A stretch of DNA of 64,000 bases, taken from contig JAUYHA010000071.1 of NCBI GenBank assembly GCA_030690265.1, forward strand, positions 3,998-67,997, written 5' to 3'. Below, piece by piece: positions 1 to 64,000 of this stretch; within the stretch, counting starts at the first letter, position 1; the number at the start of each line of letters is the position of its first letter. The position numbers were made by a program, and so were the translations under genes. The stretch comes from Dehalococcoidales bacterium. Lineage in GTDB: Bacteria; Chloroflexota; Dehalococcoidia; Dehalococcoidales; UBA2162. The notes below the pieces were generated by a model. That model was not told where the DNA came from. It worked only from the letters and a program-made list of their open reading frames with translations, and made no database searches.

Positions 1-944
1 TGTTCCTTCCTCAAAGCCCGCCGTAGCTCCCTCACATTAATCCCCTCCGGAACGGTAATCGCGGTAACTGTGTTCGAAGCATATTTCTCATCACCAAAAA
101 GTGATAGTCCAAGAGACTTTACTCCAGCACGAGCGGCTTTACTGACCCGGGCATGCCGGGCAAAAATATTGTCCAGGCCTTCCTTAAGCATCATATCCAA
201 GGCTACATCCATAGCAAATACTACAGAAACGGCTGGTGTCCACGGTGTCTGTCCCCTCTCCAGAAAGCGCTTAGCCTGGGCAAAGTCCCAGTAATAGCGA
301 GGCATCTTGGCGCTGGCATGAGCTTTCCAGGCATCTGGACTGACACTGATAAAAGCCAGCCCGGGCGGTGCCATCCACCCCTTCTGCGAGCCGGAAATAG
401 CGATATCCAGATGCCATTCATCCACCGGGCACTTTATCGAGCCCAGACTGCTGATAGCGTCAACCACCAGCAGCTTATCAAAGCTCTTCACTACCGAGCT
501 TATTGCCGCCAGGTCATTGGTGATGCCGGTAGAAGTCTCATTGTGGGTTATCAACACCGCCTTGATTTTGGCATCTGCCTGAAGAGCCTTACGGATAGCA
601 TCCGGGTCAGCGGCTTTGCCCCATTCGAAATTCAGCGGGACTACCTCGGCGCCGTATATCCTGGCAATGGTAGCGAAACGGTCGCCGAAGGCACCGATAG
701 ATACCGCCAGCACTTTATCTCCCGGTGATAGAGTGTTCACCACCGCCGCCTCCATACCACCGGTACCCGAACCGGTAAGCACATAAAGGTCGTTTTTAGT
801 CATGAAGACCTGCTTTAGCTTGGCAGTGACAGCATTTAATATCCCGATAAACTCCTCGCCCCGGTGGTCTACCATCTGCTTGGACATTGTCTGGAGGACT
901 TCAGGGGGGCAGGGGGTGGGTCCCGGAATTCGTAACTCTACCAT
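1..944 (-). CDS. Class V PLP aminotransferase (alanine-glyoxylate/serine-pyruvate family), truncated by window edge
   Basis: Manual translation from ATG at 944: MVELRIPGPTPCPPEV..., TGSGTGGMEAA, HNETSTG, VDAISS, TGSQKG; absent from the ORF track because the stop lies outside the window. Confidence 0.9.
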   Translation of the reverse strand, partial: MVELRIPGPTPCPPEVLQTMSKQMVDHRGEEFIGILNAVTAKLKQVFMTKNDLYVLTGSGTGGMEAAVVNTLSPGDKVLAVSIGAFGDRFATIARIYGAEVVPLNFEWGKAADPDAIRKALQADAKIKAVLITHNETSTGITNDLAAISSVVKSFDKLLVVDAISSLGSIKCPVDEWHLDIAISGSQKGWMAPPGLAFISVSPDAWKAHASAKMPRYYWDFAQAKRFLERGQTPWTPAVSVVFAMDVALDMMLKEGLDNIFARHARVSKAARAGVKSLGLSLFGDEKYASNTVTAITVPEGINVRELRRALRKE

Positions 945-1032
945 TCTTGGCTCCTTTTCTACCTTATTCCATTTTCACATTATTTTATCAGCATTTATTA
1001 CTTTAGCAAAGCGCCGTTTATAGAATATTCAT

Positions 1033-1164
1033 TAACCCATCCCCTTGACCCCCTTCTCTTAAAAAGGGAAGGGGGAGTGTAGATAAGAGAGGGGCTTTGC
1101 CCCTCTCTTGAATCCTCTTCCCCCTCTCCTTAAGAAGGAGAGGGGGATTAAGGGGGTGAGGTTA
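1033..1164. repeat. C/G-rich hairpin element A-B-A' (intact reference copy)
   Basis: CCCCCTTCTCTT..AAGGGAAGGGGG, then AGAGAGGGGC-TTT-GCCCCTCTCT, then CCCCCTCTCCTT..AAGGAGAGGGGGATTAAGGGGGTGAGG; related copies at 11.6, 16.3, 25.0, 43.2, 48.5/49.3 and 55.7 kb. Confidence 0.85.
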
Positions 1165-1174
1165 ATAAGGAATC

Positions 1175-2461
1175 TCATTTAGCCGTTTCCACATCAGTAT
1201 TTATCACTTTAGCAAAGCGCCGTTTACCTACTTGAATAACTGTACCACTCTGGACTGTTGAAGCGGGAACTAGACGACTAGTTACTACTTCACCAGCTAA
1301 AGTAGTCCCCGCCTGAGAAATTAACCTGTTTGCCTCGCTACGGCTTTCAGCCAGTCTTGTTTCGACCAATAGTCGGCTGACGTCAATGAATGCTCTACCA
1401 GCTTGTTCAGACGTTAGTTTATTAAATGATATGCGATATTCCTGTATGTTGTCTGGGAGCTCTCGACTTTGATGGACTTTCTCAAACCGTTCCTCAGCTT
1501 CAGTAGCTGCCTTCTGGTCATAGAGCTGGGCTACAATCTCCCTGGCCAGACGCTTTTTAAGCTCCATTGGATTTAGCGAAGTAACTCCCCCAGGACTAAC
1601 CCGGACAGTTTTCAATGCAGCTTCCAATGACAGCCGGAATTGCTTTAGTTCCTCATCCGGCACGTCCGTAAGCAACTCAAAGTAGTCCATAATCAGTCCA
1701 TCTCTACTAATAGACATTACCTTACCATATATCTCATCAGCTGGCTCGGCAACACCGATGTAGTTACCCAGGCTCTTGCTCATCTTCTGAGTGCCATCGG
1801 TGCCGACGAGGAGGGGCACCATAAAGATTTGCTGTGGGGGCTGGCCCAGCATAGATTGAAGCTCCCTGCCCACCAGCAGGTTAAACTTCTGGTCAGTCCC
1901 GCCGAACTCAACATCAGCCTCTATAGCCACCGAATCATAAGCCTGGAGCAGGGGGTAGAGCAGCTCGGTTATGGCGATGGGCTTTCCGGCACTGAATCTC
2001 TTGCTGAAATCATCCCGTGCCAGCAGTTGAGCCACAGTAAACTTACTGGTCAGCCGGATAACATCGCTCAGGTCGAACCTGCCATACCACTCGCTCTGCC
2101 ACCGGACCTCCGTTTTCTCCTTATCAACTATCTTGAAGAACTGCTCCATATAGGTTTGGGCGTTAGCCTGCACCTGCTCCGCTGACAGCATCGGGCGGGT
2201 GACCGAGGCACCGCTGGGGTCGCCAATCCGGGCTGTCCAGTCACCAACAATCAGCACAACCTGGTGCCCCAGCTCCTGGAACTGGCGCAGCTTTCTCAGG
2301 GCGACCATATGCCCCAGGTGAATATCGGGAAAGCTGGGGTCAAAACCTTCCTTGAGACGCAGCTTCTTGCCTGAGCGAAGCAGCTTCATCATCTCTTCCC
2401 CAACGATGATTTCAGCCACGCCTCTCTTGAGTAAATAGCCAGTATCCTGATTAATATCCAT
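1175..2461 (-). CDS. tyrS: Tyrosine--tRNA ligase
   Basis: GFDPS..HLGH, GGTDQ, KMSKS, C-terminal S4-like domain (QVGKRRF). Confidence 0.97.
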   Translation of the reverse strand: MDINQDTGYLLKRGVAEIIVGEEMMKLLRSGKKLRLKEGFDPSFPDIHLGHMVALRKLRQFQELGHQVVLIVGDWTARIGDPSGASVTRPMLSAEQVQANAQTYMEQFFKIVDKEKTEVRWQSEWYGRFDLSDVIRLTSKFTVAQLLARDDFSKRFSAGKPIAITELLYPLLQAYDSVAIEADVEFGGTDQKFNLLVGRELQSMLGQPPQQIFMVPLLVGTDGTQKMSKSLGNYIGVAEPADEIYGKVMSISRDGLIMDYFELLTDVPDEELKQFRLSLEAALKTVRVSPGGVTSLNPMELKKRLAREIVAQLYDQKAATEAEERFEKVHQSRELPDNIQEYRISFNKLTSEQAGRAFIDVSRLLVETRLAESRSEANRLISQAGTTLAGEVVTSRLVPASTVQSGTVIQVGKRRFAKVINTDVETAK

Positions 2462-2482
2462 ACCTGTCCTGAATAGTATATA

Positions 2483-3415
2483 CTATTTTTTAGCCTGGCT
2501 GTCCAATATGGCTTTCCCCTGTTTGACATCCTCGGCTATCTGTTTCTTCAGTTCCTCCACAGTGTCAAAACGCTTCTCATCCCGGAGGCGCTCCACGATG
2601 TCAATTCTTAGCTGGCGTCCATACAGGTTACCCTGATAGTTAAGGAGATAAATCTCTACAGTCCGCCTGTGCTCACCAAAGGTAGGATTCCTACCGATAT
2701 TGGTCACCGATTGATAAACTTTACCATCCAGATAAGCCCGGGTAGCATAAACACCTTCCGCCGGTATTGCCTGTCTGGAGTCTACCTCTAAATTAGCGGT
2801 CGGAAAACCAAGCTTCGCTCCCCGCCCTACCCCGGTGGTTACCTGTCCCTGAAGGCTGTAGGCACGTCCGGTCAAACTGATGACCTTTTTCATATCGCCT
2901 TCAGCCAGAGCCCGCCTGATGGCGGTACTGCTGACCACCATACCGTTCATCTCTTTCGGCGGGACCACGGTGAGAGTAAAGCCCATCTCCTTACCAAGCT
3001 GCCCCAGAGCGGCGACATCTCCCTCCCGCTTCCAGCCCAGAGCGAAATCAGTCCCAACGACGAGGCCATTCATCCTGAGATATTTTTGCAGTAATCCGAG
3101 GAACTGGCGGGGATGATAACGGGCTAATTCCAGTGTAAAAGACAGGGACACAACAGCATCAACGCCTTCCTTTTTGAGCAGGCTGACCTTTTCGGTAAGA
3201 CCGGTCAGGTAAGGCAGTTCACTTTGAGGCGACAGCACCTCCTTAGGATGCTGGCGGAAAGTTACCACTCCACAAAGCAGAGCCTGCCGCGCAGCTTCTT
3301 CCTTTAGCCGTGAAATCAGATATTTATGACCGAGGTGAACTCCATCAAAAATCCCGATGGTAAGAAGCATATCTTTTTGCGGCGAAAACTCACTCAGCTC
3401 TTCCTCTAGCGGCAT
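2483..3415 (-). CDS. ribF: Bifunctional riboflavin kinase/FAD synthetase
   Basis: GIFDGVHLGH, VSSTAIR, GFPTAN, NIGRNPT. Confidence 0.96.
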   Translation of the reverse strand: MPLEEELSEFSPQKDMLLTIGIFDGVHLGHKYLISRLKEEAARQALLCGVVTFRQHPKEVLSPQSELPYLTGLTEKVSLLKKEGVDAVVSLSFTLELARYHPRQFLGLLQKYLRMNGLVVGTDFALGWKREGDVAALGQLGKEMGFTLTVVPPKEMNGMVVSSTAIRRALAEGDMKKVISLTGRAYSLQGQVTTGVGRGAKLGFPTANLEVDSRQAIPAEGVYATRAYLDGKVYQSVTNIGRNPTFGEHRRTVEIYLLNYQGNLYGRQLRIDIVERLRDEKRFDTVEELKKQIAEDVKQGKAILDSQAKK

Positions 3416-3482
3416 GAATCTTTCCCCCGAACAACAATGCTATCAAGCCAGATATTAAATAGCCAACGCTTAAACAAAGATG

Positions 3483-3745
3483 GGCTGTCCGAAAATGTCA
3501 TTCTGAGCACATTCGCTACGTTCACTCTGACCTCGGGACTTCGGCGTGAGCTCAGTCGAACGCTGAACTCGGTCTGAAGACGATAACCTGCTCCGAGCTT
3601 GTCGAGGCAAGTCGGAACGAGCTCAGTGTAAACTCCGCGAAGAATCTCGGGGAGTAGCGGGCATTACAAGCATACCCATCCACCGAGACCCTTCACTTCG
3701 TTCAGGGTGACACAATAATAAAGAAAGTGGTGTTTTCGGACCGCC
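3483..3745. mobile_element. MITE-like shell W1 enclosing a GTCA..TGAC palindrome with nested micro-modules
   Basis: TIR GGCTGTCCGAAAA (3483-3495) / TTTTCGGACCGCC (3733-3745); internal block shared with 11.7 and 25.2 kb. Confidence 0.75.
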
Positions 3746-3861
3746 TCGTTTACCTCCTGGTTGAAACTCTTAGATACTAGCACAAGCCTATTTTCAGCGT
3801 CAACCAGAACAGAAAGAGGCAAACTCTCAGCCGGCTTTTTGAGAATGCCTAACAATTCTTC

Positions 3862-3983
3862 TGTCATTGCGAGCCATTCGCAGAAGGCTTCAGCCTTCAG
3901 TCCGAGCCTTCAGGCCGAGGCCCGAGTTCAGCGTTCGACTGAGCTCACGCCGAAGTCCCGAGGGCTTCGCCCTCGCAATGACA
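3862..3983. repeat. GTCATTGCGAG..CTCGCAATGAC palindrome with nested modules
   Basis: Ends match the 57402-57536 copy; 3922-3963 is the exact reverse complement of 3531-3572. Confidence 0.85.
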
Positions 3984-3991
3984 TATTGTTG

Positions 3992-4708
3992 CTAAACAAT
4001 CTTTTTTTGAAAATAGTAGCCGACTCCGGATTCAGTTATGATGTATCTGGGCAGAGCCGGGTCTGGCTCCAGCTTCTGACGCAGGTGCGAAATGTAGATG
4101 CGGACATAATCCAGGTCATCAGTATACTCCCAGCCCCACACTTTTTCCAGGAGTTCCCTGTGGGTAAAAATACGACCAGCCCCCTCCACAAGGAGAGCAA
4201 AAAGGCGGAACTCTTTGGGGGTCAGTTTTACCCGCTCCCCTTTCACCATGACCTTCCGCTCGGCGATGTCCACGGTAAGAAAGTCATCAGCGTAGGTAAC
4301 TTCCCGTTTCACTTCCGCCGGTGGAGATAACTCAATACGGCGCAGTGTGGCTCGAACTCTAGCCACCAGCTCCCTGTTCCCCAGTGGCTTAAAAAGGTAG
4401 TCATCGGCTCCGTAATCGAGCCCGCGGACTATATCTTCCTCAGCCTTCTGCTTACCCGTGAGCAAAATAACGGGCACATCAGAAAGTTCACGGATGCGCC
4501 GGCAGGTCTGCCAGCCATCCATTCCAGGCATAGCCACATCCAGAAGGACGATATCCGGCTTTTCTTTGAACAGAAGCTTCAGACCCTCCTGACCGCCAGC
4601 CGCCTTGAACACCTCCAGCCCCTGCCGACTCAGAACCCGCTCAACCAGCCTGAGAAAGACGGCATCGTCATCAATTGCAAGCACTTTCTTAGTCACAGCC
4701 AACCTCAT
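3992..4708 (-). CDS. OmpR-family response regulator
   Basis: REC domain (AIDDD, LLDVAMP, GADDYLFKP) plus winged helix (LTPKEF, VRIYISHLRQKLE, GVGY); start uncertain. Confidence 0.93.
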   Translation of the reverse strand: MRLAVTKKVLAIDDDAVFLRLVERVLSRQGLEVFKAAGGQEGLKLLFKEKPDIVLLDVAMPGMDGWQTCRRIRELSDVPVILLTGKQKAEEDIVRGLDYGADDYLFKPLGNRELVARVRATLRRIELSPPAEVKREVTYADDFLTVDIAERKVMVKGERVKLTPKEFRLFALLVEGAGRIFTHRELLEKVWGWEYTDDLDYVRIYISHLRQKLEPDPALPRYIITESGVGYYFQKKIV

Positions 4709-5099
4709 CAAGACTAAGATTATCTTTTTGCCTCCGTAATAGCGCTTTGCCAACGATTTCCTTCAGTGCACCAGGTCTAACCGGCTTGGAAAGGTAAGCA
4801 TCACAGCCGGACTCAATCACCCTCTCCCTATCCCTCTTCATAGCATAGGCAGTCACAGCGATAATGGGAGTATGCCGGAAAGCTGGATTTTGCCTGAGCT
4901 TCATGGTCACCTCAAGCCCATTCATTTTGGGGAGCTTAATATCCATTAAGATAAGGTCGGGCTGCTCGCTCACTGCCACCCTCAACGCCTCCTCCCCGTC
5001 AGTCGCCTTGAGCAAAGTATAATCACCTCCCCTGAGGATAATCTGAAACAGCCTCATATTCCGGGGGTTATCTTCAACAATCAGTATCTTCTTTTTCAC
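4689..5099 (-). CDS. Single-domain response regulator (CheY/DivK-like)
   Basis: IVEDN, LMDIKLP, AVTAYA, YLSKP; probable GTG start at 5099. Confidence 0.9.
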   Translation of the reverse strand: MKKKILIVEDNPRNMRLFQIILRGGDYTLLKATDGEEALRVAVSEQPDLILMDIKLPKMNGLEVTMKLRQNPAFRHTPIIAVTAYAMKRDRERVIESGCDAYLSKPVRPGALKEIVGKALLRRQKDNLSLDEVGCD

Positions 5100-6969
5100 T
5101 ACCTGGTTCTCCCGGATTTCTGAAATCACCGTTTGTCAGCGGAAGAGTGAAGTTAAATTGGCTCCCCCTGCCATACTCACTCTCCACCCAGACCCGTCCC
5201 CCATGCTTTTCTATGAGTTGTTTTACCACCGTTAGCCCCAGCCCGGTGCCACCCCTTTCTCTAACCAATGGCTCTTCAAGCCGAATAAAAGGCTCAAATA
5301 TCCGCTCCTGGTCTTCCTTTTTGATGCCAATCCCATTGTCAATCACACTCACCCGGCACCAATCACCCACCCTGACAGCCTCAACCTTCAGTTTACCTTC
5401 ATCAGGGGTAAACTTGGAGGCATTATCCACCAGATTGAGCAGCACCTGGGCTAAGTTACCTTCATCAGCATAGACTAAGGGTAAACAGCTTTCTACATCA
5501 ACATCAAGGCTCTGCTTCCTCGGGGACAGTATCGGCATCACGGTTCTGGTTAGCGAGGCAATGAGCCTTTCCAGAGCTACCTTTCCCGACTTTAGTTCGA
5601 CTTTACCGGATTCTATCCTGGACAGGTCAAGAACATCATTAACCAGACTCAACAGGTGTTGACCGCTATTCAAGATATCATTAAGGCACTGTTTTTGTTC
5701 CTGGTCAATCTTTCCCGATAGCTCATCAATCATCAACTCAGCAAAGCCGATAATGACATTGAGAGGGCTGCGCAGTTCATGAGACATATTAGCCATGAAT
5801 TCTGACTTGCGCTGGTTCGCTTTCTCCACTTCCCGCCGCTGTGCTGTTAGTTCTTCAGCCTTCGACTGAAGGTCTTTCGTCTGGGCATCAAGCAGCTCGT
5901 TCTTCCTTTTCAGCATATTACTTGAGCGCTCCAGTGTTTCCACCATCACATTGAGGGCAACTCCAAGCTTTGACAACTCGTCCTTCCCGGATATCGGTAC
6001 CCGTACTGAGAGGTCACCACTGGTGCCAATACTGCTGACTCCCCGGCTCAAGCGGGTCAGCCGGGATAGAACCTGCCTGTCCAGGAACAAGAGCGCCGTT
6101 ACACCAAGTACGGCGCCAACAGCCAGCAACGATAAAATAAAATAGGCAAGGGTATCCTGACCCTGCGCGTATATATCTCTGGGCATGTCCACTCTCATCA
6201 AGAGAACCGGCTTATCATAGATATCTCTCATCAGCGCATAACCGGCAACAGACTGCTTGCCCAGAGGACGGATAAGAACCGGTATTTCTTCGGAAAGAAA
6301 TGGCACCAGTGTTTGAAAATCGCCTGGTGCTGGCGAACGGTCGTAGCGATATATGGTTAAGGGTAGACGAGTTTGCCCGCTCAAGCGTTCTATTTCGCTG
6401 GAGTCCAGATAACGACCGAGAATAAGTGCCCCCCGAACCGGGCCCTCATCCTCACTGGTGAGTATGGGAGCTGAGACAATAAGCATAGGATTTTCCGGGA
6501 GAAGAATAATCCCTCTGACAATGCTCTCCGGGTCGGAGTGGCTGACGAGAAGACCGCCGGGAGGGAGATAGCTCAGTAAGCTTTCAGGGACAGTCATCTC
6601 TTCCTCATTCTGTAAGTCAAACGCCTTGCCGTGGACCATCTGACCGGAAGAATTAACAAACAGCATAAGGTTAAGCCTTAACTCAGTGAAAGTATCATCA
6701 ACCAGGTTCGTCTGAATATAATCCTGGTTGACATCCTCAACGAAGGCATAAGTATCATCCCATGATGCCCAGTCACTGGTTAGTGATTTCAGGGTAAGAA
6801 GGTCGTTAGACAAAGCATTTAATGCCTGCTCAACATTCTGACGGGTGCGTTGCTCCTCCAGCCGGGCGAAGCTCCGCATCAAAAGAGTCTGCGAGATAAT
6901 ATACAAAATAATGATTAAGGCAAGGAAAACTATGCCTACAGTCAACAATGTCTTGCTGCGTAATGTCAT
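5074..6969 (-). CDS. CHASE4-HAMP sensor histidine kinase
   Basis: DWASWDDTYAF (CHASE4-like), two TM helices, SHELRSPL, NLVDNA, GTGLGL. Confidence 0.93.
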   Translation of the reverse strand: MTLRSKTLLTVGIVFLALIIILYIISQTLLMRSFARLEEQRTRQNVEQALNALSNDLLTLKSLTSDWASWDDTYAFVEDVNQDYIQTNLVDDTFTELRLNLMLFVNSSGQMVHGKAFDLQNEEEMTVPESLLSYLPPGGLLVSHSDPESIVRGIILLPENPMLIVSAPILTSEDEGPVRGALILGRYLDSSEIERLSGQTRLPLTIYRYDRSPAPGDFQTLVPFLSEEIPVLIRPLGKQSVAGYALMRDIYDKPVLLMRVDMPRDIYAQGQDTLAYFILSLLAVGAVLGVTALLFLDRQVLSRLTRLSRGVSSIGTSGDLSVRVPISGKDELSKLGVALNVMVETLERSSNMLKRKNELLDAQTKDLQSKAEELTAQRREVEKANQRKSEFMANMSHELRSPLNVIIGFAELMIDELSGKIDQEQKQCLNDILNSGQHLLSLVNDVLDLSRIESGKVELKSGKVALERLIASLTRTVMPILSPRKQSLDVDVESCLPLVYADEGNLAQVLLNLVDNASKFTPDEGKLKVEAVRVGDWCRVSVIDNGIGIKKEDQERIFEPFIRLEEPLVRERGGTGLGLTVVKQLIEKHGGRVWVESEYGRGSQFNFTLPLTNGDFRNPGEPGSEKEDTDC

Positions 6970-7195
6970 ATCTCTTCCCTGTTAAGCCTGATTATGATAC
7001 AGGACTCAAACCTCCAAACAAACAGCTTCAATGCCAATTGTATCATAAAAGCAACAAATTTGCCAGAAGGCAACATATTATAGTAAATAAACGGGAAAAG
7101 GCAAATATAAGGGCAGAAACCTGTCATTACTGTCAGACAAAAACTGGAGCGGGCATTCAACGGGGCGAAAAGCCAACCGGGGCTGAGAAGATAAC

Positions 7196-7374
7196 CTAGT
7201 GTAGTGCATCTTACGCTTCGTTATTTTCGGTTAACTATACCGACGAAAGTCGGTATCCAGACGTGTAGGCTCATCCGGTATCGCCTGGATTCCGGCTGGA
7301 GTTTATCCCGTACCTGATACGGGGCCGGAATTGGGGGGGCTGTAGCTAACGTTATTTTGAAGACACTACACTAG
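7196..7374. mobile_element. MITE-like shell W3 with internal palindromes
   Basis: Perfect 11-bp TIR CTAGTGTAGTG / CACTACACTAG; contains ATACCGACGAAAGTCGGTAT and the CCCGTACCTGATACGGG module also seen at 12.05 and 14.25 kb. Confidence 0.75.
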
Positions 7375-7527
7375 CATTTTTTACCATATATGTGAATATA
7401 ATTGCAAGTATTATTATTTTAAATATTATGCGTGGATTACCAAAAAACACTTTATTATCTACGCTTAATTTAGCTCAAAATGACCCATTGGTTATCCCTT
7501 ATGGCCTGAATTTTATACTTATGGGTA

Positions 7528-7556
7528 TTGACATATGGTAAAACGTGCTATATTCT
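7528..7556 (+). promoter_or_regulatory. Sigma70-type promoter for ORF 7660
   Basis: TTGACA-N17-TATTCT in an AT-rich region. Confidence 0.55.
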
Positions 7557-7659
7557 TCCAGTTACAGGATACACTATGTCTGAGTTGGTCTATTAAAAAC
7601 CTGAAATTATTATCATTTAAATCCAGTCTGGTCAAGAGTAAATATATGGAGCAGCTGCT

Positions 7660-8013
7660 ATGGTATATTCTATAAAGGATTTGTTAAAAAAGGCATCCAG
7701 TGTTTTTAGCCTTATTAATTTATCAGCTGACAAAGCCTGGCCGGCAGGTGTATTAAATCAGCTTGAGGTCGAGTATCATTTAAAACCGGAAGATATGTTG
7801 CGACTTGGCTATCTGAAATACCGGATGAAGGGAATGAGAAAAGGGTTTTATTCTCTCTATATATATGACAGGCTGGCAGCTCGAGACAGACAACGCCTGG
7901 TGAGGGATGTTAAGGATATCAATAATTCCTCTGACCTTCTTTTGTTCCGGGGAAGTGTGTCAGGGGATGGTGTTATTCAACTCAGTTGGGTAAATGGAAG
8001 CGGAAACAACTGA
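7660..8013 (+). CDS. Hypothetical protein
   Basis: 117-aa ORF with GGAG RBS and upstream promoter; no recognised motif. Confidence 0.65.
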   Translation: MVYSIKDLLKKASSVFSLINLSADKAWPAGVLNQLEVEYHLKPEDMLRLGYLKYRMKGMRKGFYSLYIYDRLAARDRQRLVRDVKDINNSSDLLLFRGSVSGDGVIQLSWVNGSGNN

Positions 8014-8021
8014 GTAATTAC

Positions 8022-9428
8022 TCAAACATTGAAGAAGATTGAAGAAGAAGGTAATCTCACTATAAATTTTGCTCCTTCACCGGGCTGGCTTTCGGCAATG
8101 ATTGTGCCACTGTGAGCCAGGGCTATTTCTCTGGCAATAGCCAGGCCGAGTCCAACCCCGGTCCTGACCCCGGTAATTTGATAAAACCTCTCAAAGACGT
8201 AGGATAGTTGTTCCGGAGGTATTCCAGGACCGCTATCGGTTACGCTAATTTCAACATAGTCACCATTTATGCTATCGGAGACCTGGACGTTGCCTCCGGA
8301 GGGGGTATTCTTGATGGCGTTGTCCAGCAGATTTCCGATTAGTTCTTCCAGGCGGCCGAATTCGCCCATTATACGCGCTTTGTTTCCGTGTTTAACCTCA
8401 AGCACGACACCCTTTTTTTGTGCTTGCAGGCTGAAAACATCGGTACAATGGCTCAAGAGTTCATGAATATCTACGGGTTCATAAGCTATTTTAATCTGGC
8501 CGGATTGCATGCGGGCAAGCTCGAGAAGCTCGTCCACCTGCCGTCTCATCCTGGTTGATTCATCATTGATAATCCTTGCCGCCTTCAACCTGGTATCTTC
8601 ATCGCTGGCGGTGCCATCTATCAGTGCCTGGGCAAACCCCTGGATTGATGTAATCGGAGTTTTCAATTCGTGAGATACGTCAGCGACGAAATGGCGTAAC
8701 TGCATCTGGGACTGCTTTACTTTATCAGCCATGTCATTAAAGTTTTTTGCCAGGTTACCGAATTCCTTTGGGCTTCTGACGGGTATTTTCTTATCGTACT
8801 CACCACGGGCAATCCTCTGGGCAGCGCTGGTTACCTCTTCCAGGGGACGGTACACAGAACGGGCGAAGAAAAAAGCCAGCACCAGCGAAATGGATAAAGC
8901 CGTCACTCCGGCAAGCAGCAACGGCCGGAAGAGACTTGCCATTATAGCCATCGATTCCGTCTGCGGGACGGCCAGGATTAGAGTATCTACCCTGGATGCC
9001 AGCGAAGTAGCTATTCTGACCAGAGGATAGGCGGCGAAAAGATATACCGTACCGCCGGAAGTCTCAAACTTGCCCTGGGTCGGCATGGTAAGATTTTGTG
9101 GAAGACCGGAAGTGACCTGTATCTGCTCGTGATTGGATGATGGTGCAATTTGCCTGGCAATGTTGCCACTGCTGTCAGTCAGGAGGATAAAGACACTATT
9201 CTTTTCTGCCTGTTCCTGGAGACTGGACCATAAGTCCCTCGCTGTTACCTGGCCCGCGACAAGCGACCTGACCTGTACCGAGATAGGACGTGCCATGCTA
9301 TCGAGGCGCTCCATTGTCAATCGGTCACGGTAACCCTGCAACAGCACGGTCATCAGCATTGCTACCAGGCCAAGACAGACAAGTACAATCAGGGTGTAGG
9401 TGGTAAACAAGCGCGTTCGGAAGCTCAT
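8022..9428 (-). CDS. HAMP sensor histidine kinase
   Basis: SHELKTP, NLLDNA, DSGPGI, GVGLGL. Confidence 0.94.
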   Translation of the reverse strand: MSFRTRLFTTYTLIVLVCLGLVAMLMTVLLQGYRDRLTMERLDSMARPISVQVRSLVAGQVTARDLWSSLQEQAEKNSVFILLTDSSGNIARQIAPSSNHEQIQVTSGLPQNLTMPTQGKFETSGGTVYLFAAYPLVRIATSLASRVDTLILAVPQTESMAIMASLFRPLLLAGVTALSISLVLAFFFARSVYRPLEEVTSAAQRIARGEYDKKIPVRSPKEFGNLAKNFNDMADKVKQSQMQLRHFVADVSHELKTPITSIQGFAQALIDGTASDEDTRLKAARIINDESTRMRRQVDELLELARMQSGQIKIAYEPVDIHELLSHCTDVFSLQAQKKGVVLEVKHGNKARIMGEFGRLEELIGNLLDNAIKNTPSGGNVQVSDSINGDYVEISVTDSGPGIPPEQLSYVFERFYQITGVRTGVGLGLAIAREIALAHSGTIIAESQPGEGAKFIVRLPSSSIFFNV

Positions 9429-10108
9429 CCGGTGCTCCTTGCCGGGGACATCTTGTAACCGGTACCACGGAATGTCTCTATGCTCACATCTGAGGCGGAG
9501 AGTTTGTCTCGCAGATTCTTAACGTGAACGTCGACAGTGCGTGTTTCGCCATAGTAATCATAACCCCAGACTATTTCCAGCAGTTTCTCCCGGCTCAATA
9601 CTATGCCGATGTTCTGAGCGAAGGCAGCCAGCAGGTCAAACTCCTTGACTCTCAATGCTACAGGTTTGCCCGCTACGGTTACTTCACGTGCCGGTAGGTC
9701 TATGCGGAGGTTACCGATTTCCATCATCTCTCGCGGCGTGGCTCCCGTTTGATACCTCCGGAGTACCGCCTTAACTCTGGCTGCCAGCTCCCTGGGATTA
9801 AACGGCTTGGTCAGGTAGTCATCGGCACCCAGCTCCAGGCCGATTATTTTATCAACATCTTCTTTGCGGGCGGTGAGCATAAGTATCGGTATGGCGCTTT
9901 TTGCTCTTATCTGACGGCACACCTCAAAACCATCGATATCCGGAAGCATCAGGTCAAGGATGATAAGGTCGGGGTTTACTGATTTTTGCTTTGAAATAGC
10001 TTCCCGGCCGTTAGCGGCGCTCTCTACTTTATAGCCGTCACGCTCGAGGTAGAGTCGGGCTAACTCGATGATATTTGATTCATCGTCCACAACAAGAATA
10101 GTCTGCAT
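9425..10108 (-). CDS. OmpR-family response regulator
   Basis: VVDDE, LDLMLP, GADDYLTKPF, RTVDVHV; overlaps the kinase start (ATGA). Confidence 0.95.
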   Translation of the reverse strand: MQTILVVDDESNIIELARLYLERDGYKVESAANGREAISKQKSVNPDLIILDLMLPDIDGFEVCRQIRAKSAIPILMLTARKEDVDKIIGLELGADDYLTKPFNPRELAARVKAVLRRYQTGATPREMMEIGNLRIDLPAREVTVAGKPVALRVKEFDLLAAFAQNIGIVLSREKLLEIVWGYDYYGETRTVDVHVKNLRDKLSASDVSIETFRGTGYKMSPARSTG

Positions 10109-10192
10109 CTCAATTCCAGAGCGAATGTTCTTGTGCCATTATACCAGAGTCCGGTCTGATTCCTACATTTTGCATCAATAGTTACTACAATT

Positions 10193-10336
10193 TGTCATTG
10201 CGAGAAGTCTTTCCTTGGAAGGACGACGAAGCAGTCCTTTCCCCCATGTCATTGCGAGGAACGCTAGTGACGAAGCAATCTAATAAAATATTCTAGAGAG
10301 TGCCACGCCCCGATGAAATCGGGGCTCGCAATGACA
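10193..10336. repeat. GTCATTGCGAG..CTCGCAATGAC palindromic repeats (two left arms, one right arm)
   Basis: Family consensus GTCATTGCGAG..CGAAGCAATC..CTCGCAATGAC. Confidence 0.85.
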
Positions 10337-10351
10337 GGATAGTTACCTGGA

Positions 10352-10404
10352 GAATTACCTGGAGGTAGATTGGATATGTTGCTTCGACTACCTCCAGGCA
10401 ATTC
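10352..10404. terminator. Long hairpin downstream of ORF 10421-11320
   Basis: GAATTACCTGGAGGTAG / CTACCTCCAGGCAATTC, 17-bp stem with one mismatch; no clear U-tract. Confidence 0.4.
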
Positions 10405-10420
10405 CCTCCTGCGACAGGTA

Positions 10421-11320
10421 TTAATGGGTGGTGCTGCTGCTGCTGCTGCTGCTGATTCCGGGTCTGGTGGCTGGTCTTGCCTGAGATTCCGGTTCGGGCT
10501 CAGGGAGAATCACGATAGGTTTCCTGGCGGGGGAGAATCCCTCCTTCCTGGTCACCAGAAGATAACCACCGGCTTTCTCAAAGGCATATTTTACCTTTCC
10601 GGCCCCGTTGGTGGTGCCGAGGAAAATACCGTAAGTATTGACGGCTTCTTCAAGAGCGGCATCAATTTCAGACTTGTCGCCGCTTTCCCTGATACTGGCT
10701 ATTCGCTCCTTCAGGGCTGCTGCGTCTTCCCGGGTAAATGCCCAGACACCGGCGTCTTTAACCGGGTCTTCGGTACCCCTCTGGAAAACAGTTATGGTTA
10801 TATTCTCATCAACCTGGGCTTTCGGCGGAGCATCTATTGCCAGAGCTGGCAAGTGCATACCGACCGCAATCGGTCTGGAGTCCGGTACGTACCCTCCTAA
10901 TATGGCTACGAGGACATAACGTCCTGAGGTCTCAAACGAATACCAGACCTTTCCTTCGCTATTAGTTCTGGCGATAAAGGTACCATGTATGCCTAACATG
11001 TTTTCGTATTCGGCAACGCTGGTATCAGGATTAGCGTTACGTTTCGCCTTTGCCATCTCCTGTCTCAGGTTCTCGGCTTCTTCTCTGGTCACCAGCCAAA
11101 CACCGGCACCCTCAACCGGCTCCTGGTCAGAGCATTGAAAAACAGTTATGGATATCTGCGTGTTGATGGGTGTTGCTAAAGGTGCGACAATAGCCAGTCC
11201 GTCACGGGGTGGGGTAGTATTTTCCTCACTATCTCCGGTCTGGGCAAACGCTGCAACCGGACTGACAATCATGCCGAGAAGTGCCACAGCAAACAGGGTT
11301 ATAATTGACCATTTTCTCAT
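10421..11320 (-). CDS. Secreted protein with two internal ~120-aa repeats
   Basis: Signal peptide (AFA-Q), AGGAGG RBS; LAI.AP..ITVFQ..PV..AGVW..TRE.A..TN..GKV.Y.FE..G.Y.LV occurs twice; Ser-rich tail. Confidence 0.85.
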   Translation of the reverse strand: MRKWSIITLFAVALLGMIVSPVAAFAQTGDSEENTTPPRDGLAIVAPLATPINTQISITVFQCSDQEPVEGAGVWLVTREEAENLRQEMAKAKRNANPDTSVAEYENMLGIHGTFIARTNSEGKVWYSFETSGRYVLVAILGGYVPDSRPIAVGMHLPALAIDAPPKAQVDENITITVFQRGTEDPVKDAGVWAFTREDAAALKERIASIRESGDKSEIDAALEEAVNTYGIFLGTTNGAGKVKYAFEKAGGYLLVTRKEGFSPARKPIVILPEPEPESQARPATRPGISSSSSSSTTH

Positions 11321-11571
11321 TTTTGTTTTACCTCCTGAATTTTTTGACTGAAGCCAGCGTCAATGACCGGGGCCCCTCAATCATTTGCTGCTAAACTTAA
11401 GTCTTATACTTATTAAAGAGTGCGATTGTTATCCCGGTTTTATCGCTGTGTAAATTCTCCGTAAAATTATTGAGCCGCAGATAACAGCTTGCTGGGGGGA
11501 GGAAAGCGGTTCGCCGCCAGGCGAAGCAAACATCAATCTTTTTTAAAGATAACAATGAATTTTCTGAAGGT

Positions 11572-12150
11572 TGACCCCATCTACTGTATCTCCTTCCCCT
11601 AAAATGAGCTTTGTATCAAAAGTGAGTTCCTCCTTGTCACCCTGAGCACATTCGCTCCGTTCACTCTGACGATAATCGGAACGAGTTCACTCTGACCTCG
11701 GTCTGAACTCGGTCTGAAGACGATAACCTGCTCCGAGCTTGTCGAGGCAAGTCGGAACGAGCTCAGTGTAAACTCAGCGAAGGGTATCGGTGTGGTGGGA
11801 ACTAGCGATTCACCACCAGCCCCACGACCAGATTCTTTGTCGCTTCACTCTGACGAATAACACGATACCGCTTCTCGTTACAGGTAATCGGAACGAGTTC
11901 GCTCCTCAGAATGACATTTGATATAAGACCCCTAACATGGGAAGGGGAAGAAAAGGAAAGGCTGTCCGAAAACAAGGAATCCCTTATTTGTCATTCCGTG
12001 CTTGACACGGAATCCAGAAGTGGTGATGAGGTAGTCTGGATTCTGGCTCCCGTATCAGGTACGGGACAGGCTTCGCCAGAATGACATTTTCGAACAACCT
12101 TAAAACATTTCCCCTTCTCCCGTGGGAGAGGGGGATAAAGGGGGTGAGGG
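11572..12150. mobile_element. Multi-level nested repeat locus (A element containing shells W2 and W1, palindromes and micro-modules)
   Basis: W2 11606-11931, W1 11960-12099, flanked by A and A' arms. Confidence 0.8.
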
Positions 12151-12324
12151 CAAAGGGTGCAGGGAGCGCATGAAAAAGTATTGACTGAGGCTGGGCGGTA
12201 CGTAAGCCCCCCAGCTTGCTGGGGGCACGTTACTTGGGGTAGAAAGAGCGCAGAGGTTAGATTGCCGTTTGATGCTTTTAGGGGTATTATGGGTACGGAA
12301 GAATCGGAATCCGGGGGAAGGCTT

Positions 12325-12471
12325 TTGTTAAAGGAATTCGTGTTTTATTCAGTTGCCGCCGGTGTTATTGGTTTGATAGCCCAGCTTGCCGGGGCTAGCC
12401 TTCCCGTAATTCTGTTTTCGTCTTTGCTGGTCCCTCCTGTTTTCCTGCTTATAGTCAGAATTCTCCGCTAA
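12325..12471 (+). CDS. Small two-TM membrane protein (48 aa)
   Basis: 3' part of ORF 12157; TTG start after GGGGGAAGG; upstream TTGCCG-N17-TATTAT; hydrophobic. Confidence 0.5.
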   Translation: MLKEFVFYSVAAGVIGLIAQLAGASLPVILFSSLLVPPVFLLIVRILR

Positions 12472-12591
12472 GGCTTGATAGACGGCTTTTCCCTTGCTAA
12501 AAAGGAATGCGGGTAATCCCGGCCTGGAAAACAGGAAAGAGCGAACACGGGGTGAGCTTTTAGGCAGGATGCGGGGAAGTACTGCCCAGGA

Positions 12592-14199
12592 TTATCGGTG
12601 AACTTGAGCTTTGCTGAAAACGCTTCTTATTTCAGGGTGGAGGTTGCCTAATTCGGCGACAGCTTCATACCTGATTTTATCAATTTCCCTTTGTTTTTCT
12701 TCAAATTCACCGTTGGAATAAAGCTTTTCCGGGTGCATACAGATGTCATCAACAACCCTGATTGCTGCCGGCACCTGAAAGCCGGTAGGAGAATCCACCC
12801 AGTCTTCAAGCCCGCCTCTCACTAAAGAATCCAGTATTCCCATGGTGGCTTCTAACCGTATATCTTTGTGACGCTCTCCCTCACCGACCCCTCCGGTATT
12901 TAGCAGGTAAAAATTTAAGTGGGGAATGCCTTTTATTATTTCATAGAAAATATTGGCGTGTTCGGTTAAATCACCGGCGACAAAGGGGTCATAGAAAAAT
13001 TCGCTCCGAATCGTTCCAGCCCTGGTCGGGTCTCCGGCGGAGGACTCCATTGCCTGCCCCAGCACCATCAGGGCTGCCGCCTGTTCCCTGGTTAGTTTTG
13101 ATATTGCCGGAATTATCGGTCCTCTGGTGATGAGAACCAGGTTATCCACCCTGTCCACACAAATATGGGGGCTGGCGTGCATAAAAGCTTTTCTAAGGAT
13201 GACGGCTCTGCCATTTGAGGTTCTCTGGAAATCGTAAAAATCAAGGTCCCCATCGTCATCTACGCAAACATTTTCCAGCACGGTTTCCGGTTTTAACAGA
13301 CCGTAATATATTTCGAGCTGTTCTCCTGGATTGACACCTTCTGTTTTGGCAAATATCCCACCTGCCTCAAAGCCGCAAAAAGAGCCATCGGGCATAAGAG
13401 TACCCCCATCATCCTGGACAAGCCAGGACTTTTCCTTTCCCTTTCTAGCCAGTATCCGGCTGGTAGTGGTTGTTTTGCCGTTGGCGCTTAAGGCAATCAG
13501 CAATGTTCTCACCGTACGGTAGTCTCCGTGGATTGACTGAAGATAGTCTTCTCTACAGCCGGCGTGCAGGAAAATGCTGCCCTTTCTCGTCTTGGCCACC
13601 CAGTCTTCGGCGGCGAAGATGCCTTTCTTATACTCACCTATGTAGTTGCCGTTCCTGATTATCTTGACAAATCTTCCGTCAGGCAGCATAGCCAGTCTTA
13701 TGGTGATATCTTTATCAGGAAGTGCCTTGTTTTGGTTGGTTTTAAAGGCTTCATCAGCGAAAAATAAGATTTGATAAGTTGGCTCTTCAATTTTTTTCTT
13801 AACCGGTATAAAAAGATTACCCCCGCCGTAGGCAACATGGGCAAACCGCTCGGGAACGATAAGCCTTACTGTCGTGTCACTGCTCTCATTACCCACAATC
13901 CGGTCAATTGAAATCAGCCTCTCTTTAGCCAGAGCTTCTTCACACTGAGCCAGCAGCTCTATCTCTTCCTGACCAAAGGGGTGGTCGACGCTGTTCCTGG
14001 TGAACATGGCGGACCGGGAGGTAGGCTCACTTTCCGCCACAAAATTGCCATACATTGTTTTCCTGACCCCGGGCTGTTTTTCCACGAGGTCTCTCAGAAC
14101 TTCATCAGAGGGGTTATCTTTTAATCTACCTTCCTCTATTGCCTTTGCTCTGATGCTGTCAGCCGTCTGAACGAACCGTTCCAGATTAAATTCTGCCAT
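12592..14199 (-). CDS. pckA: Phosphoenolpyruvate carboxykinase (ATP), divergent
   Basis: NYIGEYKKG, FLHAG, LSANGKTTT, QDD, FEAGGIFAKT, VLENV, SNGRA, LLNTG. Confidence 0.82.
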   Translation of the reverse strand: MAEFNLERFVQTADSIRAKAIEEGRLKDNPSDEVLRDLVEKQPGVRKTMYGNFVAESEPTSRSAMFTRNSVDHPFGQEEIELLAQCEEALAKERLISIDRIVGNESSDTTVRLIVPERFAHVAYGGGNLFIPVKKKIEEPTYQILFFADEAFKTNQNKALPDKDITIRLAMLPDGRFVKIIRNGNYIGEYKKGIFAAEDWVAKTRKGSIFLHAGCREDYLQSIHGDYRTVRTLLIALSANGKTTTTSRILARKGKEKSWLVQDDGGTLMPDGSFCGFEAGGIFAKTEGVNPGEQLEIYYGLLKPETVLENVCVDDDGDLDFYDFQRTSNGRAVILRKAFMHASPHICVDRVDNLVLITRGPIIPAISKLTREQAAALMVLGQAMESSAGDPTRAGTIRSEFFYDPFVAGDLTEHANIFYEIIKGIPHLNFYLLNTGGVGEGERHKDIRLEATMGILDSLVRGGLEDWVDSPTGFQVPAAIRVVDDICMHPEKLYSNGEFEEKQREIDKIRYEAVAELGNLHPEIRSVFSKAQVHR

Positions 14200-14230
14200 T
14201 TTCCCCCTCCGTCCTTAGTTTTTGGTTTCA

Positions 14231-14347
14231 CGTCATTCTGGCGAAGCCTGTCCCGTACCTGATACGGGAGCCAGAATCCAGCCGTCACCCAACCCCTGGA
14301 TTCCAGCCAGAGTTTATCCCGTACTGGGATACGGGGCTGGAATGACA
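14231..14347. repeat. CGTCATTC..GAATGAC palindromic repeat with nested modules
   Basis: 14232-14281 is the exact reverse complement of 12036-12085. Confidence 0.85.
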
Positions 14348-14500
14348 GTTGTAAATATAGCCTGGGTTATTCAAGCTATTTCTAAAGCACCATATTAAGA
14401 TTATAGCATTATTTTATCTGGTTAATCTGTGCTACAATTACAATAATCTAACATTTTTTAGCTGTGGCTGAGTTCCGGTTTAAAAAATACGCAGGTTGTA

Positions 14501-14998
14501 ATGGCTATGATCCGCCAATGCCAGCGGAGTGATACCGAACGGATATATTTTATTATTAATGAGGCAGCCAGAGCCTATGAAGGAGTCATACCGGCGGACT
14601 GTTATCATCAGCCTTACATGCCTATGGAGGAACTTAACCGGGAAAGCAAACGTATGGCTTTCTTTGGCTGGGAGGTAGATGGAGGGCTGGTCGGGATAAT
14701 GGGGTTTGAGCCGATTAAGGATGTTTATCTGATACGCCATGCTTATGTATTGCCCCGGTGGCAGCGGCATGGAATCGGCAGCAAACTCTTAAATCACCTT
14801 AAAACATTGGTCACTACTTCTCGGCTGCTGGTTGGTACCTGGGCTGATGCCAACTGGGCAATTCGCTTCTACCAGAAACACGGCTTTACTCTTCTTGCCG
14901 ATAAAGACGAGCTGCTTAAAACCTACTGGGATATTCCTCAGCGCCAGGTTGAGACTTCGGTAGTCCTGGGTATAAATTTGATACGCAGAACAAGATAA
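14501..14998 (+). CDS. GNAT acetyltransferase
   Basis: YVLPRWQRHGIGSKLL, AIRFYQKHGF. Confidence 0.9.
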   Translation: MAMIRQCQRSDTERIYFIINEAARAYEGVIPADCYHQPYMPMEELNRESKRMAFFGWEVDGGLVGIMGFEPIKDVYLIRHAYVLPRWQRHGIGSKLLNHLKTLVTTSRLLVGTWADANWAIRFYQKHGFTLLADKDELLKTYWDIPQRQVETSVVLGINLIRRTR

Positions 14999-15017
14999 TG
15001 TGTCAGGAGGTCAGGAG

Positions 15018-15935
15018 ATGTTGTCAGTGAAGGAAAAAGAACTAATTTTGGCGGAGCCGGACAGGTTTGTCGAGGAAGAAATTAAGGCATTCGCCGCCAC
15101 CGCTCCGGCTAACCGCCTCTCATTTCTTTCTGACCATATTATTTTTGATGAGCCGCTGGTAAGGTTTGCCGCTGGTGATGACCCTATCTTCACTGAATAC
15201 AAGACCATTATCGCTTCTACCCACCTCACCCCCCGTGAGGCGTTGGCTCGAGCCTGCAATAAGAGCCCTGAAGATATGCCGGAGCGCCTTTCAGTGATAA
15301 GCTGGATTTTGCCCGTCACGGAGAAGACCTGTAAATCTAACCGCAGCGAGAGGCTCGCGCCCAGTCGGCTCTGGTCACACACCCGCTGGTATGGCGAGAA
15401 ATTTAATGATGCAATGCGGAAGTATGTGGTGGAACTGCTCGGTGGAGCGGGCTATCTGGCAGCGGCGCCGGTGTTGCAGCACTACTTCAAAACGGATAAA
15501 AATGAGAAAGGACCTTACTCAAACTGGTCAGAACGCCATATTGCTTATGCTGCCGGGCAGGGCACCTTCAGCCTTTCCGATGGCTTTATTACCGAGCGGG
15601 GTATCGCCCACCGCTGCGGCAGCGTGGTTACTGACCTGGTGCTGCCGGCAAGCCCGAGAATAGCAGAGAACCATCTCTCAAACTGCCTGTTCTATGTGGA
15701 TGGTAGCTGTAATGCCTGTGTCGTCCGTTGTCCTGCCGGGGCTATTACCGAGCAAGGGCACGATAAGATAAAATGCCGGGCGTATCTGGAGAGTATCGGT
15801 TATTACACGGCATTGAAAGAAGGCTATGACAATGAGAAGAGCGTAGCCGGCTGTGGACTTTGCCAGACAAAGGTGCCCTGCGAATACCGAATCCCGGCGA
15901 AAATAGAAAAGATACGGAAGAAGCAGGCAGAGTAG
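15018..15935 (+). CDS. Epoxyqueuosine reductase-like 4Fe-4S protein
   Basis: WSERHIAYAAGQG, GSVVTD, CNACVVRCP, CGLCQTKVPC. Confidence 0.8.
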   Translation: MLSVKEKELILAEPDRFVEEEIKAFAATAPANRLSFLSDHIIFDEPLVRFAAGDDPIFTEYKTIIASTHLTPREALARACNKSPEDMPERLSVISWILPVTEKTCKSNRSERLAPSRLWSHTRWYGEKFNDAMRKYVVELLGGAGYLAAAPVLQHYFKTDKNEKGPYSNWSERHIAYAAGQGTFSLSDGFITERGIAHRCGSVVTDLVLPASPRIAENHLSNCLFYVDGSCNACVVRCPAGAITEQGHDKIKCRAYLESIGYYTALKEGYDNEKSVAGCGLCQTKVPCEYRIPAKIEKIRKKQAE

Positions 15936-15966
15936 TGCCCGATTGATACCTTTTGCCCAAAAGCCC

Positions 15967-16200
15967 CTATAGCTCAGTTTCCAGAAGGGTTGTCGTATCC
16001 TGAACACCCTGAATGCCGCGGACTTCACCAACGACTATCTTGGTCAGTTCAAAAAGGCTCTTGGCTTCAGCGATAGCGATGGCGTCCCACTGACCGAAGA
16101 CGAGATTGATACCCGTGACTCCTTGAGTGGCTCTAATCTGGGTTAGAGCATCTGATTCCAACCCCGGCACCAGCTTGATGAGAAGATAACCTTTCACCAT
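15967..16200 (-). CDS. Lrp/AsnC ligand-binding (RAM) domain protein
   Basis: GYLLIK..PG.E, VFGQWDAIA, GVQDTTTL. Confidence 0.88.
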   Translation of the reverse strand: MVKGYLLIKLVPGLESDALTQIRATQGVTGINLVFGQWDAIAIAEAKSLFELTKIVVGEVRGIQGVQDTTTLLETEL

Positions 16201-16240
16201 ATAGAAGTATTATATTCCTTCCTGGTCTTATTGACAAGTC

Positions 16241-16385
16241 TAACCCCATCCCCTTTATCCCCTTCAGGGAGAACCCCTCTGGGTGAACTCGGGCTGAACC
16301 CTTCAGGGTGAACCCTTCCCCTTGTCAAGGGGAAGGGGAAGAAAATTTTAGAGAGGGGCTTTGCCCCTCTCTTACCTACACTCCC
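16241..16385. repeat. A/B hairpin element with nested TTCACCCTGAAGGG composite
   Basis: 16261-16315 is a near-identical reverse complement of 25391-25444 and 30127-30180. Confidence 0.85.
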
Positions 16386-16470
16386 CTATTCTCGGCGATA
16401 GATTGAAAGCTAGGTGGCGCTGAGAATAGAAATAAAACCAAAAGAAAATAACATATAACCAAATCTATGT

Positions 16471-17079
16471 TCAGACCTCAATTCTCAAAAACACATTTCT
16501 AAAAAGCTTCCCATTATGAGCATAAGCTTCAGGCCAATATTTAGGGTATTTCACTTTAATGCCATCACTGCCTAATTCATATGCGAAAACCTCTGACTCA
16601 ACACTGTGAAGAGCAGTCATTTTAATTTTTGCTATAGCTTGCAGTTTTTCTCTTTCAGTTGGCACTTTTGGGTTTAAGTGATGGTAATCATTCCGCCCTT
16701 TCCATATTTCTTTGAAGTATTTATAGCAATCAGATGTTACTTTCTTTCTACGGCGTAGAGCAAGGGTATTCTTCTCAAAATCGTTAGTGGCATTCCACCC
16801 GCTTCTTTCACATAAAAAACGAGCTAATGCTTCGGCTACAGCTTGGCAAAGGGCTATACAGGCGAAGAAATGACCATCGCGGTAGAGACGTATACACTCG
16901 TCAGAGATTAGTCCAAAAGGCTGCTCATTAGGCCTAATCTCAGTAAAATTAAGTTCTAGATAACGTGTTACTCGCTCGCTTATTGTGCGAAGACAATCGG
17001 CTCTTAGCGTATCTTCTAAGTCACGGCGTCTAATCATCTTGCGTATTTTTTCCTCGTCCATCTTAGCCATAGTGTACAA
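16471..17079 (-). CDS. Orphan HEPN/DUF4145-like protein
   Basis: LYRDGHFFACIALCQAVAEAL and RNDYHH (Rx4H); visibly AT-richer than neighbours. Confidence 0.6.
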   Translation of the reverse strand: MYTMAKMDEEKIRKMIRRRDLEDTLRADCLRTISERVTRYLELNFTEIRPNEQPFGLISDECIRLYRDGHFFACIALCQAVAEALARFLCERSGWNATNDFEKNTLALRRRKKVTSDCYKYFKEIWKGRNDYHHLNPKVPTEREKLQAIAKIKMTALHSVESEVFAYELGSDGIKVKYPKYWPEAYAHNGKLFRNVFLRIEV

Positions 17080-17101
17080 CTCCTTAATAAACGGTTAACC
17101 C

Positions 17102-18349
17102 TTACCTCTCCCCCCACACTCCATCCCCTCTAACTTTGACTAGTTTTACTGGTAAAATCTTATTGGTTAAATCATCGTCACTTCTGGTATTGACCTTGAT
17201 ATAGTTATCGGTGTAGCCGGACCATAGCCCGCCAGATTGCTGCTCCCAGAGTACCGGCATAATCTTACCTAAAAATTTCTGCCTGAAGTTTCGGGCGCTT
17301 TCTCTGGCTAGAGCCAGCATCTTCCGGCTCCGCTGCTTTTTGACCTGAGCGCTGATTTGGTAGGGAAGTCGGGATGCCTGAGTTCCCTGACGTGGCGAGT
17401 AGGCAAATACGTGAATACGGGCAAATTCCAGCTGCCGACAAAGCTCGTGGCTTTCTTCAAACTCCTCCTCAGTCTCACCGGGAAAGCCGGTAATTATATC
17501 GGTGGTGATGGCGGCATCGGGCAGAAGCCTCCGGATTAAAGATACCGCCTCCTGATAGCTGCCAGCCGAGTATTGCCGCCTCATCCGCCTGAGCACAGTG
17601 TCACTGCCACTCTGTAGAGAGAGGTGGAAATGGGGGCACAGCCTCCGGTTGCGCCACAGCCCGACGAGTTCCGGGGAGATTTCCCGGGGCTGGAGAGAAG
17701 AAAGCCGCAATCTGGCTACATCGGTTTCGGCCAGGATATTCTCCAGCAGCCTCTTCAGGTCAACTCCGTCAGAGTGATAGGAACCAACCTCGGTCCCGGT
17801 TAGGACCACTTCTTTAACACCATCAGCTACCCGCTGTCTCACCTCAGCTACAACCCGGTCTGCGGGCAGGCTTTTCTCTCTTCCCCGTACCAGAGGCACG
17901 ATGCAGTATGAGCAGAAGCTGTTACAGCCGTCCTGAATCTTGATGAAGGAGCGGGTGCGGAAGACAGGCTTATGACTGGCAGAGTCGTCTCCTTTGATGT
18001 AAGTCGTCCTATTCAGGTACTCTTCCAGCAGGGGCAGTAAACGGGTCTTCTCATTGTTGCCCGCCACCAGGTTAACTCCGTCAATCTGTGCCAGCTCCCG
18101 GGGCAGTCGCTGAGCATAGCAGCCGGTAACCGCCAGCAGGGCTTCAGGATTCCGGCGATGAGCCTGACTGAGCAGGTGGCGCGATTTGGCGTCGGCGGTG
18201 TGAGTCACAGTACAGGTGTTCAGTATGTAAATGTCAGCCTCATCTACCGATGAGACCAGCCTGTGTCCCGCTTCGGTGAACTGTCTGGCTAAGGACTCCG
18301 TTTCAGCTTGATTCAGTTTGCAACCCAGGGTTTCTAAGGCGATTTTCAT
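17102..18349 (-). CDS. mtaB: tRNA t6A37 methylthiotransferase
   Basis: TLGCKLNQAE, NTCTVT, KIQDGCNSFCSYC, RLRLSS, HLSLQSG. Confidence 0.92.
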   Translation of the reverse strand: MKIALETLGCKLNQAETESLARQFTEAGHRLVSSVDEADIYILNTCTVTHTADAKSRHLLSQAHRRNPEALLAVTGCYAQRLPRELAQIDGVNLVAGNNEKTRLLPLLEEYLNRTTYIKGDDSASHKPVFRTRSFIKIQDGCNSFCSYCIVPLVRGREKSLPADRVVAEVRQRVADGVKEVVLTGTEVGSYHSDGVDLKRLLENILAETDVARLRLSSLQPREISPELVGLWRNRRLCPHFHLSLQSGSDTVLRRMRRQYSAGSYQEAVSLIRRLLPDAAITTDIITGFPGETEEEFEESHELCRQLEFARIHVFAYSPRQGTQASRLPYQISAQVKKQRSRKMLALARESARNFRQKFLGKIMPVLWEQQSGGLWSGYTDNYIKVNTRSDDDLTNKILPVKLVKVRGDGVWGER

Positions 18350-18416
18350 ATTGACTACTTAACGGCAAATATATTATACTAGCCCTAATCTAAAGCTGGC
18401 AAACTGAGGGGGTAAC

Positions 18417-19673
18417 TTGGTAAATAGCCTCGATAACAGGGTAGTGGTCTCCGGGATAGGTTGTTTTTCTCCTCTTGGGCTGGATATTGTCACTACCTGG
18501 GAAAATCTTATTGCCGGCAAGTCCGGTATTGACTATATAACCCTCTTCGATGCTGAGAAGTTTGATACCAGGTTCGCCGGTGAGGTAAAAGGCTTTGAGC
18601 CTACCAACTACCTTGACCGTAAGGAAGCTCGCCGGATGGACCGCTTTGCTCAGCTATCAGTTGCCGCCAGCAAGCAGGCGGTAGAACAAGCTGGAATTCA
18701 AATCAACTCGGCCAACCAGGGTCAAATCGGCATCATAATTGGCAGCGGTATCGGCGGTTTAACCACTTTATATGAGCAAACCAAGATACTGGTTGAAAAT
18801 GGTCCCGGGGAGGTAAGCCCCTTCCTGGTGCCGATGATGATAGCTGATATGGCGGCGGCTCAGGTATCCATTACCCTGGGAGTGAAGGGAGTAAACCTCT
18901 GTACCACATCGGCCTGCTCCAGCAGCTCTGATGCTATGGGTGTGGCTTACGAGCTTATCAAACGGGGAGATGCCCTGGTAGCGATAACCGGCGGTGCCGA
19001 GGCAATTATTAATCCGCTGGGTATCAGTGCCTTCAATGCCTTGAGGGCACTTTCCACCAGGAACGAGGCTCCGCAGCAGGCTTCCCGCCCCTTTGATGCC
19101 GGGCATGACGGTTTTGTCATCGGCGAGGGGGCCTGTGCTCTCATTTTTGAAAGCCTGACTCATGCTCAACAGCGGGGGGCTAACATTCTGGCTGAGGTTA
19201 TCGCCTATGGTGCCAGCGGCGACGCCTTTCACATCACCCGCCCTGATGATGATGGTGATGGTGCGGCTAGAGCTATACAGCTTGCCCTGAATAAAGCGGG
19301 ATTAGCTCCGGATGATATTGATTATATTAATGCCCACGGCACCTCCACTCCACTTAATGACCGGATGGAGACCAGGGCGATAAAGACCGTATTTGGTGAG
19401 CAGGCTTATCGTATTCCGGTAAGTTCCACCAAATCAATGACCGGGCATCTCATTGGTGCTTCCGGCTCCTTGGAAGCCGCAGTATGTATCATGGCTATCA
19501 AGCACGGCATAATACCACCGACAATAAATCTTTGCCAACCTGCCCCCGAGTGTGACCTGGATTATGTCCCTGGTAAAGCCCGCCGGGCTGAAGTTAATGT
19601 GGCTCTATCTAACTCCTTCGGCTTTGGCGGTCACAACTCGGTTTTGATTTTCCGGAAATATAGTGAGGACTAG
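18417..19673 (+). CDS. fabF: 3-oxoacyl-ACP synthase II
   Basis: SACSS, NAHGTST, STKSMTGH, NSFGFGG. Confidence 0.96.
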   Translation: MVNSLDNRVVVSGIGCFSPLGLDIVTTWENLIAGKSGIDYITLFDAEKFDTRFAGEVKGFEPTNYLDRKEARRMDRFAQLSVAASKQAVEQAGIQINSANQGQIGIIIGSGIGGLTTLYEQTKILVENGPGEVSPFLVPMMIADMAAAQVSITLGVKGVNLCTTSACSSSSDAMGVAYELIKRGDALVAITGGAEAIINPLGISAFNALRALSTRNEAPQQASRPFDAGHDGFVIGEGACALIFESLTHAQQRGANILAEVIAYGASGDAFHITRPDDDGDGAARAIQLALNKAGLAPDDIDYINAHGTSTPLNDRMETRAIKTVFGEQAYRIPVSSTKSMTGHLIGASGSLEAAVCIMAIKHGIIPPTINLCQPAPECDLDYVPGKARRAEVNVALSNSFGFGGHNSVLIFRKYSED

Positions 19674-19675
19674 GC

Positions 19676-21370
19676 TTGAGCCATAGCCGCTGGAACCTGC
19701 TGCCGGCTGTTCCCGATAAGCATTTGAGCGGTGCTCCAGGTTTCTCACGGCTGATAGCCCAGCTTCTATACAATCGAGGTCTCACCGAGCCATCCCAGGT
19801 GGAATCCTTCATTGCCGCTGATGACAGCCTGGCCGCTGACCCGAATTTGCTGCCAGGTATGCATCAGGCGGTCGCCCGGCTTTACCGGGCTTTGCTTTCC
19901 CAGGAAAACATTGCTATCTACGGTGACTATGATGCTGATGGCGTTACCGCTACCGCCCTGTTAGTTCAGGGGTTAACTTTGCTGAACGGTAAAGCTATAC
20001 CCTACATACCTCACCGCCTGACCGAAGGCTATGGTCTTAAAACGGCGGCGTTAGAGAATTTATACCGGCAGGGTATCAGCCTGGTAGTAACCGTTGATTG
20101 CGGGATTACCGCTGTGTCTCAGGTGAAAAGAGCAAAAAGGTTGGGGCTTGACATAATTATTACCGACCACCACACTCCCCCGGCTGAAATCCCGCCGGCA
20201 AGTGCAGTAATCAATCCCAAGCTGCCTGACTCAAAATATCCCTATACGGAGCTGGCGGGTGTCGGGGTAGCCTTTAAGCTTCTTCAGGCTCTGTTTTGCG
20301 GGCTTGGTAGAGAGCGGGAGCTAAATGAGCTTCTGGACCTGGTAGCCCTGGGCACTGTGGCTGATATGGTGCCTTTGCTGGGTGAAAACCGGTACCTGAC
20401 CAGGCTGGGACTAGCCCAGCTGACCAATTTTCCCCGCCCCGGCATCAGGGAAATTGTAAGCCAGTCGGGGATGAGTACTACCAGCTTTGACAGTGAGAGT
20501 ATTTCCTGGGTCATTGCCCCGCGCCTGAATGCAGCTGGCAGGCTGGAACACGCTATGGGCAGTTATAAGCTGCTGATGACTGACTCACTGGAAGAAGCTC
20601 GGGCTCTGGCCAGATGGCTGGAGCAAAAAAACGGGGAACGGCAGCGATTAACCGCCAGGACTTTAGCTAAAGCCAGGGAGCAGGCAGCGGCTCAGGGGGA
20701 TTTGCCCCTCTTGATGGTCAGCGATAGTGATTACCCTGCGGGCATTATGGGGCTGGTAGCCGGCAGACTGGCGGAGGAGTATTATCGCCCGGTACTTGTC
20801 ATCAGAAGTGGAGAGCGGTTGAGCGGCGGCAGCTGTCGCAGCATTCCCGAATTTGATATTATTCACGCCCTGAATCAGTGCCGCCATCTGCTAACCTACC
20901 TTGGCGGACATTCCCAGGCAGCCGGCTTTGGTTTGCTGACCAGAAACTTGCCACGACTGCAGCAGGAGCTTGTCCACCTGGCGGCCATACAACTGGAAGG
21001 CGTTGACCTTCGTCCCAGGGTAGACATTGATGCTGAGGTCACCCTTTCCGATATGGCGGGAGATACTTTCGCCGAAATTCAAAAACTTGCCCCCTTTGGG
21101 CAGGGTAACCCGCTGCCCACCTTTCTCAGCCGCCGGGTGGAGATTATTGACTGCCGTACTATGGGTAATGGTGGTGACCACTTGAGGCTGAGGTTGAGGC
21201 AGGATGGCACTGTGTGGGACGGCGTAGGCTTCGGCCTGGGTAACTATCTGAATGAAATGGCGTCTCCCCTTGATATTGTCTATAGCCTGGAGCTAGACCG
21301 CTGGAACGGACAGGAAAAACTCAGGCTCAATATCCTTGACTTTGCTCCGGCCGGGGCTGGTTCAGATTAA
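19676..21370 (+). CDS. recJ: ssDNA exonuclease RecJ
   Basis: YGDYDADG, TVDCG, TDHH, PRLNAAGR, GGH, PFGQGN. Confidence 0.96.
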   Translation: MSHSRWNLLPAVPDKHLSGAPGFSRLIAQLLYNRGLTEPSQVESFIAADDSLAADPNLLPGMHQAVARLYRALLSQENIAIYGDYDADGVTATALLVQGLTLLNGKAIPYIPHRLTEGYGLKTAALENLYRQGISLVVTVDCGITAVSQVKRAKRLGLDIIITDHHTPPAEIPPASAVINPKLPDSKYPYTELAGVGVAFKLLQALFCGLGRERELNELLDLVALGTVADMVPLLGENRYLTRLGLAQLTNFPRPGIREIVSQSGMSTTSFDSESISWVIAPRLNAAGRLEHAMGSYKLLMTDSLEEARALARWLEQKNGERQRLTARTLAKAREQAAAQGDLPLLMVSDSDYPAGIMGLVAGRLAEEYYRPVLVIRSGERLSGGSCRSIPEFDIIHALNQCRHLLTYLGGHSQAAGFGLLTRNLPRLQQELVHLAAIQLEGVDLRPRVDIDAEVTLSDMAGDTFAEIQKLAPFGQGNPLPTFLSRRVEIIDCRTMGNGGDHLRLRLRQDGTVWDGVGFGLGNYLNEMASPLDIVYSLELDRWNGQEKLRLNILDFAPAGAGSD

Positions 21371-21456
21371 TGGCGCCATCATAGTGGTGCTGTAAAAAGA
21401 ACGGGTTGTTTTTATAAAAATAAATGCTTATAATTGCCAGTGATTGTGTTCCTATT

Positions 21457-21546
21457 TGTCGTTGCGAGGAACGTTAATGACGAAGCAATCTATATGAATA
21501 ATTTATAGAGATTGCCACGTCCTTCTGAGAAGGACTCGCAATGACA
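21457..21546. repeat. GTC.TTGCGAG..CTCGCAATGAC palindrome (un-nested form)
   Basis: Family consensus, AT-rich spacer. Confidence 0.85.
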
Positions 21547-21567
21547 GAATAGTTAGGAGATAAGTTA

Positions 21568-22368
21568 ATGGAAATAGCAACGCTGTGGGTGGCTCTGGGG
21601 CTCGGTCTGCTTTTGGGACTTCGCCATGCCCTGGATGCTGACCACATGGTGGCGGTAACAACAATTGTGAGCGAATACAGGAATTCCCTTAAGGGTATCT
21701 GGATTGGTATCTCCTGGGGGCTGGGGCATACCACCACCCTTTTGCTGGTTGGCCTGACGTTTCTGCTCTTTAAGCTGGCTCTACCACAGCGGTTAGCCCT
21801 GGGCTTCGAGCTGGCGGTGGGTTTTCTGCTGATTGCCCTGGGTATCCAGGTGCTCTGGGGTATTAGAAAAAAGAGGCTGCACTGGCATGCTCATGCTCAT
21901 TCACAGGAAGCTCATCACCACCTGCACGCTCACCAGGAAGGAGCTAGCGAGGGACAACGGCGCCGTTTTACCTGGAGCAGTATCGCTTATTTTCTGGTGG
22001 CGGGAATCTCTCCCGGTGAGCATCATCCGGGGGGGACTTTTGCTGAAGGGCTCCGTCCTTTCTTTCGTTTGAAGTCTTACCTGGTAGGAATTGTCCACGG
22101 TTTAGCAGGCAGTGCTGCCCTGATGCTTCTGGTATTGGCTAGTATCGAGACTACCTGGGCAGGAGTCTTATACATTTTGGTCTTCGGAGTGGGGTCAATA
22201 GCGGCCATGGGCGTTATTACCTTGCTGATGAGTACCCCTTTCGTAATCTCGGCTCGTTTTACTCTCTTGAACTACCTGGTGCACGGTGCGGCTGGAATTG
22301 CCAGCCTGTCACTGGGCAGTTTCCTGATATATGAGATAGTTTTTGTCGAGGGCTTTTTTAGTCTTTGA
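21568..22368 (+). CDS. Nickel/cobalt permease (NiCoT/UreH-like)
   Basis: GLRHALDADH, GLGHT, His-rich loop, GIVHGLAGS. Confidence 0.85.
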   Translation: MEIATLWVALGLGLLLGLRHALDADHMVAVTTIVSEYRNSLKGIWIGISWGLGHTTTLLLVGLTFLLFKLALPQRLALGFELAVGFLLIALGIQVLWGIRKKRLHWHAHAHSQEAHHHLHAHQEGASEGQRRRFTWSSIAYFLVAGISPGEHHPGGTFAEGLRPFFRLKSYLVGIVHGLAGSAALMLLVLASIETTWAGVLYILVFGVGSIAAMGVITLLMSTPFVISARFTLLNYLVHGAAGIASLSLGSFLIYEIVFVEGFFSL

Positions 22369-22392
22369 ACCTTCTTTAAGACAGGACAACAG

Positions 22393-23187
22393 ATGATACG
22401 CATTGGATTGAATCCGATTCTCTTTCAGTTTGGGCCCTTTTCCTTAGCCTGGCACGGTCTATTTATTGCCGTCGGAATGGTGGTAGCGGTCTGGCTTTCG
22501 GCTCGTCTGGCGGCTAAGGCAGGACTTTCGGTAGAGACCATTTACTCTCTGGCTCTCTGGGGAATCCCCGGAGGTATCATCGGTGCTCGATTGGTGCATG
22601 TGATTGACTACTGGGACTTTTACCTGGCTCATCCTGGCTCTATCTTAGCACTCTGGGGAGGTGGACTGGCTGTGTGGGGAGGTATCCTCGGGGGGGCAGT
22701 CACCGGGGTAATGTATCTCTGGATAAAGGGTATTCCTTCGGGAGTTTATGCTGATGTAATTGCCCCGGGGCTTATCCTGGCTCAGGCGATAGGGAGGATT
22801 GGCGATGTAATTAACGGCGAGCATATCAGCAGCGCTACCACTCTACCCTGGGGCGTGGTATATACTCATCCCGGCAGTCCCAGTTATGGTCTGCCGCCTA
22901 CGCACCCGGCGGTAGCTTACGAGTTGCTTATGAACCTTGTTATTTTCGGCTTACTCTTGAAGTTACGGGGGCGTATTCAGCCCGGTGGCTCGCTTTTCCT
23001 GCTCTATCTTATTCTTTATTCTACAGGTCGTTTCTTTCTCAACTTCCTGCGTATGGACAGCAATACCCTTTTCCTGTCTCTCGCTCAGCCGCAATGGATC
23101 AGCCTGCTGGTCCTGGTGGTGGCAGTGCCTCTCTTTGTCTTCCGGAAGCTTTCTCACCGGTCGGTGGGAACAGAAGCTAATAGCTAG
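22393..23187 (+). CDS. lgt: Prolipoprotein diacylglyceryl transferase
   Basis: IIGARL, GGL..GG, QAIGRIG..NGE, LPWG, HP..YE. Confidence 0.92.
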   Translation: MIRIGLNPILFQFGPFSLAWHGLFIAVGMVVAVWLSARLAAKAGLSVETIYSLALWGIPGGIIGARLVHVIDYWDFYLAHPGSILALWGGGLAVWGGILGGAVTGVMYLWIKGIPSGVYADVIAPGLILAQAIGRIGDVINGEHISSATTLPWGVVYTHPGSPSYGLPPTHPAVAYELLMNLVIFGLLLKLRGRIQPGGSLFLLYLILYSTGRFFLNFLRMDSNTLFLSLAQPQWISLLVLVVAVPLFVFRKLSHRSVGTEANS

Positions 23188-23197
23188 GCAGATTATT

Positions 23198-23476
23198 TTA
23201 CCCTATTATTTCTCTTGGTGGGCCTTCTATCTTGAGGATACTTCCCTTAGTCACCCTGATTTTTGTTCCTGATTCAACGATGATAACAACGCTGCCTTCG
23301 TCAATCTGGTCAACTTTTCCGTACATTCCACCGGCAGTGATTACAATATCGCCCTTCGCCAGGTCGAGCACTAATCTGTCGTGCTGCTGCTCACGGTGGC
23401 GAATGGGTCTAATCATTAGGAAGTACCATACAATGATAAGAAAGCCAACAAACAGAACTATGGGAATCCAGGTCAT
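23198..23476 (-). CDS. yajC: Preprotein translocase subunit YajC
   Basis: YFLMIRP, KGDIVITAGGMYGKV. Confidence 0.93.
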   Translation of the reverse strand: MTWIPIVLFVGFLIIVWYFLMIRPIRHREQQHDRLVLDLAKGDIVITAGGMYGKVDQIDEGSVVIIVESGTKIRVTKGSILKIEGPPREIIG

Positions 23477-23490
23477 TTTATTCTCCCTTT

Positions 23491-24750
23491 TTAATTGTTA
23501 CTCTTTAATTCAACCTTACCCTGTAATGACCAGGGGCTTGTTTTCTCGATTTTGACATTCACCAGTTGACCCAGGTAGTCGCCATTATCGCTGAAGAAGA
23601 CCAGTTTATCACTTTTGGTGCGGCCATGCCATTTGCCCTGCTTTCTTGCCTCTACCAGCACTTCAAGTGTTGTGCCCAGCAGCCGGGCGTTAATTTCAGT
23701 GCTAATTTCTTCCTGGAGATGCTCGAGGGTATTCAGCCGCTTTCTTTTCTCCTCAGCCGTAACATTATCTTCAAGCTCTCTGGCGGCAACGGTTCCTTTT
23801 CTTGGAGAATAGGCGGCTATATGGACAGTGTCAAATCTTAATTCAGAAAGCAGGTCAGCCGTCCTGTGGAACTGTTCTTCAGTTTCTGAAGGGAAGCCAA
23901 CGATGACATCGGTGCTGAGAGCTACCCCTGGTATTTTATGGCGTATCTCGGTTACAAGCCGTCGGTAATTCTCCACGGTGTAATCGCGTCTCATTGCTTT
24001 CAGTATATCATTATCTCCTGACTGGACGGGAAGGCTTATCTGCTCACAGACCTTATCCAGGCTGGCTATCGCTTCAATAAGCCTGGTACTCATTTTCCGG
24101 GGATGGCTGGTTAAAAAGCGCAGGCGACCCAGTCCATCTATACTGTTTAGCTCACCAAGCAGGTCAGCCAGGTCCGGTTTGCCGGGTAAGTCATGCCCGT
24201 AGGAATCCACAATTTGTCCCAGTAAAGTGACCTCTCTGGTGCCGCGGCGCACCAGTTCCCTGACCTCGCAGGCTATTTCCGCTATCGGCCGGCTCCTCTC
24301 TCTACCGCGTCGGTAGGGAACAATGCAGTAGGAGCAAAAGTTATCACAGCCCTGAATAATGGGAATATAGGCAGCTGGTGGGGAGTGGTGGGGTAATAGC
24401 TGACCCGGTTCGGTTTTATCCTGCCAGGGGGGAAGCTCACCGGGCTTAAAAAAGTGGTCAACAAAGGAGTAGCTTTTTTTAAGCCGGTCAATATTTGAGT
24501 CTACCAGACAGCCGGTTAAAGCGATGGTCAGATTGGGGCGCCGCCTTTTCAGTGATTTAAGGGAGCTGAGCTTGTTAATGACCCGGTTTTCGGCGCTCTG
24601 CCTGACCACACAGCTATTGAGCACAAGTAAATCAGCCTCCTCGGCGGTGGAGGCAGCCTGGTAGCCCTGCTGCTCAAAGAGGCTGCCCAGCCGTTCTGAT
24701 TCCGCCTTATTCATCTGACAGCCGATTGTCCAGAGATAATATTGAAGCAT
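23491..24750 (-). CDS. miaB: tRNA i6A37 methylthiotransferase
   Basis: TIGCQMN, NSCVVR, GCDNFCSYC, FLTSHP, LPVQSG, TRAM domain. Confidence 0.92.
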   Translation of the reverse strand: MLQYYLWTIGCQMNKAESERLGSLFEQQGYQAASTAEEADLLVLNSCVVRQSAENRVINKLSSLKSLKRRRPNLTIALTGCLVDSNIDRLKKSYSFVDHFFKPGELPPWQDKTEPGQLLPHHSPPAAYIPIIQGCDNFCSYCIVPYRRGRERSRPIAEIACEVRELVRRGTREVTLLGQIVDSYGHDLPGKPDLADLLGELNSIDGLGRLRFLTSHPRKMSTRLIEAIASLDKVCEQISLPVQSGDNDILKAMRRDYTVENYRRLVTEIRHKIPGVALSTDVIVGFPSETEEQFHRTADLLSELRFDTVHIAAYSPRKGTVAARELEDNVTAEEKRKRLNTLEHLQEEISTEINARLLGTTLEVLVEARKQGKWHGRTKSDKLVFFSDNGDYLGQLVNVKIEKTSPWSLQGKVELKSNN

Positions 24751-24808
24751 GGTCCTCTACTCTTGCCTTATTGTTGGAAAATATTCTCTATCGTGAGGGG
24801 CTGCTTTC

Positions 24809-24900
24809 TGGCGGAGGGGGAGGGATTCGAACCCTCGACCCCAGTTACCTGGGGTAAGCACTTAGCAGGCGCCCGCACTAGACCACTATGCGACCCCTCC
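24809..24900 (-). tRNA. tRNA-Ser(GCT)
   Basis: GGAGGGG acceptor stem, anticodon loop CT-GCT-AA, long variable arm, GTTCGAATC, encoded CCA. Confidence 0.95.
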
Positions 24901-24941
24901 GTGTTTCCAGAGCTAATTATATTTAATTATGCCTCTTTTTA

Positions 24942-25463
24942 CAACCCCTCCCCCTGTCCCCTTCCCCTGATAAGGGAAGGGGGAAATATAAAAAAAGAGA
25001 AGGGCGAAACCTCTCTCAAACACCCCTAAGATTAGGAAATATCAGGGATGTTTAAGAAAGGTGGAACCCTTCTTTCCAAAACCTCTTCCCCCTCTCCTTT
25101 CTAAGGGTCTGTATCAAAAGTGGTTTTTGCCTGTCACCCTGAGCATATTCGCTCCGTTCACTCTGACGATAATCGGAACGAGTTCACTCTGACCTCGGTC
25201 TGAACTCGGTCTGAAGACGATAACCTGCTCCGAGCTTGTCGAGGCAAGTCGGAACGAGCTCAGTGTAAACTCAGCGAAGGGTCTAAGTGTGGCGGGGACT
25301 AGCGATTCACCACCAGCCCCACGCCCAGATTCTTCGTCGCTTCGCTCCTTAGAATGACATTTGATACAAGACCCTCTTTTAAGGAGAGGGGTTCATCCTG
25401 AAGGGTTCAGCCCGAGTTCACCCCGAGGGGTTCACCCTGAAGGGGATAAAGGGGGTGAGGTTA
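24942..25463. mobile_element. Multi-level nested repeat locus (A-B-B-A' with W2 shell and micro-modules)
   Basis: W2 GGGTCTGTATCAAA (25105) .. TTTGATACAAGACCC (25374) sits in the loop of A'; near-copy of 11606-11931. Confidence 0.8.
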
Positions 25464-25529
25464 ATAACCATTCTTCTAAGATGTGTGATAATATTTAGAC
25501 TGGTTACTTGACTTCTGAGTTGATTCAAT

Positions 25530-26309
25530 ATGGCTAAAGATAGCTTATCAGCGGATACCATTAAGAGGGGTCTGGAGACCCGCTTTATCGGGCAGAGGGT
25601 TCTTTACCATCCCAGTGTGACTTCCACGATGGAGATTGCCCGGCGAGAGGCCCGGCAGGGTGCTGCTGAAGGAACGCTTGTCGTTGCCGGTGAGCAGACG
25701 GTGGGGAGGGGACGGTCAAAGCATGTCTGGCTGACACCTGAGGGGAACATTGCTCTGTCTTTAATTCTTCACCCCGGATTGTCCTGCCTGCCTTCTCTTA
25801 TCATGCTGGCTTCGCTTGCAGTAGCCCGCAGCATAGAAAGAGTCACCGGTTTATCGCCGCAGGTTAAGTGGCCCAATGATATTCTTATTAACGGTAAGAA
25901 GGTGTGCGGTATTTTAATTGAAAGTGATGTGCAGGGTAGCACGGTGAACTACACTATTATTGGTATCGGCATAAATGTTAATCTGAAGCCAGCCGATTTC
26001 GCCGAGATTCGGGAGATTGCCACCAGTCTTTCTTATGAGTTGGGACAGGAGGTATCATATCTTAGTATGTTGCGTTGCCTTTTAACCGAGCTGGAGAGCT
26101 TATACTTGCTCCTGCTCTCCGGCGGGTCTCTTTATGAAGAGTGGCGGGCTAAACTGGTGACACTGGGTAAGAAAGTCCGGGTGATATCAGGCGACACTGT
26201 TCAGGAAGGGATAGCTGAAGAGGTGACCCGGGACGGCGGTCTGTTACTGCGCCGCCCGGATGGCGAGTTTACCCGGATAGTTGCCGGGGAGACCAGCTCT
26301 ATAGATTAA
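25530..26309 (+). CDS. birA: Biotin--protein ligase
   Basis: STM, QTVGRGR, KWPND, KKVCGIL, GIGIN; no HTH. Confidence 0.94.
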   Translation: MAKDSLSADTIKRGLETRFIGQRVLYHPSVTSTMEIARREARQGAAEGTLVVAGEQTVGRGRSKHVWLTPEGNIALSLILHPGLSCLPSLIMLASLAVARSIERVTGLSPQVKWPNDILINGKKVCGILIESDVQGSTVNYTIIGIGINVNLKPADFAEIREIATSLSYELGQEVSYLSMLRCLLTELESLYLLLLSGGSLYEEWRAKLVTLGKKVRVISGDTVQEGIAEEVTRDGGLLLRRPDGEFTRIVAGETSSID

Positions 26310-26310
26310 A

Positions 26311-26349
26311 AATGGTGCTTCAAAGAAGATACATCCTTGAAGCACCATT
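26311..26349. terminator. Hairpin between convergent genes
   Basis: AATGGTGCTTCAA / TTGAAGCACCATT perfect 13-bp stem. Confidence 0.65.
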
Positions 26350-26375
26350 CGGTAACAACTTTGGGCCTGTTTAAG

Positions 26376-27164
26376 TTATTGTCTATCCCCCTCGCTGGAT
26401 GAAGAGGAGGAAGATGCTTTCTTCATAAAGGCACTGATGATGTCAATTGGTATCGGGAAGATGACAATGCTGTTTTTCTCACCGGCTACCTGTAGCATTG
26501 TTTGCAGATAGCGGAGTTGCAGTGCCGTGCTCGTGCTCTCTTTACCGATAACAGCCCCGGCCTCAGCCAGTCTCTCTGATGCCTGGAACTCACCATCGGC
26601 ATGGATAATCTTGGCTCGTCTATCTCTTTCCGCCTCAGCCTGAGCCGCCATCATCCGCTTCATCTGTTCCGCCAGTTCCACCTCTTTAATCTCCACCATG
26701 CTGACTTTGACTCCCCACGGGTCGGTGTTCTCGTCAATTATCGAGGTTAATTTCTCGTTAAGCTTCTCCCTTTCGCTTAGCAGTTCATCAAGCTCGTGTT
26801 GTCCCAGCACATTTCGTAAGGTCGTTTGTCCTATCTGGGATGTTGCCCTGATGTGGTCAAGAACCTTAACCACAGCGTCCTGGGGGTTGATTACCCTGAA
26901 GTAGATAACGGCATTGACCCTGACGGTAACATTATCCTTGGTGATTACCTCCTGTGAGGGGACATCCATAGTTACCACCCGCAGGTCGACCTTCACCATG
27001 CGGTCAACGAAGGGAATAATGAGGAAGAGACCCGGTCCTCTCTGCCCTACAAGCCGTCCCAGGCGGAAAAGGACTCCCCGCTCATATTCGGGGACAATCT
27101 TGACTGACATCGGCAGGACTATAACCAGCAATAAAACAATGAGACCAAGGATAATTGGTGACAT
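26376..27164 (-). CDS. SPFH/stomatin (slipin) protein
   Basis: EYERGVLFRLG, ITKDNV, PWGVKV, QAEAER, ALQLRYLQT. Confidence 0.95.
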   Translation of the reverse strand: MSPIILGLIVLLLVIVLPMSVKIVPEYERGVLFRLGRLVGQRGPGLFLIIPFVDRMVKVDLRVVTMDVPSQEVITKDNVTVRVNAVIYFRVINPQDAVVKVLDHIRATSQIGQTTLRNVLGQHELDELLSEREKLNEKLTSIIDENTDPWGVKVSMVEIKEVELAEQMKRMMAAQAEAERDRRAKIIHADGEFQASERLAEAGAVIGKESTSTALQLRYLQTMLQVAGEKNSIVIFPIPIDIISAFMKKASSSSSSSEGDRQ

Positions 27165-27177
27165 TTGAACTACCTCC

Positions 27178-27495
27178 TTATTTTTCTTCCTTCTTCCGGA
27201 CGTATAATTTCAAGCTATCCACTTTAGTTATTATTACTTCCTCCCCTGCTTTCACCGGGCCGGATTCCGAGATTGCTGCCCACCGTTCCCCATCAACAAA
27301 GACGGTTCCCTGGGGTTCTAAGTTTACCTTGACCACGGCAGTTCTGTCAATCAGTTCTTCCATGCCCGCGGCTATCTTGAAGCGGTGTGCCCGGATGCCC
27401 CAGATAATGGTTACCACGGACATGACGACAAACCCGATTAACAATACGGAAATCAACCACGGGTCTAACATAAAATCCCAGTTAATTATGGGCAT
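27178..27495 (-). CDS. Short NfeD-like OB-fold protein
   Basis: TM helix plus GTVFVDGERWAA; paralogous to the C-terminus of the upstream gene. Confidence 0.85.
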   Translation of the reverse strand: MPIINWDFMLDPWLISVLLIGFVVMSVVTIIWGIRAHRFKIAAGMEELIDRTAVVKVNLEPQGTVFVDGERWAAISESGPVKAGEEVIITKVDSLKLYVRKKEEK

Positions 27496-27499
27496 TTGT

Positions 27500-28819
27500 T
27501 TATTTACCCCCCTGTTTCTTGGTTACATATAGTTTTAAGTTATCCATTCTGGTTATAATCACTTCTTCCTTGGGTTCCACCCGGCCTGATTCTGATATCG
27601 CCTTCCAGCGCTCACCCCTGAATAATACCATACCCTCCGGTGCCAGGGCTACCTCAACTCTAGCCGGCTTGCCAATCAGTTCTTCCCAGCCGGTGGTTGA
27701 TTGAGAATGCTGGGCTTTGATTACTCGCTGAATGATAAAGGCAAAGACGGCGGTAATGAAAATGGCGCTGCCGGCAATCAACCACGGATTTATCTGAAAC
27801 AATGGAATCCTACCGGGAAATAAGAGCAGAGAGCCCAGAACAAGCGAGGCGATTCCTCCGGCAGTGAGTATGCCGAAAGTACTGGTGAACATTTCAGCGA
27901 TAAAGAGGGCGAAAGCAAGCACGATAAGCAAAATCCCTCCCAGGTTGGCATCAAGAACACCTAACGAATAGAAAGCTATTAGCAGGCTAATGACGCCGAT
28001 GATGCCGGGGAAGAACATCCCCGGGTTATATAACTCAGCAATTATACCTATGGTGCCTATGCTGAGCAGAATGTAGGCAATATTGGGGTCGCTAATAGCA
28101 TGCAGAAAGCGTTCAATGGTGCTCATTTCATTTCTGGTTAATTCGTAGTCCGAAGTGTCAAGGGTGACCTCGGCGCCGCTGGCTAACTTAACCTTCCGGC
28201 CATTGATTTCAGAAATAAGGCTTTGTAAGTTATCAGCCCGCAGGTCAATAAGATTCAGATTGAGGGCGTCAATATCGGTGAAGGATTTACTTTCAGTAAC
28301 AGCGAGCTGGGCTTCTTCCAAATTGCGCCCGCGCTCTTCAGCAATGGTCTTCATCCACTTGGCTGAGAACTCGGTTATCTTTTTCATCTGGTCTTCCGGT
28401 ATCTCCTGACCTCCGCCGGATACCGGGTGAGCAGCACCGATAGTTGTGCCCGGCGTCATGGCAGCGATATGGCCGGAGAAAGTAATGAAGGTTCCGGCCG
28501 AAGCCGCCCAGGCGGCTTTTGGCGAGACATAAACAATCACGGGTACATCGGCATTCATAATCTTCTGGACAATTTGCTCTGTCGAACCCAACAGTCCGCC
28601 AGGAGTATTCAGCTCGATTATAACAGCAGCGGCATTCTCGTCTTCAGCCTGGCTTACGCCCCGGTCAATATAATCAGCAATAACTGGAACAATGGTACCA
28701 TCAACAGTTAAGATATGGATTGACTGGGTAACCGCTCCGGCTGTAGTCTGTAACAAAGCAACAGCCAGTATAGCTATAAAAAAAGCCAGACGTCCGAGTC
28801 TGAACTTATTTCCAAACAT
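27500..28819 (-). CDS. nfeD: NfeD membrane serine protease
   Basis: NTPGG, AASAG, IGAAHP, GERWKA. Confidence 0.92.
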   Translation of the reverse strand: MFGNKFRLGRLAFFIAILAVALLQTTAGAVTQSIHILTVDGTIVPVIADYIDRGVSQAEDENAAAVIIELNTPGGLLGSTEQIVQKIMNADVPVIVYVSPKAAWAASAGTFITFSGHIAAMTPGTTIGAAHPVSGGGQEIPEDQMKKITEFSAKWMKTIAEERGRNLEEAQLAVTESKSFTDIDALNLNLIDLRADNLQSLISEINGRKVKLASGAEVTLDTSDYELTRNEMSTIERFLHAISDPNIAYILLSIGTIGIIAELYNPGMFFPGIIGVISLLIAFYSLGVLDANLGGILLIVLAFALFIAEMFTSTFGILTAGGIASLVLGSLLLFPGRIPLFQINPWLIAGSAIFITAVFAFIIQRVIKAQHSQSTTGWEELIGKPARVEVALAPEGMVLFRGERWKAISESGRVEPKEEVIITRMDNLKLYVTKKQGGK

Positions 28820-29246
28820 GCGACCTCTATTAACTTTTGCCAGGCAGTAGTTCCTGGCATCATTCGACCTTAATGAGATGGAACCAATAAAAATATAACA
28901 TAATCTGGGTTCGCTGGCAAGTTACAAGCCTGTTGTGTCGTGTGTTATTTTGAAATGCTTGAGTGGCAATGATACACTTAAGGTATGGCTAAGCAACTGG
29001 CTCGGACATATTATTGTATTCGTAATGATTAGTTTATTCTTTACTTTGATTTTATATTTATTTGTCCCGTACTTCCGCCTTTTATTCTTTTTCTCTGGTA
29101 AGCCATTCTATCTGTTAGGCATTTAAGGTTTTTATGTTTTCTAAAATGATATACTACTCTTGTTGGAGTTGTTTAGCAACTATAGTGGAGAAGAAGAACT
29201 CAAGCTGGAGATAAGGCGGGGGGATAGAATCAGAAATGGAGGAAGG

Positions 29247-29867
29247 TCAGTTAGAGGGAAAAGAAGAAACCGACACCTTGCTTTTAAAAGACGGTGAGGA
29301 AATATCCTCGGTGGACATTAATATGGCATCTTCCCTGTCATTGGTGTAGTAACCTTTTCGTAGACCTACCCTGGTGAAACCATACCGGGTATAGAGATTC
29401 TGGGCGGTAGTATTGGAGGCTCGGACCTCAAGAGTCACGATACGAACCTTTAACTTTCTAGCCAGGTTTATAGCCGAACCAAGTAACATTCCCCCTATTC
29501 CCTGGCGGCGGTATGTCTGGCGCACTCCGATAATGGTAATGTGCGCCTCATCAGATATAACCCACAAGCCGATAAACCCGATAATGTAATGTCTTATTGA
29601 CGGAGATGGCTCATCCGGCGGGAAGTGATTGAGTCCAAAGATACGTCTCAACCGGTAGGTCAGTCCGGTCAGCTTCCTATCTGAGGAGCCAGCCGCGGGC
29701 TGCTCAAATTTCTCTCCGTCACAAGCGATAATATAATGGGCTAGCCGATTTTTAAGTTCATGCTGGAAATTAGGTGGCGGCCATTCATTAGGAAAAGCTT
29801 CACGGTCAATTTCAGCAACCTGGCTAGCGTCTTCCTTATACATCGGGCGTACAAAGTAAGACAACAT
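29247..29867 (-). CDS. rimI: Ribosomal protein alanine N-acetyltransferase
   Basis: EAHI, RRQGIG, LEVRASN, RKGYY, EDA. Confidence 0.9.
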   Translation of the reverse strand: MLSYFVRPMYKEDASQVAEIDREAFPNEWPPPNFQHELKNRLAHYIIACDGEKFEQPAAGSSDRKLTGLTYRLRRIFGLNHFPPDEPSPSIRHYIIGFIGLWVISDEAHITIIGVRQTYRRQGIGGMLLGSAINLARKLKVRIVTLEVRASNTTAQNLYTRYGFTRVGLRKGYYTNDREDAILMSTEDISSPSFKSKVSVSSFPSN

Positions 29868-30004
29868 TTTTCCCTTCCTGTAGGGGGGTTTTGCTGTCGA
29901 CTTGAATCTGGCCGACGACGCCCCGAGACAAGTGAAAATACGCTCTTATTCATATCCTATACCCTTCTTCAGTTCTGGTCAATCCCTTTAAGAGTGTTTA
30001 CCAA

Positions 30005-30188
30005 TGTCATTGCGAGGGTTCGCAAGAACCTGTGGCAATCTATAAGATTTAGTGAGATTGCTTCGCGGAGCCTGTCCTGAGCGCTATGAGATTCTTCGCT
30101 ACGCTCAGAATGACACGAAGCGAAGGGTTCACCTTGAAGGGTTCAGCCCGAGTTCACCCCGAGGGGTTCTCCCTGAAGGGCTCGCAAT
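30005..30188. repeat. GTCATTGCGAG palindrome with nested modules
   Basis: Contains GAGATTCTTCGCTACGCTCAGAATGACA half-element and the TTCACC.TGAAGGG composite. Confidence 0.85.
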
Positions 30189-30332
30189 AAAACAAGAATC
30201 TTTGAAGGTGCTAGTCCAAAGAGTTTTGCCAGGATGGGCGAGATTTAGCTGTTAATTTTGGAATAAATTGAGCCAAAGCTATTGACATTTGAGTAGAGAA
30301 TGTTTTATCCTGCGTAAGAAAGGAGGGATGCT

Positions 30333-30473
30333 ATGCAGGCTTATTGTGTCAAGTGTCGCACCAAGAGAGAAATGAAAGATGCTAGACCCATAACCATGAA
30401 GAACGGAAGGCCGGCGACGCAGGGAGTTTGCCCGAACTGCGGCACCAAAATGTTCCGTATTGGAAAGGCTTAA
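30333..30473 (+). CDS. Small zinc-ribbon protein (DUF5679-like, 46 aa)
   Basis: MQAYCVKCRTKREMKDARPITMKNGRPATQGVCPNCGTKMFRIGKA; AAGGAGG RBS; below ORF-track cutoff. Confidence 0.9.
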   Translation: MQAYCVKCRTKREMKDARPITMKNGRPATQGVCPNCGTKMFRIGKA

Positions 30474-30504
30474 CACTAGATAGAGCGACTATCGCTAGCA
30501 GAGG

Positions 30505-30539
30505 AAAGGGCCGGGTATTGAAAGATACCGGCCCTTTTT
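30505..30539 (+). terminator. Intrinsic terminator
   Basis: AAAGGGCCGG..CCGGCCCTTTTT. Confidence 0.75.
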
Positions 30540-30586
30540 CAGTGGAGTAGTTGTTTGATTTCATTTATTGAGCAAGAACTGGTTTG

Positions 30587-31582
30587 TTAAAGTTGCCAGA
30601 CACTGCCCAGCTGCTGGTAATCGATAAGTCCGCTCTCGGCGATATTTTCAGTCTCGATTCCAGCCTCAAAGGCTGCAGCCACTGGATTGAGACCACCCAG
30701 TTGTACGATACCAAAGCGGTTTAAGTCCACCGGAATCTGGCAAACTGGCTCGCTGATATTGCCCAGGGCGTAAACCCCGCCAATGCCCGCTTCTTTGAGT
30801 AAAGCGATTTGCTCTTCGACGGCTTTTCTGGCCGGTGCCGGTATGGTGCGGAAAACGCCCAGTATTTTACCATTCCCGGTCCTGGCTGCTTCACCAACGC
30901 TTGTCATTCTGGCCTGGATGAACTGCTCGGAAGGGTCAAGAGATGTGCCGTCATACTTGATTATCGCCACGAAACGCCTTGGCCTGGCATTTTTGACTTC
31001 AAGCACACCACCAAAGCGGAACTCGGTAGGGACTCCAGCCTTTAGCAGCACTCCGTTTATAGTGACACTGCAAACGGTGGCGAAACCTGTTTTGCCCTTC
31101 GGGACAACTACGGAGCCGAGTTTTTCGTCCTCTTGAGCTACGGCAACCAGGTCACTGACGCAAATTCCAGCCTTGAAGGCGTCCTTCATGGCTGATAATG
31201 CCTTTTTGAACTTGTCCTTATCAATTAGTGAGGTATTTATGGATAATTGCCCGCTGAGTTTTTCAGGGTTAAAAGTGGTCTGATAAGCCAGCATCTCCAG
31301 CTTCTCCCGAACGAAACCTATCTGCTGTGGTGCCAGCGCTTCCTTAACCTCTTGCCGTCCTGCCGGAGTAATCATCCTGCCATCCCTACCTACCGGCTGA
31401 GTATAGCCGCGTTCATCGGCTATCCTCAGGTGATATCTAACGGCTCGCTCGCTTAAAAAAATGCCGTCATCCTCCAGCTGGCGGGCAATGGTAGTTGAGC
31501 CGAGAGGCTCTGATGATTCGCTTAAAATTTTGAGAATTAGTATTAGCTTGCTTTCGGCATCCGAGCCGACAAACTGTTCCAT
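30587..31582 (-). CDS. nrpR: Nitrogen repressor NrpR (wHTH plus one NRD domain)
   Basis: LSERAVRYHL, TVCSVTINGVL, GTSLDP, GGLNP. Confidence 0.88.
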   Translation of the reverse strand: MEQFVGSDAESKLILILKILSESSEPLGSTTIARQLEDDGIFLSERAVRYHLRIADERGYTQPVGRDGRMITPAGRQEVKEALAPQQIGFVREKLEMLAYQTTFNPEKLSGQLSINTSLIDKDKFKKALSAMKDAFKAGICVSDLVAVAQEDEKLGSVVVPKGKTGFATVCSVTINGVLLKAGVPTEFRFGGVLEVKNARPRRFVAIIKYDGTSLDPSEQFIQARMTSVGEAARTGNGKILGVFRTIPAPARKAVEEQIALLKEAGIGGVYALGNISEPVCQIPVDLNRFGIVQLGGLNPVAAAFEAGIETENIAESGLIDYQQLGSVWQL

Positions 31583-31593
31583 AATCGGTTTCT

Positions 31594-33369
31594 TTACTCC
31601 TGGTTTTTGGCGTTATCCCCTTTGAATCTGTTGGTAATGGGCAGCCTTCTATCCCTGCCGAAGGCACGGGGAGTTATCTTAACCCCCGGCGGTGCCTGGC
31701 GGCGCTTGTACTCGCTGCCGTCTACCAGGCGGGCTGCCCGCTTGACCACCTGTTCATCAATTCCCATAGCAATAATCTGCTCAACACTTTTATCTTCCTC
31801 AACATAGGCGGTTAATACCGGGTCGAGCAGTTCATAGGGAGGTAAAGTATCAATATCTTTTTGCTCCGGCTTCAGTTCCGCCGAGGGGGGTTTATCTATG
31901 ATTACGGCCGGTATTAGTTCTGACCCGGCAAGTGAATTTCGGCATCTGGCAAGTTGGTAAACCATTGTCTTGGTGACATCCTTAATTACGGCAAAGCCAC
32001 CAGCCATATCTCCGTATAATGTTGTGTAACCGGTAGCCATCTCGCTTTTGTTACCCGTGGTCAGCACCAGCCAGCCGAACTTGTTTGACAGTGCCATGAG
32101 GAGATTACCCCGGATACGTGCCTGAATATTTTCTTCGGTTACATTGGGTTGGGTACCTTTGAAAGGCTCCGCCAGTGTATCCAGATATGCCTGGAATACC
32201 TTTTCGATGGGAATGGTCATCAGTTTTATACCCAGATTTGCCGTTAAAAGCTCGGTATCTGACAGGCTGCCTTTGGAAGAATATCTTGAAGGCATAGCTA
32301 CCCCGATTACATTCGACTTGCCCAGGGCGTCAAGGGCGATGGTTGCCACCAGGGCTGAGTCTACGCCTCCGGAGAGACCTATCAGCACTTTCTGAAAGCC
32401 GTTTTTCCGGACATAGTCATGGGTGCCCAAAACCAGAGCCTTGTAGACCTCAGCGGGCAGGCTGTAACTTTCAACCTGCCTGTCGGGCAACAGCGGTTTT
32501 TCAGTGGTGAAGGGAGCCTCAGAAATTATTGTTTTTCTGGTTTGTCCCCATTCTTGCTCCCGGCTGCGCGGTAATCTCTTTCTCCACCTGGGGTCATGAA
32601 GGCGAGCCCGAAACACGGATTCAACGTCAAGGTCAGTTACTATCAGGTCTTCTTCAAACTGTTTTCCTCTGGCTATCAATTGGCCCTTCTCGTTGGCTAT
32701 CACGCTGTTGCCATCAAACACCAGCTCATCCTGTCCCCCCACCAGGTTGTTATAAGCAAAAATAGCCACATTGTCGGCAGCACGTGTCGCTATCATTCTT
32801 TCTCTGGAGCTTCCTTTGCCAAAGTGGTAGGGGGAAGCACTGATGTTGACGATAACCTCAGCCCCGGAGTAAGCCTGAGCAGTAGCCGGGCCTGACTCGT
32901 ACCAGATATCTTCGCAGATAGTGACACTAACCGTGACGCCGGCGATGACATAAACAGGATATTCGCTCCCTGCCCGGAAATAGCGGTTCTCATCAAAGAC
33001 GCCGTAGTTGGGCAGAAATATCTTGTGGTAGACACCAGCAAGTTTGCCATCATGGATTACAGCGGCGGCGTTATAGATATCTTCTCTGGCATCAACGAAG
33101 CCAATCATGATGCTGAGTCCTTTTGAAGCCTCAGCTACCTTTTCCAGAGACCGCAGGTTTTCGGTGATAAACTGGGGCTTAAAGAGCAGGTCTTCCGGGG
33201 GATAGCCGCAGATGGCAAGCTCGGGAAAAGTAAGCAGGTCTACACCCAGAGACCTGGCTTCGTCACTGGCTTTCAGGATTTTTCGCCTGTTACCGGCAAA
33301 GTCGCCCACGGTGGTGTTAATCTGAGCCATACCAAGGCGCAATCGGCGTCCGTCAACCCATGACGGCAT
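31594..33369 (-). CDS. nadE: Glutamine-dependent NAD+ synthetase
   Basis: FPEL..GYPPED, ICEDIW, SGGVDS, NIQARIR, TGNKSE. Confidence 0.96.
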   Translation of the reverse strand: MPSWVDGRRLRLGMAQINTTVGDFAGNRRKILKASDEARSLGVDLLTFPELAICGYPPEDLLFKPQFITENLRSLEKVAEASKGLSIMIGFVDAREDIYNAAAVIHDGKLAGVYHKIFLPNYGVFDENRYFRAGSEYPVYVIAGVTVSVTICEDIWYESGPATAQAYSGAEVIVNISASPYHFGKGSSRERMIATRAADNVAIFAYNNLVGGQDELVFDGNSVIANEKGQLIARGKQFEEDLIVTDLDVESVFRARLHDPRWRKRLPRSREQEWGQTRKTIISEAPFTTEKPLLPDRQVESYSLPAEVYKALVLGTHDYVRKNGFQKVLIGLSGGVDSALVATIALDALGKSNVIGVAMPSRYSSKGSLSDTELLTANLGIKLMTIPIEKVFQAYLDTLAEPFKGTQPNVTEENIQARIRGNLLMALSNKFGWLVLTTGNKSEMATGYTTLYGDMAGGFAVIKDVTKTMVYQLARCRNSLAGSELIPAVIIDKPPSAELKPEQKDIDTLPPYELLDPVLTAYVEEDKSVEQIIAMGIDEQVVKRAARLVDGSEYKRRQAPPGVKITPRAFGRDRRLPITNRFKGDNAKNQE

Positions 33370-33415
33370 CGTTATCGCCCCCTCGTCTCATCATATTGCA
33401 TTTTTACCTTGCCCC

Positions 33416-34174
33416 TCAGTAGGTATAGAGTCTCCCGTAAGGTCGGAGCCAGCGGGGGAACAGCTTGATGAACTTGTGTTTTAGTATCTCCTCAGATTCG
33501 TAGTTAAAATGGGCTGCGAATTCACCAACAAATTGGTGAAGAACCTGATAGTCGTCTTCTTGAAGCTCCGTAATGCCAACTTCTTTGCCCAGCTGGTAAT
33601 CTTCAACATTACCTCTCAGATAGATGACGCCGCCGTGCATTCCGGTTCCGATAAATCTGGCTTTGTGAGGCTCGTTTTCTCCGAGATTCAGACCCAGGAG
33701 AATCAATACCCCGCCCGCCATATACTCGCCGAGGAAGTCCTGGGCAGTGCCGCCGATGACGAGCACCGGTTTTTTCTCCTGGTACTCCTTCATATGGATG
33801 CCAGCCCGGTAGCCGACATCCTCCCGGACATAGATTTTACCACCTCTAGCCGATAGACCAATAATGTCCCCGGCACGCCCATGAATAATTATCTCTCCCT
33901 CATTCATCGTGTTGCCGCAGCCGTCCTGGGCATTACCGCGGACAATAATCCTCGGTCCGTTCATAAAGGCTCCCAGGTCGTTGCCCGGGGTACCGAATAT
34001 CTCAAGTTCTATCGGCTTATTGAGGTCAGTGCCAATATATCTCTGCCCGTAGACATTGTAAAGTTCGACCTTTCGGGTACCATTCAGGGTTGCCTCCCTC
34101 AGGCTGGCGTTAAGTTCCCGGTAATGAAGGCCGGTGGCATCTATTTTGACTATTGAGTTGTCTTTCTTTGCCAT
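33416..34174 (-). CDS. Glutamate synthase GXGXG-domain subunit
   Basis: GQRYIG, GNDLGAFM, FLGEYMAGG. Confidence 0.9.
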   Translation of the reverse strand: MAKKDNSIVKIDATGLHYRELNASLREATLNGTRKVELYNVYGQRYIGTDLNKPIELEIFGTPGNDLGAFMNGPRIIVRGNAQDGCGNTMNEGEIIIHGRAGDIIGLSARGGKIYVREDVGYRAGIHMKEYQEKKPVLVIGGTAQDFLGEYMAGGVLILLGLNLGENEPHKARFIGTGMHGGVIYLRGNVEDYQLGKEVGITELQEDDYQVLHQFVGEFAAHFNYESEEILKHKFIKLFPRWLRPYGRLYTY

Positions 34175-34176
34175 TG

Positions 34177-35682
34177 CTAACTTCCTGCCATGGGTACTCC
34201 CAGAATTTTAAGCTCGGTATCAGTTAAGCCGACACCTCTCAGGTGCAGGCGGTTGCCCCGCAGGCTCTCCAGAGCATTGATGCCCATCCCACCCAGTATA
34301 TCTTTCAGTTCAAGGCTCCAGCCCCGAAGCAGGTTAGCCAACCGGCGAGCGCCGATGTCCGGGTTGACCCTCTTGGTCAAGCGCAGGTCAGTGGTGGTGA
34401 TACCCCAGGCACATTTGCCGGTATGACACTGCTGGCAGACGGTGCAGCCCAGGGCGATAAGAGCGGCTGTGCCGATATAGACAGCGTCAGCGCCAAGAGC
34501 GATAGCTTTAGCCACATCACCGCTGTTTCTTATCCCTCCCGAAACGACAACGGAAGCCTGGTTGCGGATGCCTTCCTGCCTTAAGCGGCTATCCACCGAG
34601 GCGAGGGCCATCTCAATGGGAATGCCAACATTATCGCGAATAATCTTGGGAGCCGCACCGGTAGCCCCTCTGAGTCCGTCGAGGACGATGATATCGGCCC
34701 CGCCTCTCACCATACCGCTGGCGATAGCAGCCGAGTTATGGACGGCGGCAATCTTGACAGCTACCGGTTTGGTGTAGTTGGTTGCCTCTTTCAGGGCATA
34801 GATAAGCTGAGACAGGTCTTCAATAGAGTAAATATCGTGCTGTGGTGCCGGTGATAGGGCATCAGTGCCCTGGGGAATCATCCGGGTCAGCGATATCTCG
34901 GCGCTGACCTTTTCTCCGGGCAGGTGTCCGCCAATTCCAGGCTTAGCTCCCTGACCAATCTTAATCTCAACTATACTGGCTACATCCAGGTATTCAGCAT
35001 GAACGCCGAAGCGCCCGGACGCTACTTGAACGATGGTGTTTTTGCCATATTTGTATAGACTGGAATGAAGCCCGCCTTCTCCGGTATTCCAGAGGGTGCC
35101 CATCTCTGTGGCGGCTCTGGCTAAAGACTCATGCACATTAAGGCTCACGGCTCCGTAAGACATAGCAGCAAACATCACCGGTACTTCCAGTTTTACCTGG
35201 GGAGGCAGTTCTGTTTTCAAATTGAAGGAATCTAAATCTATGTCCAGCCGGTCGGGTTTTCGTCCCAGATAGGTGGTAAGCTCCATTGGTTCACGAAGCG
35301 GGTCAATGGAGGGATTGGTTACCTGGCTGGCATTAAGTACCAGATGGTCCCAGTAGACGCGCTGGCCCTTATCATTACCCATACCAGTAAGGAGCATCCC
35401 GCCGCTTTCCGCCTGTTTTATGATGTCTTCAATAATTTCGGGACGCCAGTTATAGTTTTCCCGGTAGTCCAGCGGCCTTCGGCTGATAGTCAAGGCTCCG
35501 GTGGGGCAAAAGAGCACGCAGCGGTGGCAGCCGACACAGTTTTCCTCACAGCTCCTTACCGCGTCATCTTCAGCATCATAGTAATGAGTGTCGAAGGTGC
35601 ACTGATTGAGACAGACCTGGCAGCGGATGCACCGCTCATCGTCCCGCTGGACTATGAATTTGGATGGTAGATAGGTCTTCAT
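34177..35682 (-). CDS. Glutamate synthase FMN subunit with N-terminal 2x4Fe-4S (archaeal type)
   Basis: AMSYGA, NTGEGG, QVASGRFG, KIGQGAKPG.GG.LPG.K, CTVCQQCHTGKC. Confidence 0.93.
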   Translation of the reverse strand: MKTYLPSKFIVQRDDERCIRCQVCLNQCTFDTHYYDAEDDAVRSCEENCVGCHRCVLFCPTGALTISRRPLDYRENYNWRPEIIEDIIKQAESGGMLLTGMGNDKGQRVYWDHLVLNASQVTNPSIDPLREPMELTTYLGRKPDRLDIDLDSFNLKTELPPQVKLEVPVMFAAMSYGAVSLNVHESLARAATEMGTLWNTGEGGLHSSLYKYGKNTIVQVASGRFGVHAEYLDVASIVEIKIGQGAKPGIGGHLPGEKVSAEISLTRMIPQGTDALSPAPQHDIYSIEDLSQLIYALKEATNYTKPVAVKIAAVHNSAAIASGMVRGGADIIVLDGLRGATGAAPKIIRDNVGIPIEMALASVDSRLRQEGIRNQASVVVSGGIRNSGDVAKAIALGADAVYIGTAALIALGCTVCQQCHTGKCAWGITTTDLRLTKRVNPDIGARRLANLLRGWSLELKDILGGMGINALESLRGNRLHLRGVGLTDTELKILGVPMAGS

Positions 35683-35690
35683 TTTTTCTC

Positions 35691-36467
35691 CTAGGTTCGT
35701 ATCGGAATCTCCCGTTTTGCAAGGTATTCTTTTATCTGGCTGATAGAATAAGTCCCGTAATGGAAGATGCTGGCGGCAAGCACCGCATCCGCCTTGCCCG
35801 AGACCAGGGCTTGATAGAGGTCTTCCGGGTTGCCGGCGCCGCCGCTGGCAACTACGGGCACGCTAACGCTCTCAGAGATGGCTCTCAGCAGTTCCAGGTC
35901 GTAGCCTGCTTGAGTGCCATCGGCGTCGATGCTGTTTACCACGATTTCACCGGCGCCCAGGGCAACAGCCTTTTTCGCCCACTCGATGGCATCCAGCCCG
36001 GCAGGGCGGCCGCCGTTAGCTCCGGTGTGGGTGAATACCTCCCATCGTGGAGGGCTTGAGCCGGGAACCCGTTTGGCATCCATGCCCAGGACAATACACT
36101 GGCTGCCGAACCGCCGGGCGCCTTCCGTAATGAGGTCCGGGTTCTGGACGGCAGCGGTGTTGATGGAGACCTTATCAGCACCGGATTCCAGCATGAGGCG
36201 CATATCCTCCACGCTGCGGAGACCGCCACCGACGGTAAGGGGAATAAATACCTGGCTGGCGGTGCGTTTCATTACCTCCAGCATGATGGGGCGCTCATCG
36301 CTGGAAGCCGTGATGTCATAGAAGACCAGCTCGTCAGCGCCTTCTTCGTTATAGAAGGCAGCCAGCTCCACCGGGTCACCAGCGTCACGGTGGTCCTGAA
36401 ACTTGACCCCTTTGACCACCCGCCCGTTCTTCACATCCAGGCAGGGAACTATTCTCTTGGTCAGCAT
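35691..36467 (-). CDS. hisF: IGP synthase cyclase subunit
   Basis: [27 protein letters not shown]. Confidence 0.96.
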
Positions 36468-36468
36468 T

Positions 36469-37620
36469 TCATACTGCCTCCCCCGCCGTTACTTTTTCTT
36501 TCCTGGCTTTCTGCTTCCGGGCTGGCGTTTTCAGCCTGGCGACAACCGGTTCTCCGCCCATAGGAATCCAGACTTTATCCAGTTCAGGAGATATCAGGCG
36601 GATAGCCGATTCCTCCGAGGAGAGATAGAGCATATCACCTTTTTCTCCTACGGTTAGCGGGCGCAGCCTGATGCGGTCGTTCAAGCCTATCATTTCACCG
36701 TGGTGGGCGATTATTACTGCAAAGGGCCCGTTTAAGAGCAAGCTACCGTATACCTGGCGCAAAGCTCTCATCAGGTCCTGCTCTCCTGACGGCATACGTT
36801 CAATTTCGCTCCAGAAGGGTGGTGCCAGTATTTTGGCTGTTATTTCCAGGGGCATATTGTGCTTGCGCATGAGCAGGTCAATTGCGTAAGCCACTACTTC
36901 GGTGTCCGTCTGCATGGTGCAGGAATAGCCGAACTGCTCCAGATAGCGGCGGTTAATTCCATAGGAAGAAATCTCGCCGTTGTGAACAACGGTCCAGTCC
37001 AGAATACAGAAGGGGTGAGCCCCACCCCACCAGCCTGGGGTGTTGGTGGGAAAACGTCCGTGGGATGTCCATAAATAACCCTCATACTCTTCCAGTCCGA
37101 AGTAGTCGGCTATCTCCTCCGGGTAGCCTACTCCCTTGAATACCGCCATATTCTTGCCGCTGGAAAAAACAAAACTGTCGCTCAACCTGGTGTTTATTTC
37201 CATCACTCTGTCCACGACATAATCATCTTCAGATTGTTTTTTGAGATGGTGCTGACCTATCTTAAGAAAGTAGCGCCATACCGCCGGAGGGTTGGTGATT
37301 TTTGGTGTTGGTCTGGTCGGCACTTCCTCCTGGTAGACCGGCTTGAAATGCTGCTGGAGAAATGCCTCCGTTTCCTGCTTTCCTTTCTGGCTCAGGTACA
37401 TAATATGGAGGGCATAGCAGTCGGCGTACTCAGGGTATAAGCCGTAGACAGCGAATCCGCCGCCCAGCCCGTTGCCCCGGTCGTGCATATTGGCAATAGC
37501 CCTGATGACACCTTCTCCGGAAAACCTCCTGCCCGAGGTATCCATGGCGCCGAAGATAGAGCAGGCGTCAATTACCTTGCTTTCTTGATAAGGGTTATTA
37601 ACTTGCCAGAGGTCTTTCAC
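36469..37620 (-). CDS. Class II glutamine amidotransferase (glutamate synthase domain 1)
   Basis: CSIFG, HDRG, HGRFPTN, AHPF, HNGEI, DTE, LRP. Confidence 0.9.
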
Positions 37621-37646
37621 TTCAGTTCTTCCTGGAATACGGAATG

Positions 37647-38993
37647 CTATTCGCCGACGAGTATCTCTTCAGCCTGTTCAACAGCGGTCACCGGAGAGCC
37701 TGCTGTTGAAGGCAGCCACGCCAGGCGCTGCCGCCAGATTTCTTCAGGGAGAGAAGACAGGCCAAAATCGTCAGCAACCAGTACCTGCTTAAAAGTCCCG
37801 ACATTTATTCTATCTTTCATCAGGTTGTAAATAATGCCTGACTTCTCAATATCACCACTGAAGACCATGCCCACAATCAGTCCATCCTTCAAGACTATTT
37901 TCCGGTAGATGGAGTCGTCCCTGGAGCTGATTACTTCGTATCTATCATCGGGCGGGGCTACTATGCCTGCCGAGACGATATTGGTGCCAAAGTATTTTAT
38001 TGAGTTCATTGCTGTGCCCCCGGGATATTCTGCCAGAATACCGGCCATGTTCAAGCCGGCAACCCTGCCTCCCGAGTAAGCGTTAGGCCAGATAGGGGTG
38101 AGGCGGTTCTCTCCGTAAACGAAATCGTAAGCCTCGGCTACGTCGCCGCAGGCATAAACATCGGGTCGGGAGGTAGCCATATGGCGGTCAACAACTATGC
38201 CCCGGTTTACCTTTATTTCGGTGCCGGTGACAAGCTCGGTGCGCGGCCGGACACCGATGGCTATAATTACCATTTCGCAGGGCAGCGTCTGGCCGTCATC
38301 GAGGCTGACGCCGGTGGCTTCACCGGGCAGGTAGCTGGTAATTTTCTCCACAGTATGTCCTGTTATAACTTCAACCCCGGCTTTCTTCAGGATTTTCTCT
38401 TTCAAGGCTGAGGCTTCTTCATCAAGGATAACATTTAGGACACGGTCCTTCATCTCAATGATGGTGGTCTCGACATCCCGTTTCACCAGTGCTTCCGCAA
38501 CGCTTACCCCGATGAGCCCGCCGCCGATGACTACAGTTCTTACCTTTCTGCGGTGCTCAGCCAGGAACTGGTCAATTGCCCTGGCGTCATCAAGTCTGGT
38601 AAAGGTAAAGACTCCCTGCAGTTCAATACCCGCCATTGGGGGGAGAATAGGCGAACCGCCGGTAGCCAGCAGCAGTTTCTCCCAGCCAAGTGTCTGACCA
38701 TTTTCCAGCTCAACGGTATGTTTGGGGAAATCGAGCTTTACCACTTTCTTACCGAGAATCGTCTGGATGTGGTTCTTTTCGTAGAAATCAGGGGGACGGA
38801 AGAGCATCTTTTTCAGGGGACGCCTCTCGGACAGGTGCTCGGCGATAAGGGGTCGTGAATAGACGGGGTAAGGCTCATCGGAAATAATGCTGATTGCGCC
38901 GGTCTTATCCAGCGTACGGATAGCTTCAGCCGCCCCGATACCACCGGCCGAGTTGCCGATAATCAAATACTTTATTTTCTCTATTTTTGCCAT
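37647..38993 (-). CDS. FAD/NAD(P)-dependent oxidoreductase
   Basis: IIGNSAGG, LLATG, VIGGGLIG, VYACGD. Confidence 0.92.
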   Translation of the reverse strand: MAKIEKIKYLIIGNSAGGIGAAEAIRTLDKTGAISIISDEPYPVYSRPLIAEHLSERRPLKKMLFRPPDFYEKNHIQTILGKKVVKLDFPKHTVELENGQTLGWEKLLLATGGSPILPPMAGIELQGVFTFTRLDDARAIDQFLAEHRRKVRTVVIGGGLIGVSVAEALVKRDVETTIIEMKDRVLNVILDEEASALKEKILKKAGVEVITGHTVEKITSYLPGEATGVSLDDGQTLPCEMVIIAIGVRPRTELVTGTEIKVNRGIVVDRHMATSRPDVYACGDVAEAYDFVYGENRLTPIWPNAYSGGRVAGLNMAGILAEYPGGTAMNSIKYFGTNIVSAGIVAPPDDRYEVISSRDDSIYRKIVLKDGLIVGMVFSGDIEKSGIIYNLMKDRINVGTFKQVLVADDFGLSSLPEEIWRQRLAWLPSTAGSPVTAVEQAEEILVGE

Positions 38994-39012
38994 CTCTTAC
39001 CGCCTGATTTAC

Positions 39013-39642
39013 TTATCTTCCCGTTACTTCCGCTCCCAGAGCAATTTTAATGAAATTATCGTACATCTTGAGACCGAGTTCTCCGCTCTTCTCCGGGTGA
39101 AACTGGGTGGCTATCAGGTTCCCCCGGGCAATGACACTGGCCATTGAGATACCGTATTCAGTCTCACCGATGACGAACGATTTGTCCTCCGGTTCGGCGT
39201 AGTAGCTGTGGACAAAGTAAAAGTTCGCTTCATTGGCTATGCCGTCAAAAATAGGGTGGGATTTGGTCTGTTTTACCTGGTTCCAGCCCATGTGGGGAAT
39301 CTTCAAGCCCTGAGGAAGCCGGCGAACCCTTCCGGGGATGATATCCAGACACTCATGCCGGCCGCCTTCCTCGGTTGCCGTGAACAAAACCTGCAACCCG
39401 ATACAGACACCGAAAAAGGGCCGGCCTTCGGCAATAAGATGCCGTATCGGGTTGACCAGTCCCAGTTTCTTCAGGCTGGCTACGGTATCAGCCGCCGCCC
39501 CGACTCCGGGCAGAATAACAACCCGGGCAGACAGCACCTCATCCGGGCTGCTGGTTACCTCTGGCTGGTAGCCCAGTTTATTGATGGCGTTAGCTACACT
39601 GCGGAGGTTGCCACTGCCGTAATCAATGATAGTAATTTTCAT
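39013..39642 (-). CDS. hisH: IGP synthase glutaminase subunit
   Basis: DYGSGNL, PGVG, GVCIG, PHMGWN, YFVHSY, QFHPEKS. Confidence 0.96.
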   Translation of the reverse strand: MKITIIDYGSGNLRSVANAINKLGYQPEVTSSPDEVLSARVVILPGVGAAADTVASLKKLGLVNPIRHLIAEGRPFFGVCIGLQVLFTATEEGGRHECLDIIPGRVRRLPQGLKIPHMGWNQVKQTKSHPIFDGIANEANFYFVHSYYAEPEDKSFVIGETEYGISMASVIARGNLIATQFHPEKSGELGLKMYDNFIKIALGAEVTGR

Positions 39643-39668
39643 ATCATTCCCTCGAACCGGGCCCACAG

Positions 39669-40133
39669 CTAATTCCCCCTTACCGAAAGCTGCTCATCCG
39701 CTTCTAAATATACCAGCGCTTCGTTAGGACAGTAGGTAACACAGGCCGGGATTTCTCTTCCCTGGCAGAGGTCACACTTTGTCACCCTCTTTTCCTGCCG
39801 GTTCTGCCTGATGGCACCGAAGGGACAAACTAACAGGCAGGTCCAGCAGCCAATACACTTCTCCTCGTCTAGCTGAACTGACGAGCTTTCCGTGTCACGG
39901 GTGAGAGCACCCGTCAGGCAGGCCTGAACACAGGGAGCATCTTCGCACTGCTGGCAGCGGATGGAAAGAGACAGCGGGTTTTTCTCCTCTACCCGACATC
40001 TTGGTGAAGGAAGGGGTAAATCCTTTTTGAAAGCTCTGAGCGGGTCCTTTGGCGATGCCTGTTGCAGCTGGCAGTACACCTCGCAGAAGTGACAGCCGAT
40101 ACAGACCTGGTCCTTAATATAGATTTTCTTCAT
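39669..40133 (-). CDS. 4Fe-4S dicluster protein
   Basis: Four Cys-cluster motifs (CIGCHFCEVYC, CQQC..PC..CL, CIGCWTCLLVCP, CDLC..C..CP). Confidence 0.92.
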   Translation of the reverse strand: MKKIYIKDQVCIGCHFCEVYCQLQQASPKDPLRAFKKDLPLPSPRCRVEEKNPLSLSIRCQQCEDAPCVQACLTGALTRDTESSSVQLDEEKCIGCWTCLLVCPFGAIRQNRQEKRVTKCDLCQGREIPACVTYCPNEALVYLEADEQLSVRGN

Positions 40134-40159
40134 TTCATTGCCTTATTCAAGCGGCATAT

Positions 40160-40214
40160 GGCAACCGCTTTCCGCTAGATATTTTAGAGTAACATAGCGG
40201 GTAATTTTTGTCAA
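40160..40214 (-). promoter_or_regulatory. Sigma70 promoter with candidate NrpR operator
   Basis: Minus strand TTGACA (40214-40209)-N17-TACTCT (40191-40186), then GGAA-AGCGGT-TGCC (40173-40160). Confidence 0.6.
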
Positions 40215-40328
40215 GACCGTTCGGGCAGAATATTTTAGTCATTATCTTGACATCACTATCAGAAATGGTCTATTTTCCATAATACCGGGAAGTTTAAACA
40301 GAGACCGCCGGAAAAATCAGGAGAAAAT

Positions 40329-41681
40329 ATGGCCCGCTCCAGGGACTGGACAAAGGGTAGTACAGGGCGTAATCTTTTAGTGCTGTCCTGGCCTGTCTGG
40401 GTTCACGAGGTCTTTTTTCAAGGGACCCAGATTCTTGATATGATATGGGTGGGGAGGCTGGGAGTAGCCTCGGTTGCCGGTCTGGGTGTGGCTACCATAG
40501 TTATCAGGGTGGGCAACTCAGCGGTAAGAGGTCTATCTATCGGGGCAAGGGCAATGGTGGCTCGCTTTGTCGGCGCCGGTGATGATGAAGGTGCCATTCA
40601 CGCTGCCCGGCAGGTCTTAATTGTCAGTGCTGCTTTCGGCACGGTAATGGCGGCAATCGCTGTCCCTCTGGCGGGACCCGTGCTGCGCTTCCTGGGTCTG
40701 ATGCCTGAAGTTGTCGCTGAAGGAACGCTCTATCTGCGTATAATGTTTCTTAGCTGGATACCCTACTCACTCTGGATGGTGGCTTACGGTGGGATTCTAC
40801 ATGCCTCTGGGGATACGGTAAACCCGATGAGAATTACCATCTTCATCAGGTCTGTCTGGATGGTGCTTTCACCTTCCTTCATTTTTGGCTGGTGGATATT
40901 CCCCCGTCTGGGTGTTGCCGGAGCAGCTATGGCAACTCTCGTTTCTCAGTGTCTGGCAATAGCTCTGGCGCTCTGGGTTCTGTTCAGTGGAAAGAGCCGG
41001 CTGAAGCTGACTCTGGAAGGCTTGCGCTTTGATACCAATATCATCTGGCGGGCAGTCAAGGTTAGTCTCCCGGCTGCGGTGCAGGACATGCAAAGGTCCT
41101 TTGGTAATCTGGTCTTAACCCGGTTAATGATTCCTTTTGGTACAGTGGCGGTAGCCGCTCACAGCCTGGCGAACCGGGTAGACATGATGATTAGCCCGGT
41201 GAATATAGCCTTGGGCAGGGGTGCCGGGGTGCTGGTGGGGCAAAACCTGGGGGCGGGCTATGCAGAGCGAGCCGAGAGGAGCGGCTGGCTGGGGGCAGCT
41301 TTTAACGAGGTCTTTGTGATTGGCGGTTCAGTGGTAATATTGCTCTGGGCGGAAGGTATTGTCCGTCTTTTCAGCAGCGACCCCGAACTGGTGGGGCTAA
41401 CCGCTGTCTTCCTGAGAATCGCTGCCGCCGGTTACCTGGTAAACGGCTTCGAAATGATATTGCAGCAATCAATAGCAAGCGCCGGTGACACCGTGCCACC
41501 GCTGTTGGTCAGCCTGGTAACGATCTGGCTGGTGCAGTTGCCCCTGGCTTTTCTGCTGCCGCGGGTCACAGCTCTCGGCGTCTACGGAGTCCGCTGGGCT
41601 ATGGTGATTAGCCTGGTTCTGGGAGCAATTGTTTACAGCATATATTTCCGATTGGGCAGATGGAAGCGTAAGAAATTGTAG
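40329..41681 (+). CDS. MATE efflux transporter
   Basis: DMIWVGRLG, SGDTVNP, LGVAGAA.AT, VGQNLGA, GVYG.W. Confidence 0.93.
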   Translation: MARSRDWTKGSTGRNLLVLSWPVWVHEVFFQGTQILDMIWVGRLGVASVAGLGVATIVIRVGNSAVRGLSIGARAMVARFVGAGDDEGAIHAARQVLIVSAAFGTVMAAIAVPLAGPVLRFLGLMPEVVAEGTLYLRIMFLSWIPYSLWMVAYGGILHASGDTVNPMRITIFIRSVWMVLSPSFIFGWWIFPRLGVAGAAMATLVSQCLAIALALWVLFSGKSRLKLTLEGLRFDTNIIWRAVKVSLPAAVQDMQRSFGNLVLTRLMIPFGTVAVAAHSLANRVDMMISPVNIALGRGAGVLVGQNLGAGYAERAERSGWLGAAFNEVFVIGGSVVILLWAEGIVRLFSSDPELVGLTAVFLRIAAAGYLVNGFEMILQQSIASAGDTVPPLLVSLVTIWLVQLPLAFLLPRVTALGVYGVRWAMVISLVLGAIVYSIYFRLGRWKRKKL

Positions 41682-41702
41682 TCTGGCGCCCGATTACCTC
41701 TT

Positions 41703-41786
41703 TGTCATTGCCAGGAGGCATAAGCCTCCGTGGCAATCTTAAAAATCTTAGAGATTGCTTTGTCGCTAACGCTCCTCGCAGTGACA
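41703..41786. repeat. GTCATTGC..GCAGTGAC palindrome
   Basis: Family consensus. Confidence 0.8.
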
Positions 41787-41890
41787 CACAAGTCACCTTT
41801 TTCTGTGATTAGACAATCTCAAATTATTGCTGTTGAGTAGTCGGGCAATCTGAGGTAAACTATTAGGCATATTGGTTAAAGGGGTTATTA

Positions 41891-43123
41891 ATGCGAGTGC
41901 AAAGGTGTAAGGGAACTAAAGACCTGTCTCCTGAAGAGATGAGAAAGTTCCGCTTGATTGAGGGGGTATTTCGGGACTGCAGTCTTAAATGGGGGTATGA
42001 AGAGGTCAGAACGCCCACCCTTGAGTATCTGCACCTGTTCACCTCAACCGGAACGCTTACCCCCGGCAAGCTGGGCAAGATATATTCTTTCCTTGACTGG
42101 GATGGCTGGAGCGGGGAGAGGGTGGTATTGAGACCCGATGGTACCATTCCCATTGCCCGGCTTTATATTGATGCTATGGCGGGCAGGGACTTAGCCAAGC
42201 TCTTTTATGTGACCAATGTCTTTAACTTCGAGGAGACGGGCGAGGAGACCAGGGAAAAATGGCAGTGCGGTGCTGAACTCATCGGGGCTAACTCAACTGC
42301 GGCTGATGTGGAACTGGTGGTGCTGGCTCTGGAGGTTTTGAAAAAACTGGGTCTTGAAGATGTTGAGTTGAAGCTATCCCACGCCGGATTGATAAAGGCC
42401 CTGCTGGGTAAGTTCGGTCTGAGTCATGGAGAGCAAGACAGGCTCTTTGACCGGATTCTGGACGGTGATGAAGCAGTGCTGCCTGAGATAGCGTCGGAAA
42501 GACCGGAACTGGGCAGGGTTTTGACGCCTCTGCTGGAACTGAAAGGGAAGTCATCAGGTTTCCTGAAAAACCTGAAGGCACTGTTCAATCAGAACCTGCC
42601 GGAGCTGGAAGCCTCTCTTAATAATTTTGTAGATGTGGTTGACCTTCTGGGGGAGGTGGGTATCAGCTATCAGATTGACATAACATCAGAGAGAGGTTTT
42701 GAATACTATACCGGGGTGATGTTCCAGGTTAAGGCTGGTGGAGAGCACATAGGTGGCGGGGGCAGGTATGATGCCCTCATTCCGTTGATGGGGGGTAGGG
42801 ATATTCCTGCCTCAGGGTTTGCTCTCTACCTCGACCACCTGATGAACCTGGTAAAGACGGAAGCACTGGTTGAGGCGGAGACTCAAAGAGTCCTGATTAA
42901 GGCAGAGGCCGGCTCTTTAAAGGAAGCCTTTGACCTGGCCGGTCATCTCCATAAAGCCGGCTATTCCGCTGAGGTATACCTCGGCGGTCAGGAGCCAGCC
43001 AGCTTAAAATGGCTGCTCAATGTCCAGAGCAAAAAACCCCTGTTTCTTTTGACTGACAAGGTTAATAACAAAAAGTTAGAAGCGAAAAACGTAGACGAGG
43101 TCTTATCACTACTAAAGGCTTGA
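41891..43123 (+). CDS. hisZ: ATP phosphoribosyltransferase regulatory subunit (HisRS paralog)
   Basis: TPTLE, LRPDGT, Q.GAELIG, YYTG, GGGRYD; directly upstream of short-form hisG. Confidence 0.8.
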   Translation: MRVQRCKGTKDLSPEEMRKFRLIEGVFRDCSLKWGYEEVRTPTLEYLHLFTSTGTLTPGKLGKIYSFLDWDGWSGERVVLRPDGTIPIARLYIDAMAGRDLAKLFYVTNVFNFEETGEETREKWQCGAELIGANSTAADVELVVLALEVLKKLGLEDVELKLSHAGLIKALLGKFGLSHGEQDRLFDRILDGDEAVLPEIASERPELGRVLTPLLELKGKSSGFLKNLKALFNQNLPELEASLNNFVDVVDLLGEVGISYQIDITSERGFEYYTGVMFQVKAGGEHIGGGGRYDALIPLMGGRDIPASGFALYLDHLMNLVKTEALVEAETQRVLIKAEAGSLKEAFDLAGHLHKAGYSAEVYLGGQEPASLKWLLNVQSKKPLFLLTDKVNNKKLEAKNVDEVLSLLKA

Positions 43124-43155
43124 AAGCGAGCTAAGAAAGCAAATCTCTGAGATAC

Positions 43156-43322
43156 GGGGAGTCAAAGAGAGGCGAAACCCCTCTCTTATAAACTTCCTGT
43201 TCTTGATTGTCACCCCTGCGAAAGCAGGGGTCTGCCCGGGGTGGATTCCCGCTTTCGCGGGAATGACAAACGGTACGGGAATGACAAACGATACATGAAG
43301 TAGTGTTTTCAGACAGCCCCTA
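43156..43322. repeat. B hairpin, GTCACCCCTGCGAAAGCAGGGG..TTCCCGCTTTCGCGGGAATGAC palindrome and right W1 TIR
   Basis: TTTTCAGACAGCC resembles the W1 end; CGGGAATGACAAACG is duplicated. Confidence 0.8.
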
Positions 43323-43343
43323 AATGGAATAGGGTTACGATTA

Positions 43344-44765
43344 GTGGATAAACAATTAAAGATAGCTTTGCCTAAAGGCAGACTTTTAGCTGAAACGGCT
43401 GCTTTGCTTGAGAAGGCGGGGTGTGGGCTGGACGGCTATGTGGAAGGGGGGCGCTCTTACCGCCTCAAATCACGGAGGTTTCCCAATCTTCTAGCCAAGA
43501 TGTTTCACGAGCGGGACATTCCCATTCAGGTTGCCGTGGGGAACTACGATTTGGGCATTTGCGGGCTGGACTGGGTGGAGGAGCTTATGGTCAAATACCC
43601 CAGTTCAGCGCTGGTCAAGTTGAGAAATCTGGGATATGGTGAAGGCGCCTTATATGTGGTGGCTAGCAAGTCCGAGGCAGTATCTACCGTGGAGGAAATG
43701 CAGGCAAAGAAGGGTATCATACGCCTGGCTGGTGAGTATCCTAACCTGGCTGAGTCCTTTGCCTTAAAAAATCGGCTGAGGAGGTTTACTATCTTCTCCC
43801 TGTGGGGAGCCGCCGATGTTTACCCGCCGGAAAGTGCTGAGCTTGCCTTGGTTTCCGGGAAGATAGATGAAGAGGTCTTTAATCACGACCTGGTGCCGGT
43901 GAACAATATCCTCGGCTTCAGCGCCTGCCTTATCGCTAATAAGAACAGCTGGGAGAGAAAAGACCTGAGTGAGATATTGAGTTCTCTGGACAGCGAGTTG
44001 CCGGCGGTGAAAAAACGCCTGCCAGCGGTAGGCGTAGTCAGGAGTCAGGAGTTAGCAGTTCAATCATCAGAGAAGGCAGTGGGAGAGGATGTAATCCGCC
44101 TGGCTTTGCCCGATGGGCACCAGCAGCAGCCAGCCGCAAAGCTGCTGGACAGGGCTGGCATCCGGATTGACGATTACCTTTCGGCCGACGGTAACCGCCG
44201 CCCCATCTCCAGTCTTGATGAAGTCGTGATTAAGGTAATCAGACCTCAGGACATGCCCTCGCAGGTGGCTAACGGCAATTTTGACCTGGCTATTACCGGT
44301 AAGGACTGGCTGACGGAACATCTTTACCAGTTCCCGTCAAGCCCGGTAGCCGAGCTTCTCGACCTTAAATTCGGCTGGGTGAGAATAGTGGCAGTGATAA
44401 GTAAGGACTTACCTGTAGATGATATCCAGAGCTTGAAACAGCTTTATGCCAAGCTCCCGGCGCCGGCCAGGGTAGCTTCTGAGTATGCGAACATAGCTGA
44501 CAAGTGTGCCAGAGATAACCATCTCGGCAGGTATAAGGTGATTCCTACCTGGGGAGCCAGCGAAGCCTTTTTACCTGAGGACGCTGACCTGCTGATTGAA
44601 AATACCGAGACAGGGAGAACCATAGCCGAACATAATCTCAAGATTGTTGATACCCTTTTTGAGTCCACCGCCCGTCTCATCGCCAACAAGGAAAGCCTGG
44701 TAAGCCCAAATAAGAGGGAAAGGATTAAATCTATTACGGAAATCCTGCGAGCTGCGGTGGCATAG
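43344..44765 (+). CDS. hisG: ATP phosphoribosyltransferase with two tandem HisG domains
   Basis: ALPKGRL..DIP..V..G..DLGICG.D and ALPDGH..RPQDMP..V..G..DLAITG.D..ETGRTI. Confidence 0.88.
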   Translation: MDKQLKIALPKGRLLAETAALLEKAGCGLDGYVEGGRSYRLKSRRFPNLLAKMFHERDIPIQVAVGNYDLGICGLDWVEELMVKYPSSALVKLRNLGYGEGALYVVASKSEAVSTVEEMQAKKGIIRLAGEYPNLAESFALKNRLRRFTIFSLWGAADVYPPESAELALVSGKIDEEVFNHDLVPVNNILGFSACLIANKNSWERKDLSEILSSLDSELPAVKKRLPAVGVVRSQELAVQSSEKAVGEDVIRLALPDGHQQQPAAKLLDRAGIRIDDYLSADGNRRPISSLDEVVIKVIRPQDMPSQVANGNFDLAITGKDWLTEHLYQFPSSPVAELLDLKFGWVRIVAVISKDLPVDDIQSLKQLYAKLPAPARVASEYANIADKCARDNHLGRYKVIPTWGASEAFLPEDADLLIENTETGRTIAEHNLKIVDTLFESTARLIANKESLVSPNKRERIKSITEILRAAVA

Positions 44766-44776
44766 AGGAGAAACAT

Positions 44777-46051
44777 TTGAAAATCATTGAAGGCTTTGAA
44801 TCGGCTAAATCAGTCCTCTCACGGCAGGCGCCGAAGGAAATGTTCAGTGGTGATGAGCGGGAGCAGGCAGTCAGGCAAATCGTCAACGATGTGCGTGATA
44901 GAGGGGATGTTGCTCTCTTTGACTATACCGAGAAGTTCGATGCTGTCAGACTGGCTGCACTGGAGGTAGATAAGGAGCAGATAAAGGGTGCTTGTCTGAA
45001 GGTAGACTCGGAGCTTTTATCAGCTCTTAAGCTAGCCGCTGAGCGAATCAGTTCTTTCCATCGGGCACAGAAAGATAATGTCTGGGGTGGTGCTAAACCC
45101 GGTTCGGGTCAACTGCTGCGTCCTCTGGAGCGTGTCGGTGTCTATGTTCCCGGGGGTAGAGCCAGCTATCCCTCGACCGTACTGATGACCGCCATTCCGG
45201 CTAAAGTGGCCGGGGTTAAGGAAGTTATCCTGACCACCCCGCCGGGGAAGGATGGCGCGGTGCCTCCGTTGACCTTAGCGGCGGCTGCTCTTGCCCGGGT
45301 CGACCGTGTTTTTTCTGTGGGCGGCGCCCAGGCAGTTGCTGCTCTGGCTTTCGGCACCGAATCTGTTCCCAGGGTAGATAAGATTTGCGGCCCCGGTAAT
45401 ATTTTTGTTGCCCTGGCTAAAAAGCTGGTTTACGGGATAGTGGGTATTGACGGAATTCAGGGACCCAGCGAGGTGTTGATTATCGCCGATGAAACGGCTG
45501 ACCCGGAATACTGTGCCGCCGACCTGCTGGCTCAGGCTGAGCACGACCCTCTGGCTTCAGCTATCCTGCTCACCACTTCACCCAATCTGGCAGACAGGGT
45601 TAATCAGGAGGTGAAAGAGCAGGTTAAGAGCTTGAAGCGTCAGGCCATAGTTGCCGAATCATTAGAAAACGGGGGGTTAATAGGGGTGGTTAACAGTATT
45701 GATGAGGCTATAGAACTGGCTAACCTCTATGCCCCGGAGCACCTCTGTCTTATGGTAGATAAGGCGGCTTCATACCTTGACCGCATCTCTAATGCCGGCT
45801 GCATAGTTCTGGGTGAAAAGGCAACGGTGGTTCTGGGTGATTATATGGTTGGGCCAAGCCATGTTTTACCGACCGCAGGAACGGCCCGTTTTAGCTCACC
45901 GCTTAACGTGAGCGATTTTATCAAACTCACCAGTGTGGTTGATGTAGACAAAGGCAGTTTACAAAAGCTGGGACGAGCCGCACAGACCCTGGCTACCGCT
46001 GAGGGACTTGAAGCTCACGCTCGCGCCATAGAGAAACGGCTGGAGAATTGA
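44777..46051 (+). CDS. hisD: Histidinol dehydrogenase
   Basis: YVPGG, GGAQA, GPGN, GPSE, QAEH, APEHL, GPSHVLPT. Confidence 0.97.
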   Translation: MKIIEGFESAKSVLSRQAPKEMFSGDEREQAVRQIVNDVRDRGDVALFDYTEKFDAVRLAALEVDKEQIKGACLKVDSELLSALKLAAERISSFHRAQKDNVWGGAKPGSGQLLRPLERVGVYVPGGRASYPSTVLMTAIPAKVAGVKEVILTTPPGKDGAVPPLTLAAAALARVDRVFSVGGAQAVAALAFGTESVPRVDKICGPGNIFVALAKKLVYGIVGIDGIQGPSEVLIIADETADPEYCAADLLAQAEHDPLASAILLTTSPNLADRVNQEVKEQVKSLKRQAIVAESLENGGLIGVVNSIDEAIELANLYAPEHLCLMVDKAASYLDRISNAGCIVLGEKATVVLGDYMVGPSHVLPTAGTARFSSPLNVSDFIKLTSVVDVDKGSLQKLGRAAQTLATAEGLEAHARAIEKRLEN

Positions 46052-46069
46052 GGTGATTAGGAGGTTGAA

Positions 46070-46306
46070 ATGAACTGGTTTCGACAACACCGTAATTTGA
46101 GTAAGGTACTTGGGCTTATTATCTTACTCCCTATAGTAGTTATAGCGGGAACAATTGCGCGTGCCACATCTGGGCTAATTGATGTCATAGCTTGGATAAT
46201 TTTTTTTGTTGCTATTGGTGGAATACTTGGGCTACTCAATTCCTTCCCGCTTTTGGGGCGTAAACTTGGTAGAAGGATTAAGAAGCCGAAAGATGAAAGC
46301 TCATAG
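46070..46306 (+). CDS. Orphan small two-TM protein
   Basis: AGGAGG RBS; MNWFRQH followed by two hydrophobic helices. Confidence 0.7.
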   Translation: MNWFRQHRNLSKVLGLIILLPIVVIAGTIARATSGLIDVIAWIIFFVAIGGILGLLNSFPLLGRKLGRRIKKPKDESS

Positions 46307-46344
46307 CTATCCATTCAGAACAAAGATATTAGAGGAAAGCTGAA

Positions 46345-47334
46345 ATGAAGCGTCTAGTACTCGCCCTGCTTGTTAGTTTGCTTTTGCTGACTGCCTGTGG
46401 TGCCCCAGCTTCAGTACCACCAACAGCCACAGGAGGCTCAGCGTCTCAAGTAGATAGCCGAATTACGGAGCTAGAGAAGGAACTGAAGGCGAAGGAAGAG
46501 GCGATTGCTAAACTGCAACAGCAAATGCAGGAGCAACAGCGGAGACTTGATGCCTTGACACCACCGCCACCATCCGCACCCCTAGTACCAGCTACCTTCG
46601 TCCTGACCGAGCTAACCATCACCCCGACGGAGGTTACGGCGGGTGAAGTGGTAACCATATCAATCGAGGTAAGCAATACCGGCGGCATTGAGGGCAGCTA
46701 CACTGTGGTCTTCAAAGTAAAGCTCGACTGGACTACGTGGGAGAATGTAGAGGTAACGCTCATGCCCGGCCAAACCAAGACGGTGACGTTCACCACGAAG
46801 GGAGCGAGCCGTATGGATACATCAGGCGTTTTTAAGGTTGTATCGGGCACATATACGGTTGACGTTAACGGCAAAGTCGGCCAGTTCACTGTGACCGAGC
46901 CACCACCTACGCATGAGGAGCTTGAAGCTAAGCAGGTTATCCAGGACTTAGCTTATGTGAAGATACTTACGTTCGGTTACAGTGATGATGCTGACCCTGA
47001 GAGAGATGGCATTTCTCTTCATATTGCTTTCTATAACTCTAACAGCGAGAGAATTGAATTTTCTGACATACCCGTTATAGTGAACATAGAGATATATAAA
47101 TACCCACTCACGTCAGACGGATTTTACAACCCTAGGGTGAACAAACTCGCTTATGAGCAGAAAGTTACCATAGATTCAGCGTTCGGGCTTTTTGGTGCGG
47201 AGATAAAGATACCCTACGAGGATATGGCAGTCTCTCGTGCATATTTTGAGTTTGGGGACATTAAGGTGATAGTCATAACGCCCAAGCAAGGTGACTTCCG
47301 GGATGAACAAGGTTTAGTACCTTTATATGATTAA
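46345..47334 (+). CDS. Orphan lipoprotein (coiled coil plus CARDB/Ig-like domain)
   Basis: Lipobox LTAC; L.ITP.EV..GE.VTIS..V.NTGG..G.YTV..LMPGQTKTVTF. Confidence 0.8.
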   Translation: MKRLVLALLVSLLLLTACGAPASVPPTATGGSASQVDSRITELEKELKAKEEAIAKLQQQMQEQQRRLDALTPPPPSAPLVPATFVLTELTITPTEVTAGEVVTISIEVSNTGGIEGSYTVVFKVKLDWTTWENVEVTLMPGQTKTVTFTTKGASRMDTSGVFKVVSGTYTVDVNGKVGQFTVTEPPPTHEELEAKQVIQDLAYVKILTFGYSDDADPERDGISLHIAFYNSNSERIEFSDIPVIVNIEIYKYPLTSDGFYNPRVNKLAYEQKVTIDSAFGLFGAEIKIPYEDMAVSRAYFEFGDIKVIVITPKQGDFRDEQGLVPLYD

Positions 47335-47392
47335 AAGTGAGTCTATTGAGACGATTGTCCTTTGAATTAAAGGATTTAAAGGTGAAAAAAGA

Positions 47393-48496
47393 ATGTCTAA
47401 AAAGAAAGGAATAGAAAGACTGATACGTCCGGAACTGGCTAACTTTGGCGGTTATTCAGCCAGGACTGCTCCAGATACATTAGAGGGCAAGGTTGAAGTG
47501 CCGGTAGAGAGCATTATCAAGCTGGATGCTAACGAGAATCCCTATGGCTTTTCGCCAAAGGTGAGCCGAGCATTGGCTACTTACCCAGACCTGAATATCT
47601 ATCCTGACGATGGCCAGACCCGGCTCAGGAGATTGCTGGAGGGGTATAGCGGCGTGGCTGCCAGATATATCGTGGCCGGCAGTGGCAGTAATCAGCTCAT
47701 AGACCTTGTTGCCCGCCTGTTTTTAAGCAAGGGTGACGAGGTGATAAACTGCGTGCCCACCTTCGGCATCTACCGTTTCAGCACCGAGCTGTGCGGCGGC
47801 AGGGTAGTCGAAGTGCCCCGAGATGAGAACTTTGCCGTTGAAGTGGCAGCGGTTAAGGCGGCAATAACCAAAAAGACGAAAATAATTTTCCTGGCTAACC
47901 CCAATAACCCCACCGGAGCGATTACACCCCGGAAAGATATACTTGAGATATTGGACACCGGGCTGCCGGTGCTGGTTGACGAGGCATACTATGAATTCAG
48001 TCGTCAAACAGTGGCGCCACTGGTTGGCAAGTATGAGAACCTGATGCTGTTGCGCACCTTCAGCAAGTGGGCAGGCCTGGCTGGATTAAGGGTTGGCTAC
48101 GGACTTTTCCCTCCTGAAATCGCTGACTACCTGCTGAGAATCAAGATACCCTATAACATAAATGTAGCGGCGCTTGTCGCCGTGGAGGAATCGCTAAAGG
48201 ACATTGATTATCTGATAGCTACGGTGGAGGCTATAATTGCTGAGAGAGAGAGGCTCTTTGCGGAGCTGGCAAAGATTGAGTGGTTAAAACCAATTCCTTC
48301 GGAGGCTAACTTTATTTTATGCTTGGTGCTGAGGGGAGAAGCAAAAGAGCTTCGACAGAAACTGGAGGAGAAGGGGATACTGGTCCGCTACTTTGAAGAA
48401 GAGCCTTTGCAAAATTACATCCGCATCAGCGTGGGCAAGCCAGAGCATACCGATGCCCTGATTAAAGCATTAAGAGAAATAGAGATTACTTTGTAG
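47393..48496 (+). CDS. hisC: Histidinol-phosphate aminotransferase
   Basis: KLDANENP, NPNNPTG, DEAY, RTFSK..GLAGLRVG. Confidence 0.96.
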   Translation: MSKKKGIERLIRPELANFGGYSARTAPDTLEGKVEVPVESIIKLDANENPYGFSPKVSRALATYPDLNIYPDDGQTRLRRLLEGYSGVAARYIVAGSGSNQLIDLVARLFLSKGDEVINCVPTFGIYRFSTELCGGRVVEVPRDENFAVEVAAVKAAITKKTKIIFLANPNNPTGAITPRKDILEILDTGLPVLVDEAYYEFSRQTVAPLVGKYENLMLLRTFSKWAGLAGLRVGYGLFPPEIADYLLRIKIPYNINVAALVAVEESLKDIDYLIATVEAIIAERERLFAELAKIEWLKPIPSEANFILCLVLRGEAKELRQKLEEKGILVRYFEEEPLQNYIRISVGKPEHTDALIKALREIEITL

Positions 48497-48550
48497 CCTC
48501 ACCCCCTGCCCCTTTCCCCTTATGAAGGGAATGGGAGAGTCAAAGAGAGG
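48497..48550. repeat. Left half of split A-B-A' element
   Basis: CCTCACCCCCTGCCCCTTTCCCCTT..AAGGGAA followed by GGAGAGTCAAAGAGAGG (48534-48550). Confidence 0.8.
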
Positions 48551-48558
48551 AGACTAAG

Positions 48559-49062
48559 ATGGCAAAAGTTTTTATCTTGGTCATGTTATCAACGCTGATT
48601 GTGCTGACAGGATGTAATAGTTCAAGCAAGTCAAGCGAACCTGCCCCTCCGCAGTTCGTATTTCAGCAATCAGCCACGCCTCTTGAAATTACAGTGCCAC
48701 CGTCAGTTATGGCTGGGCAATCAGCCAATATTACTATCCATACCTCTCCAGGAGCGTTTGTGTCTGTTGGCATCATATACCCTAACCAACCTCCCGCTAA
48801 AGGTTATGACTGGTATGTTGAGCGGGTAGCAGATGACAAGGGAATATTTACCAGCACTTTTAACACTAGGTATGGGGAGTCACGGGTAAGCGCACCCGGT
48901 TATTACCGGCTCATTGCCAACGCCGAAGCGGTGTTAGTGGATGAAGCGAGGTACGAAAGATATTTAATATTGGGATTGAGTAAAGAAGACATGGTAATGC
49001 GTGGTGCCATTTCACATTCCGGCAATATAACTATAGTAATAACCTCTTTTTTAGTCCGATGA
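48559..49062 (+). CDS. Orphan lipoprotein
   Basis: Lipobox LTGC; beta-rich Ig-like sequence. Confidence 0.75.
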   Translation: MAKVFILVMLSTLIVLTGCNSSSKSSEPAPPQFVFQQSATPLEITVPPSVMAGQSANITIHTSPGAFVSVGIIYPNQPPAKGYDWYVERVADDKGIFTSTFNTRYGESRVSAPGYYRLIANAEAVLVDEARYERYLILGLSKEDMVMRGAISHSGNITIVITSFLVR

Positions 49063-49074
49063 AGGAGGGTAATA

Positions 49075-49323
49075 ATGTCAGAAGAGTTAAGATGGAAAAT
49101 ACTCGATATTCTAGTGAGAAAGCGACGCTATACAAAGAACTATACTTTTGGGGCGGAGGAGATTGCTAAGGAGATTAATATCGGGTTAGATTATGTGCAC
49201 GAAGAGCTTGATAAGATGGAGTATTTGGGTTTAGTTGAGTTATTCAAGTCGTTAGGTCCTACATACGCTGCCGAGGTTACGCCAGCGGGTTTGCTTGCTT
49301 ATGACGAAGCTGGAAAAGATTAA
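49075..49323 (+). CDS. Small winged-helix protein
   Basis: EEIAKEI.I..DYV.EEL.KM..LGLV..VTPAG pattern; AAGGAGG RBS. Confidence 0.7.
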   Translation: MSEELRWKILDILVRKRRYTKNYTFGAEEIAKEINIGLDYVHEELDKMEYLGLVELFKSLGPTYAAEVTPAGLLAYDEAGKD

Positions 49324-49330
49324 ACTAAAA

Positions 49331-49413
49331 GGAGAGTCAAAGAGAGGCGAAGCCTCTCTTATATAAAAATCCCCCCTTCCCTTATTAAGGGAAGGGGGTC
49401 AGGGGGATAGGTT
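49331..49413. repeat. Right half of split A-B-A' element
   Basis: GGAGAGTCAAAGAGAGG (49331-49347), CGAAGCCTCTCT, CCCCCTTCCCTT..AAGGGAAGGGGG. Confidence 0.85.
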
Positions 49414-49519
49414 GTTAAATAACTCCACAAATAAGAAAGGAAATGTGTTAAACTGAGGGCATAGAAATTTTGGAGCAAGAAATTGAGTTATCCCACAATC
49501 AAAAGGTGGAGAAGCTATA

Positions 49520-50110
49520 ATGGGGATAAGAACCGCACTGGTCAAGCGAAAGACCAAAGAAACAAACATCAGCCTGGAGCTTAATCTTGATGGTAGCGGC
49601 CAATGGGAGGTAAATACCGGCATTAAGATGCTCGACCACTTCCTGGCTCAGGTGGCACAGCACGGCAGATTTGACATAAAACTTTCCGCTGCGGGTGATG
49701 ACCAGCACCACCTGGTAGAGGATGTTGCCATTTGCCTGGGGAAAGCTCTTAATCAGGCTTTAGGAGAGAAGCGAGGTATTATTCGTATGGCTGATGCTAG
49801 TGTGCCGATGGATGATGCTCTGGCTATGGTGGCAGTAGACATTAGCGGGCGGGCTTATACTGTACTGGAGCTACCCTTTAGTGATAATGATATGGCCGGA
49901 TTTTCCACCGACCTTATCCGCCACTTTCTGGAGACCTTTACCCTTGAAGCCAGGATTAATCTGCACGCCCGAATTGTTTATGGCACCAACGACCACCACA
50001 GGGCGGAGGCTCTGTTCAAAGCCCTGGGTAGAGCTTTGGACAGAGCTACCCGAACTGATGAGCGGATTGCCGGTCAGTTGCCGAGCACCAAGGAATCCTT
50101 AGGGGATTAA
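49520..50110 (+). CDS. hisB: Imidazoleglycerol-phosphate dehydratase
   Basis: [29 protein letters not shown]. Confidence 0.96.
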
Positions 50111-50121
50111 TTTTCCCACGT

Positions 50122-51033
50122 TTATCCCAGTTTCTTACCTGTCAGCCTTTCGTAGGCTTCCCGATATCTCCTGGCGGTGGTTTCAATGACCTCCGGGGGT
50201 AAGGGTGGGGGCGGCGGCTCTTTATTCCAGCCTGACTGAACGAGCCAGCCGCGCACCGGCTGCTTGTCGTAGCTGGGTTGGGACTGTCCAACCTTGTAAT
50301 GCCTGGCGTCCCAGAAGCGAGACGAGTCCGGGGTCAGTAGTTCGTCAATAAGGATAAGCTCACCGTTGTCCAGCCCGAACTCCATCTTGGTGTCGGCAAT
50401 AATGATGTCTCTTTTCCTGGCATATTCCCGGGCATAGCTATAGATGGCAAGGCTTTTCTCTCTTATCTTTTCAGCCAGGGCTTTGCCTATCTGCCTCGTT
50501 ATATCATCTATGCTCATAGGCAAGTCGTGCCCGCTCTTTGCCTTGGTGGTGGGGGTAAACATAGGCTGGGGGAATTCCTGGCTCTCCAGTAAGCTTTTAG
50601 GTAGAGGGGCGCCGGAAACAGTGCCTGATTCCTGATATTCTGTCCAGGCTGAACCGGAAAGATAACCGCGAACCACGCATTCAACAGGGATGCGCTCCAC
50701 CTTCTTCACAATCATTGACCGTCCCGCCAGATATGAAGGATAGCCAGAACTACTTTTGCCGAGGTATGAGTCAAGAGTGCGAACATCATCGACTACTTCT
50801 ATCAGGTGGTTGGGCATCAGGTGTCCGGTCTTTTCAAACCAGAAGGCGGAAAGCTGGTTAAGCACTCGGCCCTTATCTGGAATACCTGGGGACAGGACTA
50901 CATCAAAGGCTGAAATTCGGTCAGTGGCAACGATGAGCAGCTGGTTACCCAGGTCGTAGGTGTCCCGCACTTTACCCTGTATAAATAATGGCAGCGACAG
51001 GTTGGTATTTGTCAGAACTGACTGTGTGAACAT
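50122..51033 (-). CDS. purC: SAICAR synthase
   Basis: GKVRD, TDRISAFD, ECVVRGYL.GS, ADTKMEFG, LTPDSSRFW. Confidence 0.96.
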   Translation of the reverse strand: MFTQSVLTNTNLSLPLFIQGKVRDTYDLGNQLLIVATDRISAFDVVLSPGIPDKGRVLNQLSAFWFEKTGHLMPNHLIEVVDDVRTLDSYLGKSSSGYPSYLAGRSMIVKKVERIPVECVVRGYLSGSAWTEYQESGTVSGAPLPKSLLESQEFPQPMFTPTTKAKSGHDLPMSIDDITRQIGKALAEKIREKSLAIYSYAREYARKRDIIIADTKMEFGLDNGELILIDELLTPDSSRFWDARHYKVGQSQPSYDKQPVRGWLVQSGWNKEPPPPPLPPEVIETTARRYREAYERLTGKKLG

Positions 51034-51083
51034 ATTAAAACTATACCACAAACTTTACTATTCTATTTACCCGTATAGTCTTA

Positions 51084-52148
51084 TCACTCACGCCGGTTCG
51101 GTTCTCTCCAGATTTTCCCATCCCAGGTTTTGAGGTAAACCGCTCCGGCATCTCTTTGAACAATCGTTTCCGGGTTCATCGGAACCTTGCCATAGGGGGT
51201 ATCAAGTAAATATACGGGAACGGAAAAGCCCGTGGTATACCCCCTCAGCGATTGGATGATTTCAATCCCTTTTTCAACCGGGGTGATGAAATGAGATGTG
51301 CCCTTTAGAGTCTGAGCTTGATAGATATAATAGGGGCGAACCCTGAACCGCACCAGGCCCTGCACAAGGGCTTTCATAACCTGAGGGTCATCATTAATTC
51401 CGCGAAGCAGTACAGACTGGTTTCCCAGGGGGATACCGGCGTTAGCCAGGCGTTCACAGGCAATCCGGGCTTCCTCTGTCAGCTCCTTGGGGTGGTTAAA
51501 CTGGGTATTGAGCCAGAGAGGGTGATATTTCTTCAGGATACGGCACAGTTTTTCGGTAATTCTCTGCGGCAGGGTGCAGGGAGTCCTGGAGCCAATCCTG
51601 ACAATCTCAACATGCCGAATGGTACGAAGGCGAGCTAAAATTTCGTCTATAAACTCGTCGGGATACATGAGGGGGTCACCGCCGGTGAGCAGGACATCTC
51701 GAATCTCGGGGGTTCGGGCGATATACTCCAGTGCTGCTTTCTGAGCTTCCCCGGAGAAGTCAAAATGCTCGCGCCCTACCATCCGTTTGCGCAGGCAGTG
51801 ACGGCACAGTACCGGGCAGATATTGGAGATAGTCCAGGCAATGCGGTCAGGATAGACTTTAATGATATTGGGGGCAGGATTATGTTTCTCCTCCTCCAGC
51901 GGGTCCATCACTCCGGAATTATCATGTAATTCTTTCTCCTGAGGAACGGCTTGCAGGCGGATTGGACAGTTGCGGTCATCAGGGTCTATCAGGCTGGCAT
52001 AGTAAGGGGTGATATGCCAGCTGAATTCGGCTTCAGCTAATTTTATCCCGCATTCCTCCCGGCTATCAAGGTGGAGGTATTCTTTCAGTTCCCCGGTAGA
52101 GCGGATACTTTTTCTAACCTGCCATTTCCAGCTATCTCTTTGCTCCAT
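51084..52148 (-). CDS. KamA-family radical SAM aminomutase
   Basis: ITPYY, CPVLCRHC, VLLTGGDP, RIGSR, NHPKE, NQSVLL.GIND, PYY, GKVP. Confidence 0.9.
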   Translation of the reverse strand: MEQRDSWKWQVRKSIRSTGELKEYLHLDSREECGIKLAEAEFSWHITPYYASLIDPDDRNCPIRLQAVPQEKELHDNSGVMDPLEEEKHNPAPNIIKVYPDRIAWTISNICPVLCRHCLRKRMVGREHFDFSGEAQKAALEYIARTPEIRDVLLTGGDPLMYPDEFIDEILARLRTIRHVEIVRIGSRTPCTLPQRITEKLCRILKKYHPLWLNTQFNHPKELTEEARIACERLANAGIPLGNQSVLLRGINDDPQVMKALVQGLVRFRVRPYYIYQAQTLKGTSHFITPVEKGIEIIQSLRGYTTGFSVPVYLLDTPYGKVPMNPETIVQRDAGAVYLKTWDGKIWREPNRRE

Positions 52149-52159
52149 AATACTTTTTC

Positions 52160-53173
52160 TCAGGGGAAAGCTTTTGCTGACCTCGCCAGGGCGTTCCTGA
52201 CCAGTATTTCAATTAATTCTTCCGGGTTAATACCTGCTGCTTCAGCCTGTTTCGGGAAGACACTGTATAATGGTGACAGCCCCGGCAAGGGATTGATTTC
52301 AAGGAAGTAGATAATGCCGTCCTCTCCCCGGCGAAAATCAATCCTCGCCAGGTCGCGGCAGTGCAGGGTATTAAACAGACGGTGGGAGTAGCCCTGTATT
52401 TGACGGGTAACATCTTGCGGAATATCGGCAGGACAGATGATTTCCTTCCGGTGAGTGCTTTTCATCTCGTAAGAATAAAAAGCTTCCGGATCCCCTCCGT
52501 CCAGTCTTAACTCGGCAACAGGCAGGCACTTTAAGGAACCTGTCTCAAGCAGTCCGGCATCGAATTCCCGTCCCGGGATAAACTTCTCAACCAGCACGGA
52601 GTCCTGGCAGGATTCCAGAATCCAGTTACTCTCGCTGAGTAAAGCTTCAAAAGACGCCACCCGGGCGGATTGCCTGATTCCCTGGCTAGAACCGCCGGTA
52701 ACCGGTTTGACGAAAAGAGGGTAGCCGAGAGCTTCTATATCGGCCTGTTTTTTATCCAGTTCCGAAGAGTAATCAATTCGAACAAATGGGGATGTCGGAA
52801 TGCCATTATGACTGGCAATCACTTTGGTCAGATACTTGTCAACGGATAAGCCGAGTCCGACAGCATCTGTCCCGGTGTACGGTATTCCCAGTGCTTCAGC
52901 CACTGCCGGAACAAGGGATTCCCGGTTGCGTCCTCCGGTGGCTTCGGTGATATTAAAAATGACATCCACATTGGTGTTGATAAGTTTTATCAGGCTTTCT
53001 CTGCCCCAGGGGAGTTTGATAACCTCCCCCAGCTTGCTGAGACAGTGATGTATCCAGTCAAGCGTCTCGGAATCCTCGTATTCACACGAAATAGACTCGA
53101 CACCCATAGCCTGATTATTCACTGGATTATCGTAGGCAAAGCCTATTATTAGTTTTGATGAACTGCCAGTCAT
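52160..53173 (-). CDS. D-Ala-D-Ala ligase-like ATP-grasp protein
   Basis: VIFNITE, GIPYTG, DKYLTK, FVKP..GSSQGI, EKFIPGRE, RIDFR, LEINPLPG. Confidence 0.88.
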   Translation of the reverse strand: MTGSSSKLIIGFAYDNPVNNQAMGVESISCEYEDSETLDWIHHCLSKLGEVIKLPWGRESLIKLINTNVDVIFNITEATGGRNRESLVPAVAEALGIPYTGTDAVGLGLSVDKYLTKVIASHNGIPTSPFVRIDYSSELDKKQADIEALGYPLFVKPVTGGSSQGIRQSARVASFEALLSESNWILESCQDSVLVEKFIPGREFDAGLLETGSLKCLPVAELRLDGGDPEAFYSYEMKSTHRKEIICPADIPQDVTRQIQGYSHRLFNTLHCRDLARIDFRRGEDGIIYFLEINPLPGLSPLYSVFPKQAEAAGINPEELIEILVRNALARSAKAFP

Positions 53174-53256
53174 TACCGATAAGCTCCATTTTAATAGTAG
53201 CATATAGTAGCATGTCGTCTTTGACATCTCAAGTTAAAGCTGGTAATTTTTATGCA

Positions 53257-53766
53257 ATGAAGAAAACCATCGCAGGGGCAACTATAGCCTTCCGCTGGAG
53301 CTATATTCTGCTGCCACTTGTCATTTTTCTCCTCTCGCTGGCTATTATCTTCTTTTTCTATCCTCGTTTGCCCGGCGAGATAGCCTATCATTTTGAAGCT
53401 GGTTTGCCGGACAGGTGGCTGAGGCGTACTGCCATCGTCCTCTGGATGCTCTTGCCCCAGCTTTTCTTCACCCTGCTGGCTGGAGCCGTCACCTGGGGTG
53501 TAACCAGGCTGGCTGCCCTGTTCAAACAGAGGGAAACTCCGGTGATTAAGCCGGAGAGAATCATATTAATTATGGGTAATATGGTTGCCCTGCCCCAAAC
53601 CATCCTCGCCTTTGCTATGCTGGATATTTTCATCTACAATTCATACCGGATACGCCTGCTACCTCTGTGGCTATTTGCCCTGATTGTCATGGGATTAGGT
53701 GGCATAATTCTGGGGGCATTTTTTATCAGCGCCGTAAGGCGGGCCTGGGGAATTAGCAAGGAGTGA
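53257..53766 (+). CDS. DUF1648-like membrane protein
   Basis: [17 protein letters not shown] plus four TM helices. Confidence 0.75.
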
Positions 53767-53770
53767 TATA

Positions 53771-55144
53771 TTGACAGAAAAGAGACCAGCTAAAGTTGAC
53801 ATGGAAAAGATTGTTTCTCTCTGCCGACGGCGGGGTTTCATTTTCCCTTCCAGTGAAATCTACGGCGGGCTTCAGAGCTGTTGGGACTACGGGCCTTTGG
53901 GGGTGGAGCTGAAGCGGAATGTCAAGGAAGCCTGGTGGCGGGCAAATGTCCAGGAGCGGGATGATATTGCCGGCTTTGATGCCAGTATCCTGATGCATCC
54001 CCGGGTCTGGGAAGCCAGCGGCCACCTGGAAGGGTTTAATGACCCGATGGTGGACTGCAAGAACTGCCATCTGAGGTACCGGGCTGACGAGCTTGAAAGT
54101 GACAGGTGTCCTGCCTGTGGAGGTGAACTGACCGAGCCCCGCCAGTTTAACCTGATGTTCAGGACCTTTATGGGGCCTGTCGAGGACGATGCCAGCGTGG
54201 TCTACCTCCGCCCCGAGACAGCCCAGGGCATGTTTGTTAACTTCCAGAATGTGCTCAATACCACCAGAAAGAGGCTACCCTTCGGCATCGCCCAGATAGG
54301 CAAAGCCTTTCGCAACGAGATTACCACCGGCAACTTCATCTTCCGCAGTCGCGAATTCGAGCAGATGGAGATTGAGTTTTTTGTCAGGCCGGGCACGGAT
54401 GAAAAATGGTTTGACTACTGGCTTGATGAGCGTCTTAACTGGTATGCTAGGCTGGGTATAAATAAAGAGCACCTCCGCCCTAGAGAGCACGGTAAAGAAG
54501 AACTCTCCCATTATTCCCGGCGGACGGTTGACATCAACTACCTCTTCCCCATGGGCTGGGCAGAGCTGGAGGGTATCGCCAACCGGGGGGACTTCGACCT
54601 CACCCAGCACGCCAGGTTCAGCGGCAAAGACCTGAGTTACTTTGATGAAGAGACCAAAGAGCATATAGTCCCTTATGTAATCGAGCCGTCGGCCGGGGTC
54701 GACCGCCCGGTGCTGGCTTTCCTCTGCGACGCCTACGATGAGGAGCAAGACAAGGATGAAATAAGGGTGGTGCTCCGCTTTCACCCCTCCCTTGCCCCCT
54801 ACAAGGCAGCAATCCTGCCCCTGAGCCGGCGCGAGCCGCTGGTTAAGATGGCTAATGATGTTTACGCCGGACTGCGCCGGTGCTGGATGGTAAGCTATGA
54901 CGATGCCCAGAGCATCGGCCGCCGTTACCGGCGCCAGGATGAGATTGGCACCCCTTTCTGTATCACCATCGACTTCCAATCGCTGGAAGATAACCAGGTG
55001 ACCATCCGTGAGCGGGACAGCATGAACCAGATACGAATCCCCATCGCCGAACTCCAGAAAAGCCTCGCCGCCAAACTCTCCGGCGAAGACATCCTTGTCC
55101 TGCCCGAAGGCGGGCAGGTGTGGAAGGTGGAGAGAGAGGGATAG
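53771..55144 (+). CDS. glyQS: Glycine--tRNA ligase (alpha2 type)
   Basis: [39 protein letters not shown]. Confidence 0.96.
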
Positions 55145-55146
55145 TT

Positions 55147-55656
55147 ATGAGACGATTGGCTACCATAATAATACTTACCACGGCTCTGACGCTAACTTTT
55201 GGATGCGGCCCGGTAGCAACAGGGCAACCTGATGACCTAACCTACGGTCCGGGTGGTTTTACCTATAAAGCTAACTTCCAGCAGCAGGGGGTGAGGAATC
55301 CCTGGCCTCCGATTATCAGCAAGGATGTGGTTCTGGCGGACAATATCACCATCAGTTACCGGGCTGAGATAGAAACCAGAGCAGGGGAAATCAGAAATAA
55401 TATTGTTGCAGCCAGGAAAGCAGGAGGAGGCCACGAAAATCCTGAGTTAAATCTCTCGGTTAGTAATGTGCCTGCTGGTATAGAAGTCAAGGAAGGGGAG
55501 GAGGGCGGTGGGCTCCCCGGGACGGTTAAACATTTGCTTATCATTGAAATTTCAAAAGATGTTAAGCCCGGGGAATACACCTTTGATATTGGTATTGAGT
55601 TCAATGGAAAAGACTATGGGAAAATCCCCTGCACAATTAAGGTGGTGAAGAGTTAA
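55147..55656 (+). CDS. Orphan lipoprotein with Ig-like C-terminus
   Basis: Lipobox TFGC; DVKPGEYTF.I.I. Confidence 0.75.
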   Translation: MRRLATIIILTTALTLTFGCGPVATGQPDDLTYGPGGFTYKANFQQQGVRNPWPPIISKDVVLADNITISYRAEIETRAGEIRNNIVAARKAGGGHENPELNLSVSNVPAGIEVKEGEEGGGLPGTVKHLLIIEISKDVKPGEYTFDIGIEFNGKDYGKIPCTIKVVKS

Positions 55657-55672
55657 ACAAGCTCAGGACGTT

Positions 55673-55752
55673 TTAAGAGGGGGCTTCGCCCCTCTTTTAA
55701 TAGAATTCCCCCTCTCCTTCAAAGGAGAGGGGGATACAGGTGGATGGGGTTG
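55673..55752. repeat. B + A' hairpin element
   Basis: AAGAGGGGGCTTCGCCCCTCTT; CCCCCTCTCCTTCAAAGGAGAGGGGG. Confidence 0.85.
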
Positions 55753-55791
55753 GATAACCTTAAAGTTAATTGCTATTATAGAATATAGGCT

Positions 55792-56352
55792 ATGAAAGTG
55801 GTTTCAATTGTGGGGATGGCTGGAGCCGGTAAGTCTGAGGTTGCCGCCGTATTTGAGAATAACGGTTTTATCAAGATAAGGTTCGGCGATGTGACCGAGG
55901 AGGAAATAAGAGAGAGGGGTCTTGAGATAAACGAAGAAAACGAGCGCTATGTGCGGGAGCTTCTTCGCCGGGAGCAGGGGATGGATGCTTATGCCAGGCT
56001 GAACCTGCCTAGGATTGAGTCAGCCCTGAAACACTCGGATGTGGTCATTGACGGGCTTTATTCCTGGGAGGAGTATTCGTTTCTTAAGGCTCATTATGGC
56101 GCAGGCTTTTCCGTGGTAGCCGTCTGGTCATCACCGAAAACAAGGTATACCCGCTTAGCCGCCAGGGCATATCGGGGCCTTACCCTGGAGGAAGCCGCCA
56201 GCCGGGACAAAGCTGAAATTGAAAATGTGAACAAGGCCGGGCCGATTGCCGTGGCTGACTTCACCATCATCAATGAAGCTTCTCTGGAAGAGCTGAGGGG
56301 GGAGGCGAAAAAGGTTATCTCAAGATTAAAATGGCAAAACAGAAAAAAATAG
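55792..56352 (+). CDS. P-loop kinase (UPF0200/dephospho-CoA kinase-like)
   Basis: GMAGAGKS, VVIDG, RD..E, ADFTIIN. Confidence 0.75.
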   Translation: MKVVSIVGMAGAGKSEVAAVFENNGFIKIRFGDVTEEEIRERGLEINEENERYVRELLRREQGMDAYARLNLPRIESALKHSDVVIDGLYSWEEYSFLKAHYGAGFSVVAVWSSPKTRYTRLAARAYRGLTLEEAASRDKAEIENVNKAGPIAVADFTIINEASLEELRGEAKKVISRLKWQNRKK

Positions 56353-56822
56353 AAAGAATAAGTGCTGACGAGTATTTTCTGAAGATAGCTTCAGTGGTGG
56401 CTGAGCGGGCAACCTGCCGCCGGCATAATGTCGGTGCCATAGCCGTCAGAGACAAACACATATTGGCTACCGGCTACAATGGAGCTCCATCCGGGCAGAA
56501 AGATTGCCTTGAGCTTGGCTGCTTGAGAGACGAGCTGGGTATACCCTCGGGAGAAAGACACGAAATATGCCGCGGTGTTCACGCCGAGCAGAATGTAATC
56601 ATTCAATCTTCTCTCCACGGCATCAGCCTTGAAAGAAGCACTGTTTACTGCACCCATACCCCCTGTGTACTCTGCGCCAAGATGCTGGTTAACGCCGGGA
56701 TAAAGCGCTTTGTCAGCTACGGCACCTATAATGACCGTGAGTTTTTAGACCTGTTCAAGGAAGCCGGTATAGAGATTGACATCAAGGAAAGACCTTCATC
56801 CCGGATAAAATACCTGGACTAG
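56331..56822 (+). CDS. dCMP deaminase
   Basis: TGYNG, HAEQN, PCVLC. Confidence 0.92.
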   Translation: MAKQKKIERISADEYFLKIASVVAERATCRRHNVGAIAVRDKHILATGYNGAPSGQKDCLELGCLRDELGIPSGERHEICRGVHAEQNVIIQSSLHGISLERSTVYCTHTPCVLCAKMLVNAGIKRFVSYGTYNDREFLDLFKEAGIEIDIKERPSSRIKYLD

Positions 56823-56836
56823 TACTCATTGACTAT

Positions 56837-57352
56837 TCACTCTACATTTTCTCCGTGATAGGCCCCGCGATAGCCTTCTGTCTCCCCGGTCAGCTGGAAG
56901 AAAACAAGCTGGGTAATGCTGGCATTCTTCTGCAGGCGGAATCCCTGGGGATTATGGACCACCATAAGAGACTGGGAGCGGCCGGAGTAGCCGGCATCCC
57001 ATACCGCCGTACCGATACTAACTCCACAGCGAAGCAGACTGGACCTGGGTCTGCCTAACGCCATGATATTGTCGGGCAGGTGGACAATCTCATTGTAGGT
57101 AATGATAAAAGCGCCGGGCGCCAGGTCAATAAAGCCTGCCTCGTTAAATACCAGCGGGGTCAGCTCAGAGACCATCCTCTGACTGTTATGCTGGCCTATT
57201 CTGCCCGCCGTCCGGAGCATGGCTATGTCACGGAGGCTAAGGTCAAACCCGTTGGGCTGAAGTTGTGCCTCAAGGTCAATGTAGCCCTCTATCAAAGGAG
57301 GCTTTTGCTCTATTAGTCTGAGAATATCTTGCCTGGCTAAAACTGCTGTCAT
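56837..57352 (-). CDS. dUTPase (archaeal/dCTP deaminase fold)
   Basis: QPNGFDL, PRSSLLR, WDAGYSG, QLVF, YRGAY. Confidence 0.88.
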   Translation of the reverse strand: MTAVLARQDILRLIEQKPPLIEGYIDLEAQLQPNGFDLSLRDIAMLRTAGRIGQHNSQRMVSELTPLVFNEAGFIDLAPGAFIITYNEIVHLPDNIMALGRPRSSLLRCGVSIGTAVWDAGYSGRSQSLMVVHNPQGFRLQKNASITQLVFFQLTGETEGYRGAYHGENVE

Positions 57353-57401
57353 ACTTATCCTAAGTATAGCATTTCTCCTCTTTAAGAAATAGTAATTCCT
57401 T

Positions 57402-57536
57402 TGTCATTGCGAGCCATTCGTAGAAGGCGAAGCAATCTATATGAATTAATCCATCCAGATTGCCACGTCGTCCTTCCAGGGAAGGACTCCTCGCAATGAC
57501 AGGTGAACTTCTACGGGCTTTGCCCTCGCAATGACA
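57402..57536. repeat. GTCATTGCGAG palindrome with two right arms
   Basis: CTCGCAATGACA occurs twice; ends match 3862-3983. Confidence 0.85.
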
Positions 57537-57684
57537 TATTGCTAAATGACCTCACAATGGCTTCTGCAGGTTATTGTTATATCCCCGCTATTGTGTTATA
57601 TTAGCTTACGATTACATGCCTGATTCAGATGTTATTGTCAGCCTCGCCTCTGAAAAAATTTCTTGATTTGAAAACTAGGAGGGT

Positions 57685-59739
57685 TTGTTTATGTCCGCAA
57701 CCAACATAACCTATTTCGGCTTCATTCCCGGCTATGTGATTTTCTGGGGAGTAACCCTGCTTGCAGCAGGGTTTTTTCTGAACCGTATCTTTCAACTCCG
57801 GCGGTATATGTTCCTGGGGAAGAAGCCGGCGGGCTTTGGTGAGACACTCAAACGAGGCTTTGATAGTTTCTGGATTTCACTGACCCAGTGGTGCCAGCTC
57901 AAAAACCTGACTGCTAAGGATAGAGCCAGCATCGGTCATGCCCTTATGTTCTGGGGCTTTGTTACCTTTGTTTTCTTTTATTTCCTGTTTATCATCCTCG
58001 GTGCCGGCTTTGGCCTTTCCGAGTCTTTGGAGCACACCAGGTTTTTCTTTTACTATGCCTGGGTAATGGATATTATGGCTGTCCTGGTGGTGACCGGAGC
58101 AGGCTGGGGCATCATCCGCCGCTATGTGGTCAGGCCGGAACGGCTCGCTACCGAGCGCACTTTCGAAGCTATAGTTATCCTGGGCAGCGTCTTTTTCCAC
58201 CCCATTACCCACCTCTTTAAGGAAGCAACCAGCATCGCTCTGGGGCACCCGCCGGTCGGTCTGGGAGCAGCCCTGCCGCCGGTAAGTTCAGCCCTGAGTA
58301 GTATCTTCAGCGGTAGCCCGGTAGGTACGGTAGAGACAGCCAGTATCTGGTTTTTCTGGGCGCACTGGCTGACCGTGCTCTTTGTCCTGGTGATTATCCC
58401 CTACACAAGGTATTTCCATGTTATGGCAGCGCCAATCAATATCTTCTTTAAAGCGGCGCCACCAAAGGGTGTCCTGAGCAAGATTGATATTGAGACGGCG
58501 GAGAACTTCGGCCTTTCCCGGATTACCGACCTCACCTGGAAGCAAATCCTCGACCTCTATACCTGTGTCATCTGTAATAACTGCCAGGAGCAGTGCCCGG
58601 CTACGGCTACCGGTAAGCCTCTCAACCCGCGTAAGATAATTCAGGACCTGAAGATGCAGCTTCTTGATGTGGCACCGCGGCTGATTAAAGCCAAGGATGA
58701 CGCAGCGATTGCCGAAATCAACCCGGAGAATTCGGTAGCCGGCAAGGTCCTGGCCGAAGATGAAGTATGGGCGTGCACTACCTGCCGGGCGTGCGATGAG
58801 GTATGTCCGCTCTGGGTGGAGCATATTGATAAGATTGTTGAGGCTCGGCGGAACCTGGTTATGGAGCAGTCGAATATACCCGAAACTGCGGAGGGGGCAC
58901 TGCGCAGTATCGAGGACCGGGGCCATCCCTGGCGGGGTACGACAGCCACCCGGACGGACTGGACGGAAGGGCTCGATGTAAAGACTCTGGCTGATGACAG
59001 TGATGTGGATGTGCTTTACTGGGTCGGCTGCACTTCGGCACTGGAAGAAAGGAGCACGAGGGTGGCACGGGCAGTGGCAAAGGTGCTCCAATCTGCCGGG
59101 GTTAAATTTGGTATTCTGGGTGATGAAGAGAGCTGCTGCGGTGACCCGGCTCGCCGCCTGGGCAACGAGTACCTGTTCCAGATGGTAGCGGAGAGCAACA
59201 TAGAAATACTGAAGAGATACAATATCAAAGAGATAGTTACTTCCTGCCCCCATTGCTACCAGGTTATCAAGAATGAATATCCTCAGTTCGGCGGTAACTT
59301 TGAGGTAACTCACCACACCGAGTTTATCGCCCAGCTCTTCGAGGAAAAGAAGCTTAGCCTGGTGAAGGGGCCGAGCGGTACGGTCACCTACCACGACTCC
59401 TGCTATCTGGGCAGATACAACGATATTTACCGACAGCCAAGAGAAATACTTGGCAATATGCCCGGAGTTAGAGTGGTGGAGATGGAAAACAACCGGAGCC
59501 GGAGTTTCTGCTGTGGCGGTGGGGGTGGACGGATGTGGCTTGAGGAGCGAATCGGCACCAGAATCAGCGAACAGAGAACGGAAGAAGCCATCAAAGCCGG
59601 GGCGGAGATAATTGCTACCGCCTGCCCCTTCTGCCTGCAGATGTTTGATGATGCTCTAAAGGCTAAGGGAGTGGCGGAGAAGATGAAAGTCAAAGACCTG
59701 GCTGAGCTTGTCGCCGAGTCTGAACTCTATCAGCCCTGA
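57685..59739 (+). CDS. Membrane Fe-S oxidoreductase (FadF/HdrD-like)
   Basis: TM domain, CVICNNCQEQCP, CTTCRACDEVCP, two CCG domains. Confidence 0.92.
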   Translation: MFMSATNITYFGFIPGYVIFWGVTLLAAGFFLNRIFQLRRYMFLGKKPAGFGETLKRGFDSFWISLTQWCQLKNLTAKDRASIGHALMFWGFVTFVFFYFLFIILGAGFGLSESLEHTRFFFYYAWVMDIMAVLVVTGAGWGIIRRYVVRPERLATERTFEAIVILGSVFFHPITHLFKEATSIALGHPPVGLGAALPPVSSALSSIFSGSPVGTVETASIWFFWAHWLTVLFVLVIIPYTRYFHVMAAPINIFFKAAPPKGVLSKIDIETAENFGLSRITDLTWKQILDLYTCVICNNCQEQCPATATGKPLNPRKIIQDLKMQLLDVAPRLIKAKDDAAIAEINPENSVAGKVLAEDEVWACTTCRACDEVCPLWVEHIDKIVEARRNLVMEQSNIPETAEGALRSIEDRGHPWRGTTATRTDWTEGLDVKTLADDSDVDVLYWVGCTSALEERSTRVARAVAKVLQSAGVKFGILGDEESCCGDPARRLGNEYLFQMVAESNIEILKRYNIKEIVTSCPHCYQVIKNEYPQFGGNFEVTHHTEFIAQLFEEKKLSLVKGPSGTVTYHDSCYLGRYNDIYRQPREILGNMPGVRVVEMENNRSRSFCCGGGGGRMWLEERIGTRISEQRTEEAIKAGAEIIATACPFCLQMFDDALKAKGVAEKMKVKDLAELVAESELYQP

Positions 59740-59855
59740 CATTGCCAGCAGCCGGTATACTTCCTTTGCCAGCGTATTCAGAGGCGGATTGTGCAGTGGT
59801 GATAGGGATTAATAATAAAGGACGGACGACAGAAAATAAGGATGGGGGATAAGTT

Positions 59856-60023
59856 TTGAGAATTGCGGGGATAGCTTTTCATATTGTCGGCATTATTATG
59901 CTTCTTTTTGGAGCCACTCTTTTCGTAAGGCAGGGGAGTATATTGGCGATAATACCGATAGGGTCAGCGTTAGGACTGGTAGGTTCCCTTGTTTTTGATG
60001 TTCTGAGTTGCCGCAATGGGTAA
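59856..60023 (+). CDS. Small two-TM protein (55 aa)
   Basis: TTG start after GGGGGA; MRIAGIAFHIVGIIMLLFGATLFVRQGSILAIIPIGSALGLVGSLVFDVLSCRNG. Confidence 0.5.
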   Translation: MRIAGIAFHIVGIIMLLFGATLFVRQGSILAIIPIGSALGLVGSLVFDVLSCRNG

Positions 60024-60186
60024 TCATCGGGTGCAATATCTTGCGCAACTCTGAAAAGATTGGCATAATAAATATGGTGCCACCTGTCTGGTAATTTCCG
60101 CCCGTTCGGGTGGAGATGCAGCCTCGGTTAAAACAGGTGAAGGCACTCTCTAAAGATGCTGAAAGTCCGGTGAGGTTAAGCTCCTG

Positions 60187-60741
60187 TTGGGAATAGAGAG
60201 CTTTCTTAAAGAGAGGTTATTTCCAGTTTATAAAGCCTACTACGCTCTCTGGGTCTATTATTGGCCGCTGTGGAGGAGATACACCGGGCGGGGTATTCTC
60301 AGAAAGTGGCAGGAATATAACCTGGTAGAAGATGGGCAAACTTTTCTTGATTACGGCTGTGGCACCGGTGATTTCACCATCCCCGCTGCCAGGAAAGTGA
60401 GTGAGCAGGGGAAAGTATATGCTTTAGACTGTTTCCGCCCTCAGCTGGAAAGAGTGCTGGACAGGGCAGAAAAAGCCGGGCTGAACAATGTGGAGACGAT
60501 TCTTTCAACCCGGGAAACAGGATTGACCGATGAATCGATAGATGTAATCTGGATATGTGATGTGCTCCACGAAATCAGCCGGAGGCGGCCGGTACTGGAA
60601 GAGCTGCATAGAGTTTTGAAACAAGACGGTGTTCTGGTGATATATGACGGTATGAGAAAGAAGATTCTGGACTATACGGGTGGTTTGTTTTCTTTAACGG
60701 GGCGGAGTGGCAAATTCTTGAAATTTGTTAAAATAACTTAA
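60187..60741 (+). CDS. Class I SAM-dependent methyltransferase
   Basis: LDYGCGTG, VYALD, SIDVI, RVLK.DG. Confidence 0.88.
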   Translation: MGIESFLKERLFPVYKAYYALWVYYWPLWRRYTGRGILRKWQEYNLVEDGQTFLDYGCGTGDFTIPAARKVSEQGKVYALDCFRPQLERVLDRAEKAGLNNVETILSTRETGLTDESIDVIWICDVLHEISRRRPVLEELHRVLKQDGVLVIYDGMRKKILDYTGGLFSLTGRSGKFLKFVKIT

Positions 60742-60778
60742 CTTACTGCTTTCAAAAGCCGATAACCAGGGAGGATTC

Positions 60779-61453
60779 TTGGAGGTAGCACAAATAGAAA
60801 GGAGAAAAAGCCAAAGTAGCTGGTGTTCCTATCTGCTTATTATCGGCGTGGTGATTTTGTTTATTGTCCTCCCGATGGCTATGCTGGTCTACTTTAGAGA
60901 GGCGATACAAAAAGCTCAAAGTTATGGTTATCTAGGTGTTTTTATTGCCGGAGTCCTGGCTGGAATAACTGTCATTCCTTTTCCTACTTTCTGGCTGGTG
61001 TTCACTCTGGGTCATGTGTTGAACCCGCCAATTGTAGGTTTAATAGCCGGCCTGGGTGGAGCGCTGGGGGGGATAACAGTTTATCTGGTCGGGAGTGGGG
61101 TGGGAACTATACTCTCCAGACTTCAGGCAAAGGAAGAGGCTCTTCAACGCCGGCTCGGGCTGAGTGAGGATGTGAAATTGCCCCGTCTTCGTTCCTGGTG
61201 GGAAAGTAAGGCGATTTATAATCGCTTAACTAGCTGGGTAAGAGGGAAGGGAGGCGCTTGGGTTGTTTTTTTTGCTTCGGCATCGCCTATCAATCCCTTT
61301 TTTTATCCTGCTGGTCTGGCGGCCGGCTCACTGGGTATGGGGCTAGCCCGGTTTTTCTTCATTAGCTGGGCCGGGAAAACGGTAAAATTTTCAATTATCG
61401 CTTTTGTCGGCAAATTGGGACTGGGTTTTATATTAAGAGCTTTCGGACTTTGA
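60779..61453 (+). CDS. DedA/VTT-family membrane protein
   Basis: GYLGVF, IPFP, GGALG, GLAAG, FF..WAGK.VK. Confidence 0.8.
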   Translation: MEVAQIERRKSQSSWCSYLLIIGVVILFIVLPMAMLVYFREAIQKAQSYGYLGVFIAGVLAGITVIPFPTFWLVFTLGHVLNPPIVGLIAGLGGALGGITVYLVGSGVGTILSRLQAKEEALQRRLGLSEDVKLPRLRSWWESKAIYNRLTSWVRGKGGAWVVFFASASPINPFFYPAGLAAGSLGMGLARFFFISWAGKTVKFSIIAFVGKLGLGFILRAFGL

Positions 61454-62253
61454 AAATGGTGGAAACTATCTCAGCTTTAAGCACAGGTATCAGTCAACTG
61501 GCGGAACAACTTTTTGGTGATGACACAAAAGGAAGCTTAAGGTTTACCAGCCAGCTTTTGGCTATGTGTGCCAAGGCTCAAGATAAAGATTTTCTGCTCG
61601 TCCATAACCCGGGGGGATGGGGCACCACTCATCTGGAGAACCTTTTACAGTGGGAGAGGAGCATCGTGTCAGGGGCTGGTGCCACTCTGGACAGGCTGGG
61701 ATACACCTACTCGCTGATTCAGTATTTTCGTACGGGGAGCGGTTGGAGCGAGAGAATGGGGGATATTAAAGAGCAGTATCACTTCTTTGCTTCCAAAGCG
61801 AAGGTAATGGCGGCCGGGCTCAGCTTTATTACTCAGTATTATACTGACATCAAGGTGGTGCTGGTAGGAGCAAGCTTGGGGGCAGCTTTTACTAACGCCG
61901 TCTCGCAGCATGTTGCCGGCCTGGAGCGGGTTTTTAGCATAGAACTGGGCATACCTTTTCCGTATAAATCGCGGCGGGTCATTACTAAAAACACGCTGGT
62001 CGTGGATAGCAATGGTTTGATGCCAGATGCTTTGATGGAATGGAATGTTCCGGTCATAATCAAAGCCTATCTTGTTGCTCCCTTCCGCTGGACTAAGTAT
62101 CTACTGCAGGGGAAACGAATGAAATTTACCTATTGTACCAATATCCCTGGCCATGACTATAACTGGGATTACCCTGAAGTCCAGCAGCAAATTGAGACTT
62201 TTCTAAGCCTTAACTTTGGCAATACAAGTAATCTGGAGGTGGAAACACCGTGA
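61450..62253 (+). CDS. Hypothetical protein, alpha/beta-hydrolase-like
   Basis: [21 protein letters not shown]-terminal PGHDY. Confidence 0.6.
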
Positions 62254-64000
62254 TGCAGGAGAAATTTACTGAACAGGCCCGGGAAGCACTGGCTCTATCT
62301 CAGGACCTGGTCCGTCAGTATCAGCATAACCAGTGGGATGTGGAGCATATCCTGCTGGCACTGCTCCAGCAGGAGAGGGGGCTGGTCGGCGAGATATTGC
62401 GTGACCTCGGTATTGATGTGGATAGAGTGAAACAGCAGGTAGAAGCTGTGCTGGAGATAATGCCGAAAGTCACTTACCAGACAGGACAGATTTACGCTAC
62501 GCCGCGCATCGCTCAGCTTTTTCAGACGGCAGAGTCAGAGGCGGAGCGGCTAAAGGACGAGTTTATCGGCACCGAGCACTTGCTAATCTCTATCACCAGA
62601 GACGAGAGGGGAGAGGCAGCCGGAATCCTGAAGAGATTTGGCGTTGACCAGGAGAAAGTATTTCAGGCTCTGCAAAAGCTTCGCGGCGGGCACCGGGTTA
62701 CCGATGCCAGGGCGGAGAGTAAATACCGCTCGCTACAGAAATACGGGCGTGACCTTACTGAACTTGCCCGTCAGGGTAAGCTTGACCCGGTTATCGGCCG
62801 GGAAGAGGAAATTAAACGGGTGATGCAGGTGCTTACCCGGCGGACCAAGAATAATCCGGTGATAATCGGTGAAGCCGGAGTGGGTAAAACTGCTATTGCC
62901 GAGGGGCTGGCTCAGAAGATTGCCGCTGATGATGTCCCTGATTCTTTGAAGGGACGCCGGGTGGTGGCACTGGATATGGGAGCTCTGGTGGCGGGAAGCA
63001 AATTCCGGGGCGAGTTTGAGGAGCGGCTTAAGGCGGTGATGGATGAAGTCCGCCAGTCAGAGGGTGAAGTGATACTATTTATTGACGAGATTCACACTGT
63101 GGTCGGGGCTGGTGCCGCCGAGGGAGCTATTGATGCCAGTAACATGCTCAAGCCGGCCTTGGCTCACGGTGAGCTACAGTGTGTGGGAGCGACCACTCTG
63201 GATGAATACCGCAAGTTTATTGAAAAGGATAAAGCCCTGGAGCGGCGCCTTCAGCCGGTGTTCCTCGGTGAACCTAGTGTTGAGGATACTATCGAGATGC
63301 TCCGCGGGTTGAGACCGAGATACGAAGCTCATCACAAGATTAAGATTAGCGATGAAGCTCTGGAGGCGGCAGCCCGGTTAAGCCAGCGCTATATTTCGGA
63401 CCGGCATCTTCCGGACAAGGCGATTGACCTCATTGATGAAGCGGCCAGCAAGCTGCGTATCGATACCGAGAGCGCCCCGCCGGAGGTCAAATCCCTGGAG
63501 CAACACCTGAAGCAGTTGACCAATGAGGAAGAGGCTGCCTCTCAGCGCCAGGAATACGAGCATGCTACTGAGCTTAAGTCAGAAAGACTGCGCCTGGAGA
63601 ACGAGTACAACCAGGCGAAAAACAAGTGGCTGGAGAAGGAGAAGATTGATGAGACGGTGGATGAAGAGATCATTGCCAGGTTAATCTCCAGCTGGACCGG
63701 TATTCCGGTATCCCAGATGCTTGAGGGTGAAGCCGAAAAGCTATTGCATATGGAAGACCGAATCCACGAGAGGCTGGTTAACCAGGAAGAAGCCGTTACG
63801 GCTGTTTCTGAAGCTATCCGCAGGAGCCGGGCCGGTCTCAAAGACCCGAATCGGCCCATCGGCAGTTTTATGTTCCTTGGTCCTACCGGAGTGGGTAAGA
63901 CCGAACTGGCCCGCACCCTGGCTCTCTTCCTCTTTGATGATGAGAACGCCATGGTGCGCCTGGATATGTCCGAGTACCAGGAGAGGCATACCGTCTCCCG
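62253..64000 (+). CDS. Clp ATPase (ClpC/ClpB family), truncated by window edge
   Basis: Manual translation MQEKFTEQA.., [38 protein letters not shown]; short middle domain suggests ClpC type. Confidence 0.95.

Follow-up and report, generated by a model that had tools for sequence, protein, structure and literature searches.

The repeats of the window, a 64,000-nt stretch of a Dehalococcoidales genome (contig JAUYHA010000071.1, positions 3,998 to 67,997), probably (at roughly 0.6) belong to an Ssn-type system, that of a single-domain GIY-YIG, single-stranded DNA nuclease, whose non-coding repeats form hairpins and are spread across the genome. Most likely they are organised in the manner of REPINs/BIMEs around an Ssn-type element, with very small inserts caught in the hairpin loops. 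The best-supported mobile piece, a 26-nt unit termed X, shows the behaviour of a mobile element, which would place it among the smallest known. The original prediction, in which several nested non-autonomous families are mobilised in trans and serve each other as preferred targets, is partly supported.

A census of 14-mers with at least four copies in the genome resulted in 16 repeat regions of at least 30 nt in the window, the number that had been estimated, with 11 located within 3483-30188. All 16 lie in gaps between long ORFs, in line with the intergenic location first described; two overlap only the ORFs 3761-4330 and 12157-12471, both without a Pfam match, and one overlaps the ORF 29760-30080. 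The host is a groundwater bacterium, with palindromic repeats stacked within one another between its genes. Across the genome the census gave 390 regions totalling 45.6 kb (~2% of 2.44 Mb), the longest being 11635-12149 in the window. GTCATTGCGAG was counted 142 times compared to ~1.2 expected for a uniform 11-mer, and TGTCATTCCCGCGAAAGCGGGAATCCAGC, GTCATTCTGAG and GTCATTCCCGCG had ~19, 39 and 25 genome copies, respectively.

The nested palindromic modules noted previously were recovered as a bracketed stack at 11572-12150, 24942-25463 and 3483-3745 (Table 1). For each level, empty examples exist elsewhere in the genome alongside filled ones; variation of the modules is independent of the host, as anticipated. 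A bracket parse covering four module classes only found nesting at least three deep in 32 regions and four deep in 10. The two large compounds share 237 nt at 92% identity (11626-11862 and 25123-25359), and the inner block thought to be common to them and to 3496-3712 was found there as an 88-nt block (3563-3650; 94–95%). CTAA had been placed next to W2 in both compounds; it adjoins W2 on both sides in the first and on the left only in the second, where the right flank reads TCTTTTAA. W1 is indeed a different shell, a true outer inverted repeat, and its pairs enclose nine elements genome-wide with two kinds of core (NTS-type or GTCATTCTGAG-type), so shells and cores recombine. The seven W2 family members differ by the presence or absence of inner units. 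C/G-rich hairpins of the kind split by W2 stand uninterrupted at 1049-1075, 1120-1146 and 49372-49398, and the insert-free base shell of the TGTCACCCTGAGC .. CTCAGAATGACA type is present in 13 of 24 same-family genomes. The X frame at 11844-11897 is missing from the same site of the 25341 copy and is skipped by a public contig of another copy; likewise, other copies appear on public contigs in the empty-loop form, lacking 3517-3620. The 12–13-nt arm units differ in tandem copy number between the two arms, (5,4), (3,2), (1,3) and (2,1), which points to tandem slippage and not insertion.

Table 1. Repeat features of the window, with positions counted from its first nucleotide.
Feature	Position	Strand	Details
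W1-shelled element	3483..3745	+	outer inverted repeat GGCTGTCCGAAAA (3483-3495), TTTTCGGACCGCC (3733-3745)
TGTCATTCTGAGC..GTTCAGGGTGACA shell	3496-3712		inside W1 pair
Loaded X frame (TTCACTCTGAC .. TCGGAACGAG)	3521..3621	+	cargo includes 25-nt Y at 3587-3611
GTCATTGCGAG-type hairpin doublet	3863..3982	-	loop with 12–20-nt CTCGG..TGAAG-type units
~180-nt element, 11-nt inverted ends CTAGTGTAGTG..CACTACACTAG	7196..7375	.	separate family; contains ATACCGAC..GTCGGTAT hairpin and NTS-like hairpin
Hairpin doublet	10194..10335	+	two nested GTCATTGCGAG heads, single closing CTCGCAATGACA tail
C/G-rich hairpin split by W2	11590..11950	+	arms 11590-11599, 11939-11950; CTAA flanks 11599-11602, 11932-11935
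W2, inverted ends GCTTTGTATCAAAAGTG .. CATTTGATATAAGACCC	11608..11931	+	7 family members
SRM-type shell TGTCACCCTGAGC .. CTCAGAATGACA	11635..11916	+	hairpin doublet
CACATTCGCT..CTCAGTGTAAAC hairpin	loop of left half of 11635-11916 shell		
Intact 26-nt X, TTCACTCTGAC-GATAA-TCGGAACGAG	11660..11685	+	
Second X frame with cargo	11686..11761	+	25-nt CTCGGTCTGAA x2 (11697-11721), 25-nt Y (11727-11751)
X frame in right-hand hairpin loop	11844..11897	+	27-nt Z-like insert (11861-11887)
W1-shelled doublet of NTS-type hairpins	11960..12099	+	TGTCATTCCGTGCTTGACACGGAATCCAG and inverted partner with nested CCCGTA..TACGGG hairpin
NTS-type hairpin doublet	14231..14349	+	CGTCATTCTGGC..GCCAGAATCCAG / CTGGATTCCAGCC..GGCTGGAATGACA
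C/G-rich family	16242..16341	+	12–14-nt ..GGGTGAAC units adjoining CCCTTCCCC..GGGGAAGGGG hairpin
Plain GTCATTGCGAG-type doublet	21457..21547	+	
Second compound, C/G-rich element holding W2	24942..25463	+	W2 25105-25374; shell 25132-25359; intact X 25157-25182; loaded X frame 25183-25258; right-arm loop empty
GTCATTGCGAG head, CTCAGAATGACA tail	30002..30181	+	run of GGGTTCA-type units (93% like 25386-25444)

The "GTCA..TGAC" shells had been taken for CGTC-tagged REP-like palindromes. To judge by their sequence they are instead inverted pairs of NTS/SRM-type hairpins, the repeats tied to Ssn nucleases in the available text of PMC11893778 (Nat Commun 2025), which defines NTS as CGTCATTCCCGCGMAVGCGGGAATCYRG, gives the gene architecture as NTS-ssnA-NTS and describes motifs of 20–50-nt hairpins with loops of 0–5 nt. 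As far as that account goes, in which Chloroflexota do not feature, the repeats here are alike in having a GTC-A head, a short stem and then a C, and in their hundreds of intergenic copies, but differ in stem sequence (ATTGC, ATTCT, CTGAGC), in forming inverted doublets to which W1 and W2 add further inverted repeats on the outside, and in loops that carry up to ~200 nt of nested modules. After the CACATTCGCT hairpin comes A/T in place of the C. The strict SRM search pattern of PMC11893778 gave 36 matches compared to 12–20 in five Markov-1 simulated genomes, a low number because most loops here exceed the pattern's 5-nt limit.

All seven GIY-YIG matches lie on other contigs, in agreement with the expectation of no mobiliser gene in the window; three small GIY-YIG ORFs were found in the genome. 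A 95-aa GIY-YIG ORF on contig C117 has a hairpin doublet upstream, and its stop codon falls inside TATAGAGATTGCCACGCT.., the inverted hairpin. A relative within this order carries the unit as exactly TGTCATTGCGAG..GCAATCT-ORF-TAGAGATTGC..CTCGCAATGACA. At homologue loci the inverted hairpin directly follows the stop in 8 of 10 cases and the forward hairpin directly precedes the start in 3 of 10. The best solved relative of this ssn-like protein is UPF0213 BH0048 (E = 7e-4). The median copy number of TGTCATTGCGAG was ~23 in the 20 genomes with a strong homologue compared to 1 in the 21 without (41 genomes, kin being non-independent), with 0–1 for a reversed-pattern control; three genomes with no homologue at E <= 1e-5, or a weak one only, still had 20–30 copies. 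A ~95-aa single-domain GIY-YIG gene bracketed by hairpins, and a repeat abundance that tracks gene presence among relatives, are both features shared with Ssn as outlined in PMC11893778. Among the kinds of mobiliser gene proposed, a GIY-YIG gene (the ssn-like one) was present and flanked by hairpins; the 92%-complete bin yielded no Y1_Tnp (RAYT) or TnpB, and its DDE genes were without W2 ends.

Intact X was present in 53 copies compared to 0–3 in 37 same-family genomes, with any copy in only 6 of the 37. These copies occupy 26 distinct 7+7-nt contexts, in both orientations and also in unique DNA; the right flank begins with T in 49 and the left flank ends in G in 47. The exact 26-mer was also detected on 21 metagenome contigs (22 copies) in ~14 unrelated contexts, mostly hairpin loops, including ATACCGACTTTCG[X]TCGGTAT (four times), GTCCATG[X]TAAAATCATGGAC (three times), once another X, and twice ^TCCGG within an apparent IS3-type transposase frame (judged by eye). 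X alone is not predicted to form a stable hairpin (-1.1 kcal/mol, DNA energy) and its predicted pairs are not arm-to-arm. The CACATTCGCT loop was empty at four loci and held X at two, X[Y] at six, X[Z] at one and X[Y[X]] at one. All copies of Y (38) and Z (13) lie inside X and none was found outside it in this genome, so the difference between X and X[Y] could reflect loss of Y and not its insertion; one other Chloroflexi MAG contains an X[Y]-like block. Independent mobilisation of several families, as first proposed, therefore holds only for X, whole hairpin doublets and, weakly, W2, with movement of the X-confined Y and Z staying putative. The families do share a target, but it is a hairpin loop or loop/stem junction and not a particular family.

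Without any dedicated mobility, replication slippage, template switching and gene conversion among similar palindromes could leave hairpin-compatible products to survive. The unequal arm units, tandem X arrays of 2–4 copies, the 1–3 nt of possible microhomology at most X junctions, Z copies ending in TAA or TGAC (the bases preceding them) and the confinement of Y and Z would all fit such an origin. We consider it unlikely, as an identical 26-nt X with identical ends recurs in unrelated contexts that include other organisms, the A and T between which Y lies share no base with it on either side, and the excess of X over the relatives looks like a burst. Ordinary MITEs of DDE transposons (IS5/IS1182/IS630-like, an earlier suggestion) inserted into one another would explain the 15–17-nt inverted ends of W2 and its flanks (CTAA/CTAA at 11599/11932; TTTTTAAG on both sides in contig C137), and the genome has 12 DDE_Tnp_1 and 16 rve matches. 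However, W2 ends are absent from every assembled transposase contig, a clean duplication is seen in only 2 of 7 W2 copies, units of 24–27 nt leave too little room for terminal-inverted-repeat recognition at both ends, and the ends of the abundant doublets recur in the GIY-YIG gene unit and not in a DDE gene, making this origin quite improbable.

Genes for structured RNAs with variable arms are a very improbable explanation. Unit order is strand-consistent in 64 of 80 unit-bearing regions, arm differences are G-T-compatible (transitions 10/10) and folding z-scores are modest (-3.3, -2.7), but folding is about as good on either strand, A-C and G-T mismatches are equally frequent, and Rfam at gathering score gave only tRNA, with a miRNA match at chance level (E = 0.34). 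Copies also lie in any orientation to genes, in hundreds and with 0–200-nt insertions, unlike RNA genes. Chimeric assembly in a short-read metagenome bin is a scarcely credible source of the nesting, even with 86 of 392 contig ends in repeats, 7.3% bin contamination, public contigs that break at every repeat locus and none found that bridges 11516-12125. The same grammar recurs in dozens of unique-flank loci, and relatives and independent metagenome assemblies show it too; point changes separate the two window compounds (92–94% identity), and no 141-mer of the three window elements is repeated in the assembly. A swap across the 136 nt shared by both loci is possible and would not create the module order.

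In the probable Ssn-type system, the basic unit is an SRM/NTS-like hairpin (GTC-A head; stem ATTGC/GCAAT, ATTCT/AGAAT or ATTCC../..GGAAT; then C), two of which in inverted orientation make up 80–150-nt palindromic doublets, an analogue of REPINs/BIMEs. Since the ssn-like gene is itself enclosed by this pair of hairpins, the doublets resemble derivatives of the gene unit that lack the gene; the centre of the 21457..21547 doublet, ATGAATAATTTATAGAG, matches the ssn-like ORF start and the hairpin tail after its stop. Loops of these and other hairpins have taken up X, which has multiplied in this lineage and is found unaltered in many unrelated loops of other organisms, and the X centre in turn holds 25–27-nt pieces (Y, Z, doubled 11-nt units, another X), such inserts within X within loops giving the Russian-doll pattern. 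The 12–13-nt and 26-nt units undergo separate tandem expansion and contraction. Insertion may occur on single-stranded DNA upon hairpin extrusion, in the loop or at the loop/3'-stem junction just 5' of T (often TCG). If inserts survive only where the host stem stays intact, nesting would follow naturally. Only one candidate for moving X came to light, the Ssn-like nuclease; the available text of PMC11893778 presents cleavage by Ssn and draws no link to DNA joining.

Like REP/REPIN/BIME repeats with RAYT (an IS200/IS605-like Y1 transposase), the repeats here are hairpins in inverted doublets and mosaics, with a single-copy, domesticated-looking gene flanked by its own repeats and ssDNA hairpin recognition expected; unlike them, they flank a gene for a GIY-YIG nuclease. 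Pneumococcal BOX, ERIC with internal insertions and Correia elements are similarly modular and intergenic, with variable numbers of inner units and hairpin potential. To our knowledge these have one level of modularity and lack 24–27-nt units nested three to five deep. By analogy, the closest precedent for the X-type inserts would be the small dispersed repeats (SDR) of Nostoc and relatives, whose 21–27-nt units reportedly occupy many contexts, also one inside another, at precise insertion points; we know of no mobiliser for them. X resembles them by description in unit size, range of contexts, mutual nesting and precise insertion, but is found in a different phylum, mainly in Ssn-type hairpin loops, and its target looks like the loop/stem junction 5' of T(C)(G). 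SDR5, as reported in PMC4390886, inserts between the third and fourth base of HIP1.

The three stretches in which the original prediction had described nested repeats matched that description on direct inspection, and its estimate of about 16 repeat loci, all intergenic, agreed with the 16 regions of at least 30 nt found in the window, all of them between long ORFs. Repeat regions were defined by 14-mers with at least four genome copies and a length of at least 30 nt. The bin to which the window belongs (contig C87, 3998-67997) comprises 2.44 Mb in 196 contigs, is 91.7% complete and 7.3% contaminated, and carries 390 such regions, which together make up 45.6 kb or about 2% of its length. It probably comes from a groundwater member of the Chloroflexota, to judge by the names of protein relatives (Chloroflexota, Dehalococcoidales) and the labels of public runs. 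The genes adjoining the window repeats were housekeeping genes (ribF, a response regulator, PEPCK, a MiaB-like enzyme, birA, GNAT and NrpR). Among Rfam matches a tRNA-Ser alone reached the gathering score, and 11400-12300 gave a chance-level miRNA match (E = 0.34). In practical terms these repeats break short-read assemblies, with 86 of 392 contig ends lying in repeats, and give rise to spurious small ORFs.

Locations of the repeat elements and associated genes
Location	Feature	Observation
Window 3483-30188	Repeat-rich stretch	11 of the 16 window repeat regions
Window 3563-3650	Inner 88-nt block, seen again	94-95% identity
Window 3840-3862, 3983-4002	Outer GTTTAGCAAC motif, examples	
Window 7196-7375	Separate family, ~180 nt	11-nt inverted ends CTAGTGTAGTG..CACTACACTAG
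Window 11572-12150	Compound	C/G-rich hairpin as outermost layer
Window 11608-11935	W2 element, 328 nt	Folding z-scores -3.3 and -2.7 (two strands), fold modestly better than shuffles
Window 11626-11862 vs 25123-25359	Stretches compared	92% identity across 237 nt
Window 11635-12149	Repeat region	Longest genome-wide (14-mer census)
Window 11660-11685, 11727-11751	Arms, examples	Identical purine/pyrimidine pattern
Window 11844-11897	W2 right-arm loop	X + 27 nt
Window 24942-25463	Compound	
Window 25341	W2 right-arm loop	Empty
Window 30587-31582 (-)	ORF with NrpR domains	
C90 1240-2260	Tandem small GIY-YIG ORFs	95 and 79 aa, plus start of a third
C117, contig end	Hairpin-flanked GIY-YIG ORF	95 aa
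C140 5-187	Second, broken copy of this gene	49% identity across residues 35-95; one internal TAA
L035 512-537, 768-793	Exact X, two copies	Both ^TCCGG, 256 nt apart

Many of the repeats start with TGTCATT and end with AATGACA. Hairpins of this kind have been tied to Ssn, the single-domain GIY-YIG ssDNA nucleases: the Neisseria repeat NTS, defined as CGTCATTCCCGCGMAVGCGGGAATCYRG, has been generalised to Ssn-related motifs (SRM), and hairpin-flanked 94-aa single-domain GIY-YIG proteins (cd10448) are shown there to cleave ssDNA beside these hairpins, with the base C immediately 3' of the palindrome being key for binding (PMC11893778). One unitig of the genome, TGTCATTCCCGCGAAAGCGGGAATCCAGC, is near-identical to the Neisseria NTS. 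An oriented HGTCWY head lies directly 5' of the palindrome in the repeats of this genome, the heads TGTCATTGCGAG, TGTCATTCTGAG, TGTCATTCCCGCG and TGTCATTCCGG being present in 142, 39, 25 and 37 copies (counted as 10-12-mers without the leading T), and C stands immediately 3' of the palindrome in the tails GCAATC, AGAATC and GGAATCC; the stem variants ATTGC/GCAAT and ATTCT/AGAAT, followed by C, both occur. Copy numbers for GTCATTGCGAG, GTCATTCTGAG, GTCACCCTGAG and GTCATTCCCGCG were 142, 39, 13 and 25, respectively. The CACATTCGCT hairpin departs from the rule of the 3' C, with T/A after its stem. The strict published SRM pattern, HGTCWYN(0-2)YYVSBRHN(0-5)WNVSBRGN(0-2)RNCYNB with a loop of up to 5 nt, gave 36 genome matches (18 of them GTCATTCCCG-type) vs 12-20 in five Markov-1 simulations, an enrichment that is weak because most local hairpin loops exceed the 5-nt limit. 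Judged by head, tail C and association with a gene, the shells appear to belong to the SRM/NTS repeats; their loops exceed the published limit.

The common elements, of 80-150 nt, consist of two such hairpins in mutually inverted orientation (doublets), and 107 paired shells were counted. W1 (GGCTGTCCGAAAA..) forms the outer inverted repeat of nine paired elements, whose cores are of two kinds, and W2 (..GTCTTGTATCAAA..) that of seven elements. The literature searched yielded no report of inserts nested in SRM hairpins and no description of these repeats in Chloroflexota, and the supplementary lists of the Ssn paper may already include the lineage. An outer motif, (GATT)GTTTAGCAAC .. GTTGCTAAAC(AATC), loosely conserved and 5-15 nt beyond the TGTCA ends, also accompanies some GTCATTGCGAG and GTCATTCTGAG doublets, on one side or on both.

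None of the three small GIY-YIG ORFs of the genome lies in the window, in line with the original prediction, which had seen no mobiliser gene there, and the repeat-flanked GIY-YIG gene that it had proposed to look for was found outside the window, at the end of contig C117. This ORF, at 95 aa, is close to the published length of about 94 aa and has a single GIY-YIG domain (PF01541, 63 bits). At E <= 1e-10 its relatives, 94-130 aa long, number more than 4,000 and go by the names GIY-YIG nuclease family protein or putative endonuclease; NCBIfam returned a weak group I intron endonuclease match and nothing else, and PDB returned UPF0213 BH0048 (E = 7e-4). Published Ssn assignments use cd10448 or a blastp E < 1e-10 to N. 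meningitidis SsnA. SRM/NTS repeats lie on both sides of this putative ssn homologue: a hairpin doublet is located upstream, and the stop codon falls within an inverted hairpin (TATAGAGATTGCCACGCT..) whose loop already carries X-type cargo. In a relative from the same order the unit is minimal, a forward hairpin, the ORF and an inverted hairpin with TGTCATTGCGAG at each end. The inverted hairpin directly followed the stop in 8 of 10 homologue loci, and the forward hairpin directly preceded the start in three. Across 41 genomes, which are kin and not independent samples, the median number of TGTCATTGCGAG copies was about 23 in the 20 genomes with a strong homologue vs 1 in the 21 without; three genomes with 20-30 copies were exceptions.

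Many doublets have a centre reading TATATGAATAAT(C/T)TATAGA, in which ATGAATAA, the opening 8 bases of the ORF, is fused to the inverted hairpin's tail. This suggests that the doublets may be internal-deletion derivatives of the gene unit. Shared ends together with the start of the ORF are the expected look of a gene-less derivative of a mobile unit, and doublets that share their ends, and apparently these 8 bases too, with the gene unit would supply a missing piece of the Ssn story. The NTS-ssnA-NTS layout is remarked on as insertion-sequence-like in the relevant passage of the Ssn paper, which takes the point no further there (PMC11893778). The genome also holds the broken second copy of the hairpin-flanked gene listed in the table and, separately, the tandem array on C90, where the ORFs are 34% identical to the hairpin-flanked one and stand after an apparent tRNA gene (by eye). 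Each ORF of this array is followed by a further copy of a segment of about 50 nt containing the apparent tRNA 3' end (..AATCCCACCCTCTCCGCCAGCCTGCGCTAAAGCTTCGGCTGGCAAGCC), a pattern suggestive of serial integration into a tRNA gene.

The 26-nt unit X is composed of TTCACTCTGAC, then GATAA, TTA or ATA, then TCGGAACGAG, and as far as sequence can show it enters by insertion. The loop of the CACATTCGCT hairpin was empty at four loci and held X at two, X[Y] at six, X[Z] at one and X[Y[X]] at one (Y and Z being 25-27-nt inserts in X, and brackets enclosing what a unit holds). The right-arm loop of W2 likewise occurred empty, with extended X (table) and, in two other copies, with X. The 53 intact copies occupied 26 distinct 7+7-nt contexts, in both orientations and also in unique DNA, with T after X in 49 and G before it in 47; no consistent target-site duplication was observed. 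In 37 other genomes of the same family X was present in 0-3 copies each. Twenty-one metagenome contigs, drawn from several projects, carried the exact 26-mer, in about 14 contexts; no viral contig did. Four of these metagenome copies lay in the loop of a ATACCGAC..GTCGGTAT hairpin and three in a GTCCATG..CATGGAC hairpin, others were in the two SRM loops that are occupied in this genome, and one was within another X. The pair on metagenome contig L035 interrupts an apparent IS3-type transposase frame (by eye), each copy adding 26 nt and shifting the frame. In every host for which a hairpin could be drawn, the insert appeared, on reading by eye, to sit in the loop or at the loop/stem junction.

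Cyanobacterial small dispersed repeats (SDR) reportedly have units of 21-27 nt, many unrelated contexts and nested copies. X is alike in size (24-27 nt), in its contexts (26 + ~14) and in nesting. To our knowledge, the origin of such very small elements has been open since the cyanobacterial SDR were described. X is a tractable example: it has clearly burst in one lineage, recurs as exact copies in different organisms, and has a target that can be read (hairpin loops, 5' of T).

A strand-consistent grammar was recovered in 80 of the 390 regions (De Bruijn unitigs and token parse). Among 96 X frames 54 were intact and 42 carried cargo of 7-150 nt, placed between CTGAC and GATAA or between GATAA and TCGG. 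The cargo consisted of the 25-nt Y, the 27-nt Z, a doubled CTCGGTCTGAA of 25 nt or a 22-25-nt CTTCGGCTACGCTCAGTATAAA piece. X was nested both in Y (within X) and directly in X; a 24-nt X lay inside 13 of 35 Y copies, and one Z carried a further 24 nt. A bracket parse with four bracket classes reached depth 3 in 32 regions and depth 4 in 10, and the five levels originally described for the compound at 11572-12150 were attained when the C/G-rich hairpin and W2 were added to it. Y (n = 38) and Z (n = 13) were both confined to X, so insertion and deletion fit equally for these two; their independent mobility was unsupported, with no copies outside X. An X[Y]-like block was found in one further Chloroflexi MAG.

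Insertion does not account for the whole pattern. The 12-13-nt arm units CAGTTCTGGTGAC and ATCACTGGAACC had unequal copy numbers per arm, e.g., (5,4), (3,2), (1,3) and (2,1), and symmetric nested insertion was rejected for these arms on that ground. X forms tandem arrays, and together with the unequal arm units this indicates that slippage contributes. In X, in Y and in the CAGTTCTGGTGAC/ATCACTGGAACC pair, the two arms agree with each other in purine/pyrimidine pattern; the arm differences were transitions in 10 of 10 cases, with G-T and A-C oppositions equal in number. No arm-to-arm folding was predicted for X alone, and the idea of X as a stable hairpin was dropped while its purine/pyrimidine arm symmetry was retained.

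An assembly artefact is an unlikely alternative for the nested compounds. Public contigs from three runs in two studies were compared with 3000-17000; in the best run the flanking unique DNA was covered about 12.5x and showed no differences. None of the public contigs of the three runs bridged 11516-12125, contigs ending at every repeat locus, so the order of modules inside the compounds is read from this assembly alone. The joints seen in public contigs (skips of 104 and 54 nt) were other copies and not alleles of the locus. Several observations speak against an artefact: point changes distinguish the two window compounds, dozens of loci follow the same grammar, as do relatives and independently assembled metagenomes, and no 141-mer of the three elements is present twice in the assembly. 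The longest exact match, of 136 nt, is between the two compounds; the assembler word length was probably of that order (141).

The doublets work like REPINs/BIMEs, whose RAYT is missing here: PF01797, which would have marked the RAYT suggested in the original prediction, had no match in the 91.7%-complete bin. TnpB (PF07282) likewise had no match in the genome, and DUF559 had one weak match, within a 1314-aa frame. DDE transposases gave 12 and 16 matches, mostly on short contigs. W2 has inverted ends, with a clean flanking duplication in two of seven copies (CTAA; TTTTTAAG), and its ends were on none of the 12 DDE_Tnp_1 contigs, leaving the suggested IS5/IS1182/IS630-type partner unsupported. 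A MITE of a DDE transposon would be expected to have an autonomous partner with the same ends; none was found among these contigs, and the partner of the GTCATTGCGAG doublets is a GIY-YIG gene.

Sequence comparison places Ssn-type doublets, a flanked ssn-like gene, loop-located inserts, the X burst and tandem variation in this one genome. The most likely way in which this works is that hairpins extrude in single-stranded DNA, where their loops would be accessible, tolerated sites; a nick-and-join or copy-in step would put X just 5' of T(C)(G), and inserts leaving the host stem intact would be kept. Such retention would be enough to produce nesting, with no need for one family to prefer another. 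Only one candidate enzyme was seen, the Ssn-like nuclease; in the parts of the Ssn paper on which we draw, cutting is demonstrated and joining is not (PMC11893778). We further propose, as a long shot to which we give a probability of roughly 15%, that single-domain Ssn-type GIY-YIG nucleases drive a transposition-like ssDNA-hairpin system in which hairpin-gene-hairpin units give rise to gene-less doublets, the counterpart of REPINs, and this activity, or one associated with it, inserts units of 26 nt in loops just 5' of T(C)(G). If this long shot is true, X would rank with the smallest known mobile DNA elements and be the first of them to have a candidate enzyme.

Two further features of the window were observed. 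The separate family at 7196-7375 has a 104-nt core present about 18 times and an NTS-like core of 47 nt present about 39 times, and its ATACCGAC..GTCGGTAT hairpin is the one that also hosts X in four metagenome contigs. The minus-strand ORF at 30587-31582 has strong NrpR NRD1/2 and winged-helix domains (E = 7e-82), a regulator family best known in methanogenic archaea.

Follow-up and report, generated by a model that had tools for sequence, protein, structure and literature searches.

The 64,000-nt window analysed here (contig JAUYHA010000071.1 of assembly GCA_030690265.1, from a Dehalococcoidales bacterium) contains a 26-nt sequence, hereafter X, that is found plain, expanded by inserts of its own and, at one site, present in one copy of a longer repeat while absent from another. 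This raises the question of whether stretches of DNA this small are pasted and removed as discrete units, or whether they are modules of larger repeats that are reshuffled together with them.

All strings and coordinates that the original prediction gave for X and its inserts match the sequence upon direct comparison. Plain X is exact at 11660-11685 and 25157-25182, and these are the sole matches in the window when up to three mismatches are allowed (2 observed versus 0.00 expected from 100 shuffles). The unit consists of two fixed arms, L (11 nt) and R (10 nt), that surround a free centre of 3-6 nt. The three loci of the window that carry such units all lie within longer repeats bounded by TGTCAyyCTGAG and its complement, a terminal motif that occurs 227 times in the source genome versus 22 times in a reversed-sequence control. 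The features, all on the forward strand, are as follows:

3496-3712, + strand: copy C of the host repeat element, delimited by TGTCATTCTGAG and CAGGGTGACA
3521-3621, + strand: composite X unit of 101 nt, made of L, a 50-nt variant of M1, GATAA, M2 and R
11635-11916, + strand: copy A of the host repeat element, delimited by TGTCACCCTGAG and CTCAGAATGACA, with three X-type units inside
11660-11685, + strand: plain X of 26 nt, with L TTCACTCTGAC, centre GATAA and R TCGGAACGAG; among the 22 outer 26-nt units of the genome
11686-11761, + strand: composite X unit of 76 nt, L-M1-GATAA-M2-R, directly abutting plain X
11697-11721, + strand: M1 (the first insert originally described), CTCGGTCTGAACTCGGTCTGAAGAC, a low-complexity CTCGG/TCTGAA tract with 11-nt periodicity
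11727-11751, + strand: M2 (the second insert originally described), CCTGCTCCGAGCTTGTCGAGGCAAG, X-like with an 11 + 4 + 10 nt layout and the conserved core GAGCTTGTCGA
11844-11897, + strand: third X-type unit of 54 nt, made of L, GAATAA, a 27-nt insert and R, towards the right-hand end of the host element, at GTCGC^TTCGCTC
11861-11887, + strand: insert of the third unit, with CTCGTT, the complement of the end of R; its final TAA repeats the preceding TAA
25132-25359, + strand: copy B of the host repeat element, sharing 92% identity with copy A across 237 nt
25157-25182, + strand: plain X of 26 nt in copy B, an exact match
25183-25258, + strand: 76-nt composite X unit of copy B, of the same make-up as 11686-11761
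25336-25347, + strand: unoccupied site GTCGC|TTCGCTC, with its junction at 25340|25341, where GTCGC|TTCGCTCC is uninterrupted

Copy C lacks plain X, as had been stated, and has the single 101-nt L...R unit instead. Within its M1 variant the site TTCGGCG^TGAGCTC is vacant; a 24-nt X fills that site in seven other copies in the genome. The third unit had been described as a 26-nt X with a 28-nt insert. Its string is correct, but that parsing is not the only one: a 27-nt unit carrying a 27-nt insert (11861-11887) that repeats TAA fits equally well, since 27-nt units with a GAATAA centre fill the same site in two paralogues.

The source genome (2.44 Mb in 196 contigs, 91.7% complete) was then searched for exact L-R units, and 91 were found: 76 outer units of 24-179 nt, and 15 inner units, all of 24 nt, that are nested in others. 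Simple units number 53 (28 of 24 nt, including the 15 inner ones, 22 of 26 nt and three of 27 nt), and their centres are GATAA in 20 cases, ATA in 17, TTA in 10 and GAATAA in two, with four singletons. The largest spacing between L and R is approximately 180 nt, orphan arms are few and located only at contig ends, and genome-wide pairing of the arms revealed no L...R pair that encloses an ORF. Up to four units follow each other in tandem arrays, and certain junctions in other short repeat modules are used repeatedly (CGCTACG^CTCAGTG, GAGCTTG^TCGAGG, TTCGGCG^TGAGCTC, GTCGC^TTCGCTC and CACGCT^TCGCTCGCAATGACA).

Simple units occupy 27 flank contexts, and for 15 of these the exact empty 18-mer exists elsewhere in the genome. 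In a control where the junction was shifted, 15, 15 and 13 empty sites were recovered at positions -1, 0 and +1, versus 4-8 at larger shifts; the unit boundaries are therefore precise to within 1 nt, in agreement with the proposal that discrete units of about 25 nt are precisely present or absent. Identical composite types recur with two to six distinct pairs of flanks, and the cuts invariably fall where L begins and where R ends. In addition, eight paralogues of the host element, with host sequence that is 76-93% identical, display nearly every combination of modules, while the arms are invariant. The variant of the centre follows the context, with ATA in all seven units at one site and GAATAA at one site only, and most copies in the source genome were thus inherited with their surroundings. 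The number of independent insertions in this genome may be only about 10-27.

The inserts were subsequently compared with X itself. A ruler-like mechanism had been suggested from the narrow range of insert sizes. The range of 24-27 nt does hold for four distinct module types, but these sizes reflect a few fixed sequences, the first insert varies in 11-nt steps and the second is itself X-like, which speaks against a ruler. The M1 position harbours variants of 25, 36, 50, 52 and 63 nt genome-wide, in 11-nt steps, a length variation that looks like slippage rather than ruler insertion. When M2 is aligned to the X arms in its 11 + 4 + 10 layout, 11 of 21 positions are identical, with nine transitions and one transversion; none of 20,000 shuffles reached this level, and by the criterion of sequence M2 is an X-like unit. 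Its core, GAGCYTGTCGA, is found 38 times in the genome and never in the control, 22 of the 38 being M2, and M2 was detected only between the centre of an X unit and R. A 24-nt X splits M2 at CTTG^TCGA in 13 copies (12 plus one variant), while M2 is intact in 21, and the same junction is X-occupied in metagenome-assembled genomes (MAGs) of Zixibacteria, Ignavibacteria and other Chloroflexota. M3-type inserts, including 11861-11887, contain the complement of R, and their CTCGTT pairs with AACGAG in the predicted fold. We note that one of the recurring composites is L-M1-GATAA-M3-M2 with a 24-nt X inside M2. Self-nested forms also occur in other MAGs, as L-GA[X26]TAA-R and L-GTA[X24]R, and other genomes carry partial copies with an extra R or an extra L.

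Two explanations dispense with the pasting of X. In the first, which had been named at the outset as the competing account, X occurs only in the contexts of the window and all variants are deletions from one long ancestral repeat. It is true that the longest composites contain all modules, and that loss is the best interpretation both for the vacant site at 25341 and for one other paralogue. Nevertheless, X was found in 192 distinct flank contexts (all sources combined) and is therefore not confined to the three window loci, minimal units of 24 nt occur on their own within unique sequence of other phyla, the insertions are absent from all aligned orthologues, and X interrupts M2 at a site that 21 copies retain intact. 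We consider derivation from a single ancestor to be hardly credible. In the second explanation there is no dedicated mobility: X and its relatives would be modules of a large family of intergenic hairpin repeats, and slippage during replication, template switching and gene conversion among paralogues would be the only sources of the mosaics. This would fit the 11-nt steps of M1, the inverted copy of R held by M3-type inserts, the partial copies with an extra arm and the context-specific centre variants; it must be weighed against the insertions in coding sequences described below.

The site at 25341 offers an opportunity to examine the direction of change. GTCGC^TTCGCTC is filled in four of the six paralogues of the host subfamily, across both sequence clades, and the centre of the fill is the rare GAATAA throughout, suggesting a single origin. 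For both unoccupied copies the nearest paralogue is filled (91% and 93% identity). One gain and two precise losses, or conversions, would thus be the more economical history as judged from these paralogues, and the site, which had been described as empty, is more likely to have undergone a precise secondary loss or conversion than never to have been filled. Such a loss could be mediated by the flanking near-repeat TTCACTC/TTCGCTC, and slippage between these two heptamers would also suit an explanation without dedicated mobility. A search of sequencing runs matched three DNA runs and, among the matches listed, no RNA run. Contigs from these runs that align to 9000-14500 have joints that skip both X units (11656 to 11761/2) as well as the third unit (11843 to 11898, 54 nt), but since the contigs break at repeats and no listed piece bridges 11663-11756, these joints are compatible with alleles and with paralogues alike.

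Analysis of the junctions did not bear out the suggested 3-nt duplication or microhomology. There is no target duplication in 168 of the 192 contexts, and duplication is rarer than it is when the flank pairs are shuffled. The sole enrichment is that of a single T at position +1: T follows the unit on its 3' side in 69% of cases and C in 24%, so that T or C is found in 93% of the 192 contexts. C is rare (8%) at the base 5' of the unit, and no conserved target of 4-5 nt was detected 5' of the insertion over the 192 contexts. Microhomology of at least 3 nt between the flank and the start of X was seen in 10 of 164 non-tandem contexts; at most junctions it amounts to 0-1 nt, too little for slippage or conversion to carry X into new contexts, an observation that disfavours the explanation without dedicated mobility. 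The centre of another small repeat unit, which may be X itself, is the preferred landing site, most often immediately ahead of that unit's 3' arm. Orientation shows no bias, either relative to flanking ORFs (nine in the same and 15 in the opposite direction, for intergenic X between tandem gene pairs) or relative to GC skew (23 versus 32). In a separate modelling exercise, when X was removed in silico, the junction was often predicted to lie at the edge of a hairpin loop.

Further evidence for insertion comes from coding genes. In WOR-3 MAGs, a 24-nt X is located within ORFs in the sense orientation, where it reads xHSDxSERx. The ispE gene has 24 additional nt (eight residues) that are missing in nine of nine aligned relatives, the nearest of which is 81% identical at the protein level; these nine were aligned out of 14 loci fetched, from a search with matches in 24 of 26 genomes. 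At the DNA level the net change is +24 nt, but the nearest relative also differs over the 15-17 nt that follow X on the right, and therefore the exact event is not reconstructable. A 12-nt stretch that overlaps the end of X recurs 10 nt downstream. In the gene of an Fe-S protein, a block of 51 nt is missing in 11 of 11 aligned relatives; it consists of a 27-nt unit (TTCACCACGACCTT...CACCACGGAGTAA) with a 24-nt X in its centre, and the flanks of the gene align cleanly, with no duplicated bases. These two net additions, with 9/9 and 11/11 aligned orthologues devoid of them, establish that X can be found inserted in unique sequence.

Among all fetched loci, seven ORFs with Pfam domains carry the 24-nt or the 27-nt form in the same sense frame: NAD-dependent DNA ligase, Mur ligase, trigger factor, LexA, PD40 peptidase, Fe-S protein and the GHMP kinase IspE. 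One further X-bearing ORF, in the same sense frame, has no Pfam match. The 26-nt form, which is the commonest, was not seen in such ORFs; judging from these sequences, the in-gene units are evidently translated and frameshifting forms have been purged. The presence of a 24-nt unit with the same ends in unique coding sequence, in unrelated genes and phyla and with no homologous flanks, is what the explanation by recombination and slippage fails to account for; it explains M1, the partial copies and the local loss, but not clean insertions in unique genes. As a general account of X we regard it as rather unlikely.

We thus favour, with moderate confidence, the reading in which L-R units are very small non-autonomous elements that are precisely pasted and sometimes precisely removed. 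The L...R unit would be copied and pasted, and also lost precisely, through a trans-acting factor that recognizes the arms. The substrate of this step would probably be DNA that is transiently single-stranded, where loop and stem meet in hairpin-type repeats, and composites would then spread with the host repeats and by recombination between paralogues. The two 26-nt, two 76-nt, 54-nt and 101-nt units of the window could all be products of such a process, with M2 as an X-like unit in the centre of X and M1 as a slippage-prone tract. The nesting, tandem arrays and mosaics of the window would follow from the fact that centres of micro-repeats are favoured landing sites. Among the considerations that temper this reading, no candidate enzyme was found to be common to the genomes that carry X, and the available contigs did not demonstrate population polymorphism at an orthologous locus.

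The distribution of X was studied at several levels. With at most two mismatches, the 26-nt form is present in three of 41 genomes (the source and 40 relatives), the two others coming from different genera within the family. Among 300 genomes sampled from the class, all matches listed outside the source genome have three mismatches, which corresponds to chance level, since the reversed control matched eight genomes. A scan across phyla (one genome per species, exact arms, centre of 3-6 nt) nonetheless identified 67 stretches with exact-arm units in 18 MAGs titled as six phyla, under the names Chloroflexi/Chloroflexota/Dehalococcoidales, Zixibacteria, WOR-3, Ignavibacteria, Verrucomicrobiota and Stahlbacteria. 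At least 120 stretches were found in metagenome contigs, and one in viral contigs. The Zixibacteria X is located on a contig of 2.1 Mb, and those of Ignavibacteria on contigs of 0.5 and 1.4 Mb. A distribution that is patchy within the class, yet extends across phyla with identical arms, argues for horizontal spread and for constraint on the arms. The idea that the inserts might match phages or plasmids found no support, in that a blastn comparison of 11626-11931 with plasmid and phage sequences produced no match. Rfam at the gathering threshold yielded only a tRNA at 24812-24900, and at E<=1 on 11500-12200 only a chance miRNA match; ARAGORN predicted no tRNA gene at one X site in another genome.

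Folding calculations were performed in order to characterize X as a potential structured element. X was rejected as a stable hairpin: it folds no better than shuffled sequences, either as DNA (-1.1 kcal/mol, z +0.25) or as RNA (-3.7 kcal/mol, z -0.95), and the 76-nt unit behaves in the same manner (z -0.99 and +0.27). The only fold of X requires G-U pairs on the + strand. Because the arms do not vary, no covariation is measurable next to this weak fold; L matches the complement of R at six of 10 positions. Host element A (11630-11922, as DNA) folds at -50.1 kcal/mol with z -2.9, and host element B with z -1.08. Since X alone is not a significantly stable hairpin, the ideas of a loop target and of a structured element are weakly founded.

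Spread through RNA, with X copied from a transcript, or inserted into RNA and then fixed by reverse transcription, could be envisaged from the requirement for G-U pairs on one strand and from the sense orientation and single frame in all seven Pfam ORFs and in the ORF with no Pfam match. The source genome also encodes three reverse transcriptases (retron type II-A, UG21-like and group-II/CRISPR-associated-like); they look like defence or retron types. However, RVT_1 was detected in only one of five X-bearing genomes, the fold is not significant (RNA z -0.95), and intergenic X is co-oriented with flanking ORFs in nine cases and opposed in 15. The sense-frame bias may equally reflect selection for a hydrophilic peptide, because the 26-nt forms are missing from genes. 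An RNA route is therefore improbable. The search for enzymes gave no more common ground elsewhere: IS110 was present in one of five X-bearing genomes and a TnpB-type domain in none of five, and no transposase or reverse transcriptase is shared by all X-bearing genomes among Y1_Tnp, RVT_1, IS110 and the TnpB domain.

Single-strand transposition by HUH enzymes typically proceeds with insertion without duplication and with precise loss, and X could in principle be a REP/REPIN-type element moved by a RAYT, a Y1 HUH transposase. Y1_Tnp was identified in seven of 10 X-bearing genomes tested, and in two genomes X lies 1.8-2.4 kb from a Y1 gene. Yet the domain is absent from the three X-richest genomes, namely the source genome (0 matches, 91.7% complete) and two MAGs. 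The one Y1 gene whose flanks were inspected, 1.8 kb from X, is flanked by its own GTAG-tagged inverted repeats, no X arms were found as flanks within the Y1 loci, and there is no conserved 4-5 nt target 5' of the insertion. X, moreover, starts with TTCA and ends with CGAG, with neither a GTAG/CGTC tag nor a stable palindrome. In our view movement by a RAYT is very improbable.

Comparison with known families of repeats leads to a similar picture. X resembles REP, BIME and REPIN sequences in that it is short, mostly intergenic, highly repeated and arranged in mosaics of few motif types, with no target duplication. REP elements carry a conserved GTAG or CGTC tag at one end (PMC3733652). X differs from REP and REPIN elements in this respect, in that no RAYT was found in the X-richest genomes, and in that its units nest rather than alternate in orientation; with no stem-loop, no tag and no cognate flanked Y1 gene found, membership of the REP/REPIN-RAYT family was rejected. 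As in miniature inverted-repeat transposable elements (MITEs), X is non-autonomous, devoid of a coding region, dispersed and sometimes nested. MITEs, in contrast, are 5-20 times longer and are characterized by terminal inverted repeats together with target-site duplications; X has no fixed target-site duplication (none in 168 of 192 contexts) and poorly inverted ends (six of 10 positions), and was not assigned to them. Rickettsia palindromic elements are palindromic, about 100-150 bp in length and confined to one genus, in which they are in-frame selfish repeats tolerated as an extra peptide. X is also found in frame in protein-coding genes as an extra peptide segment, but it is 24-27 nt long, occurs across phyla and has no stable palindrome. 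More generally, small repeats are described in a review as occurring in both intergenic and intragenic regions (PMC2229807).

The closest known kind of element is the group of small dispersed repeats SDR1-8 of heterocyst-forming cyanobacteria, reportedly described by Elhai et al. in 2008 as sequences of 21-27 nt in many dispersed copies. They are said to lie inside their own copies, inside short tandem repeats and inside miniature transposon-like repeats; SDR4-6 reportedly have a conserved secondary structure supported by compensatory changes, and spread by insertion at the RNA level and reverse transcription is said to have been proposed for them. To our knowledge no enzyme is known for SDRs, whose mechanism has been open since 2008, and the single previous report of very small dispersed repeats concerns one group of cyanobacteria. 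Compared with these repeats as reportedly described, X is similar in being 24-27 nt long, dispersed (27 contexts in the genome, 192 overall) and self-nested. It differs in occurring in MAGs of Chloroflexota, Zixibacteria, WOR-3, Ignavibacteria, Verrucomicrobiota and Stahlbacteria rather than in cyanobacteria, in having arms that are identical across phyla and a fold that is not significant, in carrying cargo of up to ~150 nt between its arms, and in lying in frame in housekeeping genes. A search of the literature on such small repeats and on the X motifs did not turn up a report of X, or of elements like it from other phyla.

Taken in its widest form, and only tentatively, the reading of X as a pasted element would make it the smallest mobile DNA outside cyanobacteria: a sequence of 24-27 nt, with two ends of 10-11 nt, pasted without duplication across at least six phyla by an undescribed mechanism that prefers the centres of micro-repeats and so generates recursive mosaics. 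It would enter essential genes (ispE, ligA, a Mur ligase gene, lexA and the trigger factor gene) in frame, carry approximately 150 nt of cargo and be removed precisely. X would then represent a second, independent system of very small repeats, with sharp ends and identical arms in distant phyla, and where it lies in conserved genes the ancestral state can be read from the orthologues. This makes testable what recognizes ends of 10-11 nt, whether the step involves single-stranded DNA or RNA, and how a unit so small is moved. In metagenome-assembled genomes, annotated proteins gain 8-17 residues from X units, which also cause assemblies to break at repeats and give rise to spurious ORFs.

The repeats that host X, a unit of 24-27 nt with a left arm (L), a centre and a right arm (R), belong to a large intergenic family whose end motifs are TGTCATTGCGAG / TGTCATTCTGAG / TGTCACCCTGAG. 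These motifs were found 227 times genome-wide, versus 22 for the reversed control, and 12-mers with at least 8 occurrences cover 2.44% of the window's genome. Five members are located in the window as follows, and further members lie elsewhere.

10247-10300: family member
21457-21510: family member
30005-30051: family member
41703-41749: family member
57402-57448: family member

At the 55 X-bearing loci of the window's genome, the repeat clusters are flanked 17 times by divergently oriented ORFs and only 6 times by convergent ones, an excess opposite to the usual placement of REP-type repeats. A tRNA gene (window 24812-24900, minus strand; Rfam 52.8 bits) is positioned approximately 230 nt upstream of copy B of the host repeat, with more short palindromic repeats in between. 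The same genome carries three reverse transcriptase genes, on contigs C175 (42231-42809), C187 (22525-23124) and C100 (17268-17795), and the types represented are retron type II-A (St85-like), group-II/CRISPR-associated-like and a UG21-like defence type.

X units were also identified on contigs of other origin.

L032, 2385-2500: X locus with pairing R arm, Zixibacteria contig
L090, 167-192, minus strand: single 26-nt X unit with centre GAGAA, viral contig
L220 (= L064), 5370-6407, minus strand: 27-nt micro-unit with X24, the 24-nt form of X, WOR-3 MAG

At L032, the R arm pairs with an upstream near-complement, CTTGTTCCGA, within a longer inverted repeat (GTAGCGG...CCGCTAC), and a gene for Y1_Tnp, an HUH transposase domain, is found 2.4 kb from X. 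The viral unit precisely fills the gap that separates the stop codon of one small phage gene from the ribosome-binding site of the gene after it, and is flanked by TGA on both sides. In several WOR-3 MAG genes and intergenic sites, X24 occupies the centre of a second micro-unit, 27 nt long, TTCACCACGACCTT...CACCACGGAGTAA, which has the TTCAC...GAG layout of X and reads as GSPRP...PRS.

A second repeat type (GTCATTCCGTGCTTGACACGGAATCCAG..., CCTGGATTCCGGCTGGAGTTTATCCCGTAC), distinct from the X-hosting family, was observed at three window positions.

7284-7313: GTCATTCCGTGCTTGACACGGAATCCAG/CCTGGATTCCGGCTGGAGTTTATCCCGTAC repeat type
12000-12100: GTCATTCCGTGCTTGACACGGAATCCAG/CCTGGATTCCGGCTGGAGTTTATCCCGTAC repeat type
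14250-14330: GTCATTCCGTGCTTGACACGGAATCCAG/CCTGGATTCCGGCTGGAGTTTATCCCGTAC repeat type

In groundwater and soil metagenome runs, its summed contig depth reached bins of up to 895, versus ~3-13 in the flanks; this repeat is therefore common to many organisms in these samples. Lastly, a module of ~40 nt, CTCGGGACTTCGGCGTGAGCTCAGTCGAACGCTGAACTCGG, lies within the X unit at 3.5 kb (window 3532-3572) and recurs reverse-complemented 350 nt further downstream, at 3910-3955 (minus sense), where the host repeat is of another kind, indicating that element types have modules in common in both orientations.
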